A stretch of 32,000 nucleotides of DNA. Source: Eubacterium maltosivorans (GTDB lineage Bacteria; Bacillota; Clostridia; Eubacteriales; Eubacteriaceae). Of this stretch, positions 1 to 32,000 are shown in pieces; position 1 is the stretch's first letter; each line of letters begins with the position of its first letter. Location of the stretch: positions 3,366,349 through 3,398,348 of the forward strand of contig NZ_CP029487.1 of assembly GCF_002441855.2 (NCBI RefSeq), written 5' to 3'. The notes beneath the pieces were generated by a model, which ran no database searches, was not told where the DNA came from, and saw nothing but the letters and a program-made list of their open reading frames with translations. Position numbers and translations under genes: made by a program.

Positions 1-191
1 CCATGCTCTAACCATTCTAAATTAATATTAAAAAGTGTACAGATAGATTTTTTCATCTGATCTGTAACGCCGCGCTGTCCACTCTCTATTCTTGAAATCG
101 CGGCATCTGTAACGCCCAGCTTTTCACCAAAGTCCTTTTGTTTCAAACCTTGGTCTTTTCGGATTAGCCTGATTCTTTCTCTAATATCCAT
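1..191 (-). CDS. XRE/Cro-CI family helix-turn-helix repressor (N-terminal part only; the gene runs off the left edge)
   Basis: The reverse complement of 1-191 reads MDIRERIRLIRKDQGLKQKDFGEKLGVTDAAISRIESGQRGVTDQMKKSICTLFNINLEWLEH. This is the classic HTH_3 pattern (LGVT..AISRIESG). GGAGG (rc of 198-202) lies 6 nt upstream of the ATG (rc of 189-191). It is absent from the ORF track because it is open to the window edge. Confidence 0.8.
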   Translation of the reverse strand, partial: MDIRERIRLIRKDQGLKQKDFGEKLGVTDAAISRIESGQRGVTDQMKKSICTLFNINLEWLEH

Positions 192-218
192 CTTAAACCT
201 CCATCAACTTATGAAACC

Positions 219-247
219 ATCATACAACATAAAACTACCATTGTCAA
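219..247 (-). promoter_or_regulatory. Sigma-70-type promoter for the XRE gene
   Basis: Minus strand: TTGACA (rc of 242-247), a 17-nt spacer, then TATGAT (rc of 219-224). It sits just upstream of the XRE Shine-Dalgarno sequence. Confidence 0.5.
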
Positions 248-264
248 GTGTATATAAAATTTGA

Positions 265-293
265 TTGACACTCTACCTTTGGCGGTGTAAAAT
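265..293 (+). promoter_or_regulatory. Sigma-70-type promoter for the rightward (xis-like) transcript
   Basis: TTGACA at 265-270, a 17-nt spacer, then TAAAAT at 288-293. Its -35 hexamer and the -35 of the leftward promoter form an inverted repeat (TGTCAA at 242-247, TTGACA at 265-270) separated by 17 bp. Confidence 0.5.
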
Positions 294-343
294 CAAAAAC
301 AAGAAAGAGAATAATTACCTATGGTAAAAGGAGGGGAAACAAG

Positions 344-523
344 ATGTTAAAACAAAGAACTATGAAAGAAGAACGTATTGAGGCAATCATTACCAAAATG
401 ATGCGGTTGCCGGAACCTTTATTAGAGCAAATTGAAATTTTTATAATGGCAGTAGATATGGTAGAGACCGCCCGATTAAGGGCAGAAAAAAAGGTTTTAC
501 TACAGGAGCGTAAAGAAAAATGA
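344..523 (+). CDS. Small hypothetical protein (59 aa), first gene of the rightward operon
   Basis: Below the ORF-track cut-off. Translation: MLKQRTMKEERIEAIITKMMRLPEPLLEQIEIFIMAVDMVETARLRAEKKVLLQERKEK. AGGAGG at 329-334 lies 9 nt upstream of the ATG. Its TGA overlaps the ATG of the next gene (ATGA at 520-523), which suggests translational coupling. Confidence 0.55.
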   Translation: MLKQRTMKEERIEAIITKMMRLPEPLLEQIEIFIMAVDMVETARLRAEKKVLLQERKEK

Positions 524-744
524 CTCTACACGAAACACTGACAACAGAGGAAGCCTGTGACTTTTTAAAATGCAGCCGCTCGATGATTTACTATTATATT
601 AAACATGATAAGAAATTTCAATTTACTTATTACCAAGAAAAACGTAAAGGACGCCTGTTTTTTCTGCCAGATCAGTTAAGGCAATGGCAGAAAGAAAAAG
701 CTAACGAGCATGGAGAAAAAACAAAATGCGCTGTTGATTCCTGA
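520..744 (+). CDS. Excisionase/MerR-like helix-turn-helix DNA-binding protein (Xis-like)
   Basis: LTTEEACDFLKCSRSMIYYYIKHDK matches the HTH_17 excisionase-type motif. The protein is small (74 aa) and sits downstream of an XRE-divergent promoter, like xis in ICEBs1-type switches. Confidence 0.7.
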   Translation: MTLHETLTTEEACDFLKCSRSMIYYYIKHDKKFQFTYYQEKRKGRLFFLPDQLRQWQKEKANEHGEKTKCAVDS

Positions 745-750
745 AAGAAT

Positions 751-774
751 AAAGGAGCGGAGAACCGCTCCTTT
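751..774 (+). terminator. Stem-loop after the xis-like gene
   Basis: AAAGGAGCGG (751-760), loop AGAA, CCGCTCCTTT (765-774): a perfect 10-bp stem. The downstream U-tract is poor, so termination efficiency is uncertain. Confidence 0.4.
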
Positions 775-1250
775 AAGATAAGATAACCGATATAAACATG
801 GAAAAATATGTTAGTCAGAAAACTCCTGGACAATCCAGGGATCGCCGGTGCAATTCCGACTTTTTCCCTTCATTACTCGGTATTCTTACGTCGCAAACAA
901 AGTATACCATAAAGAAAGAACTTTTTCATTAATAAGTGTAGTGAAGAAGGTCTTTGAAAATTTAATACAAATTGTTGGAGAAACGCCTTTCAGTCAGGCA
1001 GATTTTATCTGTATATTGGTTTATTAGCGAATGGGGTTCAGGAAATATTTATGTATTTCCATCTTGAAATGATAAAGTCAAGAACGCGATGACTGGCTGT
1101 TAGGTAGTACTCGGCAACCGATGACTGCACTGTTTGTTTGAAAAGAACGAATAGATAAGGCATGATAGGTTGACCTGTCTGGAAGGTGGGTAGCATGAAG
1201 CTTCGGGATGTTTTATCAGCATGTTTCAACAATTTATATTTATAAAAGAA

Positions 1251-1295
1251 AATTTAGCAAAGTAAATTAAGGGCATTTGTTTATTTTGCTAAATT
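1251..1295. repeat. 11-bp perfect inverted repeat upstream of the Toprim gene
   Basis: AATTTAGCAAA (1251-1261) and TTTGCTAAATT (1285-1295) are separated by 23 nt. The repeat ends about 57 nt before the ATG at 1353. Confidence 0.6.
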
Positions 1296-1352
1296 GTCCA
1301 TGAACAATGAAAAACAAATAGCTTATTTCTTATTATAATACTGGAGGAGAAT

Positions 1353-2336
1353 ATGTTTACAGATGACCAAATTCATCTTGCAAATGATGTGAATATCATC
1401 GACTATATGGAATACCGCGGTCTTGACCTCAAACGCACCAACCGCCGGGTCAAAGTAAAAGGCTGGAACGGCCTTGATGTCACACCCGACGGGCGCAAAT
1501 GGAAAGACTTTGCATCCGGTCAGGGAGGGTACATTATTCAGTTTGTCGCTTGGCTCAACGCTTACAGCTGGAAAGAAGCCGTTCAGGAGCTGCTGGATTT
1601 CAGCCATCACACCCCACCCGCCCATCGGCCCATCCCGCAGACAGAGCCACCGCCGTCAAAACCTTTTTGTCTGCCGCCCAAAGCCAAAAGTTACCGGAAT
1701 CTCTTTGCCTATCTGTTAAAAACCCGCAAGCTTGATTCAGAAATTGTTCAATACTGTGTCGATCAAAAGCTCATCTATCAGGATGAACGCTGTAATTGCG
1801 TGTTTGTAGGATATGACGATAACGGAGAACCCGCATCCGCTTTTCTGCGCGGGAGCAACGAATACGCTCCTTTTAAAATGCTCGTTGAAGGAAGCCAAGC
1901 CGAATACGGCTTTACTTTACCCGGAACCAATTCGCGGCTTTTTATCTTTGAATCGCCCATCGACTCGCTTTCCTATATGACCCTCAAAAATATCCGTAAT
2001 CCGCTTTACTTTGACAACCGCCGAGATCACTGTCTTTCTTGCAATGGCCTGAAATACCTTCCGATTTTGCACTACCTGTCAACACATCATGAAATCAGTC
2101 AAGTTGTGTTCGGTGTGGACAATGACCCGGTCAATGCATATGGCAACCGTCCCGGTCAGGATTTTATTAAGAGTGCCACGCAGGAAATCATGGAAGCTTT
2201 TCCAGACCGATTCACAACATCAAAACAATTCATCGCAGATTTACCGAGACAAAAAGACTGGAATCAGGAACTTGTCACATTTAGAAAAAGTCAAGAACAC
2301 AAAAAATCAAAAAATGGACGGCAGTCATGCCGCTGA
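1353..2336 (+). CDS. DUF3991/Toprim domain protein (primase-like conjugative element protein)
   Basis: GGAGGAG precedes the ATG. The Toprim acidic motifs are present (LFIFESPIDSLS and VVFGVDNDP). The central region resembles DUF3991 (KLDSEIVQYCVDQKLIYQDERCNCVFVGYDDNG). Confidence 0.75.
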   Translation: MFTDDQIHLANDVNIIDYMEYRGLDLKRTNRRVKVKGWNGLDVTPDGRKWKDFASGQGGYIIQFVAWLNAYSWKEAVQELLDFSHHTPPAHRPIPQTEPPPSKPFCLPPKAKSYRNLFAYLLKTRKLDSEIVQYCVDQKLIYQDERCNCVFVGYDDNGEPASAFLRGSNEYAPFKMLVEGSQAEYGFTLPGTNSRLFIFESPIDSLSYMTLKNIRNPLYFDNRRDHCLSCNGLKYLPILHYLSTHHEISQVVFGVDNDPVNAYGNRPGQDFIKSATQEIMEAFPDRFTTSKQFIADLPRQKDWNQELVTFRKSQEHKKSKNGRQSCR

Positions 2337-2337
2337 G

Positions 2338-2376
2338 AGCAGCTGATCAATTCAAATTGAAAGCTGCTTTTTCTTT
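2338..2376 (+). terminator. Rho-independent terminator after the Toprim gene
   Basis: AGCAGCT (2338-2344) pairs with AGCTGCT (2362-2368) across a 17-nt loop, followed by TTTTTCTTT. Confidence 0.55.
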
Positions 2377-2477
2377 ACCCAAAAACAGAAAACAAACGCC
2401 ATAAGGCGGTTGAGATAGATATTTTTACAAAGGAGGTTTAAACGTGAAAGAACAAAATTGTAAAAGGAGGAATCAGC

Positions 2478-4523
2478 ATGACACACCGATTTAAACAGGC
2501 TTCCGTTTTGCTCATGGCCTTGCTGATGTTGTTTTATGGCTGCGGCTTCAAAGCAGAGGTTTTGGCAAACACAGCGACGGAAAATTCACCGGAGATCACA
2601 GAGCCAACTGCTCAAACCGATCCGGCATTCACCGGAGAAATTGAGGATACCAAGAAAAAAAGTCCCGAGCTTGATCCCGGGGAACAAGCGATTCTGGATG
2701 CAAATGGCATTACCGCCACCGAGGATACCGGAAAGATGGATGCTTCCGGCAACTACATTCTCGGGGAAACCGCAAGCGGTGGGACCGTGACCTGTTCTAC
2801 GAGTCTCAGGACATTGGCGAGCCGAAGCTTTGGGGATGAACCCTGCTACAAAAAATTTCAGCGTGCTGCAGGCTGGGATGATGGCGTGATCTACAGCAGT
2901 GATTTTGCCAGTCCCGACGGAAGCGACATCATTACCACCACCACACCCATTTTGAGAATCAGTGATAACGGCGTAGATCAAATCGCGTATTGTGCCGATC
3001 CATCCCTCAACATTCCCTCAGAAGTGGTCGGCCCCAACGGTCTGGTCACCTATAACCGGGAAAGCTGGAACGTGCAGAGCGGACGTATTCGAAACGTCAT
3101 GTGGCACGGCTATCATGATGGAAACAGCGGGGAATACTATGTTCAGACCTGGGCAGCCATCCGCGTCATTGCAGGCATCGGCGCTTATACCGATTACTAT
3201 ATGACCGATCCAACCGTTGCCAATCTTGTAAACACTCTCAGCTATCAAAATCCCAATAACTGGGATGCCAGCTGGAGCATTGTCCCGGAACGGGAGGAAG
3301 CGGTCTGGAACGCGAGTACCAAGCGGCAGGAAACCGGTTGGTTTCAGACCTACTGTAACAATATTGCCGATCATGGCACTTATACGGTCACGTTGCCAAG
3401 TGGTGTCCATGCGCTGCTGCGAAATACCAGCGGACAGGTTTACAGCGATGTGACCGATCAGTTTACCATCTACGATGACGACGACTTTATGTTGTACGCA
3501 GACGGCAGCTATCAAGGAGAAGTCAGCGCAAATATTACGCCGACAACCATCAAACGCCACAGCTCTGATGCTGGAAATCCAGATGCCTGCGTCATTTACG
3601 CGCCGGACGTCCCGGACACCCAGAGACTTTTCGTCTCCCTTGCCGTCGGTCAGAGTCCGTTAAGCAGCGGCTTCCGGGCAAATTTCACCGGAGCCACCGG
3701 AGACGCGCAATTACAGAAAACAGATAACCGCACCAAAGAAAAACTGGCCGGGGCGACCTTTGGTCTGTACGATATGAAAGATAACCTTTTGAAGCAGGGC
3801 ATCACCGACGAGAACGGGCAGTGGAACGTGACCGACTTAGTTTTTGGAGACTACTATTTCAAAGAAATCGCTGCGCCAAAAGGCTATGAGCTGAATCCGG
3901 CAAAGCTGCCGTTCACGGTTGACGGTATCCGGGATATGGTGACGGTGGTGATGGCAAACGAGCCGAAGAAAGGCCCCTTCCAGTTTATCAAGCAGGATGC
4001 CGAAACCAGAGAACCCCTTAAAGGCGTGACCTTTGTACTGTATGGCTGTGATGAAAAGCATCCGCATAACGACCTGCAGGATGACAAGATTAAATCCTGC
4101 TGGCAGACCATTGTCGGTACCCGGATCAGCGGGACAGACGGAAAAATCGACTTTGGCAATCTCTACGCCGGAGAATACCAGCTGGTGGAAACCAAGACCG
4201 TTCCCGGATACGCCAAGCCCATGGGGCAGTGGCGTGTGACCATTGATCCAGAAGCAGTTGAAACCGTAAAGATCACCGCCAAAGGCACCGCCCCGGCATT
4301 TGTGAAAGACGGCAATGCTCTGAAAGTCGATAACCAGAAAAACGACAAGCTGCCCTTCACAGGCGGAAACGGCGATCACCGTGCCGCACTGATGCTGGCC
4401 GGGATGGTGTTCTTCCTTGCGGCGGGCATTTTAGCTTTAATCCTTAAAAAGAGAAATCTTAAAAATCCAAAAGAAAGCAGCGAAAAGATAGAAAGGAAAG
4501 AAGAAAATGAATCTGAAAAATAA
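2478..4523 (+). CDS. LPXTG-anchored surface adhesin / minor (tip) pilin with CnaB/SpaA-type repeats
   Basis: N-terminal signal peptide. Two C-terminal CnaB/SpaA-like repeats (GATFGLYD...GDYYFKEIAAPKGYEL and GVTFVLYG...GEYQLVETKTVPGYAK). LPFTG sorting motif followed by a hydrophobic segment and a charged tail. AAGGAGG lies 7 nt upstream of the ATG. Confidence 0.85.
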   Translation: MTHRFKQASVLLMALLMLFYGCGFKAEVLANTATENSPEITEPTAQTDPAFTGEIEDTKKKSPELDPGEQAILDANGITATEDTGKMDASGNYILGETASGGTVTCSTSLRTLASRSFGDEPCYKKFQRAAGWDDGVIYSSDFASPDGSDIITTTTPILRISDNGVDQIAYCADPSLNIPSEVVGPNGLVTYNRESWNVQSGRIRNVMWHGYHDGNSGEYYVQTWAAIRVIAGIGAYTDYYMTDPTVANLVNTLSYQNPNNWDASWSIVPEREEAVWNASTKRQETGWFQTYCNNIADHGTYTVTLPSGVHALLRNTSGQVYSDVTDQFTIYDDDDFMLYADGSYQGEVSANITPTTIKRHSSDAGNPDACVIYAPDVPDTQRLFVSLAVGQSPLSSGFRANFTGATGDAQLQKTDNRTKEKLAGATFGLYDMKDNLLKQGITDENGQWNVTDLVFGDYYFKEIAAPKGYELNPAKLPFTVDGIRDMVTVVMANEPKKGPFQFIKQDAETREPLKGVTFVLYGCDEKHPHNDLQDDKIKSCWQTIVGTRISGTDGKIDFGNLYAGEYQLVETKTVPGYAKPMGQWRVTIDPEAVETVKITAKGTAPAFVKDGNALKVDNQKNDKLPFTGGNGDHRAALMLAGMVFFLAAGILALILKKRNLKNPKESSEKIERKEENESEK

Positions 4524-6021
4524 CCCATTGTTCAAGAAAATCGGCGGCCTTGCTTTAAGCATTGCCATTTTATGCACAAGCTGCGGCCCCGCTTTTGCCG
4601 CCACCGGATCACCGGATACCAGTGCAACGCGGAGCCTGACCATCCATAAATACCGGATGGAGGACATTACAAAGGCCACCACCGAAGGAACCGGTCAGCA
4701 GACCGATGTTGTTCCAGCCGATGCGGTTCCGCTTCCGGGCATCGCGTTTAAAGTGACCAAGATGCAGGATACCGACAATACCAAAGTGGATACCACCTGG
4801 AACATCCAGACCGTCACCACCGGAGCCGACGGTTCGGTCACCATCAGCGGCAACAGTAACCTGCCCATGGGGGTCTACAAGGTAGAAGAACAAACCAATC
4901 CAGCGGTAGCCGTCAAAGCCGACCCGTGTCTGGTATCCGTACCCCTCACCAACCCTGCGGGCGACGGCTGGATTTACAACGTCCACGTATTCCCCAAAAA
5001 CCAGATCAAGCACGGCCCGGACATCGACAAGTTTGTGACCGAGCTGGAAAACAAACACGATACCGCGGACATCAGCGAAAGCGTGAAGTGGATTATCGAA
5101 ACCACACTGCCGGATGATGTGGCGACCTGTAAGAACTACACCATAACAGACAGCATCGACACCCGATTAGATTTTGTTCCGGGCAGTGTCAAGGTCTACC
5201 GTGTCGATACCGATAAAAAACGTGTGCTCATGACACCGGACAGCTACACGGTCACAGAACCAAGTACGGCCAACAGCCGAACCTTAACCGTGTCGCTGAC
5301 AGATGCCGGCAAAAAAACAGCGGCCAAGTCACTGCCAAATGCCAAAGATAAAAACGCCACCCTCAACATTGAATTCAAAACCGTCATAAACAAAACCGCC
5401 GAGGGCAGCTTAGGTAAGCCAATCCCCAACGGCGCGACCATCCATTATACCAACAACTTAGACATTTTCTTTGAACCACAAACCGTTCCCGATGACAAAA
5501 AGCCCGAAGTACATACCGGAGGAATCAACCTTTTAAAGGTGGACGCAGACGACAACGCCCTTAAGCTTCAAGAAGCCAAATTTAAAATATACCGAACCGA
5601 AGCCGACGCGAAGAAAAACATCAACGCCGTCAAAGACCCGCAAGACAACCATATCGACTGGGAAGTGACCACCGACGCAAGCGGCATTGCCCATTTCTGG
5701 GGCCTTGCCTATGGACAGAAAGGGCAGGATACTTATTATGGCGACAGCACGCATTACTGGGTGGTTGAGACACTGGCCCCGGTAGATGGCGAAGGGAAAC
5801 CCTACAATCTACTGAAATACCCTGTAAAGGTGACCGTCAATTCAAACAGCCATGCCGAAGCCAACAAGATTATTGTGGAAAACATCAAGCATTACGACCT
5901 CCCCTACACAGGCGGTACCGGCAGTTTAACACCTCTTTATATGGGCGCGGCATTGATTCTCATGGCAGCCGGGATGAGTATTCTTTTCATCCGGAGCAAG
6001 CGAAACACAGGGGACAAATAG
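4507..6021 (+). CDS. Backbone (major) pilin, LPXTG-anchored
   Basis: Signal peptide. Pilin-motif-like WIYNVHVFPKN (compare WxxxVxVYPKN). E-box-like YWVVETLAPVDG. LPYTG followed by a TM segment and a KR tail. Its start overlaps the end of the adhesin gene. Confidence 0.8.
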   Translation: MNLKNNPLFKKIGGLALSIAILCTSCGPAFAATGSPDTSATRSLTIHKYRMEDITKATTEGTGQQTDVVPADAVPLPGIAFKVTKMQDTDNTKVDTTWNIQTVTTGADGSVTISGNSNLPMGVYKVEEQTNPAVAVKADPCLVSVPLTNPAGDGWIYNVHVFPKNQIKHGPDIDKFVTELENKHDTADISESVKWIIETTLPDDVATCKNYTITDSIDTRLDFVPGSVKVYRVDTDKKRVLMTPDSYTVTEPSTANSRTLTVSLTDAGKKTAAKSLPNAKDKNATLNIEFKTVINKTAEGSLGKPIPNGATIHYTNNLDIFFEPQTVPDDKKPEVHTGGINLLKVDADDNALKLQEAKFKIYRTEADAKKNINAVKDPQDNHIDWEVTTDASGIAHFWGLAYGQKGQDTYYGDSTHYWVVETLAPVDGEGKPYNLLKYPVKVTVNSNSHAEANKIIVENIKHYDLPYTGGTGSLTPLYMGAALILMAAGMSILFIRSKRNTGDK

Positions 6022-6040
6022 GCGAAAGGGGAAGCTGGAA

Positions 6041-6856
6041 ATGAAAAACAAAGCAATGCTGCTGCTGATCATTGTTCTGGTCAGTGCGGGGCTTGGCTGC
6101 ATCCTTTATCCGGATATGGTTTATCTTCTGGCTTCCCAAAAACAGGGACAGGTGATTCAGGATTATCAAATGACGACAGAGGAGATGAACAAACAGCGCA
6201 TGGAGGAAGCCTATCAAAAAGCTATTAGCTACAATGAAAGACGGATCAATCCAATCATTGGAGATCCTTTTTCAGAGGATATACAAGAAGAATCAGCGGA
6301 TTACACAGAGATTCTTAATGTTAACGGGACAATGGGAGTGATCGAGATACCAAAAATAAAGGTGAATCTGCCCATCTATCACGGCACATCCGAATCCGTG
6401 CTTTCGAGAGGAGTGGGGCATCTGAAAAACACCGCCCTGCCCGTCGGCGGCACCGGGACACACGCCGTGCTGACCGGACACCGGGGCTATGCAGGCGCAA
6501 AGCTGTTTACCGATTTAGATCAGTTGGTCATGGGGGATCGCTTTTATCTGCACGTCCTTGATAAGACTTTAACCTATGAAGTGGATCAGATTCTGGTGGT
6601 CACACCCGACCAGACCGAAGCCTTAAAACCCGTCGAAGGAGAGGACTTTGTAACCCTGCTGACCTGCACCCCGTACCAGATCAACAGCCACCGGCTGCTG
6701 GTGCGCGGCAAACGAATCAAAGCACTTCCCGCAGAAGTGAAGCCTGAGACGATGGAAGAACCGACACCTGTTAAGGAACTGCTTTTTTCCTTTGTATCTC
6801 TGGTAGGAATTGCAGCAGGTATCTGGTATTTGAAAAGGAGGAAGAAACGTGAATGA
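6041..6856 (+). CDS. srtC: Class C (pilus-polymerising) sortase
   Basis: N-terminal TM segment, DPF lid motif (IGDPFSED), LTGHRG, catalytic TLLTCTP, and a C-terminal TM segment plus KRRKKRE tail typical of class C sortases. Confidence 0.9.
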   Translation: MKNKAMLLLIIVLVSAGLGCILYPDMVYLLASQKQGQVIQDYQMTTEEMNKQRMEEAYQKAISYNERRINPIIGDPFSEDIQEESADYTEILNVNGTMGVIEIPKIKVNLPIYHGTSESVLSRGVGHLKNTALPVGGTGTHAVLTGHRGYAGAKLFTDLDQLVMGDRFYLHVLDKTLTYEVDQILVVTPDQTEALKPVEGEDFVTLLTCTPYQINSHRLLVRGKRIKALPAEVKPETMEEPTPVKELLFSFVSLVGIAAGIWYLKRRKKRE

Positions 6857-7163
6857 ATGGGATTTAGGTGCCATGCTGACACTAACCGGGATGCTGACTT
6901 TCGGTTTGATCCTGTTATGGAGCATCCGAAAGCGAGAGAAAAAATGCCGAAGCTATCCGCCGTGGCTGGCGGTGCAGATTGTGAGTATCTTAATCCTGCT
7001 CGTATGTGTGCCAGTTTATCTGATGTTTAGTAGCGGTTATTCTGTTGCCCGAATATTTTCCACATCGTTGATCCTTGCGACTGCAATCATTGGTTTGGAA
7101 CGGGCTGTTTCCAAGCTACAACGGCATTACTTTCACTGGAAAGACAGAAAGGGAGCGTTTTAA
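6849..7163 (+). CDS. Small integral membrane protein of unknown function (pilus cassette)
   Basis: GTG start overlapping the sortase stop codon. Three predicted hydrophobic helices. Composition matches the cassette. Confidence 0.55.
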   Translation: MNEWDLGAMLTLTGMLTFGLILLWSIRKREKKCRSYPPWLAVQIVSILILLVCVPVYLMFSSGYSVARIFSTSLILATAIIGLERAVSKLQRHYFHWKDRKGAF

Positions 7164-7280
7164 AAGGATAAAACAGATCAATCGTATTATTGAGTTTGTC
7201 GAAATCGAGAACCGTGACAATTTGTCACAGTTTGTTGTATGGTTGGTTAAAAAGCGTTATATCATTAAGGTGAACAAAAA

Positions 7281-7304
7281 AGTCGCCTGAAAAATCAGAC
7301 GGCT
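7281..7304 (+). terminator. Possible terminator at the end of the pilus cassette
   Basis: AGTCGCCTGA, loop AAAA, TCAGACGGCT: a 10-bp stem with one mismatch and one G-U pair. Only a weak T/A-rich tract follows. Confidence 0.35.
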
Positions 7305-7421
7305 TATATATATACAGCAGATAATCGGCAGGGCGGCGTATCCTGCATCTCAGGTACTCCAAAGAGTGTGTTGGGAGCCATTTCCAACCTCAACTACCTG
7401 CTGGTATAATCTATGTACCCT

Positions 7422-7853
7422 TTATTCTTTTATACTTTCATTATAAGGCTTTTCAAAGGAGGCGTCAAGGTCTAGGGATAAAGAGCAGACAGGTTTAAGT
7501 CGACCGCTGTTTAAATGTTTTTTTAGCTTTCCATCACTGATGGCATACAAAGAAGCAATGAACAGATAATCATTTTTCAGATCAAGTTTAATTGCAACCA
7601 TAATGTTAGCATCATAATGTTTTACAATTTCAATGCTGTTGGGCTCTTTTGGATTTTTACCAATATAATCCGGAAACTCAAGCATTTCAGAAATATGGGG
7701 CAAGTAAGCGAGACAATCAGGATGCCTTTTTTCAATATGAACGCGAAGTCCCTTTGACTGGTAAATCGGCCCGCATGGTAAATTGGACTGTGTGACAAGG
7801 TTAAATTCTGGTAGATATTCACCTACTTTTATCATTTTGTTGAAATCAACCAT
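7422..7853 (-). CDS. PBECR-family (phage-Barnase-EndoU-ColicinE5/D-RelE-like) putative nuclease
   Basis: IYQSKGLRVHIEKRHPDCLAYLPHISEMLEFPDYIGKNPKEPNSIEIVKHYDANIMVAIKLD resembles the PBECR3/4 pattern as I remember it (...HI.KRHP...I..PDYIG.NPKEPNSIE.VK...VAIKLD). The preferred start is the ATG at 7853, with GAGG 6 nt upstream. The track instead starts at the GTG at 7865. Confidence 0.55.
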   Translation of the reverse strand: MVDFNKMIKVGEYLPEFNLVTQSNLPCGPIYQSKGLRVHIEKRHPDCLAYLPHISEMLEFPDYIGKNPKEPNSIEIVKHYDANIMVAIKLDLKNDYLFIASLYAISDGKLKKHLNSGRLKPVCSLSLDLDASFEKPYNESIKE

Positions 7854-8073
7854 ATGCCGCCTCACTTGTTTACAAGAATAAGAACATTATACTAAAAATT
7901 GCATAGAAAAGCAAAAGAAGCAAGCGTACGAATTTGGCGTACAATTCAAGGCTGTATGCAGAAGGAGAGAGAGAAAGTAGCCCAAAAATCAGACATGAAC
8001 AGCTCAATTTTTAATAGCATTTACAGACAAAAACGGGAATACACAATCAGTATTCTCTTTTTTATTACGGCCC

Positions 8074-8104
8074 GCCGCTCAAAAACCATTGAGCGGCTTT
8101 TTTT
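8074..8104 (+). terminator. Strong rho-independent terminator immediately upstream of the parA RBS
   Basis: GCCGCTCAA (8074-8082), loop AAACCA, TTGAGCGGC (8089-8097): a perfect 9-bp stem followed by TTTTTTT (8098-8104). The parA SD AGGAGG begins at 8109. Confidence 0.75.
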
Positions 8105-8122
8105 ATTTAGGAGGTGCCAATT

Positions 8123-8950
8123 ATGGCAAAAACCAAAGTCATCACAATTTCTAATCAAAAAGGTGGTGTCGGCAAGACCAATGTCACGGTGAACCTCGGT
8201 GTGGGTCTGGCAAATGAAGGAAAGAAAGTGCTTCTGGTGGACAGTGATCCACAAGGCGATTTAACCACTTCCCTCGGATGGTATGATCACTATGGACTTG
8301 AAGCGACGTTGACTACCATGATGCAGGGCATTGTCGCTGACCAGCCCATTGACCCCAAGGCGGTGATCCTGCACCACCCGGAAAACGTCGATTTAATCCC
8401 CGCGGATTTAGATCTCGCAGGCATGGAGATGTCACTACTGGTGGCTATGAACCGGGAATCCGTACTGCGCATGTGTCTACAGGACATCAAGAAAGACTAT
8501 GACTATATCCTTATCGACACCATGCCAAGCCTGGGTATCCTGTCGATTAACGCCATGGCTGCGGCGGACAGCATCATCATTCCCGTACAGGCCCAGTATC
8601 TGGCCCTTAATGGGATGACCCAGCTGATCCAATCCATCAACAAGGTTAAGCGGCAGATCAACCCCAATTTAAAAGTTGAAGGTGCACTCATTACCATGGC
8701 CGATATAAACACCAACATGACCAAAGAGGTGGCCGAAGCACTCCATGAGCAGTACGGAAAACAGCTTTATATTTTTCGCAATGCCATTCCACGCGCTACA
8801 AAGGCAGCAGAAACCAGTGCGGCGGCCAAAAGCATTTACACCTACGACAAGGGAACAAAAATCTGTGAAGCCTACAAAGCTTTGACGAAGGAGGTAATTA
8901 ACCATGGCAGTAAACAAAAAGATAAACATGCCGCTGCCCAGTGCCGATGA
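8123..8950 (+). CDS. parA: ParA/Soj-family partition ATPase
   Basis: Deviant Walker A motif KGGVGKT in [26 protein letters not shown] at 8109-8114 lies 8 nt upstream of the ATG at 8123. The track start at 8114 is a GTG inside the SD. Confidence 0.9.
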
Positions 8951-9842
8951 CCTGTTTAAAACCGATGCGGAAAGACAGAATGATGGACTTGAAAAAGTTA
9001 TGGAAATTCCCATTGAGGAAATTTCAAGCTTTCCAGACCATCCCTTTAAGCTCCAGATGGATGAAGCCATGCAGGACATGGTCGAAAGCATCAAAGAATA
9101 CGGCGTACTGTCACCCGCTTTGGTAAGACCAAAAGAAGGCGGGGGATACGAGATGGTATCCGGCCACCGTCGAAAAATGGCTTCTGAGATTGCAGAAAAG
9201 ACGGCGATCCCCTGTATTGTCCGAAACCTGACGGATGATGAAGCCATTATTCTGATGGTGGATTCCAATCTGCAACGGGAAAAAATCATGCCTTCAGAAA
9301 AAGCTTTTGCTTACAAAATGAAACTCGATGCCATGAAAAGACAGGCAGGAAGGCCGAGCAAAAATAATCCTGTGCCAGTGGCACAGGATTTAAAGGGAAA
9401 GACTTCCCGCGAAGTTTTAGGCGAACAGGTGGGGGAGAGTCAGGATCAAATACGGCGTTATATCCGTTTAACCGAACTGGATTCCCCCATTTTGGACATG
9501 GTGGATGAGGGGAGAATCGCATTCCGGCCCGCGGTGGAGCTGTCCTACCTGAAGCCTGCCGAGCAAAAACAGCTTTTAGAGGTGATGGAAAGCGAGGAGT
9601 GTACCCCTTCATTGGCACAGTCCACGAAGCTGAAACAGTTCTCCAAGGAAGGGAAACTCACGAACAACGTCATTTTATCCATCATGAAAGAGGTCAAGCC
9701 CAACCAGAAGGAAACCATCAAAATTCAGAAAGAGAAAATCAGCAAGTATTTCAGGAAAGGAACCACCGACAAAAAAATTGAAGATACCATCATCAAGGCG
9801 TTGGAGATGTATCAGAAACGCCAGAAGCAGATGGAGCGGTAA
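8904..9842 (+). CDS. parB: ParB/Spo0J-family N-terminal domain protein
   Basis: ParB box with arginine patch ([13 protein letters not shown]) and an HTH region. AAGGAGG lies 8 nt upstream of the ATG. The gene overlaps parA by 47 nt. Confidence 0.85.
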
Positions 9843-9851
9843 CAGGATTCA

Positions 9852-9871
9852 GGGCGGCAGAGATGCCGCCC
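9852..9871 (+). other. GC-rich stem-loop after parB (possible attenuator or RNA stabiliser)
   Basis: GGGCGGCA, loop GAGA, TGCCGCCC: a perfect 8-bp stem with no proper U-tract. Confidence 0.3.
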
Positions 9872-9896
9872 ATTTACGTTCAAAGGAGGAACGAAG

Positions 9897-10478
9897 ATGT
9901 TAGAAACAGATTGGATGTACGAAGATTATCAGATCACACAGGCCATTGATATTCAAGGGCGTATGGTTATTTTTGGAGAAAGTCGCTTAGATAATAAGCC
10001 AACAGCGTTCTTGTGCGGCTATTATGAACCTTTGTTATTGGCGGATGCTTATTCGGAAATCCAAATCGGCAGTTATCTGGAAATGATGGAACTGTTCATA
10101 AAGCGGGTACAGTGTCAAATTGATAAAGTGCGGGAGGAACAACAGGAAATGGATGTGCCGTTAGATGCTATTACCCGGGAAATGTGTGTTCCTTATCAGG
10201 AGAATACAGGCATCCGTGGTCAGATGGTTGCCATTGATCCCATGCGGTTTCGGCCAGAAGATCGCATTGGCCCGAAACAAATCGGCTATGTGATAGCGGA
10301 TCAAACACCTTCCAAAAACAGTATGGTGTTCAGACGGCTTTATGATGGCCGGGAGATGTGCTGTTTTTACGGGGACATTCTGGGTGTGATCAAGTCTGAG
10401 TATCAGTCGGATTGGGCCAAAGAAGTGGTCTGTCAACTTGAAAAAAATGATGAAAACCGAAAAGGAGAAACACGCTGA
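9897..10478 (+). CDS. Hypothetical conjugative-element protein (193 aa)
   Basis: AAGGAGG lies upstream. Codon composition matches the neighbours. Its stop overlaps the next start (TGATG). Confidence 0.7.
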   Translation: MLETDWMYEDYQITQAIDIQGRMVIFGESRLDNKPTAFLCGYYEPLLLADAYSEIQIGSYLEMMELFIKRVQCQIDKVREEQQEMDVPLDAITREMCVPYQENTGIRGQMVAIDPMRFRPEDRIGPKQIGYVIADQTPSKNSMVFRRLYDGREMCCFYGDILGVIKSEYQSDWAKEVVCQLEKNDENRKGETR

Positions 10479-10744
10479 TGGAAAAACATGAAAACAAAGG
10501 CTATCAGATCACCGACAGCATCCAAGTCGGGAATACCGCTTTCGTCATCGGACACAGCGAAAGCCTGCCCTATCCCTATGTGGTTTGGAAGAAAACCGAA
10601 GGGCAGGGATACGATTATGGACATTATAAAAACCATCGTCAGGAAGCCGTTGAAGATTTGTGCCGCCGGGCACTCAAAGAATTAAAAATACAAAGAAATA
10701 AAGAAATGCGAAAACCGCGAAAGGAGCAGGCCGAAAATGAATAA
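10478..10744 (+). CDS. Hypothetical protein (88 aa), N-terminal module paralogous to the start of the 9897 gene
   Basis: Translationally coupled start. The YQIT...VIGHSE segment is shared with the preceding protein. Basic C-terminal half. Confidence 0.6.
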   Translation: MEKHENKGYQITDSIQVGNTAFVIGHSESLPYPYVVWKKTEGQGYDYGHYKNHRQEAVEDLCRRALKELKIQRNKEMRKPRKEQAENE

Positions 10745-11024
10745 ATTACCAGAACAGTGCTATAACACCTTACTCTCCACCGGGGAGCTTGTCACCATTA
10801 AGAAAAATGAAAAAGGCTATTTCCCATCTGAGCTTTCCACACCGGATATGTTAACAAACCGTGCCATTGCAGAGCGGGCTAACCGAAAGGCTGGGATCAC
10901 CAAGGCTCAGACCGCTGCCATGGTCGGCGGTTCTTTGTTTGGATGGTCATCACCCGCCGCGAATCCAGATAACTATGATGTCAACGGCAATTTTGTTCGC
11001 GGACGTTTCAAGGATGAGCCGTAA
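10737..11024 (+). CDS. Hypothetical protein (95 aa)
   Basis: AAGGAG lies 10 nt upstream. The gene overlaps the previous stop. The GITKAQTAAMVGGSLFGWSSPAANPDNYD core looks conserved. Confidence 0.6.
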   Translation: MNKLPEQCYNTLLSTGELVTIKKNEKGYFPSELSTPDMLTNRAIAERANRKAGITKAQTAAMVGGSLFGWSSPAANPDNYDVNGNFVRGRFKDEP

Positions 11025-11035
11025 GGAGCAGTGCC

Positions 11036-11299
11036 ATGGCTAAAAATACCAAAGGTTTCAGAGCTTTAACCCGTCTGATTGAAGCGGGCTATAACACCGA
11101 AAAGGCCATTGCGGGCATGACCATGACTGAAATGCTGGCGTTGCCCGGCGTGTCGGTCTCCGAACTTGTCCAGTTCGACGAACTGCAAAAAAGCGTTAAA
11201 GCAGGCAAAGTTGTCACCTATTTAGGCACCACAGAGGAACGAGAAAAGAAAAAAGAGGAAGGAGCAAAAGCAAATGACCAAGAAAATACGGTTTATTGA
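11036..11299 (+). CDS. Hypothetical protein (87 aa), possibly helix-hairpin-helix-like
   Basis: AAGGAG lies 7 nt upstream of the ATG. The segment MTMTEMLALPGVSVSEL is HhH-like. Confidence 0.55.
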   Translation: MAKNTKGFRALTRLIEAGYNTEKAIAGMTMTEMLALPGVSVSELVQFDELQKSVKAGKVVTYLGTTEEREKKKEEGAKANDQENTVY

Positions 11300-11831
11300 T
11301 GCGCGGTATTTTGACCTTTTTTATCTGCCCGACGGCAGCCGGATTATTGAAAAATCCATGGATGGCTCGAAAGAGAAAAAGCGCTGTTACTACATTGATC
11401 CCTACCATGCAAAAATTGGTGAGCGCATTTTCCATATCCATGAATATGCAAAGCAGATGGAAGAAAGTGCGGTTCTCTATGTTCCAGAAAGGCCACAAGC
11501 AGATGACCAGTTAGACTATTACACCATTTATCAGATGCAAAACCGATTAAGGGTGGATTATGCTTTCTGCACTTACGAGGAAGCGAAAGACCGGATTAAT
11601 CCTGAAAATTATCGCCCGGTTTATCAGGCTGTTTTAGCTCAAAACGTAAATCAGGAAGATATTTATTCGATTCACAACCGGGAAAACCGTCCCTTTAAAG
11701 ATAAAATAAGACCTTTATCCTTAGGTGATATTATCCTTTTCCACCGAAAGGGTCATCACATTGCCTATTATGTGGACATGGCCGGGTATCCAGAGATCCC
11801 TGGCTTTTCCTTTAAAATTGAAAACAAATGA
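11274..11831 (+). CDS. YodL-like domain protein
   Basis: AAGGAG lies 9 nt upstream. The C-terminal half (YYTIYQMQ...NYRPVYQAVL...EDIYSIHNRENRPFKDKIRPLSLGDIILFHRKGHHIAYYVDMAGY) matches my recollection of the YodL-like domain found in Firmicutes conjugative elements. Confidence 0.6.
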   Translation: MTKKIRFIDARYFDLFYLPDGSRIIEKSMDGSKEKKRCYYIDPYHAKIGERIFHIHEYAKQMEESAVLYVPERPQADDQLDYYTIYQMQNRLRVDYAFCTYEEAKDRINPENYRPVYQAVLAQNVNQEDIYSIHNRENRPFKDKIRPLSLGDIILFHRKGHHIAYYVDMAGYPEIPGFSFKIENK

Positions 11832-11835
11832 GGTG

Positions 11836-12237
11836 ATGGTATTGCTCAATGCACGCATTACATACGGTGGCAAGCAGCTTTTAACCAAGCTCTGGTACCC
11901 ACACGATACCATCAAATGGGCTTTATACGATATGGGCATCAGAAAGTCCATGGATGAAATTTATCCGGATGATCCGGAAATCAGTATCCAGTACCTGCCC
12001 GACAGTCCAGAAGGACAGCAGCTTTCATCCTTGATTACCTGCCGCCATTCCCTCATGGAAGTCAACACCGCCTGCCGGGCTTACTACTGTACCGGGGACT
12101 ACCGCGTTATGGATCGCATGGATGCGCGGCTTGAAAAGGGCTCTATTAAAACATTGGAGGACTATATTAAAACCGCGCAGCGGATCAAGAGAAAGCTGGA
12201 TAAAGACCCGATCCGGCGGAAAACCGATGCGCGGTAA
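11836..12237 (+). CDS. Hypothetical protein (about 133 aa)
   Basis: The track ORF 11725..12237 overlaps the previous gene by about 100 nt. The in-frame ATG at 11836 (MVLLNARITYGG...) follows that gene's stop. The exact start is uncertain (GTG at 11833 and TTG at 11842 are also possible). Confidence 0.55.
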   Translation: MVLLNARITYGGKQLLTKLWYPHDTIKWALYDMGIRKSMDEIYPDDPEISIQYLPDSPEGQQLSSLITCRHSLMEVNTACRAYYCTGDYRVMDRMDARLEKGSIKTLEDYIKTAQRIKRKLDKDPIRRKTDAR

Positions 12238-12260
12238 AAGAAAAAAGGAGGAAAACCAAC

Positions 12261-13268
12261 ATGTACGAGGGTGTGATTAATGCCTATGTGACGAACTTAG
12301 GCCGCTACAACGAGGGTTATCTGGTGGGAGAGTTCTTAGCTTTACCCGCCACCACTGAGGAAGTACAGGCTATTTTTGAGCGGATCGGCGTAGACGAAAA
12401 GCGATATGAGGAATACTTTATCACCGATTATGAAACAGAGATCAGCGGTCTGGGCGATTGTCTGGGTGAATATGAAAATCTGAATGCCTTGAATTATCTT
12501 GCGTCCTGCCTTGATGAGCTGACCGAGGAAGAAATGAAAAAATATGAAATCGCTGTGGAAGAAGGCGACTACACGTCAAGCATCGTGGATTTAATCAACT
12601 TGACCCAAAATCTGGATTGCTACGACATCGTTCAGGACATCGACAACGACTATGCGCTGGGGGAATACTATATCAACGAGTGCGGTGCATTTTTGGAAGT
12701 ACCGGATGGGCTGAGTAACTATATCGCCTATGACGCATATGGACGGGACGCGCGGATGAATGATTGCGGCAGCTACATCAACGGCTGTTATGTGTGCGAA
12801 ACTGGAGCAGGCTTTTATCCTTTCTTCGATGGTCATGAGATTCCCGAAGAATACCACATCACGTCTTTTCCAGAGCCAAGAGATGTGGATGCCCTGATGG
12901 TACGCATCGGACAGCCTCCTGAAAAAATCCGCATTGAAAATAGTCTGGAAGGCATCGAGAGTGTCTTTGAAGGGACCGTTTGCGCCTATCCCCTGTCGGA
13001 TGAAACCCTCATTGTTACTCAAAAAGAGGATAAACGGATTCCCAACCACGCCCTTTTTGACGCAGCGGAACATGCCAAGATCAGCGTTTGTGGGGATTTT
13101 CTATTGTGCAACTGGGATTTTGAAGCCCTTAAAGTCAAAGACCTCACCCCAAAACAGATTGAAAAATATATGGATCAACTGGAACATCCTGAAAAATACA
13201 ATGGGGATGTGCAGCGAAAGATCGTATTTCCGGAAAAAGAAAAGCATCGGGACACGATGGAACGGTAA
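12261..13268 (+). CDS. ardA: Antirestriction protein ArdA fused to a C-terminal DUF3846-like domain
   Basis: The N-terminus INAYVTNLGRYNEGYLVGEFLALPATTEEVQAIFERIGV is the ArdA signature (compare Tn916 Orf18). The protein is acidic. Residues from about 205 to 335 align with the two downstream DUF3846 proteins. AAGGAGG lies upstream. Confidence 0.85.
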   Translation: MYEGVINAYVTNLGRYNEGYLVGEFLALPATTEEVQAIFERIGVDEKRYEEYFITDYETEISGLGDCLGEYENLNALNYLASCLDELTEEEMKKYEIAVEEGDYTSSIVDLINLTQNLDCYDIVQDIDNDYALGEYYINECGAFLEVPDGLSNYIAYDAYGRDARMNDCGSYINGCYVCETGAGFYPFFDGHEIPEEYHITSFPEPRDVDALMVRIGQPPEKIRIENSLEGIESVFEGTVCAYPLSDETLIVTQKEDKRIPNHALFDAAEHAKISVCGDFLLCNWDFEALKVKDLTPKQIEKYMDQLEHPEKYNGDVQRKIVFPEKEKHRDTMER

Positions 13269-13300
13269 GCAGAATGTCACCTGAAGATTCTGCTTTTTTT
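13269..13300 (+). terminator. Rho-independent terminator after ardA
   Basis: GCAGAAT (13269-13275) pairs with ATTCTGC (13287-13293), followed by TTTTTTT (13294-13300). Confidence 0.65.
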
Positions 13301-13390
13301 ATTTCAGAAGGGAGGTGATTCCCTTGAACTATAATCCATAGAGCTCACGGTCACAAAAGAAATTTTTAAAAAAACGAAGGAGAAAAACAC

Positions 13391-13561
13391 ATGAGTACAG
13401 CCATTAACCTGAATGAATTGATGAAACTTTATGAGGGGGAGGACGTGGAGATCACGTTGATCATCCCCTCGTCACCCCTCATTGTGGATGTGGGAGAGAC
13501 ATCAGAAGCCAGCGAAGGGAAAGGAAACGATCATGAAAAACAATACCACGAATCAAAATGA
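13391..13561 (+). CDS. Small acidic hypothetical protein (56 aa)
   Basis: Below the track cut-off. Translation: MSTAINLNELMKLYEGEDVEITLIIPSSPLIVDVGETSEASEGKGNDHEKQYHESK. AAGGAG lies 8 nt upstream of the ATG. It overlaps the next gene by 29 nt. Confidence 0.4.
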   Translation: MSTAINLNELMKLYEGEDVEITLIIPSSPLIVDVGETSEASEGKGNDHEKQYHESK

Positions 13562-13979
13562 ACTAACGGATAAGAAAGACGAAATCACCATCCTGATGAT
13601 CCGGGCCGGGGAGCGGCCACAGGAAATGACCATTGAGAACACCCTTGAAGCCAAGCAGAAATTGGTGGATGGATACATTGAAATGTATTATCTTCCAACC
13701 GATGACGACGCAGTGATCATCTGTAATGAAGAAGGAAAGATCAACGGTCTGCCCCTGAACCGCGGTATTTTTGATGAAAAAAAGCGGCTTGTTGAGATTA
13801 TTGCAGGCGATTTTTTTCTTTGTAACGCCCCGAGGGACAGCGAGGATTTTACAAGCTTAAGCCCAAAACAAATTGAAAAATTTTCTGAGCAATTCAAATA
13901 TCCTGAACAGTTTATACGCCTTAATCAAGGGATTATCGCTGTCCCGATAAAGGATAAACACAGGGATTATGAGCGGTAA
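13533..13979 (+). CDS. DUF3846 domain protein (paralog 1)
   Basis: Contains DDDAVIICNEEGKINGLPLNRG...IAGDFFLCN...LSPKQIEKF. The preferred start is the ATG at 13533 (MKNNTTNQ). The track starts upstream at 13482. Confidence 0.7.
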   Translation: MKNNTTNQNELTDKKDEITILMIRAGERPQEMTIENTLEAKQKLVDGYIEMYYLPTDDDAVIICNEEGKINGLPLNRGIFDEKKRLVEIIAGDFFLCNAPRDSEDFTSLSPKQIEKFSEQFKYPEQFIRLNQGIIAVPIKDKHRDYER

Positions 13980-13985
13980 CTGAAA

Positions 13986-14393
13986 ATGAAACGTACAATC
14001 AATGTCTTATATATCCGATCCGGGGAGTCCCCGCGGGAAGTTACCATTCCCAATAACCTGAAATCCATGCAAAAACTCGTAGGCGGCAACATTGAAAGGT
14101 ATGAGTTACAAACGGATGATGATGCAGTGATTATCTGCAACGATGAAGGAAAGATAAACGGTCTGCCGATGAACCGTGGCATCTTTATTGATAACAGTGA
14201 ACTTATTGACATCATTGCCGGGGACTTTCTTATCTGCAATGCGCGGGGTGACCGAAAAGGTTTTTCCAGTCTTACCCCCGAACAAATCCAAAAATATGCC
14301 GAAGAATACAAGTTTCCTGAGCGGTTTTGCCGTGTAAACCGAGAGATTGTTGTCGTGCCGTTGATGCCGAAAATCAAATATTATGAGCGGTAA
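13986..14393 (+). CDS. DUF3846 domain protein (paralog 2)
   Basis: Contains DDDAVIICNDEGKINGLPMNRG...IAGDFLICN...LTPEQIQKY. It is clearly paralogous to 13533..13979 at both the protein and the DNA level. Confidence 0.75.
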   Translation: MKRTINVLYIRSGESPREVTIPNNLKSMQKLVGGNIERYELQTDDDAVIICNDEGKINGLPMNRGIFIDNSELIDIIAGDFLICNARGDRKGFSSLTPEQIQKYAEEYKFPERFCRVNREIVVVPLMPKIKYYER

Positions 14394-14531
14394 CTAAATT
14401 GAAAGCAGGGGAGCCTTGCGGCGTGAGACTGTCCCAGCAAGCACTGAAAAAGGATAGCCGCCCTCCAGGCAGCTCACCTTTTTCGCTTGTTGGGGCGTGC
14501 CCCAATCCCCCTTTTATAACGTGGATAAGGA
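14394..14531 (+). promoter_or_regulatory. Putative oriT / relaxosome assembly region
   Basis: A 138-bp intergenic region directly upstream of mobC and the relaxase gene. It contains the palindrome TTGGGGC-GT-GCCCCAA (14490-14505), followed by CCCCCTTTTATAAC. Confidence 0.45.
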
Positions 14532-14540
14532 GTGAAAAAT

Positions 14541-14867
14541 ATGCGAAAGCGCAACGTTGAGATCCTGTTTCGCCTGACAAGGCGGGAAGCACAGGAACTG
14601 GATAAAAAAGTGAAGAAGTCTGGTCTGAGCCGGGAAGCTTTTCTGCGTGCCATGATTGAAGGCTACCAGTTACACGAAAAACCCGGCCCGGCGTTTTACG
14701 AAACCATGCGGCAGATGTCCGCCATCGGAAACAACCTGAACCAGATTGCCGCCAAGGCCAATGCCCTGGGTTTTGTGGATCAGCCGCTTTATGAAAAAGA
14801 AGCCCTGAAATGGCGGAAGTTCCAGACCGAAATCAGAGAAAAATTTCTGCTGCCAGAAAAAGGATGA
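14541..14867 (+). CDS. mobC: MobC-family relaxosome accessory protein
   Basis: RLTRREAQELDKKVKKSGLSREAFLR together with IGNNLNQIAAKAN is the MobC signature. AAGGAG at 14527-14532 lies 8 nt upstream of the ATG at 14541. The track GTG at 14532 lies within the SD. Confidence 0.8.
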   Translation: MRKRNVEILFRLTRREAQELDKKVKKSGLSREAFLRAMIEGYQLHEKPGPAFYETMRQMSAIGNNLNQIAAKANALGFVDQPLYEKEALKWRKFQTEIREKFLLPEKG

Positions 14868-14868
14868 T

Positions 14869-16227
14869 ATGGCCACCACAAAAATTTGGGACATCCGGGG
14901 CCGTCTGGACAGGGTGGTTGATTATGCCAAAAATCCGGATAAGACAAAGAACAAAAATTATGGCGTGGCTGACGTACAGGCCCTGCGGGATGTGATGGAC
15001 TATGTGTCGCAGGACATTAAAACTGAAAGGCAGTTTTATGTCACAGGTTTAAACTGTTCACCCGAAACCGCGAGGGAGGAGATGACCATCACCCAAAAGC
15101 AGTACCGCAAGGAGGGCGGCATCATTGCCTATCACGCCTATCAAAGCTTCAAACCCGGGGAAGTCACCCCGGAGATCGCCCATGAAATCGGCGTAAAACT
15201 GGCAGAGGAATTGTGGGGATCACGGTTTGAGGTGATCGTCGCAACCCACATCGACAAAGCCCATATTCACAATCACATGGTGCTGAACGCTGTCTCCTTT
15301 GCTGATGGGCTGCGCTACTATGACAATAAAGAAACCTATCGGAAAATGCGGGAGGTCTCCGACCGTCTTTGCCTTGAATACAAGCTTTCCGTGATTCAAA
15401 AGACCATGAACAAGTCTATGCAGTACGGTGAGTGGCGGGCAGAGCAGGAAGGAAAACCCACATGGCGGGGCCTGATCTTAAAAGACCTCGATGCAACCAT
15501 TTCCGAATCCGTGACCCTTCGGCAGTTTCTGTATCGTCTGCGGCAGAAGGGATACGCCATCAAGTATGATGCAAAATACTTCACGCTGAAGCCGCCCGGG
15601 AAAGCGCGATATGTGCGCATTGACCGCCAGTATCCCGAATACCGTTTAGACAACATCGAACAGCGGATTTTTAAACAGCAGCAGATCAAGCAGTACCGAC
15701 CCGGGCCAAAGGCTGCAAAGAAAAAAATGCTTTTGCACGGAAGCTTTGAAAAAGCCCGTCATACCAGCGGCCTGCGGGGCCTGTACCTTTACTACTGCTT
15801 TAAGCTGGGCGTGTTTCAAAAGAAAAAAGACCGGGAAGCAGGCGCACTGCCGTTTCTGTACCGGGAGGATATACGGAAGATGGAACAAATCAGTCAGGAA
15901 GCGTGTTTTCTATGCCGCCATCAGATCAACACCATGGATGAACTGGCAGCTCATAAGATAGAAAATGAACAGCAGATAAAAAAACTCTGTACTGAGCGTA
16001 AAAAACTCTGGAACAGAACACAGCGCACACCGGATGAAAAAGAGGTGACTAAAATCAAAGCGGACATTGCCGGGCTGAGCGCGCAGATCAAAGCACTCAG
16101 AAAGGAAGTGAAGTATTGTGACGGCATTGCCGCGCGATCCATGCCGATGAAAGAAAAAATCAAAGCAGTCAAATTAGAAGAAAAAAATAAAGGAAAGGAG
16201 CATACCAAAAATGAATACAAGCGGTGA
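14869..16227 (+). CDS. MobA/VirD2-family conjugative relaxase
   Basis: N-terminal relaxase fold with the histidine triad HIDKAHIHNH. The N-terminus is MATTKIWDIRGRLDRVVDYAKNPDKT. The C-terminal part is coiled-coil. The start is tightly coupled to the mobC stop. Confidence 0.85.
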   Translation: MATTKIWDIRGRLDRVVDYAKNPDKTKNKNYGVADVQALRDVMDYVSQDIKTERQFYVTGLNCSPETAREEMTITQKQYRKEGGIIAYHAYQSFKPGEVTPEIAHEIGVKLAEELWGSRFEVIVATHIDKAHIHNHMVLNAVSFADGLRYYDNKETYRKMREVSDRLCLEYKLSVIQKTMNKSMQYGEWRAEQEGKPTWRGLILKDLDATISESVTLRQFLYRLRQKGYAIKYDAKYFTLKPPGKARYVRIDRQYPEYRLDNIEQRIFKQQQIKQYRPGPKAAKKKMLLHGSFEKARHTSGLRGLYLYYCFKLGVFQKKKDREAGALPFLYREDIRKMEQISQEACFLCRHQINTMDELAAHKIENEQQIKKLCTERKKLWNRTQRTPDEKEVTKIKADIAGLSAQIKALRKEVKYCDGIAARSMPMKEKIKAVKLEEKNKGKEHTKNEYKR

Positions 16228-17104
16228 CGCAGCTGAACAAGTCATCCGACTATCCCTTGAAGGGGCGGATTTTTTGTTGCGGCTGACAGGGACAGGCCTT
16301 AAAAATCTGGCCTTTCTGTTAATCTCAGCTTTAAAGAGTGCTGATGTACACAAAACAAAAGGAAAAACCCGATTAACAGCTATGCTGAAATCCGGGAAAC
16401 CCTTAACCGTTTTTTCGATTAACAATGCTGACCTTGAAGTCTTTGCCAAAGAAGCCAAGCATTACGGGGTGCTTTACTGTGCCCTGGGCAATCCGACAGG
16501 CAGTCCGGATGGTGTGACGGATATTCTGGTGAAGCAGGAGGATGCTGTGCGGATCAACCGGATCGTTGAACGCTTCCAGCTGGCAGCAGTGAATACCGCG
16601 GAAATTAAGAGTGAAATTCTGAATGAACGGGAAGGGCAGACGCAGACTCCTGAAGAAGTACAGGCAGAGGAAGCCCTGTTGAATGATCTTTTTGGTGCAT
16701 CGGATCAGGAATCCAAAGCCGGGGAAGAACAGCTGCTGGATGTCCTTTTAGGCCCCGCAGAGCCAAAGGAGGAAAACGAGCTGCCCCCAAAGGAGGAAAA
16801 CATGGTTTCGGGCAGGGAGGACAAGGAAGTCCTACAGGCGGAGAAACCCTACGCCGAGGACCCGCAGGCCCAGGCACAGGAGAAAAGCCTTCCATCCGGG
16901 AACAGCTTGAAGCCGCCCGCCGCAGAAGAAGGTAAACCTTCCGTCCGGGCAGAACTCAGAGCGATCAAAGCCGAGCAGGAAAAGGCCCGGGCAGAACCCG
17001 AACGCAGCGCACCGGAGCCGCAAAAGGAAACCAAACACCATGGGCCCAAGCGGAAAACCAAAAAAGAGATTCAAAAAAAATCGAAGGGAGATAAAACACG
17101 ATGA
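16211..17104 (+). CDS. PcfB-family (DUF3801) protein with a disordered E/P/K/A-rich C-terminal half
   Basis: NTSGDAAEQVIRLSLEGADFLLRLTGTGLKNLAFLL...KTKGKTRLTAMLKSGKPLTVFSI...AKHYGVLYC matches the PcfB family as I remember it. Confidence 0.7.
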   Translation: MNTSGDAAEQVIRLSLEGADFLLRLTGTGLKNLAFLLISALKSADVHKTKGKTRLTAMLKSGKPLTVFSINNADLEVFAKEAKHYGVLYCALGNPTGSPDGVTDILVKQEDAVRINRIVERFQLAAVNTAEIKSEILNEREGQTQTPEEVQAEEALLNDLFGASDQESKAGEEQLLDVLLGPAEPKEENELPPKEENMVSGREDKEVLQAEKPYAEDPQAQAQEKSLPSGNSLKPPAAEEGKPSVRAELRAIKAEQEKARAEPERSAPEPQKETKHHGPKRKTKKEIQKKSKGDKTR

Positions 17105-17988
17105 GTAACTTATATGACCTGTTTGGTCAGGAAGAACCCGAACAGAAGCCGAGAAACAATCAAAAGTGGCAGGCCGAGCAAAAGGCCAACCGGGAATACT
17201 GCTATACACAAATTGAAAAGGCCCTTGAAACCATTGGGAAAAGTCCCGAGCTATTTCAGGGGTATCTGAACGTTCAGGCCAATTTTGAATACTATACTGC
17301 CCGTAACGCGCTGCTCATACAGGTGCAGCGGGAAACCGCCACCAAAATTGCAGACAGTACGACATGGAAAGAGCAGGGTATCTTTGTGAAACAGTCCGAG
17401 TTCAGAAACCCGATTTTGATTCTGGAACCCGGAAACCCCTACACCCGTGATGATGGAACAACCGGGCAGTCCTTCAAGGCCAAGAAAATGTACGACATCA
17501 CCCAGACCACCTGTCGGGTGCGTTCTCAGAAAACAGGCAAACTGGATGACCGGATGCTGATAAAATCACTCATTTCAAAGGCCCCGGTAAAGATTCTGAC
17601 CGCCGAAGCCGTCAATCATCCGCTGGCCGTGGATTTTGATATGGATAAAGAGTGCGTGGTGGTGGAAAAAGGGCTGAATCCGGATGCCATGTATCAGGGA
17701 ATCGCCGCCGCTTTAGCCAAGTCCGAACTGGCCTTAAACGGATGCGATACCAAAACCCTTGATTTCAAGGCCCAGGCCGCCGCTTACATGATCTGCAGAC
17801 AGGCAGGCGTTTCAACCGCATGCTTTGACTTTTCAAAGCTGCCGGATTTTCTGACCAGTGCAGAACCGCAGCAGGTGGGCGCAGAGCTGACCGCCATCAA
17901 GGATGCCATGGCCGAGGTGTCCATGCGGGTAAAGTACAATTTACAGCAGATGGTACAGCAAAAGAGCCGGGCAGACCCGGCACGCTGA
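17101..17988 (+). CDS. ArdC-N-like (ssDNA-binding, antirestriction-type) domain protein, putative
   Basis: YYTARNALLIQVQRETATKIADSTTWKEQGIFVKQSEFRNPILIL resembles the ArdC N-terminal pattern (YS..N..L...Q........T..QW...G..V.KGEK). The start overlaps the pcfB stop (ATGA). Confidence 0.45.
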   Translation: MSNLYDLFGQEEPEQKPRNNQKWQAEQKANREYCYTQIEKALETIGKSPELFQGYLNVQANFEYYTARNALLIQVQRETATKIADSTTWKEQGIFVKQSEFRNPILILEPGNPYTRDDGTTGQSFKAKKMYDITQTTCRVRSQKTGKLDDRMLIKSLISKAPVKILTAEAVNHPLAVDFDMDKECVVVEKGLNPDAMYQGIAAALAKSELALNGCDTKTLDFKAQAAAYMICRQAGVSTACFDFSKLPDFLTSAEPQQVGAELTAIKDAMAEVSMRVKYNLQQMVQQKSRADPAR

Positions 17989-17996
17989 GGTAGATC

Positions 17997-18191
17997 ATGA
18001 AAGAAGTCAAAAGAATTTTAACCCTTGACCATGTGGAGTACGGCGTTCTGATCAATGCCCTCAATCAAATGCGAAACGGCCTGATAAGGCAGAAACGGTC
18101 AACAGATGTCGTGGACGACCTCTTACTGAAAACCATCGACGCACCTACAGAAAAGACCGGGAAAAGGAAGGGACGCGACAGTGCAAGATAA
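17997..18191 (+). CDS. Small hypothetical protein (64 aa) preceding the coupling protein
   Basis: Compact ORF whose end overlaps the virD4 GTG start. Basic C-terminal tail. Confidence 0.55.
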   Translation: MKEVKRILTLDHVEYGVLINALNQMRNGLIRQKRSTDVVDDLLLKTIDAPTEKTGKRKGRDSAR

Positions 18192-20025
18192 TTTCAGTAA
18201 AAACATGGTGCTGTACATCGCCCTCCTTGTGCCGGTGATCGGACTGGCCCTGCGCATTGCCCCTTTCATCGACGAGGGACTTTATGCCTTTATCCTTAAG
18301 TTCCCCGAAGCAATGGAGCATCCCTTTAAAATCACATGGTGTGAGGGCAGCTTAAAATCCATCCTGATTCTGATGATTTTATATGTCATGGGAATCGGGA
18401 TTTTTTATGCCACAAAAAAGAACTACCGCCGGGGTGAGGAACACGGAAGCGCGAAGTGGGGGGATGCCCAAAGCGTCAACCGAAAATACCGGGAGAAACA
18501 CTTTGAAGATAACAAGCTGCTGACCCAGAACGTGCGCATGGGTCTGGACGGCCATCGGCACCGGAGAAACCTAAACGTGTTAATCTGCGGGGGGAGCGGG
18601 GCCGGGAAAACCCGATTCTATGCAAAGCCCAATGTCATGCAGGCCAATACCAGTATGGTGATCCTTGATCCCAAGGGTGAGATCCTCCGCGATACCGGAC
18701 AGATGCTCAGAGAAAAGGGGTATGAAGTCCGCATTTTAGATTTAATCAACATGGAGAAGTCACACTGCTATAACCCCTTTGTCTATCTCAAAACCGACAA
18801 CGATGTGCAGCGGCTTGTGACAAACCTCTTTAAGGCTACAACCATAAAAGGCGCGCAGTCAAGCGATCCCTTCTGGGATACAGCGGCCAGTATGTTACTG
18901 CTGTCCTTAGTCTTTTTTCTGAAATACGAAGCCCCGCCCGAGGAACAGAATTTTCCCATGGTCATGGAGCTGCTCAGAAATGGGGACATCCCCGAAGATG
19001 TGGACGGCTATGTGTCGCCCCTTGATGAGCTGATGGATCGTCTGGAAGCTCGGGAGCCGGATCACATTGCTCTGAAGTATTACCGCAATTATCGGAGTGG
19101 TGCCGCCAAGACCGTAAAATCCATCCAGATCACCTTAGCGGCAAGACTGGAAAAGTTCAACCTTGAAAGTCTCTCAGCACTCACAGTGACCGATGAACTG
19201 GACTTAGCCAGCATGGGAGAAAAGAAGGTGGCTTTGTTTGCGTTAATCCCAGACAACGACACCTCTTTCAACTTCCTCATCAGTATTTTATACACGCAGC
19301 TCTTTCAGCAATTGTTTTACACCGCTGACCGAAAATATGGGGGGCTGTTACCCGTGCACGTTCACTTTATCATGGATGAGTTCGCCAACGTTTCACTGCC
19401 CGATGATTTTGATAAAATTCTCAGTGTTATGCGTTCCCGGGGCGTTTCTGTATCCATTATTTTACAGAACATGGCGCAGCTCAAAGCCCTGTTTGAAAAG
19501 CAATGGGAAAGTATCGCCGGGAATTGCGACGCGTTTTTATATCTCGGCGGCAATGAGCAGGCAACACACAAATATGTCAGTGAACTGCTCGGGAAACAAA
19601 CCATTGACACCAACACCTACGGAAAAAGCTCAGGTAAGAGCGGGAATTATTCAACAAATTACCAAAACAGCGGCCGGGAGCTGATGACACCGGATGAAGT
19701 GCGGATGCTCGACAACCGTTATGCTCTGCTCTTTATCCGCGGAGAACGGCCCATTAAAGATGAAAAATACAACCTGTTAAAACACCCCAATATCCATCTG
19801 ACCACCGACGGCGGGATGCCGCCATATGAACACGGGCGTGTGGATCACGCTGTTGCAAGCATGAGCCTTGTGCCTTATTCGCCGGATATTGTGATTGAGG
19901 AAATGGAAATATCTGAAGAAACAACCTGTGAACTCTGGTCGGAGGAAGATTTAGAAGCTTATTTTGAAAAACAAAAGGAGATTTACCTAAATGAACCAAA
20001 CAACGAAACGAAAAAAGAAGCATAA
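18181..20025 (+). CDS. virD4: VirD4/TraG-family type IV coupling protein
   Basis: Two N-terminal TM helices, Walker A GGSGAGKT and Walker B FIMDEFAN. The alternative ATG start is at 18206. Confidence 0.9.
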   Translation: MQDNFSKNMVLYIALLVPVIGLALRIAPFIDEGLYAFILKFPEAMEHPFKITWCEGSLKSILILMILYVMGIGIFYATKKNYRRGEEHGSAKWGDAQSVNRKYREKHFEDNKLLTQNVRMGLDGHRHRRNLNVLICGGSGAGKTRFYAKPNVMQANTSMVILDPKGEILRDTGQMLREKGYEVRILDLINMEKSHCYNPFVYLKTDNDVQRLVTNLFKATTIKGAQSSDPFWDTAASMLLLSLVFFLKYEAPPEEQNFPMVMELLRNGDIPEDVDGYVSPLDELMDRLEAREPDHIALKYYRNYRSGAAKTVKSIQITLAARLEKFNLESLSALTVTDELDLASMGEKKVALFALIPDNDTSFNFLISILYTQLFQQLFYTADRKYGGLLPVHVHFIMDEFANVSLPDDFDKILSVMRSRGVSVSIILQNMAQLKALFEKQWESIAGNCDAFLYLGGNEQATHKYVSELLGKQTIDTNTYGKSSGKSGNYSTNYQNSGRELMTPDEVRMLDNRYALLFIRGERPIKDEKYNLLKHPNIHLTTDGGMPPYEHGRVDHAVASMSLVPYSPDIVIEEMEISEETTCELWSEEDLEAYFEKQKEIYLNEPNNETKKEA

Positions 20026-20344
20026 AGCCCCGACACCCCGTCTGCCTGTGAACACCAAAATGCGCCGCCGCTTTTCGGTTTATATGGCGATGGTACTGTG
20101 TGTTTTGTGTACCACAACCGTGCGCGCTGCCGATGACCCTATTGCCGTGGTCAACAACCTGTCCACCTTTATCTTTGGCCTTGTCCGGGCGGTCGGTATG
20201 ATCCTCATCGGCTATGGCATTGTGCAGATTGGTTTATCCCTTAAGTCCCATGATCCAAGTCAGAGGGCCAACGGCATCATGACCGTGGCCGGAGGGATCG
20301 TGGTCACCTTTGCCAAGGAAATTTTGAACACCATTGCGGGATAA
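19991..20344 (+). CDS. Maff2-family small membrane protein (possible pilin-like T4SS component)
   Basis: The signal-like segment and NNLSTFIFGLVRAVGMILIGYGIVQIGLSLKSHDPSQRANG match the Maff2 family as I remember it. AAGGAG lies 9 nt upstream of the ATG. Confidence 0.7.
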   Translation: MNQTTKRKKKHKAPTPRLPVNTKMRRRFSVYMAMVLCVLCTTTVRAADDPIAVVNNLSTFIFGLVRAVGMILIGYGIVQIGLSLKSHDPSQRANGIMTVAGGIVVTFAKEILNTIAG

Positions 20345-20365
20345 TCCGGTATGCATACAAAGAAA

Positions 20366-20397
20366 AAAGGGCAGGCCAAAACGCTGGCCCGCCCTTT
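20366..20397 (+). other. Strong stem-loop between the Maff2 and VirB6-like genes (partial terminator or attenuator)
   Basis: AAAGGGCAGGCCA (20366-20378), loop AAACGC, TGGCCCGCCCTTT (20385-20397): a 13-bp stem with one mismatch. Only a short T-tract follows. Confidence 0.5.
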
Positions 20398-20411
20398 GAA
20401 AGGAGGATTCA

Positions 20412-21251
20412 ATGGAAAGTGATAACTGGATTGTACAAAATCTGCAAAACGCACTGGACACATGGAATGGAAAGCTGTCGGAAATCTGGCAGCTGCTCAC
20501 CCAGTCGCCCCAGACCTTTAAGGGCGGTGGCATCTGGGAGGTGATTGTCAACATCAACGGCACCTTGCAGGCCATCGGCTATGCCCTGTTGGTGTTGTTT
20601 TTTCTGGTAGGCATGGTCAAGACCTGCGGCTCACTGGCAGAAGTCAAGAAGCCGGAACACGCCCTGAAACTCTTTGTGCGCTTTGCCATTGCCAAGGGAG
20701 TCATCACCTATGGTCTGGAACTTATGATTGCCCTGTTTACCATTGTGCAGGGGATCGTGTCAAAAATCATGGTGACGGCGGGGCTGGGGGGTGCGACCCA
20801 AACCGTGCTGCCGCCAGAGATTGTGGAAGCAGTGGAGAACTGTGCATTTCTTGAAAGCATCCCTTTGTGGGCGGTGACTCTCATCGGAGGACTGTTCATC
20901 ACCGTATTGTCTTTTGTAATGATCATGAGCGTATATGGACGTTTTTTTAAGCTCTTTCTCTATACTGCCATTGCCCCGGTGCCCTTGTCCACCTTTGCGG
21001 GTGAACCCAGCCAGAGCATTGGCAAAAGCTTTCTGAAAAGCTATGCGGGTGTCTGTCTGGAGGGGGCAATCATTGTACTGGCCTGTGTGATTTTTTCACT
21101 GTTTGCGGCATCCCCGCCACAGGTCAACCCGGACGCTTCGGCGGTCACCATGGTTTGGGCCTATATCGGGGAACTGGTTTTTAACATGCTGGTATTGGTG
21201 GGAACCATCAAGCTTGCAGATCACTGTGTGAAGGAGATGATGGGCCTGTAG
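20412..21251 (+). CDS. VirB6/TrbL-like polytopic T4SS membrane protein
   Basis: AAGGAGG lies upstream. The protein has six or more hydrophobic helices and occupies the usual position between Maff2 and PrgI/VirB4. Confidence 0.7.
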   Translation: MESDNWIVQNLQNALDTWNGKLSEIWQLLTQSPQTFKGGGIWEVIVNINGTLQAIGYALLVLFFLVGMVKTCGSLAEVKKPEHALKLFVRFAIAKGVITYGLELMIALFTIVQGIVSKIMVTAGLGGATQTVLPPEIVEAVENCAFLESIPLWAVTLIGGLFITVLSFVMIMSVYGRFFKLFLYTAIAPVPLSTFAGEPSQSIGKSFLKSYAGVCLEGAIIVLACVIFSLFAASPPQVNPDASAVTMVWAYIGELVFNMLVLVGTIKLADHCVKEMMGL

Positions 21252-21260
21252 AAATAAAAA

Positions 21261-21279
21261 AGGACGTGGTTAACGTCCT
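21261..21279 (-). terminator. Terminator of the inverted membrane-protein gene
   Basis: AGGACGT, loop GGTTA, ACGTCCT (21261-21279). On the minus strand it is followed by TTTTTATTT (rc of 21252-21260). The hairpin overlaps the TAG stop of the minus-strand gene. Confidence 0.6.
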
Positions 21280-21658
21280 AGAATACAGGCTTATCGTCTT
21301 TGTTATAGCGCATGGTTCCTTCGCTGTCAATATAGCAGTCACGGGTAGAGATACCCCGAGCTCTTGCCGTCCGGGCCTGCCAGGCAATATCTTCTTTCAT
21401 GGTTTTATAGTATTGCCGCTCGTCCCAGTAATCCTTAAAAGAGCGTATCCAAGAGATCAGGGAAAAACCCAAAAGAATAAAGAGAATGGCAAAAGCCAGT
21501 TTTTCGTGGGCAGCCGCCCATGGATTGAGAAAAGTGCTGACCAGCAGGAAATAGACAACGGGCAATGTCAGACGAAGCTTTCCAGCAAGCTTCAACACAA
21601 ACGACAAAACAATGAGCACAATGGTGATGATCAATGAAATAAATGCGACATATACCAT
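21278..21658 (-). CDS. Membrane protein of unknown function (3 TM helices plus a basic cytoplasmic tail), inverted within the T4SS operon
   Basis: AGGAGG lies 6 nt upstream of the ATG on the minus strand. The hydrophobic helices are clean (MVYVAFISLIITIVLIVLSFVL...) and the gene has its own terminator. The overlapping plus-strand ORF 21266..21637 lacks these features. Confidence 0.7.
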   Translation of the reverse strand: MVYVAFISLIITIVLIVLSFVLKLAGKLRLTLPVVYFLLVSTFLNPWAAAHEKLAFAILFILLGFSLISWIRSFKDYWDERQYYKTMKEDIAWQARTARARGISTRDCYIDSEGTMRYNKDDKPVF

Positions 21659-21748
21659 GGGGGCGCCTCCTATGTATTGATTTTTATAGTTTTAGTATAG
21701 CAGGCTTCGCTCAAAAAGCAAGCCTGTAAAAGCAAAAGGAGATTTATT

Positions 21749-22129
21749 ATGGAAGTGAAGATAAACCGCGAGATCCGCGAATATACAGAAAGCATGTTTT
21801 TCGGACTGTCCATGCGGCAGTTTGTTTTTTCGGTTATGGCCTGTGGGATGGCCGTTGGCCTGTATTTTTTACTCAGGCCTTACTTTGGCATGGAAACACT
21901 GTCCTGGGCCTGTATCTTAGCTGCTGCACCCTTTGGGGCGTTAGGCTTTATCAAGTACCACGGCATGAACGCCGAACAGTTTCTGTGGGCATGGATAAAA
22001 GATCGGTTTCTAATGCCCAAAATTCTGATTTTTGATGCGGACAACCTGTATTACCGGATGCTGACCACGCCAGCTAACAAGAAAAGAGATAAAAAAGAAA
22101 AAAAGGATCAAGGAGCGAAAAATGATTAA
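21749..22129 (+). CDS. PrgI/VirB3-like small T4SS membrane protein
   Basis: FFGLSMRQFVFSVMACGMAVGLYFLL...FGALGFIKYHGMNAEQFLWAWIKDRF is typical of the PrgI family. The gene overlaps the virB4 start. Confidence 0.75.
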   Translation: MEVKINREIREYTESMFFGLSMRQFVFSVMACGMAVGLYFLLRPYFGMETLSWACILAAAPFGALGFIKYHGMNAEQFLWAWIKDRFLMPKILIFDADNLYYRMLTTPANKKRDKKEKKDQGAKND

Positions 22130-24446
22130 GACACTTAAAAATTCAAACCATCAGGAAAAGGATAAATTTAAAATTCCCAAAAGCGCGCAGCAGGCTGTCC
22201 CCATCCAGATCATTTATCCGGATGGGATTTTTTGTATCGGTAAAAATAAATATTCCAAGACTTTTCGGTTTACGGACATCAATTACGCTGTGGCTGGTCG
22301 GGAGGATAAGGAAGCCATGTTTTTAGAATATTCCGAACTGTTAAACAGCTTTGACAGCGGCGCGACCACCAAGCTGACCATTAACAACCGCCGCCTGAAC
22401 CGGGCGGACTTTGAAAAAAGTATTCTGATCCCCATGAAAGAGGATGGACTGGACATATACCGGAAAGAGTATAACCAGATGTTACTCGACAAAGCTACCG
22501 GAACCAACAGCATGATTCAGGAAAAATATGTGACCGTGACAATACTGCGCAAAAACTATGAGGAAGCCAAAACCTATTTTGCCCGCGTGGCAACAGAGCT
22601 GACCGCCCATTTTTCCCGTCTGGGGTCACGCTGTACAGAGCTTGACGCAGAGGAAAGGCTGCACGTCCTGCATGATTTTTACCGGACAGGGGAGGAGACA
22701 GGCTTCACCGTTGATTTATTACAGACCATGAAAAAAGGCCATGACTTCCGGGATTTTATCTGTCCGGATACCTTTGAGTTTGAATCGGATGCTTTTAAAA
22801 TCGGAGATCGCTATGGCCGGGTGCTGTTCCTGCGTGAATACGCATCCTATATCCGTGACAGCATGATCAGTGAGCTGACGCAGCTCAACCGAAACCTTAT
22901 GCTCAGTATTGATGTGATCCCAGTGCCGACCGATGAAGCTGTGCGGGAGGTGGAAAACCGCCTGCTCGGGGTGGAGACGAATATAACGAATTGGCAGCGG
23001 AGACAGAACCAGAATCAGAACTTTTCTGCGGTCATTCCCTATGATATGGAGCTGCAGCGGAAGGAATCAAAGGAATTTCTGGACGACTTGACCACAAGGG
23101 ATCAGCGCATGATGTTTGGCTTGCTCACCCTTGTACACACTGCCAAAAGCAGGAAGCAGCTCGACGCAGATACGGATACACTGCTCACCACGGCCAGAAA
23201 GCACCTCTGCCAGTTCGCGATCCTGCGCTATCAGCAGCAGGATGGTTTAAATACCGTCCTGCCCATTGGACACCGGAAGATCAATGCTCTGCGCACCCTG
23301 ACCACCGAGAGCTTAGCCGTGCTGATGCCGTTCCGGGTGCAGGAGATCATGGACACAGGCGGTATCTACTATGGTGAGAACGCCATCTCCCACAATCTCA
23401 TCATGTGCAACAAAGCCAATCTTTTAAACCAGTCCGCCTTTCTTTTGGGCGTGCCGGGCAGTGGGAAAAGCTTCAGCGCAAAAGAGCTGATTGTATTTCT
23501 CGCCCTCGCGACCCAGGATGACATCCTTGTGTGTGATCCAGAGCGCGAGTATGTCTCCCTGATTACAGCCCTCGGGGGTGAAGCGATCCGGATCGCGGCG
23601 GGGTCAGAGGATCATATCAATGCCATGGACATGGTGGAGGGTTACGGTGATGGTGGAAACCCCATTGTGGACAAGTCCGAGTTCATTTTATCCCTCTTTG
23701 AGCAGTTGGACAAAAAGGGACTGGGAGCAAAAGAAAAATCCATCATCGACCGCTGCGTGGCATTGGTCTATGACGATTATCAACGGGGCGGGGAGCTGCC
23801 GACCTTATGTGTGTTGCGGGAGAAGCTCATGGAGCAGCCAGAGCCGGAAGCCCAGGAGTTGGCTTTAGAGCTTGAACTTTTCACGGACGGAAGTCTGAAC
23901 GCCTTTGCCCATAAAACCAACGTGGACACCCAGAACCGCATGGTGGTCTATGACATCATGGATTTAGGCAAGCAGCTCAAAACCATGGGCCTGCTCGTTA
24001 TCACGGATGCCATGATCAACCGGGTCACGGAAAACTGGAAAAAGGGCAAGCGGACACATCTGTTCTTAGATGAATTTCACGTTGTTTTTGAAAATGAATA
24101 CTCCGGTGCCTTTTTCAACTCTGCGTGGCGGCGTTTCCGGAAGCGTAATGCATTTCCGACCGCCATCACCCAGAACGTAGAGTACCTTTTAGACAGTGTT
24201 TTAGCCAGTACCATGTTATCGAACTCGGAGTTTATCGTCATGCTGAATCAGGCGGCTAGTGACCGCCAGAAGCTTGCCAACCTTTTGAATATCTCAAGAG
24301 AGCAGCTGAGCTATATCACCAATGCGGATGAGGGCTGTGGCTTGATAAGGTACGGGAGTTCCTTAGTGCCCTTTGTCAACAAGTTTCCGAAAAAGACCAG
24401 ACTGTACAGGCTGATGACCACCAAGCCGGGAGAAGAAACCCTTTGA
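22122..24446 (+). CDS. virB4: VirB4-family conjugal transfer ATPase
   Basis: 774 aa, Walker A GVPGSGKSF and Walker B HLFLDEFH, in the usual position after the PrgI-like gene. Confidence 0.9.
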   Translation: MIKTLKNSNHQEKDKFKIPKSAQQAVPIQIIYPDGIFCIGKNKYSKTFRFTDINYAVAGREDKEAMFLEYSELLNSFDSGATTKLTINNRRLNRADFEKSILIPMKEDGLDIYRKEYNQMLLDKATGTNSMIQEKYVTVTILRKNYEEAKTYFARVATELTAHFSRLGSRCTELDAEERLHVLHDFYRTGEETGFTVDLLQTMKKGHDFRDFICPDTFEFESDAFKIGDRYGRVLFLREYASYIRDSMISELTQLNRNLMLSIDVIPVPTDEAVREVENRLLGVETNITNWQRRQNQNQNFSAVIPYDMELQRKESKEFLDDLTTRDQRMMFGLLTLVHTAKSRKQLDADTDTLLTTARKHLCQFAILRYQQQDGLNTVLPIGHRKINALRTLTTESLAVLMPFRVQEIMDTGGIYYGENAISHNLIMCNKANLLNQSAFLLGVPGSGKSFSAKELIVFLALATQDDILVCDPEREYVSLITALGGEAIRIAAGSEDHINAMDMVEGYGDGGNPIVDKSEFILSLFEQLDKKGLGAKEKSIIDRCVALVYDDYQRGGELPTLCVLREKLMEQPEPEAQELALELELFTDGSLNAFAHKTNVDTQNRMVVYDIMDLGKQLKTMGLLVITDAMINRVTENWKKGKRTHLFLDEFHVVFENEYSGAFFNSAWRRFRKRNAFPTAITQNVEYLLDSVLASTMLSNSEFIVMLNQAASDRQKLANLLNISREQLSYITNADEGCGLIRYGSSLVPFVNKFPKKTRLYRLMTTKPGEETL

Positions 24447-24473
24447 TCCTCCCGGTGTTTTCGATGAAGGGAG

Positions 24474-26321
24474 GTGTTAAGCATCGGAAAAGAAATCAAG
24501 ACCCGGGAGGTAAAGAAGGATATACGGGTACTCGACAAGGCCGGAACAGCTGCCGAACGGATACGGGAAGCGACCATCCGGACAAAGGATGCCGCGGAGT
24601 GCAGCCAATCGCCGCAGGAAACATCCGCAAATGACTATGCCGTCAACCGGACATCGGATTACGCAGATCGTGCGGCCCATGGAGCAGCCCGGAAGATTCA
24701 GAATCAAAGCCGCAGCGCCGCTCAGAAGGTTAAGGCCCACTGGGCAGACCATATGGCTGAATCCGTGGAAAATGCCCGCGCCGAAGCGGAACCGGGTGTC
24801 CGGAATATCGGGGATGAGGTGCGCATAAAAACCCGGGAGCGCGTAAACGGCATGGTGAAAGCCAAAGGCAGTACCGAGCCGTCGATCAAGGCCCTCCCGG
24901 AAAAAGAAAAGAATATCCGGCAGTCTATTTACTCCGCAGCCAAGAGCAAGCGGGCGGCCCAGACAGGCATTGAAAAGGCTACTAAGCGGACGATTAAAAC
25001 CAGTGATCAAACGGGCAGGCTGCGCATTAAAACGGCCAGTGAAGCCCGTAAGCTGGGAAAAAACAGCATCCGGACAGTGAAAGCATCCAAAAGGGCCATC
25101 AAGTCCGGGCGGGCCACGGCAAAGACCGCCAGAGAGAGCAGCAGGGCGGCGGCAAAAGCGTCACAGGCAGCTGCCAAGGCAGCGGTTAAGACCAGTCAGG
25201 CATCGGCCAAAATGGCCGTCAAGGCTTCTCAGGCTGCGACGAAAGCAGCGATCACCACCGGAAAGCTCGCCGCCAAGGTTACGGCCACAGCCGCCAAAGC
25301 CACGGCCGCGGTGGGAAAAGCCCTTGCCAGTGCCATTGCCGCCGGGGGATGGGTGGTGGTGCTCATTCTGGTGATCATTGTGCTTTTTGGCGGGGCTTTG
25401 TGTCTGGTGGGAGCGGGTAATGCCAATGCGGTGGAGCCTGTCAGTGAAGAAGTACAGGCTTATGAACCGCTGATCACAAAGTATGCCCGTGAACATGGGA
25501 TACAGGAATATGTTGAACTGATCAAAGCGGTCATGATGCAGGAATCCGGTGGCCGCGGGGGCGATCCGATGCAGTGTTCAGAGTGCGGCTATAATGACCA
25601 GTATCCCGGCGGCATCACCGACCCGGAGTATTCGATCAATATTGGCATCCGGTATCTGGCAGACTGCCTGCACGCCGCGGGGGTTACCAGTCCCATGGAT
25701 TTAGAGCATATCAAACTCGGATTACAGGGCTACAATTTTGGGGCAGGCTACATCACCTGGGCTTTGGAAAATTACGGCGGCTATACCCAGACTAACGCGC
25801 AGGAGTTCGCCAATTTGCATGGCGGCAGCTATGGCGATGTGAGCTATGTGCCGAATGTTTTAAGGTATTACCCTTTTGGACGTATCCCGACAGGGACAGG
25901 CAACAGCAATATTGTCAACGTAGCGGCCAGCCAGATCGGGAATGTCGGAGGACAGCCCTACTGGAGCTGGTATGGCTTTTCTGGTCGGGTGGAATGGTGC
26001 GCTTGCTTTGTTTCATGGTGCGCGGATCAGTGCGGCTATATCGACGCAGGGATCATTCCAAAGTTTTCCTATGTCCCGGACGGCGTAGCCTATTTTCAAT
26101 CAAAAGGCCAATGGCAGGACGGGAGTTATACCCCAAAGGCCGGGGATATTATTTTCTTCACATGGGGTGGCGACGGCAGCGCGGATCACGTCGGTTTTGT
26201 TGAGAATGTGATAGACGGCACCGTGAACACCATTGAGGGAAACACCACAGACAGCTGCGCAAGAAGGAGTTACCCCCTCGGGGGCTACATGATTCTGGGG
26301 TACGGCTGCCCCGCTTATTGA
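24474..26321 (+). CDS. Bifunctional cell-wall hydrolase (lysozyme/SLT-like plus CHAP/NlpC-P60-like domains), CwlT-type
   Basis: A TM segment follows an Ala/Lys-rich region. The SLT-like motif is LIKAVMMQESGGRGGDPMQ. The CHAP-like motifs are WCACFVSWCADQCGY, DHVGFVENV and TIEGNT. The start codon is uncertain (GTG at 24474 overlaps its own SD). Confidence 0.85.
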   Translation: MLSIGKEIKTREVKKDIRVLDKAGTAAERIREATIRTKDAAECSQSPQETSANDYAVNRTSDYADRAAHGAARKIQNQSRSAAQKVKAHWADHMAESVENARAEAEPGVRNIGDEVRIKTRERVNGMVKAKGSTEPSIKALPEKEKNIRQSIYSAAKSKRAAQTGIEKATKRTIKTSDQTGRLRIKTASEARKLGKNSIRTVKASKRAIKSGRATAKTARESSRAAAKASQAAAKAAVKTSQASAKMAVKASQAATKAAITTGKLAAKVTATAAKATAAVGKALASAIAAGGWVVVLILVIIVLFGGALCLVGAGNANAVEPVSEEVQAYEPLITKYAREHGIQEYVELIKAVMMQESGGRGGDPMQCSECGYNDQYPGGITDPEYSINIGIRYLADCLHAAGVTSPMDLEHIKLGLQGYNFGAGYITWALENYGGYTQTNAQEFANLHGGSYGDVSYVPNVLRYYPFGRIPTGTGNSNIVNVAASQIGNVGGQPYWSWYGFSGRVEWCACFVSWCADQCGYIDAGIIPKFSYVPDGVAYFQSKGQWQDGSYTPKAGDIIFFTWGGDGSADHVGFVENVIDGTVNTIEGNTTDSCARRSYPLGGYMILGYGCPAY

Positions 26322-26371
26322 AACTGAAAAAAAGATTATGGAGTTTGGCGGATGAAAATCGGCTAAAAACA

Positions 26372-26413
26372 GGGAACCGAAAGAAAAAAACTTTCGCGTT
26401 CCCGTTTATTTTT
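26372..26413 (+). terminator. Rho-independent terminator closing the transfer operon
   Basis: GGGAACCGAAAG (26372-26383), loop AAAAAAA, CTTTCGCGTTCCC (26391-26403): 12 bp with one bulge, followed by GTTTATTTTT. Confidence 0.75.
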
Positions 26414-27166
26414 GTGCAAAAAATCAGGGTAGCCGGGGTTTTTAAGCTTTTGTTGATCCCCAGTATCAAAACAACAAATATGTGTGGCTGAGCAGATGCA
26501 GAAAATCAGCTCGGCGGTCGATTGTTTCACTTGCAGTGGGCCGTCGTCAATGGGGTGGAGAGCGCAGACCCATGTAAAAGAAAAGCGGCTCGGGGGACTT
26601 CCTATGTTGTGCTGTGTGTTTCGCCATTTACTAAAATGGTAAGTCTGGACGGGAATGGATGAAAGAAACACGCGGGAAACCGCCTTGAAGTGAACCTGCT
26701 GAAAAGAGAATTTCTGATTGTGCAGGAAAAAGATAGTTAAAATCAGAAGTAAATTTTATTTTTTGATTTTTCGTAAAAATAGGCTATCTCTGTCCTGCTG
26801 ATACAAAAGAAAAAATATATAATGTGCTGGATTAAATTTTAATAAGATCAAAAAGATAAAATTTAAAAAGGCTGATGTGATTTTGCTAATAGCAGGAAAA
26901 AAATGGCCGATTAAGTGATTGTTTCAAATGTATAATAATCATGCCATCAGTGTCAAAAAGAGACTAAGTAGCATTCGTTAACACACTACAAAAATTTAAA
27001 TATGAGGGCTGGTGCTTTGGATGGGAATCTTTCAGAAAAGTACCTGTACAGTTAATCTGGAAAGCTATATTTAAAAAAATTTTCGGGACTAGGAATTTAT
27101 TACGTTACTGGCTCAAGTGCTGACTTTGTCGATGAAGTCCGGGAGTCTGGACATCAGAACGTTACT

Positions 27167-27355
27167 ATGAATATCCATAGAAAAAAGCCCCTTTCACTGC
27201 CGAGTTGCAGGGCAGCGAAGGTTGTCTTCACTTTTGGATATGGCATGCTCTTTTATATTGCTGGAGATACAACGAACTACTCATGTCTTTGTTTGATCCC
27301 TTGTATTTTTATGTTAATTGAAGCAGTATATAAAGACAAAATTAAACATGTTTGA
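27167..27355 (+). CDS. Possible small membrane protein (62 aa)
   Basis: Two hydrophobic segments. A weak hairpin plus TTTTTTT follows directly after the stop. No convincing SD. Confidence 0.3.
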   Translation: MNIHRKKPLSLPSCRAAKVVFTFGYGMLFYIAGDTTNYSCLCLIPCIFMLIEAVYKDKIKHV

Positions 27356-27516
27356 TGGGTGAACCTCATTTTTTTAATTGTGTATATGCAAGAAAATATC
27401 CTAATATGTGTTTAGCAATACTACATTTTTTGTGATATTCGTACATTGCGTGAGAATATCTTTTCAATTGCTTTCATCTCGTTCTTTCGATATAAAAGAT
27501 TTTTCATCTCTTGCCT

Positions 27517-28977
27517 TTAGTAGATCTCAGGGATTTGAATATAATCTATCCTATAAAACTTATATTTTTTGATCATGTAATCCTTAGCGTGTTTTAAAGT
27601 AAAACGATAGCAATCTGTAAGACCATTTGCAAAAGCATTCATATCTCCTTTACGCAGATGCTGAACGGAGGCAGCGACTTTTTTGTTTAGTTTTTCAAGT
27701 ACTGTTTTTTTATTATCATAATAAGCAATATAATGTCCCCATTCCGTAAGACGAAATGTTTCGGTCAGTATAGCATGTAAAGGTTGCAGTTCAATATGTT
27801 TTAAAATGGCTTCGAAAATATCAATTATATGAATGGAATTTGGTAAGTTGAAGACTTTATCCAGTTTATCTAAGTCTTTTGTAGTAAAAGTTGGGGCTAC
27901 AATTAAAGCTACAGGATGGATAATTAATACTAATAATTGTAGTGCGTGAAGGTATTGTAAAGCCTCCTGTGTACGTCTCGGCTTAGGAAGCATCTGATTT
28001 ACCAAAGAATCATCTGGTTCGATCACCATAGTTCCTTTGCCATTTAAACTTTTTACAAGGCCTCTCTGATTAAGTTCGTCCAAGGCTTTTCTGACTGTAA
28101 ATACTGAGACACCGTATTGACTGGCAAGCTGTTTTTCATGAGGTAGAAATGTTCCGTAAGGATATTCACCACTCCCAATTTTCTGGTTTAGATCGCTGAT
28201 TATTCTTGAATAAAAATAATCTTTACCGCGGGTTGGTCGCCATAAAAATGAAGCTGAAGATTTTGCTGGACATTTCGGTGTTGTGCTTACCAAATGATTT
28301 AAAGTGTTGGCAATTGAATCAGCAAATCTTTGCCCCAATTTCTCTAATTGCTTTTTCTTTACAGAAGGATCCTTACCTTTCAAAATATCCATGATAATTC
28401 CAGTAACGGACGTTGAACCATGCAGAAAGTTTTCTAAAAAAAAGGGGCACTCTTCTGTAAAAAAACTCAGGTTATGATAGAGTTCAAATGTCGAATAGAG
28501 ATTGCCGATTAAAGAATTACCACCAATTTCCAGAATTTCTTTAATGAAATCAGAAGATGGACGCCAGCCGCCAGCAGCAATTCCAAGACGAGACACTTTT
28601 AGAGCTTGTTTGTAATGAAGCATTAATTCTAAATTGCAATTCTCGGATGCAAAAACTAAAAGAGAAGGTAATATTAAAGCAAAAGTTTGATATAATTGTA
28701 CGATACTATCTCTTTTTCTTAAAGTATTAAATAATATATTTTCTGTTCCGTAGGGTGCATTAGAAAGGACTGTTGGTGCAAGGCGTGGGCGGATTTCGAT
28801 TAAGCCTTCTTTCTTTAATGCATTAAAAACACAGTTAATTGTATATCGGCTTACATGGAATTGATTGCAGAGAACTCTCGAAGATGGCAGACAGTTCCCA
28901 GGAAGTATTTGACCATTTAAAATGCGCTGTTTAATTTCGTTATATATAAATGAGAATTTGGTCTCTTGTGGTTCCAT
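27517..28977 (-). CDS. Tandem-duplicated GntR-family transcriptional regulator (two wHTH-plus-helical-effector halves)
   Basis: First GntR wHTH: IYNEIKQRILNGQILPGNCLPSSRVLCNQFHVSRYTINCVFNALKKEGLIE. Second, near residue 255: IISDLNQKIGSGEYPYGTFLPHEKQLASQYGVSVFTVRKALDELNQRGLV. Each is followed by a helical region of about 170 aa. Confidence 0.8.
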   Translation of the reverse strand: MEPQETKFSFIYNEIKQRILNGQILPGNCLPSSRVLCNQFHVSRYTINCVFNALKKEGLIEIRPRLAPTVLSNAPYGTENILFNTLRKRDSIVQLYQTFALILPSLLVFASENCNLELMLHYKQALKVSRLGIAAGGWRPSSDFIKEILEIGGNSLIGNLYSTFELYHNLSFFTEECPFFLENFLHGSTSVTGIIMDILKGKDPSVKKKQLEKLGQRFADSIANTLNHLVSTTPKCPAKSSASFLWRPTRGKDYFYSRIISDLNQKIGSGEYPYGTFLPHEKQLASQYGVSVFTVRKALDELNQRGLVKSLNGKGTMVIEPDDSLVNQMLPKPRRTQEALQYLHALQLLVLIIHPVALIVAPTFTTKDLDKLDKVFNLPNSIHIIDIFEAILKHIELQPLHAILTETFRLTEWGHYIAYYDNKKTVLEKLNKKVAASVQHLRKGDMNAFANGLTDCYRFTLKHAKDYMIKKYKFYRIDYIQIPEIY

Positions 28978-29075
28978 GATTAAATTCCTTTCAATTTTAC
29001 TTTAATTATACTTCTTATACTTTAGGTTGTCATCAAAAAACGCTAAGCTTTATGCTTACCTGTCCAATATAGTCG

Positions 29076-29105
29076 TTGCCAAGTTGTATAAAATACACTT
29101 ATAAT
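29076..29105 (+). promoter_or_regulatory. Putative promoter of the response-regulator operon
   Basis: TTGCCA (29076-29081), an 18-nt spacer, then TATAAT (29100-29105), about 38 nt before the ATG at 29143. Confidence 0.35.
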
Positions 29106-29142
29106 AAAAATGTAAAGTTATAGTGAAAGAGATTAAAATATT

Positions 29143-30786
29143 ATGAATAAACAAAAGATATTAGTTGTGGATGATTCGGAAATGAACCGTGCTCTTTTGA
29201 TAGATATTTTAGAAGAGCAATATGATGTTGTGGAAGCGGATAACGGTATAGAGGCGATTACACTTCTTTCACAGCATCGAATGGATTTTTCGCTCATACT
29301 TTTAGACATTATGATGCCTGAAATGGATGGTTTTGAAGTTTTAACGTATATAGATAAATATCATTGGAATGATACATTTGCCGTTATTATGATTTCAGCA
29401 GATGATTCTCCTGAGAATATAAAACGTGCCTATGACTTGGGCGCTTTTGATTATATTAGCCGTCCGTTTGATTCGACAATTGTTCGTCGTCGTATATCAA
29501 ATACCATGTTTTTATATGCTAGACAACGCCATCTTGAAAAAATTATTTCAGAACAATTTTGTGAACAGGAAAAAAATAACAAGCTAATGATCTCAATTTT
29601 GTCTCATATTGTGGAATTTCGAAATGGCGAGAGTGGTTTGCATGTGTTGCACGTCAACACTATCACAGAACTTTTGTTAAGACATCTGGTTCAGCGGACA
29701 GATCGATATCCATTGTCAAAGTCTGATATTATTTTAATAAGCACCGCTTCATCTTTGCATGATATTGGAAAAATATCTATTTCAGATGAAATTTTGAATA
29801 AGCCTGGGCGTCTAACGGCAGAGGAATTTGAGGTGATAAAAACCCATTCAGCAATTGGGGCAAAAATGTTGCTGGAGTTGCCGGTGGAACAACAAAAGTT
29901 GCCGCTTGTAAAAGTAGCTTCTGAAATTTGCCGGTGGCACCATGAAAGATATGATGGCAATGGTTATCCAGATGGATTAAAGGGGGATGAAATTCCTATT
30001 GCCGCTCAGGTAGTAGCATTGGCGGATGTATATGATGCTTTAACCAGTGAACGATGTTATAAAAAAGCATACTCACATAGAGAAGCATTAAAAATGATTT
30101 TGGATGGGCAATGCGGCGTATTTAATCCGATTCTTTTACAATGCCTGCAAGAAATTGCGGATACGCTTGAAAATGAATTAAAGGATACTGCGTTTGGGCA
30201 GGAGACCAAATACATTCAAGATGTAAGAAAAAAAATAGATTATGATAGGTTGTTTAGTCATAATGCACACACATCTCTTTCGCGTGAAGAGTGGAACCTA
30301 CAATTATTGTACATTGATTCTTTAACCGATGTCTACAACCGACGTTATTATGATGAACATTTTAGAGATACAGAGGATACGGAAGGTGTTGTCGTAATAG
30401 ATGTCGATAATTTTAAAGATATTAATGATTATTATGGACACGCTAGAGGGGATATTGTGTTGCAAAATATTGCTAAAACGATTTTATCATGTGTGAGAAA
30501 AACGGATACTGTAATCCGTTATGGTGGGGATGAATTTGTAGTAATCTTTTATAGTATTCCTGCCGATGCATTTAAAAATAAATTAGAGCGAATACGGATG
30601 CTTGTAAATAGGCTTGTGATAGATGAATACCCTGAAATTCAAGTTTCAATCAGTGTAGGGGGAGCGCATGGATTGGGAAAAGTAAAAGAAATGTTTAATA
30701 TTGCAGATCATATGATGTATCAGGCAAAAAATACAAAGAATCAAGTGTTTATACAGTTTCTTGAAAAAGAAACAAATGATATTTAA
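29143..30786 (+). CDS. Response regulator with REC, HD-GYP and GGDEF domains (c-di-GMP turnover)
   Basis: REC domain: ILVVDDSEMNR...LLDIMMPEMDGFEVL. HD-GYP domain: HDIGK and HHERYDGNGYP. GGDEF domain: RYGGDEFVVIF, with an RxxD I-site (RKTD) five residues upstream. Confidence 0.9.
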   Translation: MNKQKILVVDDSEMNRALLIDILEEQYDVVEADNGIEAITLLSQHRMDFSLILLDIMMPEMDGFEVLTYIDKYHWNDTFAVIMISADDSPENIKRAYDLGAFDYISRPFDSTIVRRRISNTMFLYARQRHLEKIISEQFCEQEKNNKLMISILSHIVEFRNGESGLHVLHVNTITELLLRHLVQRTDRYPLSKSDIILISTASSLHDIGKISISDEILNKPGRLTAEEFEVIKTHSAIGAKMLLELPVEQQKLPLVKVASEICRWHHERYDGNGYPDGLKGDEIPIAAQVVALADVYDALTSERCYKKAYSHREALKMILDGQCGVFNPILLQCLQEIADTLENELKDTAFGQETKYIQDVRKKIDYDRLFSHNAHTSLSREEWNLQLLYIDSLTDVYNRRYYDEHFRDTEDTEGVVVIDVDNFKDINDYYGHARGDIVLQNIAKTILSCVRKTDTVIRYGGDEFVVIFYSIPADAFKNKLERIRMLVNRLVIDEYPEIQVSISVGGAHGLGKVKEMFNIADHMMYQAKNTKNQVFIQFLEKETNDI

Positions 30787-30796
30787 AAGCGAGGAA

Positions 30797-31168
30797 ATGA
30801 TGAATTTAAGAGACTGTTATATGAATTTTGACGGCAATTATGAGGATGCACTAGGAAGATTAGGATGCGAAAAGACAGTTGAGAAATTTCTATATAAATT
30901 TCTGGAAGATAAAAGCTTTAACTTGCTGGAAGTGTCAATGCGTAATGAAAATTATGATGAAGCTCTCCGAGCCACCCACACGCTCAAAGGAATTTGCCAG
31001 AATCTTTCTTTTACCCAATTGTATGAAAGCAGTAGTTTAATGACAGGAGCACTAAGGGGAAGAACGTGGGAAAAAGCAATTGAGATCATGCCACAGTTAA
31101 CAAATGATTATTGTCAAATCATAAGTGTTATAGAAAAATATAAACGTTTTAAGGCGGAACAATATTGA
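30797..31168 (+). CDS. Hpt (histidine phosphotransfer) domain protein
   Basis: Contains the HTLKGICQNLSF phosphotransfer motif (HxxKG). The start is probably the ATG at 30797 or 30800, after GAGGA. The track start at 30761 overlaps the upstream gene. Confidence 0.75.
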   Translation: MMNLRDCYMNFDGNYEDALGRLGCEKTVEKFLYKFLEDKSFNLLEVSMRNENYDEALRATHTLKGICQNLSFTQLYESSSLMTGALRGRTWEKAIEIMPQLTNDYCQIISVIEKYKRFKAEQY

Positions 31169-32000
31169 TGTGGAATAATGAAAAAAAGAAATCTCCAATG
31201 CGATTTCTAACATACAGTTTCATAGGCCTTCTAATCTTTAGTGTAGTTGTTTTTACGCTTTTAGGAATTCATATGAATCGAGAGAGCAAAGAGGCATTTT
31301 ATGAAGTTGGAGAAATCTATATGTCTGGAATGAATCAGCAAATGTCAGAACATTTTGAGTCTGTAATTAAACTGCGTTTTGATCAGGTTAATAGTATTGT
31401 TTCTGTTGTTTCAGAAGAGAGAAACAGTGAAAATCTATACGATGAACTCATTTACAGATCGCTGGCCAGAAATTTTGATTATTTAGCACTTTGCTCTGCT
31501 AAAGGAGAGTTTGAAACGCTTTATGGACAACCAGTACAGCCGATTAACCCATCTCCTTTTGTGGAATCCTTAATACAGGGAGAGCAGAGAGTTGCGGTAG
31601 GGATGGATGCAACTGGAAAAGAAGTAGTATTGTTTGGTGTTGATGCTAATTATCCTATGTCGAATGGTGATAGATGTACAGGCCTGATCGCAGCTGTACC
31701 ATTAGACTATATCACCAATTTTCTTTCACTAGAGGGAGAAGATCAATTAATGTACTACCATATTATCCGGCCAGATGGCAGTTTTGTAATCAGAAATTCC
31801 AATACAGAGTTATGGGAATTTTTTGATTTATTGCAAAATCAGGCTGATCCAGCATCAAGTGAATCAATTATGGATTCTTCTCTTAAAGAATTTGCTGTTG
31901 CGTTAGAAGATAATGACATGTACGATACAACTCTTAAAATAAAAGGTAAAGAGCTGCAAGTTTGCGTCACTCCTTTACCATGTTCAGAGTGGTATCTGGT
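31168..32000 (+). CDS. Membrane sensor protein with a Cache-like extracytoplasmic domain (N-terminal part; runs off the right edge)
   Basis: Translated by hand. The reading frame is open from the ATG at 31168, which shares its A with the Hpt TGA, to the window end: MWNNEKKKSPMRFLTYSFIGLLIFSVVVFTLLGIHMNRESKEAFYEVGEIYMSGMNQQ... It has one TM helix followed by a periplasmic-type sensor fold. It is absent from the track because no stop codon is reached. Confidence 0.65.
   Translation, partial: MWNNEKKKSPMRFLTYSFIGLLIFSVVVFTLLGIHMNRESKEAFYEVGEIYMSGMNQQMSEHFESVIKLRFDQVNSIVSVVSEERNSENLYDELIYRSLARNFDYLALCSAKGEFETLYGQPVQPINPSPFVESLIQGEQRVAVGMDATGKEVVLFGVDANYPMSNGDRCTGLIAAVPLDYITNFLSLEGEDQLMYYHIIRPDGSFVIRNSNTELWEFFDLLQNQADPASSESIMDSSLKEFAVALEDNDMYDTTLKIKGKELQVCVTPLPCSEWYL

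Follow-up and report, generated by a model that had tools for sequence, protein, structure and literature searches.

Substrates of the Agrobacterium VirB/D4 system (VirE2, VirE3, VirF, VirD2 and VirD5) are otherwise unrelated proteins with a signal at the extreme C-terminus, within the last ~20-50 residues. The signal is associated with a VirD4-type coupling protein, is short, hydrophilic, unstructured and net positive, and Arg is important in it; its consensus, said to have been described by Vergunst et al. in 2005, is reportedly R-x7-R-x-R-x-R-x-x(n), and the literature on it forms references 22-28 of PMC11288057. The substrates of Gram-negative conjugative T4SSs (the F/pED208 'conjutome', pKM101 and RP4) include ParA, ParB, ssDNA-handling proteins and anti-stress or anti-defence proteins, which are co-transferred with DNA and some of which bear C-terminal signals (PMC8406263, PMC11288057); for instance, the F-plasmid T4SS transfers ParA, ParB, SSB and PsiB (PMC8406263). 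C-terminal signals rich in positive charge are a known T4SS signal type, and the signals of the Gram-negative conjugative systems are heterogeneous and lack a consensus: they may be internal or C-terminal, and either positively charged or hydrophobic (PMC11288057). The Legionella Dot/Icm signal and the Xanthomonas XVIPCD are likewise C-terminal and read by a coupling protein or complex; the former has an acidic E-block between -10 and -17 and small or hydrophobic residues close to the terminus, and the latter is a folded domain of ~120 residues (PMC8740702). In addition, Tn1549-like elements have been proposed to deliver polyvalent proteins whose domains include ArdC-N, Toprim and PBECR (PMC5512222).

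The window analysed here, a stretch of 32,000 nt from Eubacterium maltosivorans, contains an MPF_FA-type ICE core as one co-oriented cluster (relaxase and MobC, VirD4, VirB4, PrgI, a VirB6/TrbL-like protein and a cell-wall hydrolase), and the same order of conjugation genes is found in two related loci, L081 and L086. A drop in GC near ~26.5 kb probably corresponds to the right boundary of the element, its left end probably lies beyond the window, and no recombinase, tRNA or flanking repeat was found within the 32,000 nt. Membership of Tn1549 in the narrow sense was rejected, as the relaxase shows 35% identity confined to residues 1-267, VirD4 is 39% identical, the gene order differs, Topo III (part of the Tn1549 accessory set together with CD1107 and Maff2) is absent and the C-terminal tag is another one; the element belongs to a sister family of Tn1549. 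For comparison, 80 related loci were collected across the Bacillota, including Clostridia, Peptococcaceae and Paenibacillus; their relaxases are 41-91% identical.

Twelve of the 22 soluble + strand proteins in the window end in Arg (binomial p 8e-10 to 2.5e-7, with a background of 6-10% terminal Arg), and about ten of these cases are independent, since DUF3846 paralogues, whose tails are related, account for three of the twelve. The series begins with a DUF3991/Toprim primase-like protein (1353..2336; tail ..HKKSKNGRQSCR), whose family carries a terminal R in 61 of 68 members in the related loci, and continues with a ParA ATPase (8114..8950; relatives R-ending in 4/4) and a ParB with ParB_N and HTH_ParB domains (8904..9842; 5/5). 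Two proteins without a family match follow, one of 193 aa (9897..10478; ..NDENRKGETR) and one of ~133 aa (11836..12237; ..DPIRRKTDAR); the start of the second is uncertain, either ATG 11836 or TTG 11842, and its C-terminus is unchanged either way. An ArdA antirestriction domain fused to DUF3846 (12261..13268; ..EKEKHRDTMER; relatives 6/6) is succeeded by two DUF3846 proteins, one starting with ATG at 13533 (13533..13979; ..IKDKHRDYER) and the other (13986..14393; ..MPKIKYYER) from a family that is R-ending in 11/11 in the loci. ArdA is an acidic DNA mimic, yet it is tagged; the stand-alone ArdA of pCF10's Tn916-like element has no such tail. The MobA/VirD2-type relaxase (14869..16227; ..KEHTKNEYKR) is tagged in the window and represents the family with the least consistent tagging, with R in 50 of 77 members from genome loci and in 16 of the 120 best database homologues. 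In the adjoining PcfB/DUF3801 protein (16211..17104; ..QKKSKGDKTR), the last residue across the loci is R in 48/66 and K in 15/66, the K-endings (..KAK, ..KSK or ..RSK) being found in Paenibacillus and related Bacilli. Pfam confirms the assignments of the Toprim, ParA, ParB, ArdA-DUF3846, relaxase and PcfB proteins and of both DUF3846 proteins. The last two of the twelve are an ArdC-like protein (17101..17988; ..QQKSRADPAR; relatives 61/66) and a 64-aa protein (17997..18191; ..GKRKGRDSAR; relatives 48/54).

The ArdC-like protein has no sequence match in Pfam, NCBIfam or PDB; the label, given to it in an earlier sequence-only reading of this DNA, is backed by a BLASTP match (E 3e-9) to the ArdC-like region of PcfD from pCF10 and by the fold of its AlphaFold model (pLDDT 92), whose top PDB match is R388 ArdC, 6I89 (E 2.7e-5). 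Translation of the window also reproduced the twelve C-termini listed in that reading, the final codon of every one (CGC, CGA, CGG or AGA, followed by TGA or TAA), and the absence of a terminal Arg from the pilin, sortase, membrane, channel, PBECR3 and three host-side proteins.

The untagged + strand proteins include the whole sortase-dependent pilus module (2478..7163), consisting of two SpaA-type pilins, a sortase and a small membrane protein, and every member of the mating-channel module (19991..26321), whose families are R-ending in 0/58 (TrbC/VirB2-like), 0/56 (a 279-aa membrane protein, whose equivalent in L081, the E. callanderi relative, is annotated as Pfam TrbL_2), 1/51 (PrgI), 3/47 (VirB4) and 0/5 (lysozyme-CHAP hydrolase). 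The VirD4-type coupling protein (18181..20025, + strand), the putative receptor of the tag, matches T4SS-DNA_transf, TraG-D_C and NCBIfam conju_CD1115 (522 bits; cut-off 250) and is 39% identical to the VirD4 of Tn1549 and 31% identical to PcfC of pCF10; its family, present in 70 of 81 sequences (the window plus 80 loci), ends in R only once in 70. VirB4 and VirD4 are soluble in bulk, and terminal Arg is also missing from the soluble YodL (ends in K), from the soluble products of small ORFs at 10478, 10737, 11036 and 13391, and from the NikA/MobC relaxosome accessory protein (14532..14867, + strand; ends in G; family R-ending in 2/61), which, being soluble yet untagged, serves as an internal control. 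The sequence-only reading had left these soluble exceptions out of account.

The sequence-only reading had proposed that the C-termini of homologous elements be tabulated, and this tabulation revealed a strong enrichment in soluble accessory proteins: a terminal Arg is borne by 544 of 1038 soluble relaxase-strand proteins in the 80 loci (52%), as against 12 of 330 membrane proteins (3.6%; Fisher p 2e-68) and 13 of 124 opposite-strand proteins (10%). The pattern extends to more distant relatives (relaxase 32-39%) and to an E. callanderi element. Families are bimodal, with terminal R in at least 80% of members in 25 of them and in at most 20% in 30; those tagged comprise Toprim, SNF2 helicase/methylase, ArdC-like, PcfB, DpnD/PcfM, RadC, DUF3846 and ParA/ParB, and those untagged comprise VirD4, VirB4, pilin, PrgI, VirB6-like, cell-wall hydrolase and MobC, together with cargo and other proteins such as Dcm, Phd, AbiEi and a group II intron RT. 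ArdA, the relaxase, a ParE-type toxin and a HipA-like protein are also among the carriers. The final Arg is under strong purifying selection throughout the element family: pairwise identity at -1 is 0.79-1.0, adjoining tail positions mostly range from 0.1 to 0.4, and the tails of MobC, VirD4 and VirB4 stay at ~0.1 at all positions. Similarly, ArdC-like cluster representatives with less than 50% mutual identity are R-ending in 112 of 123 cases (91%), and the terminal R is among only 3 invariant columns of the ArdC-like alignment (A3).

The last ~12 residues constitute an appended, hydrophilic and flexible tag with an obligatory Arg that bears the free carboxylate. Common to 74 unrelated families, the tag has K/R at -5 to -8 (32-47%), D/E at -4 (37%), E (48%), A (14%) or V (11%) at -2, and R-COOH, and the composition returns to baseline past -13. 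The net charge of the last 12 residues is +1.7 in tagged versus 0 in untagged proteins, and the hydrophobic fraction of the tag is 0.18 versus 0.33; K is frequent within the tails and almost never the last residue, and K/R is depleted at -2 (3%). In the structure model of the ArdC-like protein, the tail is of low confidence (pLDDT 67 over the last 10 residues versus >90 in the body), and the last four residues form coil past the final helix. Some homologues carry one or two additional residues beyond ..ER or ..AR, which implies either that a strictly terminal Arg is not absolutely required or that these copies are defective. No prior report of a terminal-Arg tag was found in the searchable literature. 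The description of these tails as K/R-rich in the sequence-only reading is correct as to the basic residues and leaves out the acidic -4 position and the mostly Glu or Ala -2 position.

With the Agrobacterium VirB/D4 signals, the R tag has in common its place at the extreme C-terminus of unrelated proteins, its short, hydrophilic and unstructured nature, its net positive charge with a near-invariant Arg, and a cognate VirD4 encoded alongside. Unlike them, it fixes the last residue as Arg, places acidic or small residues at -2 and -4 and excludes K/R at -2; neither the alternating R-x-R pattern nor R-x7-R-x-R-x-R-x-x(n) was found in the 74-family tail profile, which has acidic positions near its end instead. 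Moreover, the host is Gram-positive, and the carriers serve the element's own maintenance and anti-defence, whereas those of Agrobacterium are effectors directed at eukaryotes. The likeness to Agrobacterium drawn in the sequence-only reading is accordingly a loose one: it applies to the positive C-terminus, whereas the VirB/D4 consensus lacks conserved acidic positions and does not require Arg as the last residue. The carriers resemble the substrates of the Gram-negative conjugative systems, but the R tag is one sharp consensus over dozens of families, and neither XVIPCD nor the E-block possesses a fixed terminal Arg (PMC8740702).

Other elements differ in their C-termini. R-ending proteins number 3 of 69 in pCF10 with its Tn916-like insert and 2 of 25 in Tn1549, and Tn1549-like elements have a sister tag, K-x-K-x-x-[DE]-[LM]-E-[VL]-COOH, on 108 of 805 soluble proteins versus 8 of 1162 in the R-family loci. 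This sister tag is similar in its basic residues at about -7 and -9, its acidic -4 and its Glu at -2, in its presence on soluble accessory proteins (PcfB, ArdA, YodL-large and relaxase) and absence from membrane proteins, and in the accompanying coupling protein, which is also of the CD1115 family (39% identical); it differs in its final Val, Leu or Ile in place of Arg, in Leu or Met at -3, and in being rarer per element (13% versus 48% of soluble proteins in the R family). Identical domain families (PcfB, ArdA, DpnD/PcfM and ArdC-like) have tails that differ between element families, elements with either tag occur in Oscillospiraceae and other Clostridia, and the R tag ranges from Clostridia to Paenibacillus. 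Since pCF10, its Tn916-like insert and Tn1549 lack the R tag and the Tn1549-like elements have a sister tag, the tag tracks the element family and not the host.

The preferred reading, to which a probability of roughly 55% is assigned, is that the CD1115-type VirD4 reads the tag as a signal for recruitment and translocation. In this mechanism, VirD4 would recognise tagged proteins at the cytoplasmic face of the T4SS channel, and the recruited proteins would enter the recipient alongside the transferred DNA strand; once there, the Toprim protein could prime complementary-strand synthesis, ArdA, the ArdC-like protein, SNF2/methylase, RadC and DUF3846 proteins could blunt restriction, and ParA/ParB and the relaxase could handle the incoming DNA. 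The reading is favoured by the location of the tag on substrate-type families and off machine-type families in the 80 loci, and the transfer of ParA, ParB, SSB and PsiB by the F-plasmid system and the delivery proposed for Tn1549-like elements serve as precedents. The earlier proposal of a T4SS substrate signal is partly supported: it agrees with the distribution and the element-family specificity of the tag, and from these we infer VirD4 binding and transfer into the recipient. Against export, the relaxase, the sole protein certain to transfer, is tagged least consistently, and a T4SS signal would be unusually broad if about half of the soluble proteins of an element bore it, ParA, the ParE-type toxin and the HipA-like protein among them. 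With R388, it is the recipient rather than the donor that has to express ArdC (PMC7213743), so anti-restriction proteins need not travel as proteins.

Alternatively, and with a clearly lower likelihood, the tag may act only in the donor, gathering proteins at the transfer site on an element-encoded hub, which could be PcfB, the relaxosome or the coupling protein, without export. Such docking would draw on the same evidence as export, namely a family-specific, protein-level tag kept off membrane and machine parts; PcfB, moreover, is the neighbour of VirD4 in each of the three element families and itself bears the tag of the family in two, and the frequent lack of a tag on the relaxase is compatible with a tag that is dispensable for transfer itself. 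However, the known site of action of many tagged proteins (ArdA, ArdC-like, RadC and primase) is the recipient, and we know of no precedent for a scaffold that serves over 70 unrelated families in the donor alone.

It is improbable that the tag is instead a stability signal, i.e., a C-terminal degron or protective cap that is read by a host protease or adaptor (ClpXP/ClpCP, or phospho-arginine marking by McsB, being candidate readers) and sets protein lifetime. Flexible, exposed C-terminal tails are typical protease handles, the tag is limited to soluble proteins, and bacterial degrons such as the ..LAA of ssrA and the MuA-type basic C-motif of ClpX substrates are likewise short exposed C-terminal peptides recognised via a free terminus; their sequences, however, are unlike the R tag. 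Degrons read by host proteases should not switch with the element family, but the tag does so, with both types in Oscillospiraceae and other Clostridia, and host-side and cargo proteins are devoid of it.

Effects at the level of translation (pausing, termination efficiency, tmRNA tagging, coupling, or a ribosome-binding site of the next gene embedded in a purine-rich tail) are very improbable. Rare Arg codons before stops reportedly stall E. coli ribosomes (a finding credited to Hayes et al., 2002), terminal CGA and AGA are mildly over-used compared with internal Arg codons, and many of the genes overlap or abut. Nevertheless, all six Arg codons are used at the terminus (CGA 27%, CGG 22%, AGA 16%, CGC 16%, AGG 12% and CGT 7%) with all three stops, and the frequency of terminal R is 46-65% in each class of distance to the next gene, from overlapping to >200 nt; the preferences at -2, -4 and -5 to -8 persist with downstream gaps >60 nt, while membrane proteins of the same operons and spacing are R-ending in only 0-7%. 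As all codons and stops are used and next-gene distance is irrelevant, the tag is not a nucleotide or translational-coupling effect, and the amino-acid-level conservation claimed from the window alone holds in the related loci. Chance, common ancestry or composition, whereby basic DNA-binding tails merely happen to end in Arg, can be given practically no weight: the tails of the three DUF3846 paralogues in the window are related and several carriers bind DNA, but the p-values (at most 2.5e-7 in the window and 2e-68 in the loci), the 74 unrelated families, the near-exclusion of K from the last position and of K/R from -2, and the tag on ArdA, an acidic DNA mimic, all speak against it.

If the export reading is extended beyond this element, a more tentative proposal, which we hold to be possible and somewhat short of an even chance, is that Gram-positive elements with a CD1115-type VirD4 use short, family-specific C-terminal 'zip codes', of which the R tag and the Tn1549-type tag would be two, that co-evolve with the coupling protein and define the injected proteins. 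Were this true, as much as half of the soluble proteins of an element, among them primase, partition and anti-defence proteins, would be injected into the recipient; for thousands of uncultured elements, the exported 'conjutome' would become readable from sequence, and the tag would be usable for the delivery of engineered proteins into gut Firmicutes.

At approximately 1–26.5 kb the window carries the greater part of a Gram-positive integrative conjugative element, which is a sister of Tn1549 rather than a member of the Tn1549 family; the GC content there is 0.43–0.56 versus 35% in the host. Gene identities were assigned with Pfam and NCBIfam, which recognize an excisionase-like HTH protein, a DUF3991/Toprim primase-like protein, ParA and ParB, a YodL protein, an ArdA-DUF3846 fusion with two further DUF3846 proteins, NikA/MobC, a MobA/VirD2-type relaxase, PcfB/DUF3801, a CD1115-family VirD4 coupling protein (18181–20025), a TrbC-like protein, a membrane protein, PrgI, VirB4, and a lysozyme-CHAP hydrolase, alongside several proteins without a family match. 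Between the Toprim gene and parA sits a complete sortase-dependent pilus module (2478–7163), in which a sortase and a small membrane protein accompany two SpaA/Cna-B-type pilins with LPXTG-type architecture; the module is presumably a mating adhesin, and one related locus (L086; L-numbers denote related loci) carries a comparable SpaA-type pilin with a class B sortase. A solo PBECR3 nuclease (phage-Barnase-EndoU-ColicinE5/D-RelE-like) lies inside the element on the minus strand (7422–7865). The proteins at 17101–17988 (295 aa), 9897–10478, 11836–12237, and 17997–18191 (64 aa) gave no match in Pfam, NCBIfam, or PDB sequence searches, and a search for the element ends by tRNA genes and att-like direct repeats found neither.

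The sequence-only reading had listed twelve C-termini of this element that end in Arg, and translation of the window reproduced each of them together with its codon and stop; equally correct was the statement that no such end occurs on membrane, secreted, or channel proteins, on the PBECR3 protein (..NESIKE), or on any host-side protein. Soluble element proteins without terminal Arg are also present, namely YodL, MobC, and four small ORFs. The proportion of 12/22 stands against a background of 6–10% derived from pCF10, Tn1549, and the membrane and opposite-strand proteins (p = 8e-10 to 2.5e-7), with three of the twelve being paralogues, so that about ten tails are independent. Terminal Arg is found too in a 97-aa TTG-initiated ORF (7899–8192; ..ARPMSR) that overlaps the start of parA, but the codon-score gene caller did not choose this ORF and it is probably spurious.

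Comparison of C-termini across homologous elements, proposed in the sequence-only reading as a check, was carried out on 80 loci from species-representative genomes, retrieved by relaxase-homologue alignment (relaxases 41–91% identical; hosts including Clostridia, Peptococcaceae, Christensenellales, Paenibacillus, Cohnella, and Effusibacillus), in which genes were called with a purpose-written codon-score caller; at least 573 matching stretches exist in such genomes. Terminal Arg proved strongly enriched in soluble over membrane proteins (Fisher p = 2e-68): on the relaxase strand, 544/1038 proteins without a hydrophobic segment end in Arg (52%) versus 12/330 with a transmembrane segment (3.6%), and soluble proteins of the opposite strand do so in 13/124 cases (10%). 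After clustering, the families are bimodal, with 25 at ≥80% Arg-terminated, 30 at ≤20%, and 6 between. The tagged families comprise Toprim (61/68), the ArdC-like protein (61/66), the 64-aa protein (48/54), a large SNF2 helicase (49/51; an N6 methylase fusion in L081, an Eubacterium callanderi relative), PcfB (48/66, with 15 more ending in Lys), the relaxase (50/77), DpnD/PcfM, DUF3848, DUF6075, DUF6674, DUF5688, RadC, DUF3846 fusions, ParA, ParB, and an HTH-HipA-like protein. The untagged ones comprise VirD4 (1/70), MobC (2/61), the pilin-like protein (0/58), the VirB6-like protein (0/56), PrgI (1/51), VirB4 (3/47), DUF6664, Phd antitoxin, Dcm, AbiEi, and group II intron reverse transcriptase. 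The same tails recur in the E. callanderi element, which is the closest distinct one, and likewise in relatives at only 32–39% relaxase identity. An artefact of the gene caller is ruled out, since the same tails stand in the existing annotations of L081 and L086 and in standard gene calls (112/123 for the ArdC-like protein).

Several local variations accompany this distribution. PcfB of the Paenibacillus/Cohnella/Effusibacillus clade has a terminal Lys, mostly as ..KRGKAK or ..KRGKSK and as ..KKGRSK in L030 (L023, L025–L027, L030, L031, L033, L034, L041, L042, L054, L060, L065, and L067), while most other tagged families in these loci keep Arg. Group II intron reverse transcriptases lie inside the transfer region of some relatives (L059, 16766–18598; L081, 17855–19786), and the insertion site in L081 is between the VirB6-like gene and prgI. 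ParE-type toxins all end in Arg (..WLVR, ..WLIR; L031 9015–9347, L025 8743–9051, L088 20361–20675), whereas the neighbouring Phd antitoxins do not; the basic and acidic pattern is missing from the ParE tails, so this Arg is probably a ParE-family feature rather than the tag.

The protein at 17101–17988 was identified as ArdC-like by structure comparison, where sequence searches gave nothing. The label given in the sequence-only reading holds, since the protein aligns to the ArdC-like part of pCF10 PcfD and its AlphaFold model (pLDDT 92.4) has R388 ArdC (PDB 6I89) as its best Foldseek match. A word-index search returned only two close matches, and 1622 clusters came to light only when 1.84 billion cluster representatives with standard gene calls were searched exhaustively with HMMER; what appears is a large clade without annotation (at least 1622 clusters at 50% identity). 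Among the full-length proteins in the best 150 of the 1622 clusters, 112/123 (91%) end in Arg, the 123 representatives all being <50% identical to each other; 46 of them close with ER and 43 with AR. The only invariant columns of a 61-sequence alignment are L56, N69, and the terminal R295.

A tail profile was built from 74 unrelated Arg-ending families with equal weight for each. Counted back from the Arg at −1, position −2 is E in 48%, A in 14%, V in 11%, T in 6%, and K/R in just 3%; D/E occupies −4 in 37%, K/R occupies −5 to −8 in 32–47%, and P occupies −10 in 16%; past −13 the composition is that of the background. The last 12 residues are hydrophilic (hydrophobic fraction 0.18 versus 0.33 upstream) and carry a net charge of +1.7, compared with −0.35 upstream and 0 in untagged proteins. 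Since Pfam domains of the window proteins stop 14–30 residues or more before the C-terminus, and the ArdC-like model has a pLDDT of 67 over its last ten residues with the final four as coil past the last helix, the tag is an appended module. Tails diverge freely in tagged families and the last residue alone is held: pairwise identity is 0.79–1.0 at −1 and mostly 0.1–0.4 at neighbouring positions, with a few family-specific conserved positions (e.g., K at −3 in PcfB), against approximately 0.1 at every tail position of control families.

No tagged family ends in Arg less consistently than the relaxase, whose homologues form a misleading test set, as only 16/120 end in Arg though other proteins of the same elements do. 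Relaxases of the Peptococcaceae/Dehalobacter type mostly end ..RSGSNRQYES or ..RQYEP, some ending four residues sooner at ..RSGSNR (L002–L013; homologues P0017–P0120), and those of the E. callanderi type end ..KPIEH or ..KPIEY. Occasional homologues of tagged proteins have one or two residues beyond ..ER or ..AR; near-miss tails such as ..HERELL, ..RERE, ..IERL, ..IERD, ..SERM, ..NERV, and ..DEARE are seen in Toprim (L002, L003, L008, L013, L023, L037) and in the 64-aa family (L028, L032, L035, L036, L039), and could stem from recent shifts of the stop codon, from tolerated variation, or from inactivation of the copy.

The best explanation of the tag, with a probability of roughly 0.55, is that the CD1115 VirD4 may read it as a signal for recruitment and translocation, through which tagged proteins would be bound by their tails and then exported. 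This reading is preferred because substrates are received by the coupling protein in every type IV system studied (PMC7434980, PMC12624023), positively charged C-terminal signals are one known class of type IV secretion signal (PMC11288057), and the tagged set, including primases and ArdC-like domains, resembles proteins shown or proposed to accompany conjugative DNA, while the tag is missing from machine parts, from the relaxosome accessory protein, and from cargo genes. For instance, ParA, ParB, SSB, and PsiB of an F plasmid travel with conjugative DNA (PMC8406263), and the same has been proposed for polyvalent proteins of Tn1549-like elements (PMC5512222). The likeness to the Agrobacterium VirB/D4 signal drawn from sequence alone stands in part: position, charge, and association with VirD4 agree, whereas the tag departs from that consensus, conserves acidic positions, and has a fixed last residue. 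Against the signal reading stand the inconsistent tagging of the relaxase, the homologues with residues past ..ER or ..AR, and the finding that the recipient, not the donor, needed R388 ArdC (PMC7213743). A tag that docks proteins in the donor with no export is the nearest competitor, though a rather unlikely one.

The tag is not a general property of Gram-positive conjugative elements, which is ruled out by pCF10 with its Tn916-like insert (3/69 proteins ending in Arg; PcfB, PcfM, the ArdC-like PcfD, relaxase, and ArdA without it) and by Tn1549 on pMG2200 (2/25). Five soluble Tn1549 proteins end ..KNELEV, ..KGLEVE, ..RGLEL, ..THLEL, and ..WTQEL, and a Vescimonas relative has ArdA ending ..KGEIEL, a MutS-like protein ending ..KDMEL, and a DUF3849 protein ending ..HDMEL. 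In 69 loci of ≥5 kb among 80 Tn1549-like metagenome loci plus L085 (Tn1549 on pMG2200) and L087, E-[VLI] ends occur in 108/805 soluble versus 5/207 membrane proteins, and in 8/1162 soluble proteins of Arg-tagged loci. The profile has K/R at −9, K at −7, D/E at −4, L/M at −3, and E at −2, and a shared tag, K-x-K-x-x-[DE]-[LM]-E-[VL]-COOH (L085 20001–40097; L087 22676–27774; L090–L169), is carried by PcfB, ArdA, YodL-large, MutS-like, DUF3849, and Cys-rich VLP proteins and by part of the relaxases; relaxases of this family end either ..QER or ..QEL. The two tags have the same architecture and differ mainly in the last residue; the coupling proteins of Tn1549 and the Arg-tagged element are 39% identical. 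In pCF10 (L083), PcfB (..TKGRKL; 27856–28341) and the relaxase PcfG (..DIKPKL; 33288–34973) have a basic patch followed by K-L, which may, anecdotally from two proteins, hint at a third family-specific tail in a system open to experiment. The tag follows the element family, not the host; because elements of both kinds are found in the same host groups, a reader encoded by the host (protease or ribosome) is unlikely and an element-encoded one is implied. A stability signal acting through a host protease is improbable on the same ground.

Terminal Arg is conserved at the amino-acid level and not as a nucleotide motif, as the sequence-only reading had maintained: all six Arg codons are used (CGA 27%, CGG 22%, AGA 16%, CGC 16%, AGG 12%, CGT 7%), followed by all three stop codons, which excludes a nucleotide motif or rare-codon stalling. 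Soluble proteins are 46–65% Arg-terminal for every spacing of the next gene, from overlapping or abutting to >200 nt away, versus 0–7% for membrane proteins at equal spacing, and the preferences at −2, −4, and −5 to −8 remain in genes with >60 nt downstream. An embedded Shine-Dalgarno sequence or translational coupling is likewise excluded, given the absence of a next-gene distance effect and the untagged membrane proteins of the same operons. Codon and stop diversity and spacing independence therefore exclude stalling, termination context, ATGA-type coupling, and an embedded ribosome-binding site, leaving translation-level effects as a very improbable source of the tag. Chance or composition is negligible in view of the window and cross-locus p values.

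For substrate choice by conjugative type IV systems, Gram-negative signals are described as heterogeneous (PMC11288057). Neither tag is described, and no defined substrate signal for Gram-positive conjugation was found, in the literature searched, which covered part of the journals for C-terminal Arg or other signals in Gram-positive conjugation, DUF3846, and PcfB. A 12-residue consensus with an invariant last residue, spread over at least 573 loci and more than 1,600 ArdC-like clusters, offers a directly testable handle that reduces substrate selection by Gram-positive conjugation machines to one-residue experiments. Were the signal reading wrong, a tag so strong and broad would still need another reader, itself new. 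If it is true, a portable tag would be available for protein delivery into hard-to-transform gut and soil bacteria, and the protein set injected by an element would be predictable from sequence alone. DUF3846, DUF3848, DUF5688, DUF6075, DUF6674, DpnD/PcfM, and YodL would then be marked out as establishment or anti-defence factors that act in the recipient, and incoming DNA in Firmicutes would be guarded by delivered protein and not just by early transcription.

Follow-up and report, generated by a model that had tools for sequence, protein, structure and literature searches.

Organization of the island and its element

The window, by which we mean the whole stretch analysed, comprises 32,000 nucleotides of Eubacterium maltosivorans (contig NZ_CP029487.1). 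At positions 9897-14393 of the + strand, ten co-directional genes, here ORF1 to ORF10, are flanked by parB and a transfer origin, oriT. They start at 9897, 10478, 10737, 11036, 11274, 11836, 12261, 13391, 13533 and 13986, in agreement with a preliminary description of this DNA, which had also placed the island between parB and oriT with mobC and the relaxase gene beyond, as is the case. The spacing between neighbours, from ORF1 to ORF10, is -1, -8, +11, -26, +4, +23, +122, -29 and +6 nt, and nine genes are preceded by a Shine-Dalgarno site of the AGGAG/GGAGG type.

Upstream on the same strand are parA (8114-8950; Pfam AAA_31/CbiA, 1e-57) and, directly adjacent to the island, parB (8904-9842; ParB_N, 2e-18, plus HTH_ParB). 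The gap between parB and ORF1 holds a strong 8-bp GC hairpin, GGGCGGCAGAGATGCCGCCC (9852-9871, + strand), which is terminator-like in the scan and has a DNA fold z of -7.1. Sequence and fold also place an intrinsic-terminator-like hairpin plus T7 on the + strand 3′ of ORF7 (13269-13300), and TTGAACTATAAT at 13324-13335 may be the start of a second transcription unit consisting of ORF8 to ORF10.

On the other side of oriT, again on the + strand, lie a mobC/NikA-like RHH gene (14541-14867; Pfam NikA-like 2e-17, MobC 3e-7), which probably starts at ATG 14541 rather than at GTG 14532, and a MOBP7-type relaxase gene (14869-16227; PF03432, Pfam Relaxase 1e-41). The element also encodes DUF3801/PcfB, VirD4, PrgI and VirB4; the AAA_10 score, 26.9 against a cut-off of 27.5, is marginally under threshold. 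The Tn1549 family is defined by a PF03432 relaxase with an upstream MobC, VirD4 (PF02534/PF12696) and a VirB4-like ATPase (PMC12084326), and each of these is present. The gene content thus identifies a Tn1549/CTn4-type ICE with a MOBP7 relaxase. No recombinase gene occurs in the window. One relative carries the annotation 'CD1115/CD1110 family'.

Backbone order, oriT core, MobC/NikA-like protein, PF03432 relaxase, PcfB, VirD4 and VirB4 are common to the family of Tn1549 and C. difficile CTn4, whereas the island side of oriT differs. In Tn1549 there is just an HTH gene with the vanB cargo, while closer relatives have DUF3848, a primase and X-DUF3846. In the E. maltosivorans lineage the primase is relocated by 12 kb, with pilin and sortase genes, parAB and seven extra small genes in between.

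Relatives in E. limosum and E. callanderi keep all ten frames intact at a DNA identity of about 90%. For the eight genes that can be scored against them dN/dS is 0.08-0.45; ORF4, with an indel difference, and ORF5, which has diverged too far for dS, yield no value. The block is found again in four more contigs, and the loci that keep it are L001, L002 and L005-L008. Intact frames, dN/dS and recurrence of the block together identify the ten ORFs as genes and dismiss chance ORFs, and the substitution pattern indicates that purifying selection conserves them in the related elements of Eubacterium.

Small proteins of the island

Six products, those of ORF1, ORF2, ORF3, ORF4, ORF6 and ORF8, have no Pfam domain, one more than the five counted previously. 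ORF1 (9897-10478) encodes an acidic protein of 193 residues, pI 4.6, with zero matches in Pfam, NCBIfam and PHROG. Just eight homologue clusters were found among 5.8 billion, the named ones being from Eubacterium, which marks ORF1 as a lineage-restricted near-orphan. Its dN/dS is 0.12 and its AlphaFold2 model, pLDDT 58, is unusable. The basic 133-residue product of ORF6 (11836-12237; dN/dS 0.18-0.31) has five matches among 1.84 billion representatives, two from its own cluster and one a TPR-repeat artefact, and is likewise classed as a near-orphan by these searches.

ORF2 (10478-10744, 88 residues, dN/dS 0.17-0.37) and ORF4 (11036-11299, 87 residues, 93% identity in relatives) are without a domain in profile searches; ORF2 has weak phmmer matches to ORFs close to relaxases in other family members. 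ORF3 (10737-11024, 95 residues) belongs to the phage family phrog_10280 (PHROG, 2.6e-24) and has a dN/dS of 0.08. ORF8 (13391-13561) encodes 56 acidic residues, overlaps ORF9 by 29 nt, is annotated as a 53-residue gene in relatives and has a dN/dS of 0.21-0.24.

The 185-residue product of ORF5 (11274-11831) is YodL-like (PF14191, 1.7e-16; 61.5 bits against a gathering cut-off of 24). An identity matrix reveals two ORF5 allele groups, about 50% identical in islands that are otherwise about 90% identical. YodL was said earlier to be known solely from polyvalent proteins. That is inaccurate, as a chromosomal prototype exists that is genetically linked to MreB; for YodL, anchoring rather than counter-restriction has been suggested (Iyer 2017, PMC5512222).

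The ArdA-DUF3846 fusion and its DUF3846 neighbours

ORF7 (12261-13268) encodes 335 residues in which ArdA (residues 8-178; Pfam 5e-39) is fused to DUF3846 (211-307; 4e-9). ArdA is therefore not a stand-alone gene here, but the N-terminal 200 residues of a larger, strongly acidic protein (pI 4.25, 70 Asp+Glu). The match covers positions 1-154 of the 155 in PF07275, and the ArdA part aligns end to end with residues 5-153 of Tn916 Orf18 (PDB code 2W82, E 3e-21). On these alignments the domain is a genuine ArdA; compared with the Tn916 protein, ORF7 has two C-terminal additions, DUF3846 and a basic ...ER tail. Among the best 120 of 887 homologues the fusion is confined to proteins at least 88% identical, and those below 60% identity are all of about 235 residues with no DUF3846 match. 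Within that set the fusion appears unusual and restricted to the lineage of ORF7. The genomic setting differs too, with Tn916 ardA downstream of a MOBT relaxase gene and ORF7 upstream of a MOBP7 oriT.

Two further DUF3846 genes complete the island: ORF9 (13533-13979, 148 residues, Pfam 2.7e-33) and ORF10 (13986-14393, 135 residues, 1.3e-31), a paralogue with 57% identity to ORF9 and the final gene before oriT. Against PF12957 (cut-off 27.5) they score 114.7 and 109.3 bits, respectively, and the C-terminus of ORF7 scores 37.1. The AlphaFold2 model of ORF9 (pLDDT 86.9) shows a beta-rich fold with a disordered tail, and no PDB entry matches the fold. Relatives carry one, two or three stand-alone DUF3846 genes, and in all seven of the DUF3846 families examined the DUF3846-bearing gene is upstream of mobC and the relaxase gene on the same strand. 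The view that DUF3846 is solely a module of polyvalent proteins found no confirmation. Most occurrences are solo or in two-domain proteins. The domain is common in phages, whose DUF3846 proteins match ORF9, and the name is absent from Iyer 2017 (PMC5512222).

ArdA had been singled out as the one product with a known anti-defence function, and no second known anti-defence family was detected. The other nine products lack profile or fold matches to known anti-defence proteins, and an anti-defence role for them is conjecture.

The transfer origin

With its last base at 14393, the island stops 44 nt short of a conserved oriT module, and mobC starts at 14541. The 147-bp gap between the ORF10 stop and the mobC ATG is homologous to the orf30-orf29 region of Tn1549, which we take to be the mapped Tn1549 oriT. 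The core (14436-14520) comprises AGCAAGCACTG (14436-14446), a nested hairpin (14446-14484) and GCTTGTT (14485-14491), together with the hairpin TTGGGGCGTGCCCCAA (14490-14505) and a TCCCCC flank. The core is 96% conserved in relatives. Its pattern GCAAGCA ... GCTTGTT-GGGG/CCCC hairpin is common to Tn1549 orf30-orf29, and AGCAAGCA ... GCTTGTTGGGG-loop-CCCCAA-NCCCC is common to this oriT and pMG2200 Tn1549. A Cohnella site and 136 other distinct sites are also homologous, with the GCAAGC arm present in the 136 though unimposed. In folding predictions the core forms one long hairpin, with z values of -3.6 and -2.9, and its arms covary. Judged by this homology the gap is a real oriT homologue.

Polarity of transfer

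Which side of oriT enters the recipient first? Because almost all genes of the element lie on the + strand, co-orientation within the island is by itself uninformative. More can be learned from the 136 related oriTs, in which the best candidate nic is on the minus strand at 14438/14437, where a hairpin is followed by about 8 nt and TGCTTG|C. The proposed site, 5′-...CAGTGCTTG|CT-3′ (minus strand, 14437-14438), is 44 nt from the ORF10 stop. In 72 of the 112 sites with a detected hairpin (136 sites in all) 3 nt separate the minus-strand stem from GCTTGC, so that GCTTG|C falls about 8 nt beyond the stem. Inverted repeat, 8 nt and CTGCTYG|C likewise occur in pCF10-like, staphylococcal MOBP7 and L180 oriTs, and the left arm is constant even at sites where the right arm has mutated.

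A minus-strand nic at this position would make the island leading and the relaxase gene trailing, and we consider it likely that they enter the recipient in that order. As commonly defined in the field (Samuel 2024, PMC11541004), the leading region is the flank of oriT that faces away from the relaxase and accessory genes, which is where the island lies. In 62 of 65 family loci the relaxase is found across the oriT module from the island side, whatever its orientation. The proposed sequence of events is as follows. The relaxase would nick the minus strand at TGCTTG|C, and this strand, the template of all island genes, would exit 5′ to 3′ leftwards. First into the recipient would be ORF10, ORF9, ORF8 and the ArdA-DUF3846 gene, and last mobC, the relaxase and the T4SS genes (compare the order nic, repeats, nikA, nikB in R64). 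ArdA, expressed or delivered in the recipient, would mimic DNA and block type I restriction-modification enzymes, with YodL-like, DUF3846, the five orphans and ORF3 (phrog_10280) as presumed establishment or counter-defence factors.

The opposite order, with a + strand nic 3′ of the TTGGGG...CCCCAA hairpin (about 14506-14515), would send mobC, the relaxase and the T4SS genes first and leave the island as the trailing end, its genes acting in the donor or only once the element is established, and its position next to oriT being explained by operon history. We think this unlikely, even though several observations suit it. Conservation extends to both flanks of the 14490-14505 hairpin, reaching 98-99% for the + strand flank NCCC in 132 sites, and a + strand nic puts every inverted repeat 5′ of it. 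In the pCF10-like and staphylococcal plasmids the same core is found upstream of mobC on the sense strand of the mob genes, and MOBP7 polarity relative to these genes is thus not fixed. Giant ArdA+YodL polyvalent genes in at least two loci (L026 and L102), the YodL polyvalent gene of Tn1549 and, in the E. maltosivorans element itself, the ArdC-N-like gene O295 are on the relaxase side of oriT. MOBT ICEs are known to have relaxase-first polarity. For MOBT, MOBP2 and MOBC, Samuel 2024 (PMC11541004) found enrichment on the leading side to be absent. Against this, the + strand flank is poorly conserved past NCCC(C), the CTGCTYG|C core follows a hairpin by about 8 nt on the minus strand alone, and ArdA as the final DNA to enter would be atypical.

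It is improbable that the non-ArdA genes belong with parAB as accessories for maintenance, replication or regulation, serving the excised ICE in partition, priming or the control of cell shape and having no effect on host defence. In favour of that reading, the island directly follows parA-parB, the DUF3846 gene overlaps the primase stop by 4 nt in relatives, and YodL is linked to MreB and has a suggested anchoring role. Against it, near-orphans, allele replacement and changes in copy number suit conflict genes more than housekeeping functions. Phages, in which both DUF3846 and phrog_10280 are common, have no partition modules, and DUF3846 is fused to ArdA in ORF7.

Comparison with known leading regions and polyvalent proteins

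With moderate confidence we favour the island being a lineage-specific, enlarged form of an accessory module found upstream of oriT in many Tn1549/CTn4-type MOBP7 ICEs of Clostridia. The two YodL allele groups, the variable DUF3846 copy number and the orphans ORF1 and ORF6 are arms-race-like signs. The arrangement itself is already known, and the Eubacterium ICE island is a fresh example. The islands of Samuel 2024 (PMC11541004) and ardA-psiB-ssb of ColIb-P9/F likewise have co-oriented small genes at oriT opposite the relaxase. As in those islands, ardA is found beside many uncharacterised families. The ten + strand genes would have the T-strand as template solely if the minus strand is transferred. 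In contrast to those islands, this one resides in a chromosomal ICE, its host is a Gram-positive anaerobe, the relaxase is of the MOBP7 type, and the polarity is proposed from comparison. The DUF3846, ORF1 and ORF6 families are absent from the tables of Samuel 2024, and YodL is there solely in an 8-member cluster.

Unlike these leading regions, the island has no ssb, psiB, methyltransferase or Frpo/ssi-like hairpin promoter. A scan for the last returned short hairpins alone (9852-9871 and 8074-8097), and minus-strand 13262-13395 (z = -1.2) folds no better than shuffles. Frpo/ssi-type promoters are not universal among leading-region anti-defence islands.

ArdA, YodL, ArdC-N-like, primase, RadC and Pol-beta NTase form a vocabulary held in common with polyvalent proteins, whose domains are proposed to act at recipient entry (Iyer 2017, PMC5512222). 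Here the domains are on separate small genes rather than one giant polypeptide, and the giant versions in L026, L102 and Tn1549 lie across oriT from the island.

An unexpected feature is a basic ...ER-COOH tail on island proteins, the relaxase, the primase and ParA/ParB, the last two both with an ...R tail. The tails read ...HRDTMER in ORF7, ...KHRDYER in ORF9 and ...KIKYYER in ORF10. An ...ER-COOH tail is present in 85% of ArdA and DUF3846 homologues and may be a protein-transfer signal.

Gene order and the origin of transfer

Almost all genes of the element lie on the + strand. A DUF3991/Toprim primase gene (1353) is followed by genes for two SpaA-type pilins and a sortase, and a variable slot ahead of parA is occupied by a minus-strand gene for a PBECR3 nuclease. 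The island, with parA and parB before it (all + strand), directly precedes the mobilization genes. Downstream of the island come a NikA/MobC-like RHH gene, a PF03432 relaxase gene, DUF3801/PcfB and two ORFs, O295 (295 residues) and o64 (64 residues); past o64 are VirD4, VirB2-like, TrbL-like (a family assignment taken from orthologues), PrgI, VirB4 and a lysozyme/CHAP hydrolase. Judged from sequence, these genes form the Tn1549/CTn4-type ICE backbone defined in PMC12084326, and the annotation of a Cohnella relative uses the names 'CD1115' and 'CD1110 family'.

Conservation of the 147-bp gap that precedes mobC is 96%, higher than in the flanking genes. This gap, the orf30-orf29 gap of Tn1549 (in pMG2200) and a Cohnella plasmid have in common the sequence AGCAAGCA, nested hairpins and the arrangement GCTTGTT-GGGG-loop-CCCC-AA-NCCCC. 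The Tn1549 gap is reportedly the region where oriT was mapped (Tsvetkova 2010). The Cohnella relaxase is 47% identical to that of the window and the Cohnella hairpin is compensated (TTAGGGG/CCCCTAA). A scan with the pattern GCTTGTTGGGGN{3,5}CCCCAA identified 44 'viral' and at least 120 metagenome loci; a GCAAGC arm, which the pattern does not impose, is present in 152 of 168 sites, giving 136 distinct oriTs. The homology to the Tn1549 gap and the Cohnella plasmid, together with these 136 sites, shows that the oriT proposed in the preliminary description is a genuine oriT homologue, beside the island with the geometry described there. Two short resemblances to other nic sites, an RSF1010-like 8-nt match (CGCCCTCC, + strand) and an RP4-like ATCCT (minus strand), fall inside the 14447-14476 spacer and are treated as chance because this spacer is unconserved in Tn1549 and Cohnella.

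Some copies of the module have particular features. An E. callanderi-type contig (L006) carries an insertion sequence with a DDE_Tnp_1 transposase (14699-16174, corresponding to about 14499-14504 of the window) inside the TTGGGG...CCCCAA hairpin, with a target duplication of about 6 bp, which probably inactivates or alters the oriT. The Tn1549 region of pMG2200 has two oriT core copies about 1.5 kb apart (at approximately 4116 and 5661), one beside the vanB operon and the other before mobC. The full conjugative oriT module is present in 39 of the 44 'viral' IMG/VR contigs matching the pattern (L013-L056), and many of these encode a relaxase, a serine recombinase or two-component proteins besides; the contigs are probably ICEs or IMEs binned as viruses.

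The island genes

The ten island ORFs (9897-14393) are where the preliminary description placed them, all on the + strand. Gaps between neighbours from ORF1 to ORF10 are -1, -8, +11, -26, +4, +23, +122, -29 and +6 nt, and an AGGAG/GGAGG site precedes nine of the ten starts. The nearest public relatives, an E. limosum MAG (L001) and E. callanderi FD (L002), are collinear with window positions 8032-26233 at about 90% identity and keep the frames of all island ORFs intact. Values of dN/dS are 0.08-0.45 for the eight scorable ORFs, and those for ParA, MobC, the relaxase and the coupling protein (T4CP) are similar. The island block also occurs in four further contigs. A megablast of 8100-16300 against plasmids gave zero matches.

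A terminator-like hairpin 3' of ORF7 (13269-13300) suggests that the island comprises two transcription units. Folding of the intergenic regions revealed no structure ahead of the island genes like Frpo, the single-strand promoter type of plasmid leading regions. In the gap between parB and ORF1 there is a highly stable hairpin with an 8-bp GC stem (9852-9871, fold z = -7.1) and no T-run; an attenuator, a parS-like site or a processing site are possibilities.

ArdA in the island is genuine. It forms part of ORF7 (Pfam E-value 5e-39), fused to DUF3846 (4e-9), and aligns across the entire Tn916 Orf18 (PDB 2W82). The fusion is confined to homologues of at least 88% identity among the best 120 of 887; in the same 120, those below 60% identity are of about 235 residues with no DUF3846 match. 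Pfam also places a YodL-like domain in ORF5 and DUF3846 in ORF9 and ORF10. Six genes, rather than the five counted previously, are without a Pfam match (ORF1, 2, 3, 4, 6 and 8). None of the island proteins matched NCBIfam, and a PDB sequence search with ORF1, 3, 4, 5, 6, 9 and O295 gave no credible match. ORF3 belongs to phrog_10280, a family of unknown function. ORF1 has eight homologue clusters among 5.8 billion proteins, the organism-named ones being from Eubacterium, and it is 100% identical to a protein of Eubacterium maltosivorans; its model has a pLDDT of 58 and the fold search was carried out without it. Only five matches to ORF6 were found among 1.84 billion representatives, two being its own cluster and one, the SIR2-STAND-TPR protein P0251, aligning to ten TPR repeats and dismissed as a repeat/composition artefact. 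A paralogy of ORF1 and ORF2, suspected by eye at the N-terminus, is unsupported (BLASTP E = 6).

Several features suggest that parts of the island turn over rapidly. The YodL-like ORF5 (11274-11831) occurs as two allele groups, the window with L006 and L001 with L005, about 50% identical to each other. The flanking genes are 85-97% identical across the groups, in islands otherwise about 90% identical, a pattern suggestive of replacement as a cassette or of diversifying selection. L005 (12844-13290) has one stand-alone DUF3846 gene, the window (13533-14393) two and L001 (3684-5024) three. The middle copy of L001 is a chimera with the body of ORF10 and the tail of ORF9, arising from either unequal crossing-over or an artefact of MAG assembly.

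Polarity of transfer

Does the island enter the recipient first? The preliminary description read it as a leading region with anti-defence genes, and this reading is borne out in part. The geometry, the oriT and ArdA behind it hold, the remaining genes are candidate anti-defence factors, and the evidence for the polarity itself is comparative; on sequence grounds we consider it probable that the island is on the leading side.

On the minus strand the hairpin is followed by NNT-GCTTGC, and in 72 of 112 hairpin-bearing sites 3 nt separate the end of the stem from GCTTGC, placing a putative GCTTG/C cut (the slash marks the nic) about 8 nt from the stem. A stem-nic spacing of about 8 nt is known for RP4 and R64, and the GCTTGC core resembles the MOBP consensus YATCCTG/Y. 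An inverted repeat, about 8 nt and CTGCTYG/C occur once in a pCF10-like oriT, as GCAACATGCTAGCATGTTGC-TCTGCTCG/C, and also in pKKS49, a staphylococcal mobilisable plasmid typed as MOBP; the minus strand of locus L180 has the identical core, TCTGCTCG/C. The arms of the oriT covary (GCGAGC/CTCGTT in L180, CCAGC/GCTGTT in L185), and in close relatives the right arm mutates with the left arm unchanged. A minus-strand nic at 14438/14437 would make the island lead, and the window would then have the layout of R64, that is nic, repeats, nikA and nikB.

The relaxase gene lies to the right of the oriT module in 62 of 65 loci, which agrees with the working rule that the relaxase belongs to the lagging region (PMC11541004). 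In 57 of the 65 (from L015-L056 and L057-L176) this gene points towards oriT and its 3' end is about 70-110 nt away from the hairpin; in five it diverges, as in the window. Tn1549 is also of the diverging type.

Four observations count against an island-first polarity. The + strand flank NCCC is 98-99% conserved; the pCF10-like and staphylococcal plasmids carry the core on the sense strand of mob; giant ArdA+YodL polyvalent genes are on the relaxase side in L026, L102 and Tn1549; and the ArdC-N-like O295 is on the relaxase side in the window element itself. The ArdC-like pcfD upstream of the pCF10 oriT was dropped as support, since the pCF10 nic core is inferred to be on the sense strand of mob, and pcfD would then trail.

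Leading-region anti-defence islands have so far been defined mainly on Proteobacterial plasmids, and the present island, with its probable leading polarity, is a further case of a known arrangement and not a new kind. In gut Firmicutes, Tn1549-type ICEs, which carry vanB, belong to the most abundant conjugative elements. If the island side leads, DUF3846 becomes a widespread, unstudied candidate entry factor, the orphans ORF1 and ORF6 are candidates for new counter-defence activities, and the oriT core, with over 130 distinct sites recovered by one 17-base pattern, offers a practical handle for orienting elements in metagenomes.

DUF3846

The AlphaFold2 model of DUF3846 (pLDDT 86.9) is beta-rich with a disordered tail, and comparison with the PDB gave no convincing neighbour (best TM 0.3). 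Solo proteins of many phages match the domain clearly. Its name is absent from Iyer 2017 (PMC5512222) and from the tables of Samuel 2024 (PMC11541004), and it appears in a single paper of the literature searched. Fusion partners are YodL, DUF4314, DpnD-PcfM and DUF3848, with ArdA in the window.

For six independently chosen DUF3846 proteins and the window family alike, the gene precedes those for the NikA-like MobC, the relaxase and DUF3801 and shares their strand. The distance to mobC is mostly a few hundred bases, with one to a few genes between in L187 and L188 and an additional upstream DUF3846 copy in L183 and L184. In five of the six loci the gene overlaps the primase stop or directly follows it. 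The DUF3846 region of relatives also contains DUF3848, Fic, RadC, Pol-beta NTase pairs, AAA_14/DUF4143 or a 2617-residue SNF2/Eco57I-like protein. From this synteny we conclude that a conserved accessory module precedes oriT in these elements and that the island is its enlarged version, specific to the lineage of the window. The parts that merit experiments are the conserved position of DUF3846 and the C-terminal tail described below.

A C-terminal tail

Twelve of the 30 element proteins in the window end in a similar tail of 10-12 residues, rich in K/R/E/D. Basic residues stand around positions -5 to -10, position -2 or -3 is acidic, and the last residue is Arg, in most cases as ...ER-COOH. 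Apart from the relaxase, the bearers are soluble accessory proteins; the full set is the primase, ParA, ParB, ORF1, ORF6, ORF7, ORF9, ORF10, the relaxase, PcfB, O295 and o64 (gene ends at 2336, 8950, 9842, 10478, 12237, 13268, 13979, 14393, 16227, 17104, 17988 and 18191, respectively). Among the 30, the tail is absent from all membrane or T4SS structural proteins, the pilins and the sortase. It is retained in distant relatives. Relaxases of the oriT family carry it in 55 of 65 cases as against 14.5% of 924 background ORFs (binomial 3e-36), stand-alone ArdA homologues in 89 of 105 (85%, 74 ending in ER) and DUF3846 homologues in 98 of 115 (85%, 86 ending in ER). Its presence shows no dependence on the distance to the next gene. 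The literature searched holds no description of it.

The relaxase is the sole certain T4SS substrate among the bearers. The pED208 T4SS moves ParA, ParB, SSB, PsiB and PsiA (PMC8406263), PcfG/LtrB-type relaxases engage the T4CP through their C-terminal part (PMC7947834), and a positively charged C-terminal signal of Agrobacterium substrates is cited in PMC8406263. Given the status of the relaxase and these precedents, the tail may by analogy be a T4SS substrate signal; if so, sequence alone would be enough to predict which proteins a Gram-positive T4SS family carries as cargo. In an extended version of this proposal the coupling protein of the ICE family would recognise the tail, anti-restriction and establishment factors would be delivered alongside the DNA, and DUF3846, usually C-terminal, would serve as an adaptor presenting the tail while N-terminal modules (ArdA, YodL, DUF4314, DpnD-PcfM, DUF3848) swap. 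That the island proteins act mainly as injected proteins in this way, rather than through early transcription, we regard as unlikely.

Other features of the element

O295 (17101-17988, after DUF3801) has no Pfam match. It resembles domains found in giant polyvalent proteins (L102, Tn1549), and a weak ArdC-N match is present in a positional relative. From these similarities O295 is likely to be ArdC-N-like and to bind ssDNA; its gene is on the relaxase side of oriT. In some Tn1549-like sites, L026 (83-6700) and L102, the oriT is directly followed by a polyvalent protein of 1415-2186 residues with ArdA, YodL and O295-like domains, in the place usually taken by mobC.

The slot ahead of parA, filled by PBECR3 in the window, is taken by DUF4238 or by an unknown gene in different relatives, a further sign of turnover. 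At 7320-7865 (minus strand), a skipping-rope RNA motif (RF02924, 75.6 bits) is just 3' of the PBECR3 nuclease gene; the two share the slot and may form an RNA-protein toxin or defence cassette.

No integrase gene is present within the window. The GC content falls from about 50% to about 35% in 26500-32000 and 1-1300, and collinearity with L002 stops at 26233. The right part codes for a double GntR-type regulator, a response-regulator-HD-GGDEF protein and an Hpt protein; this low-GC part is cargo or an element boundary.
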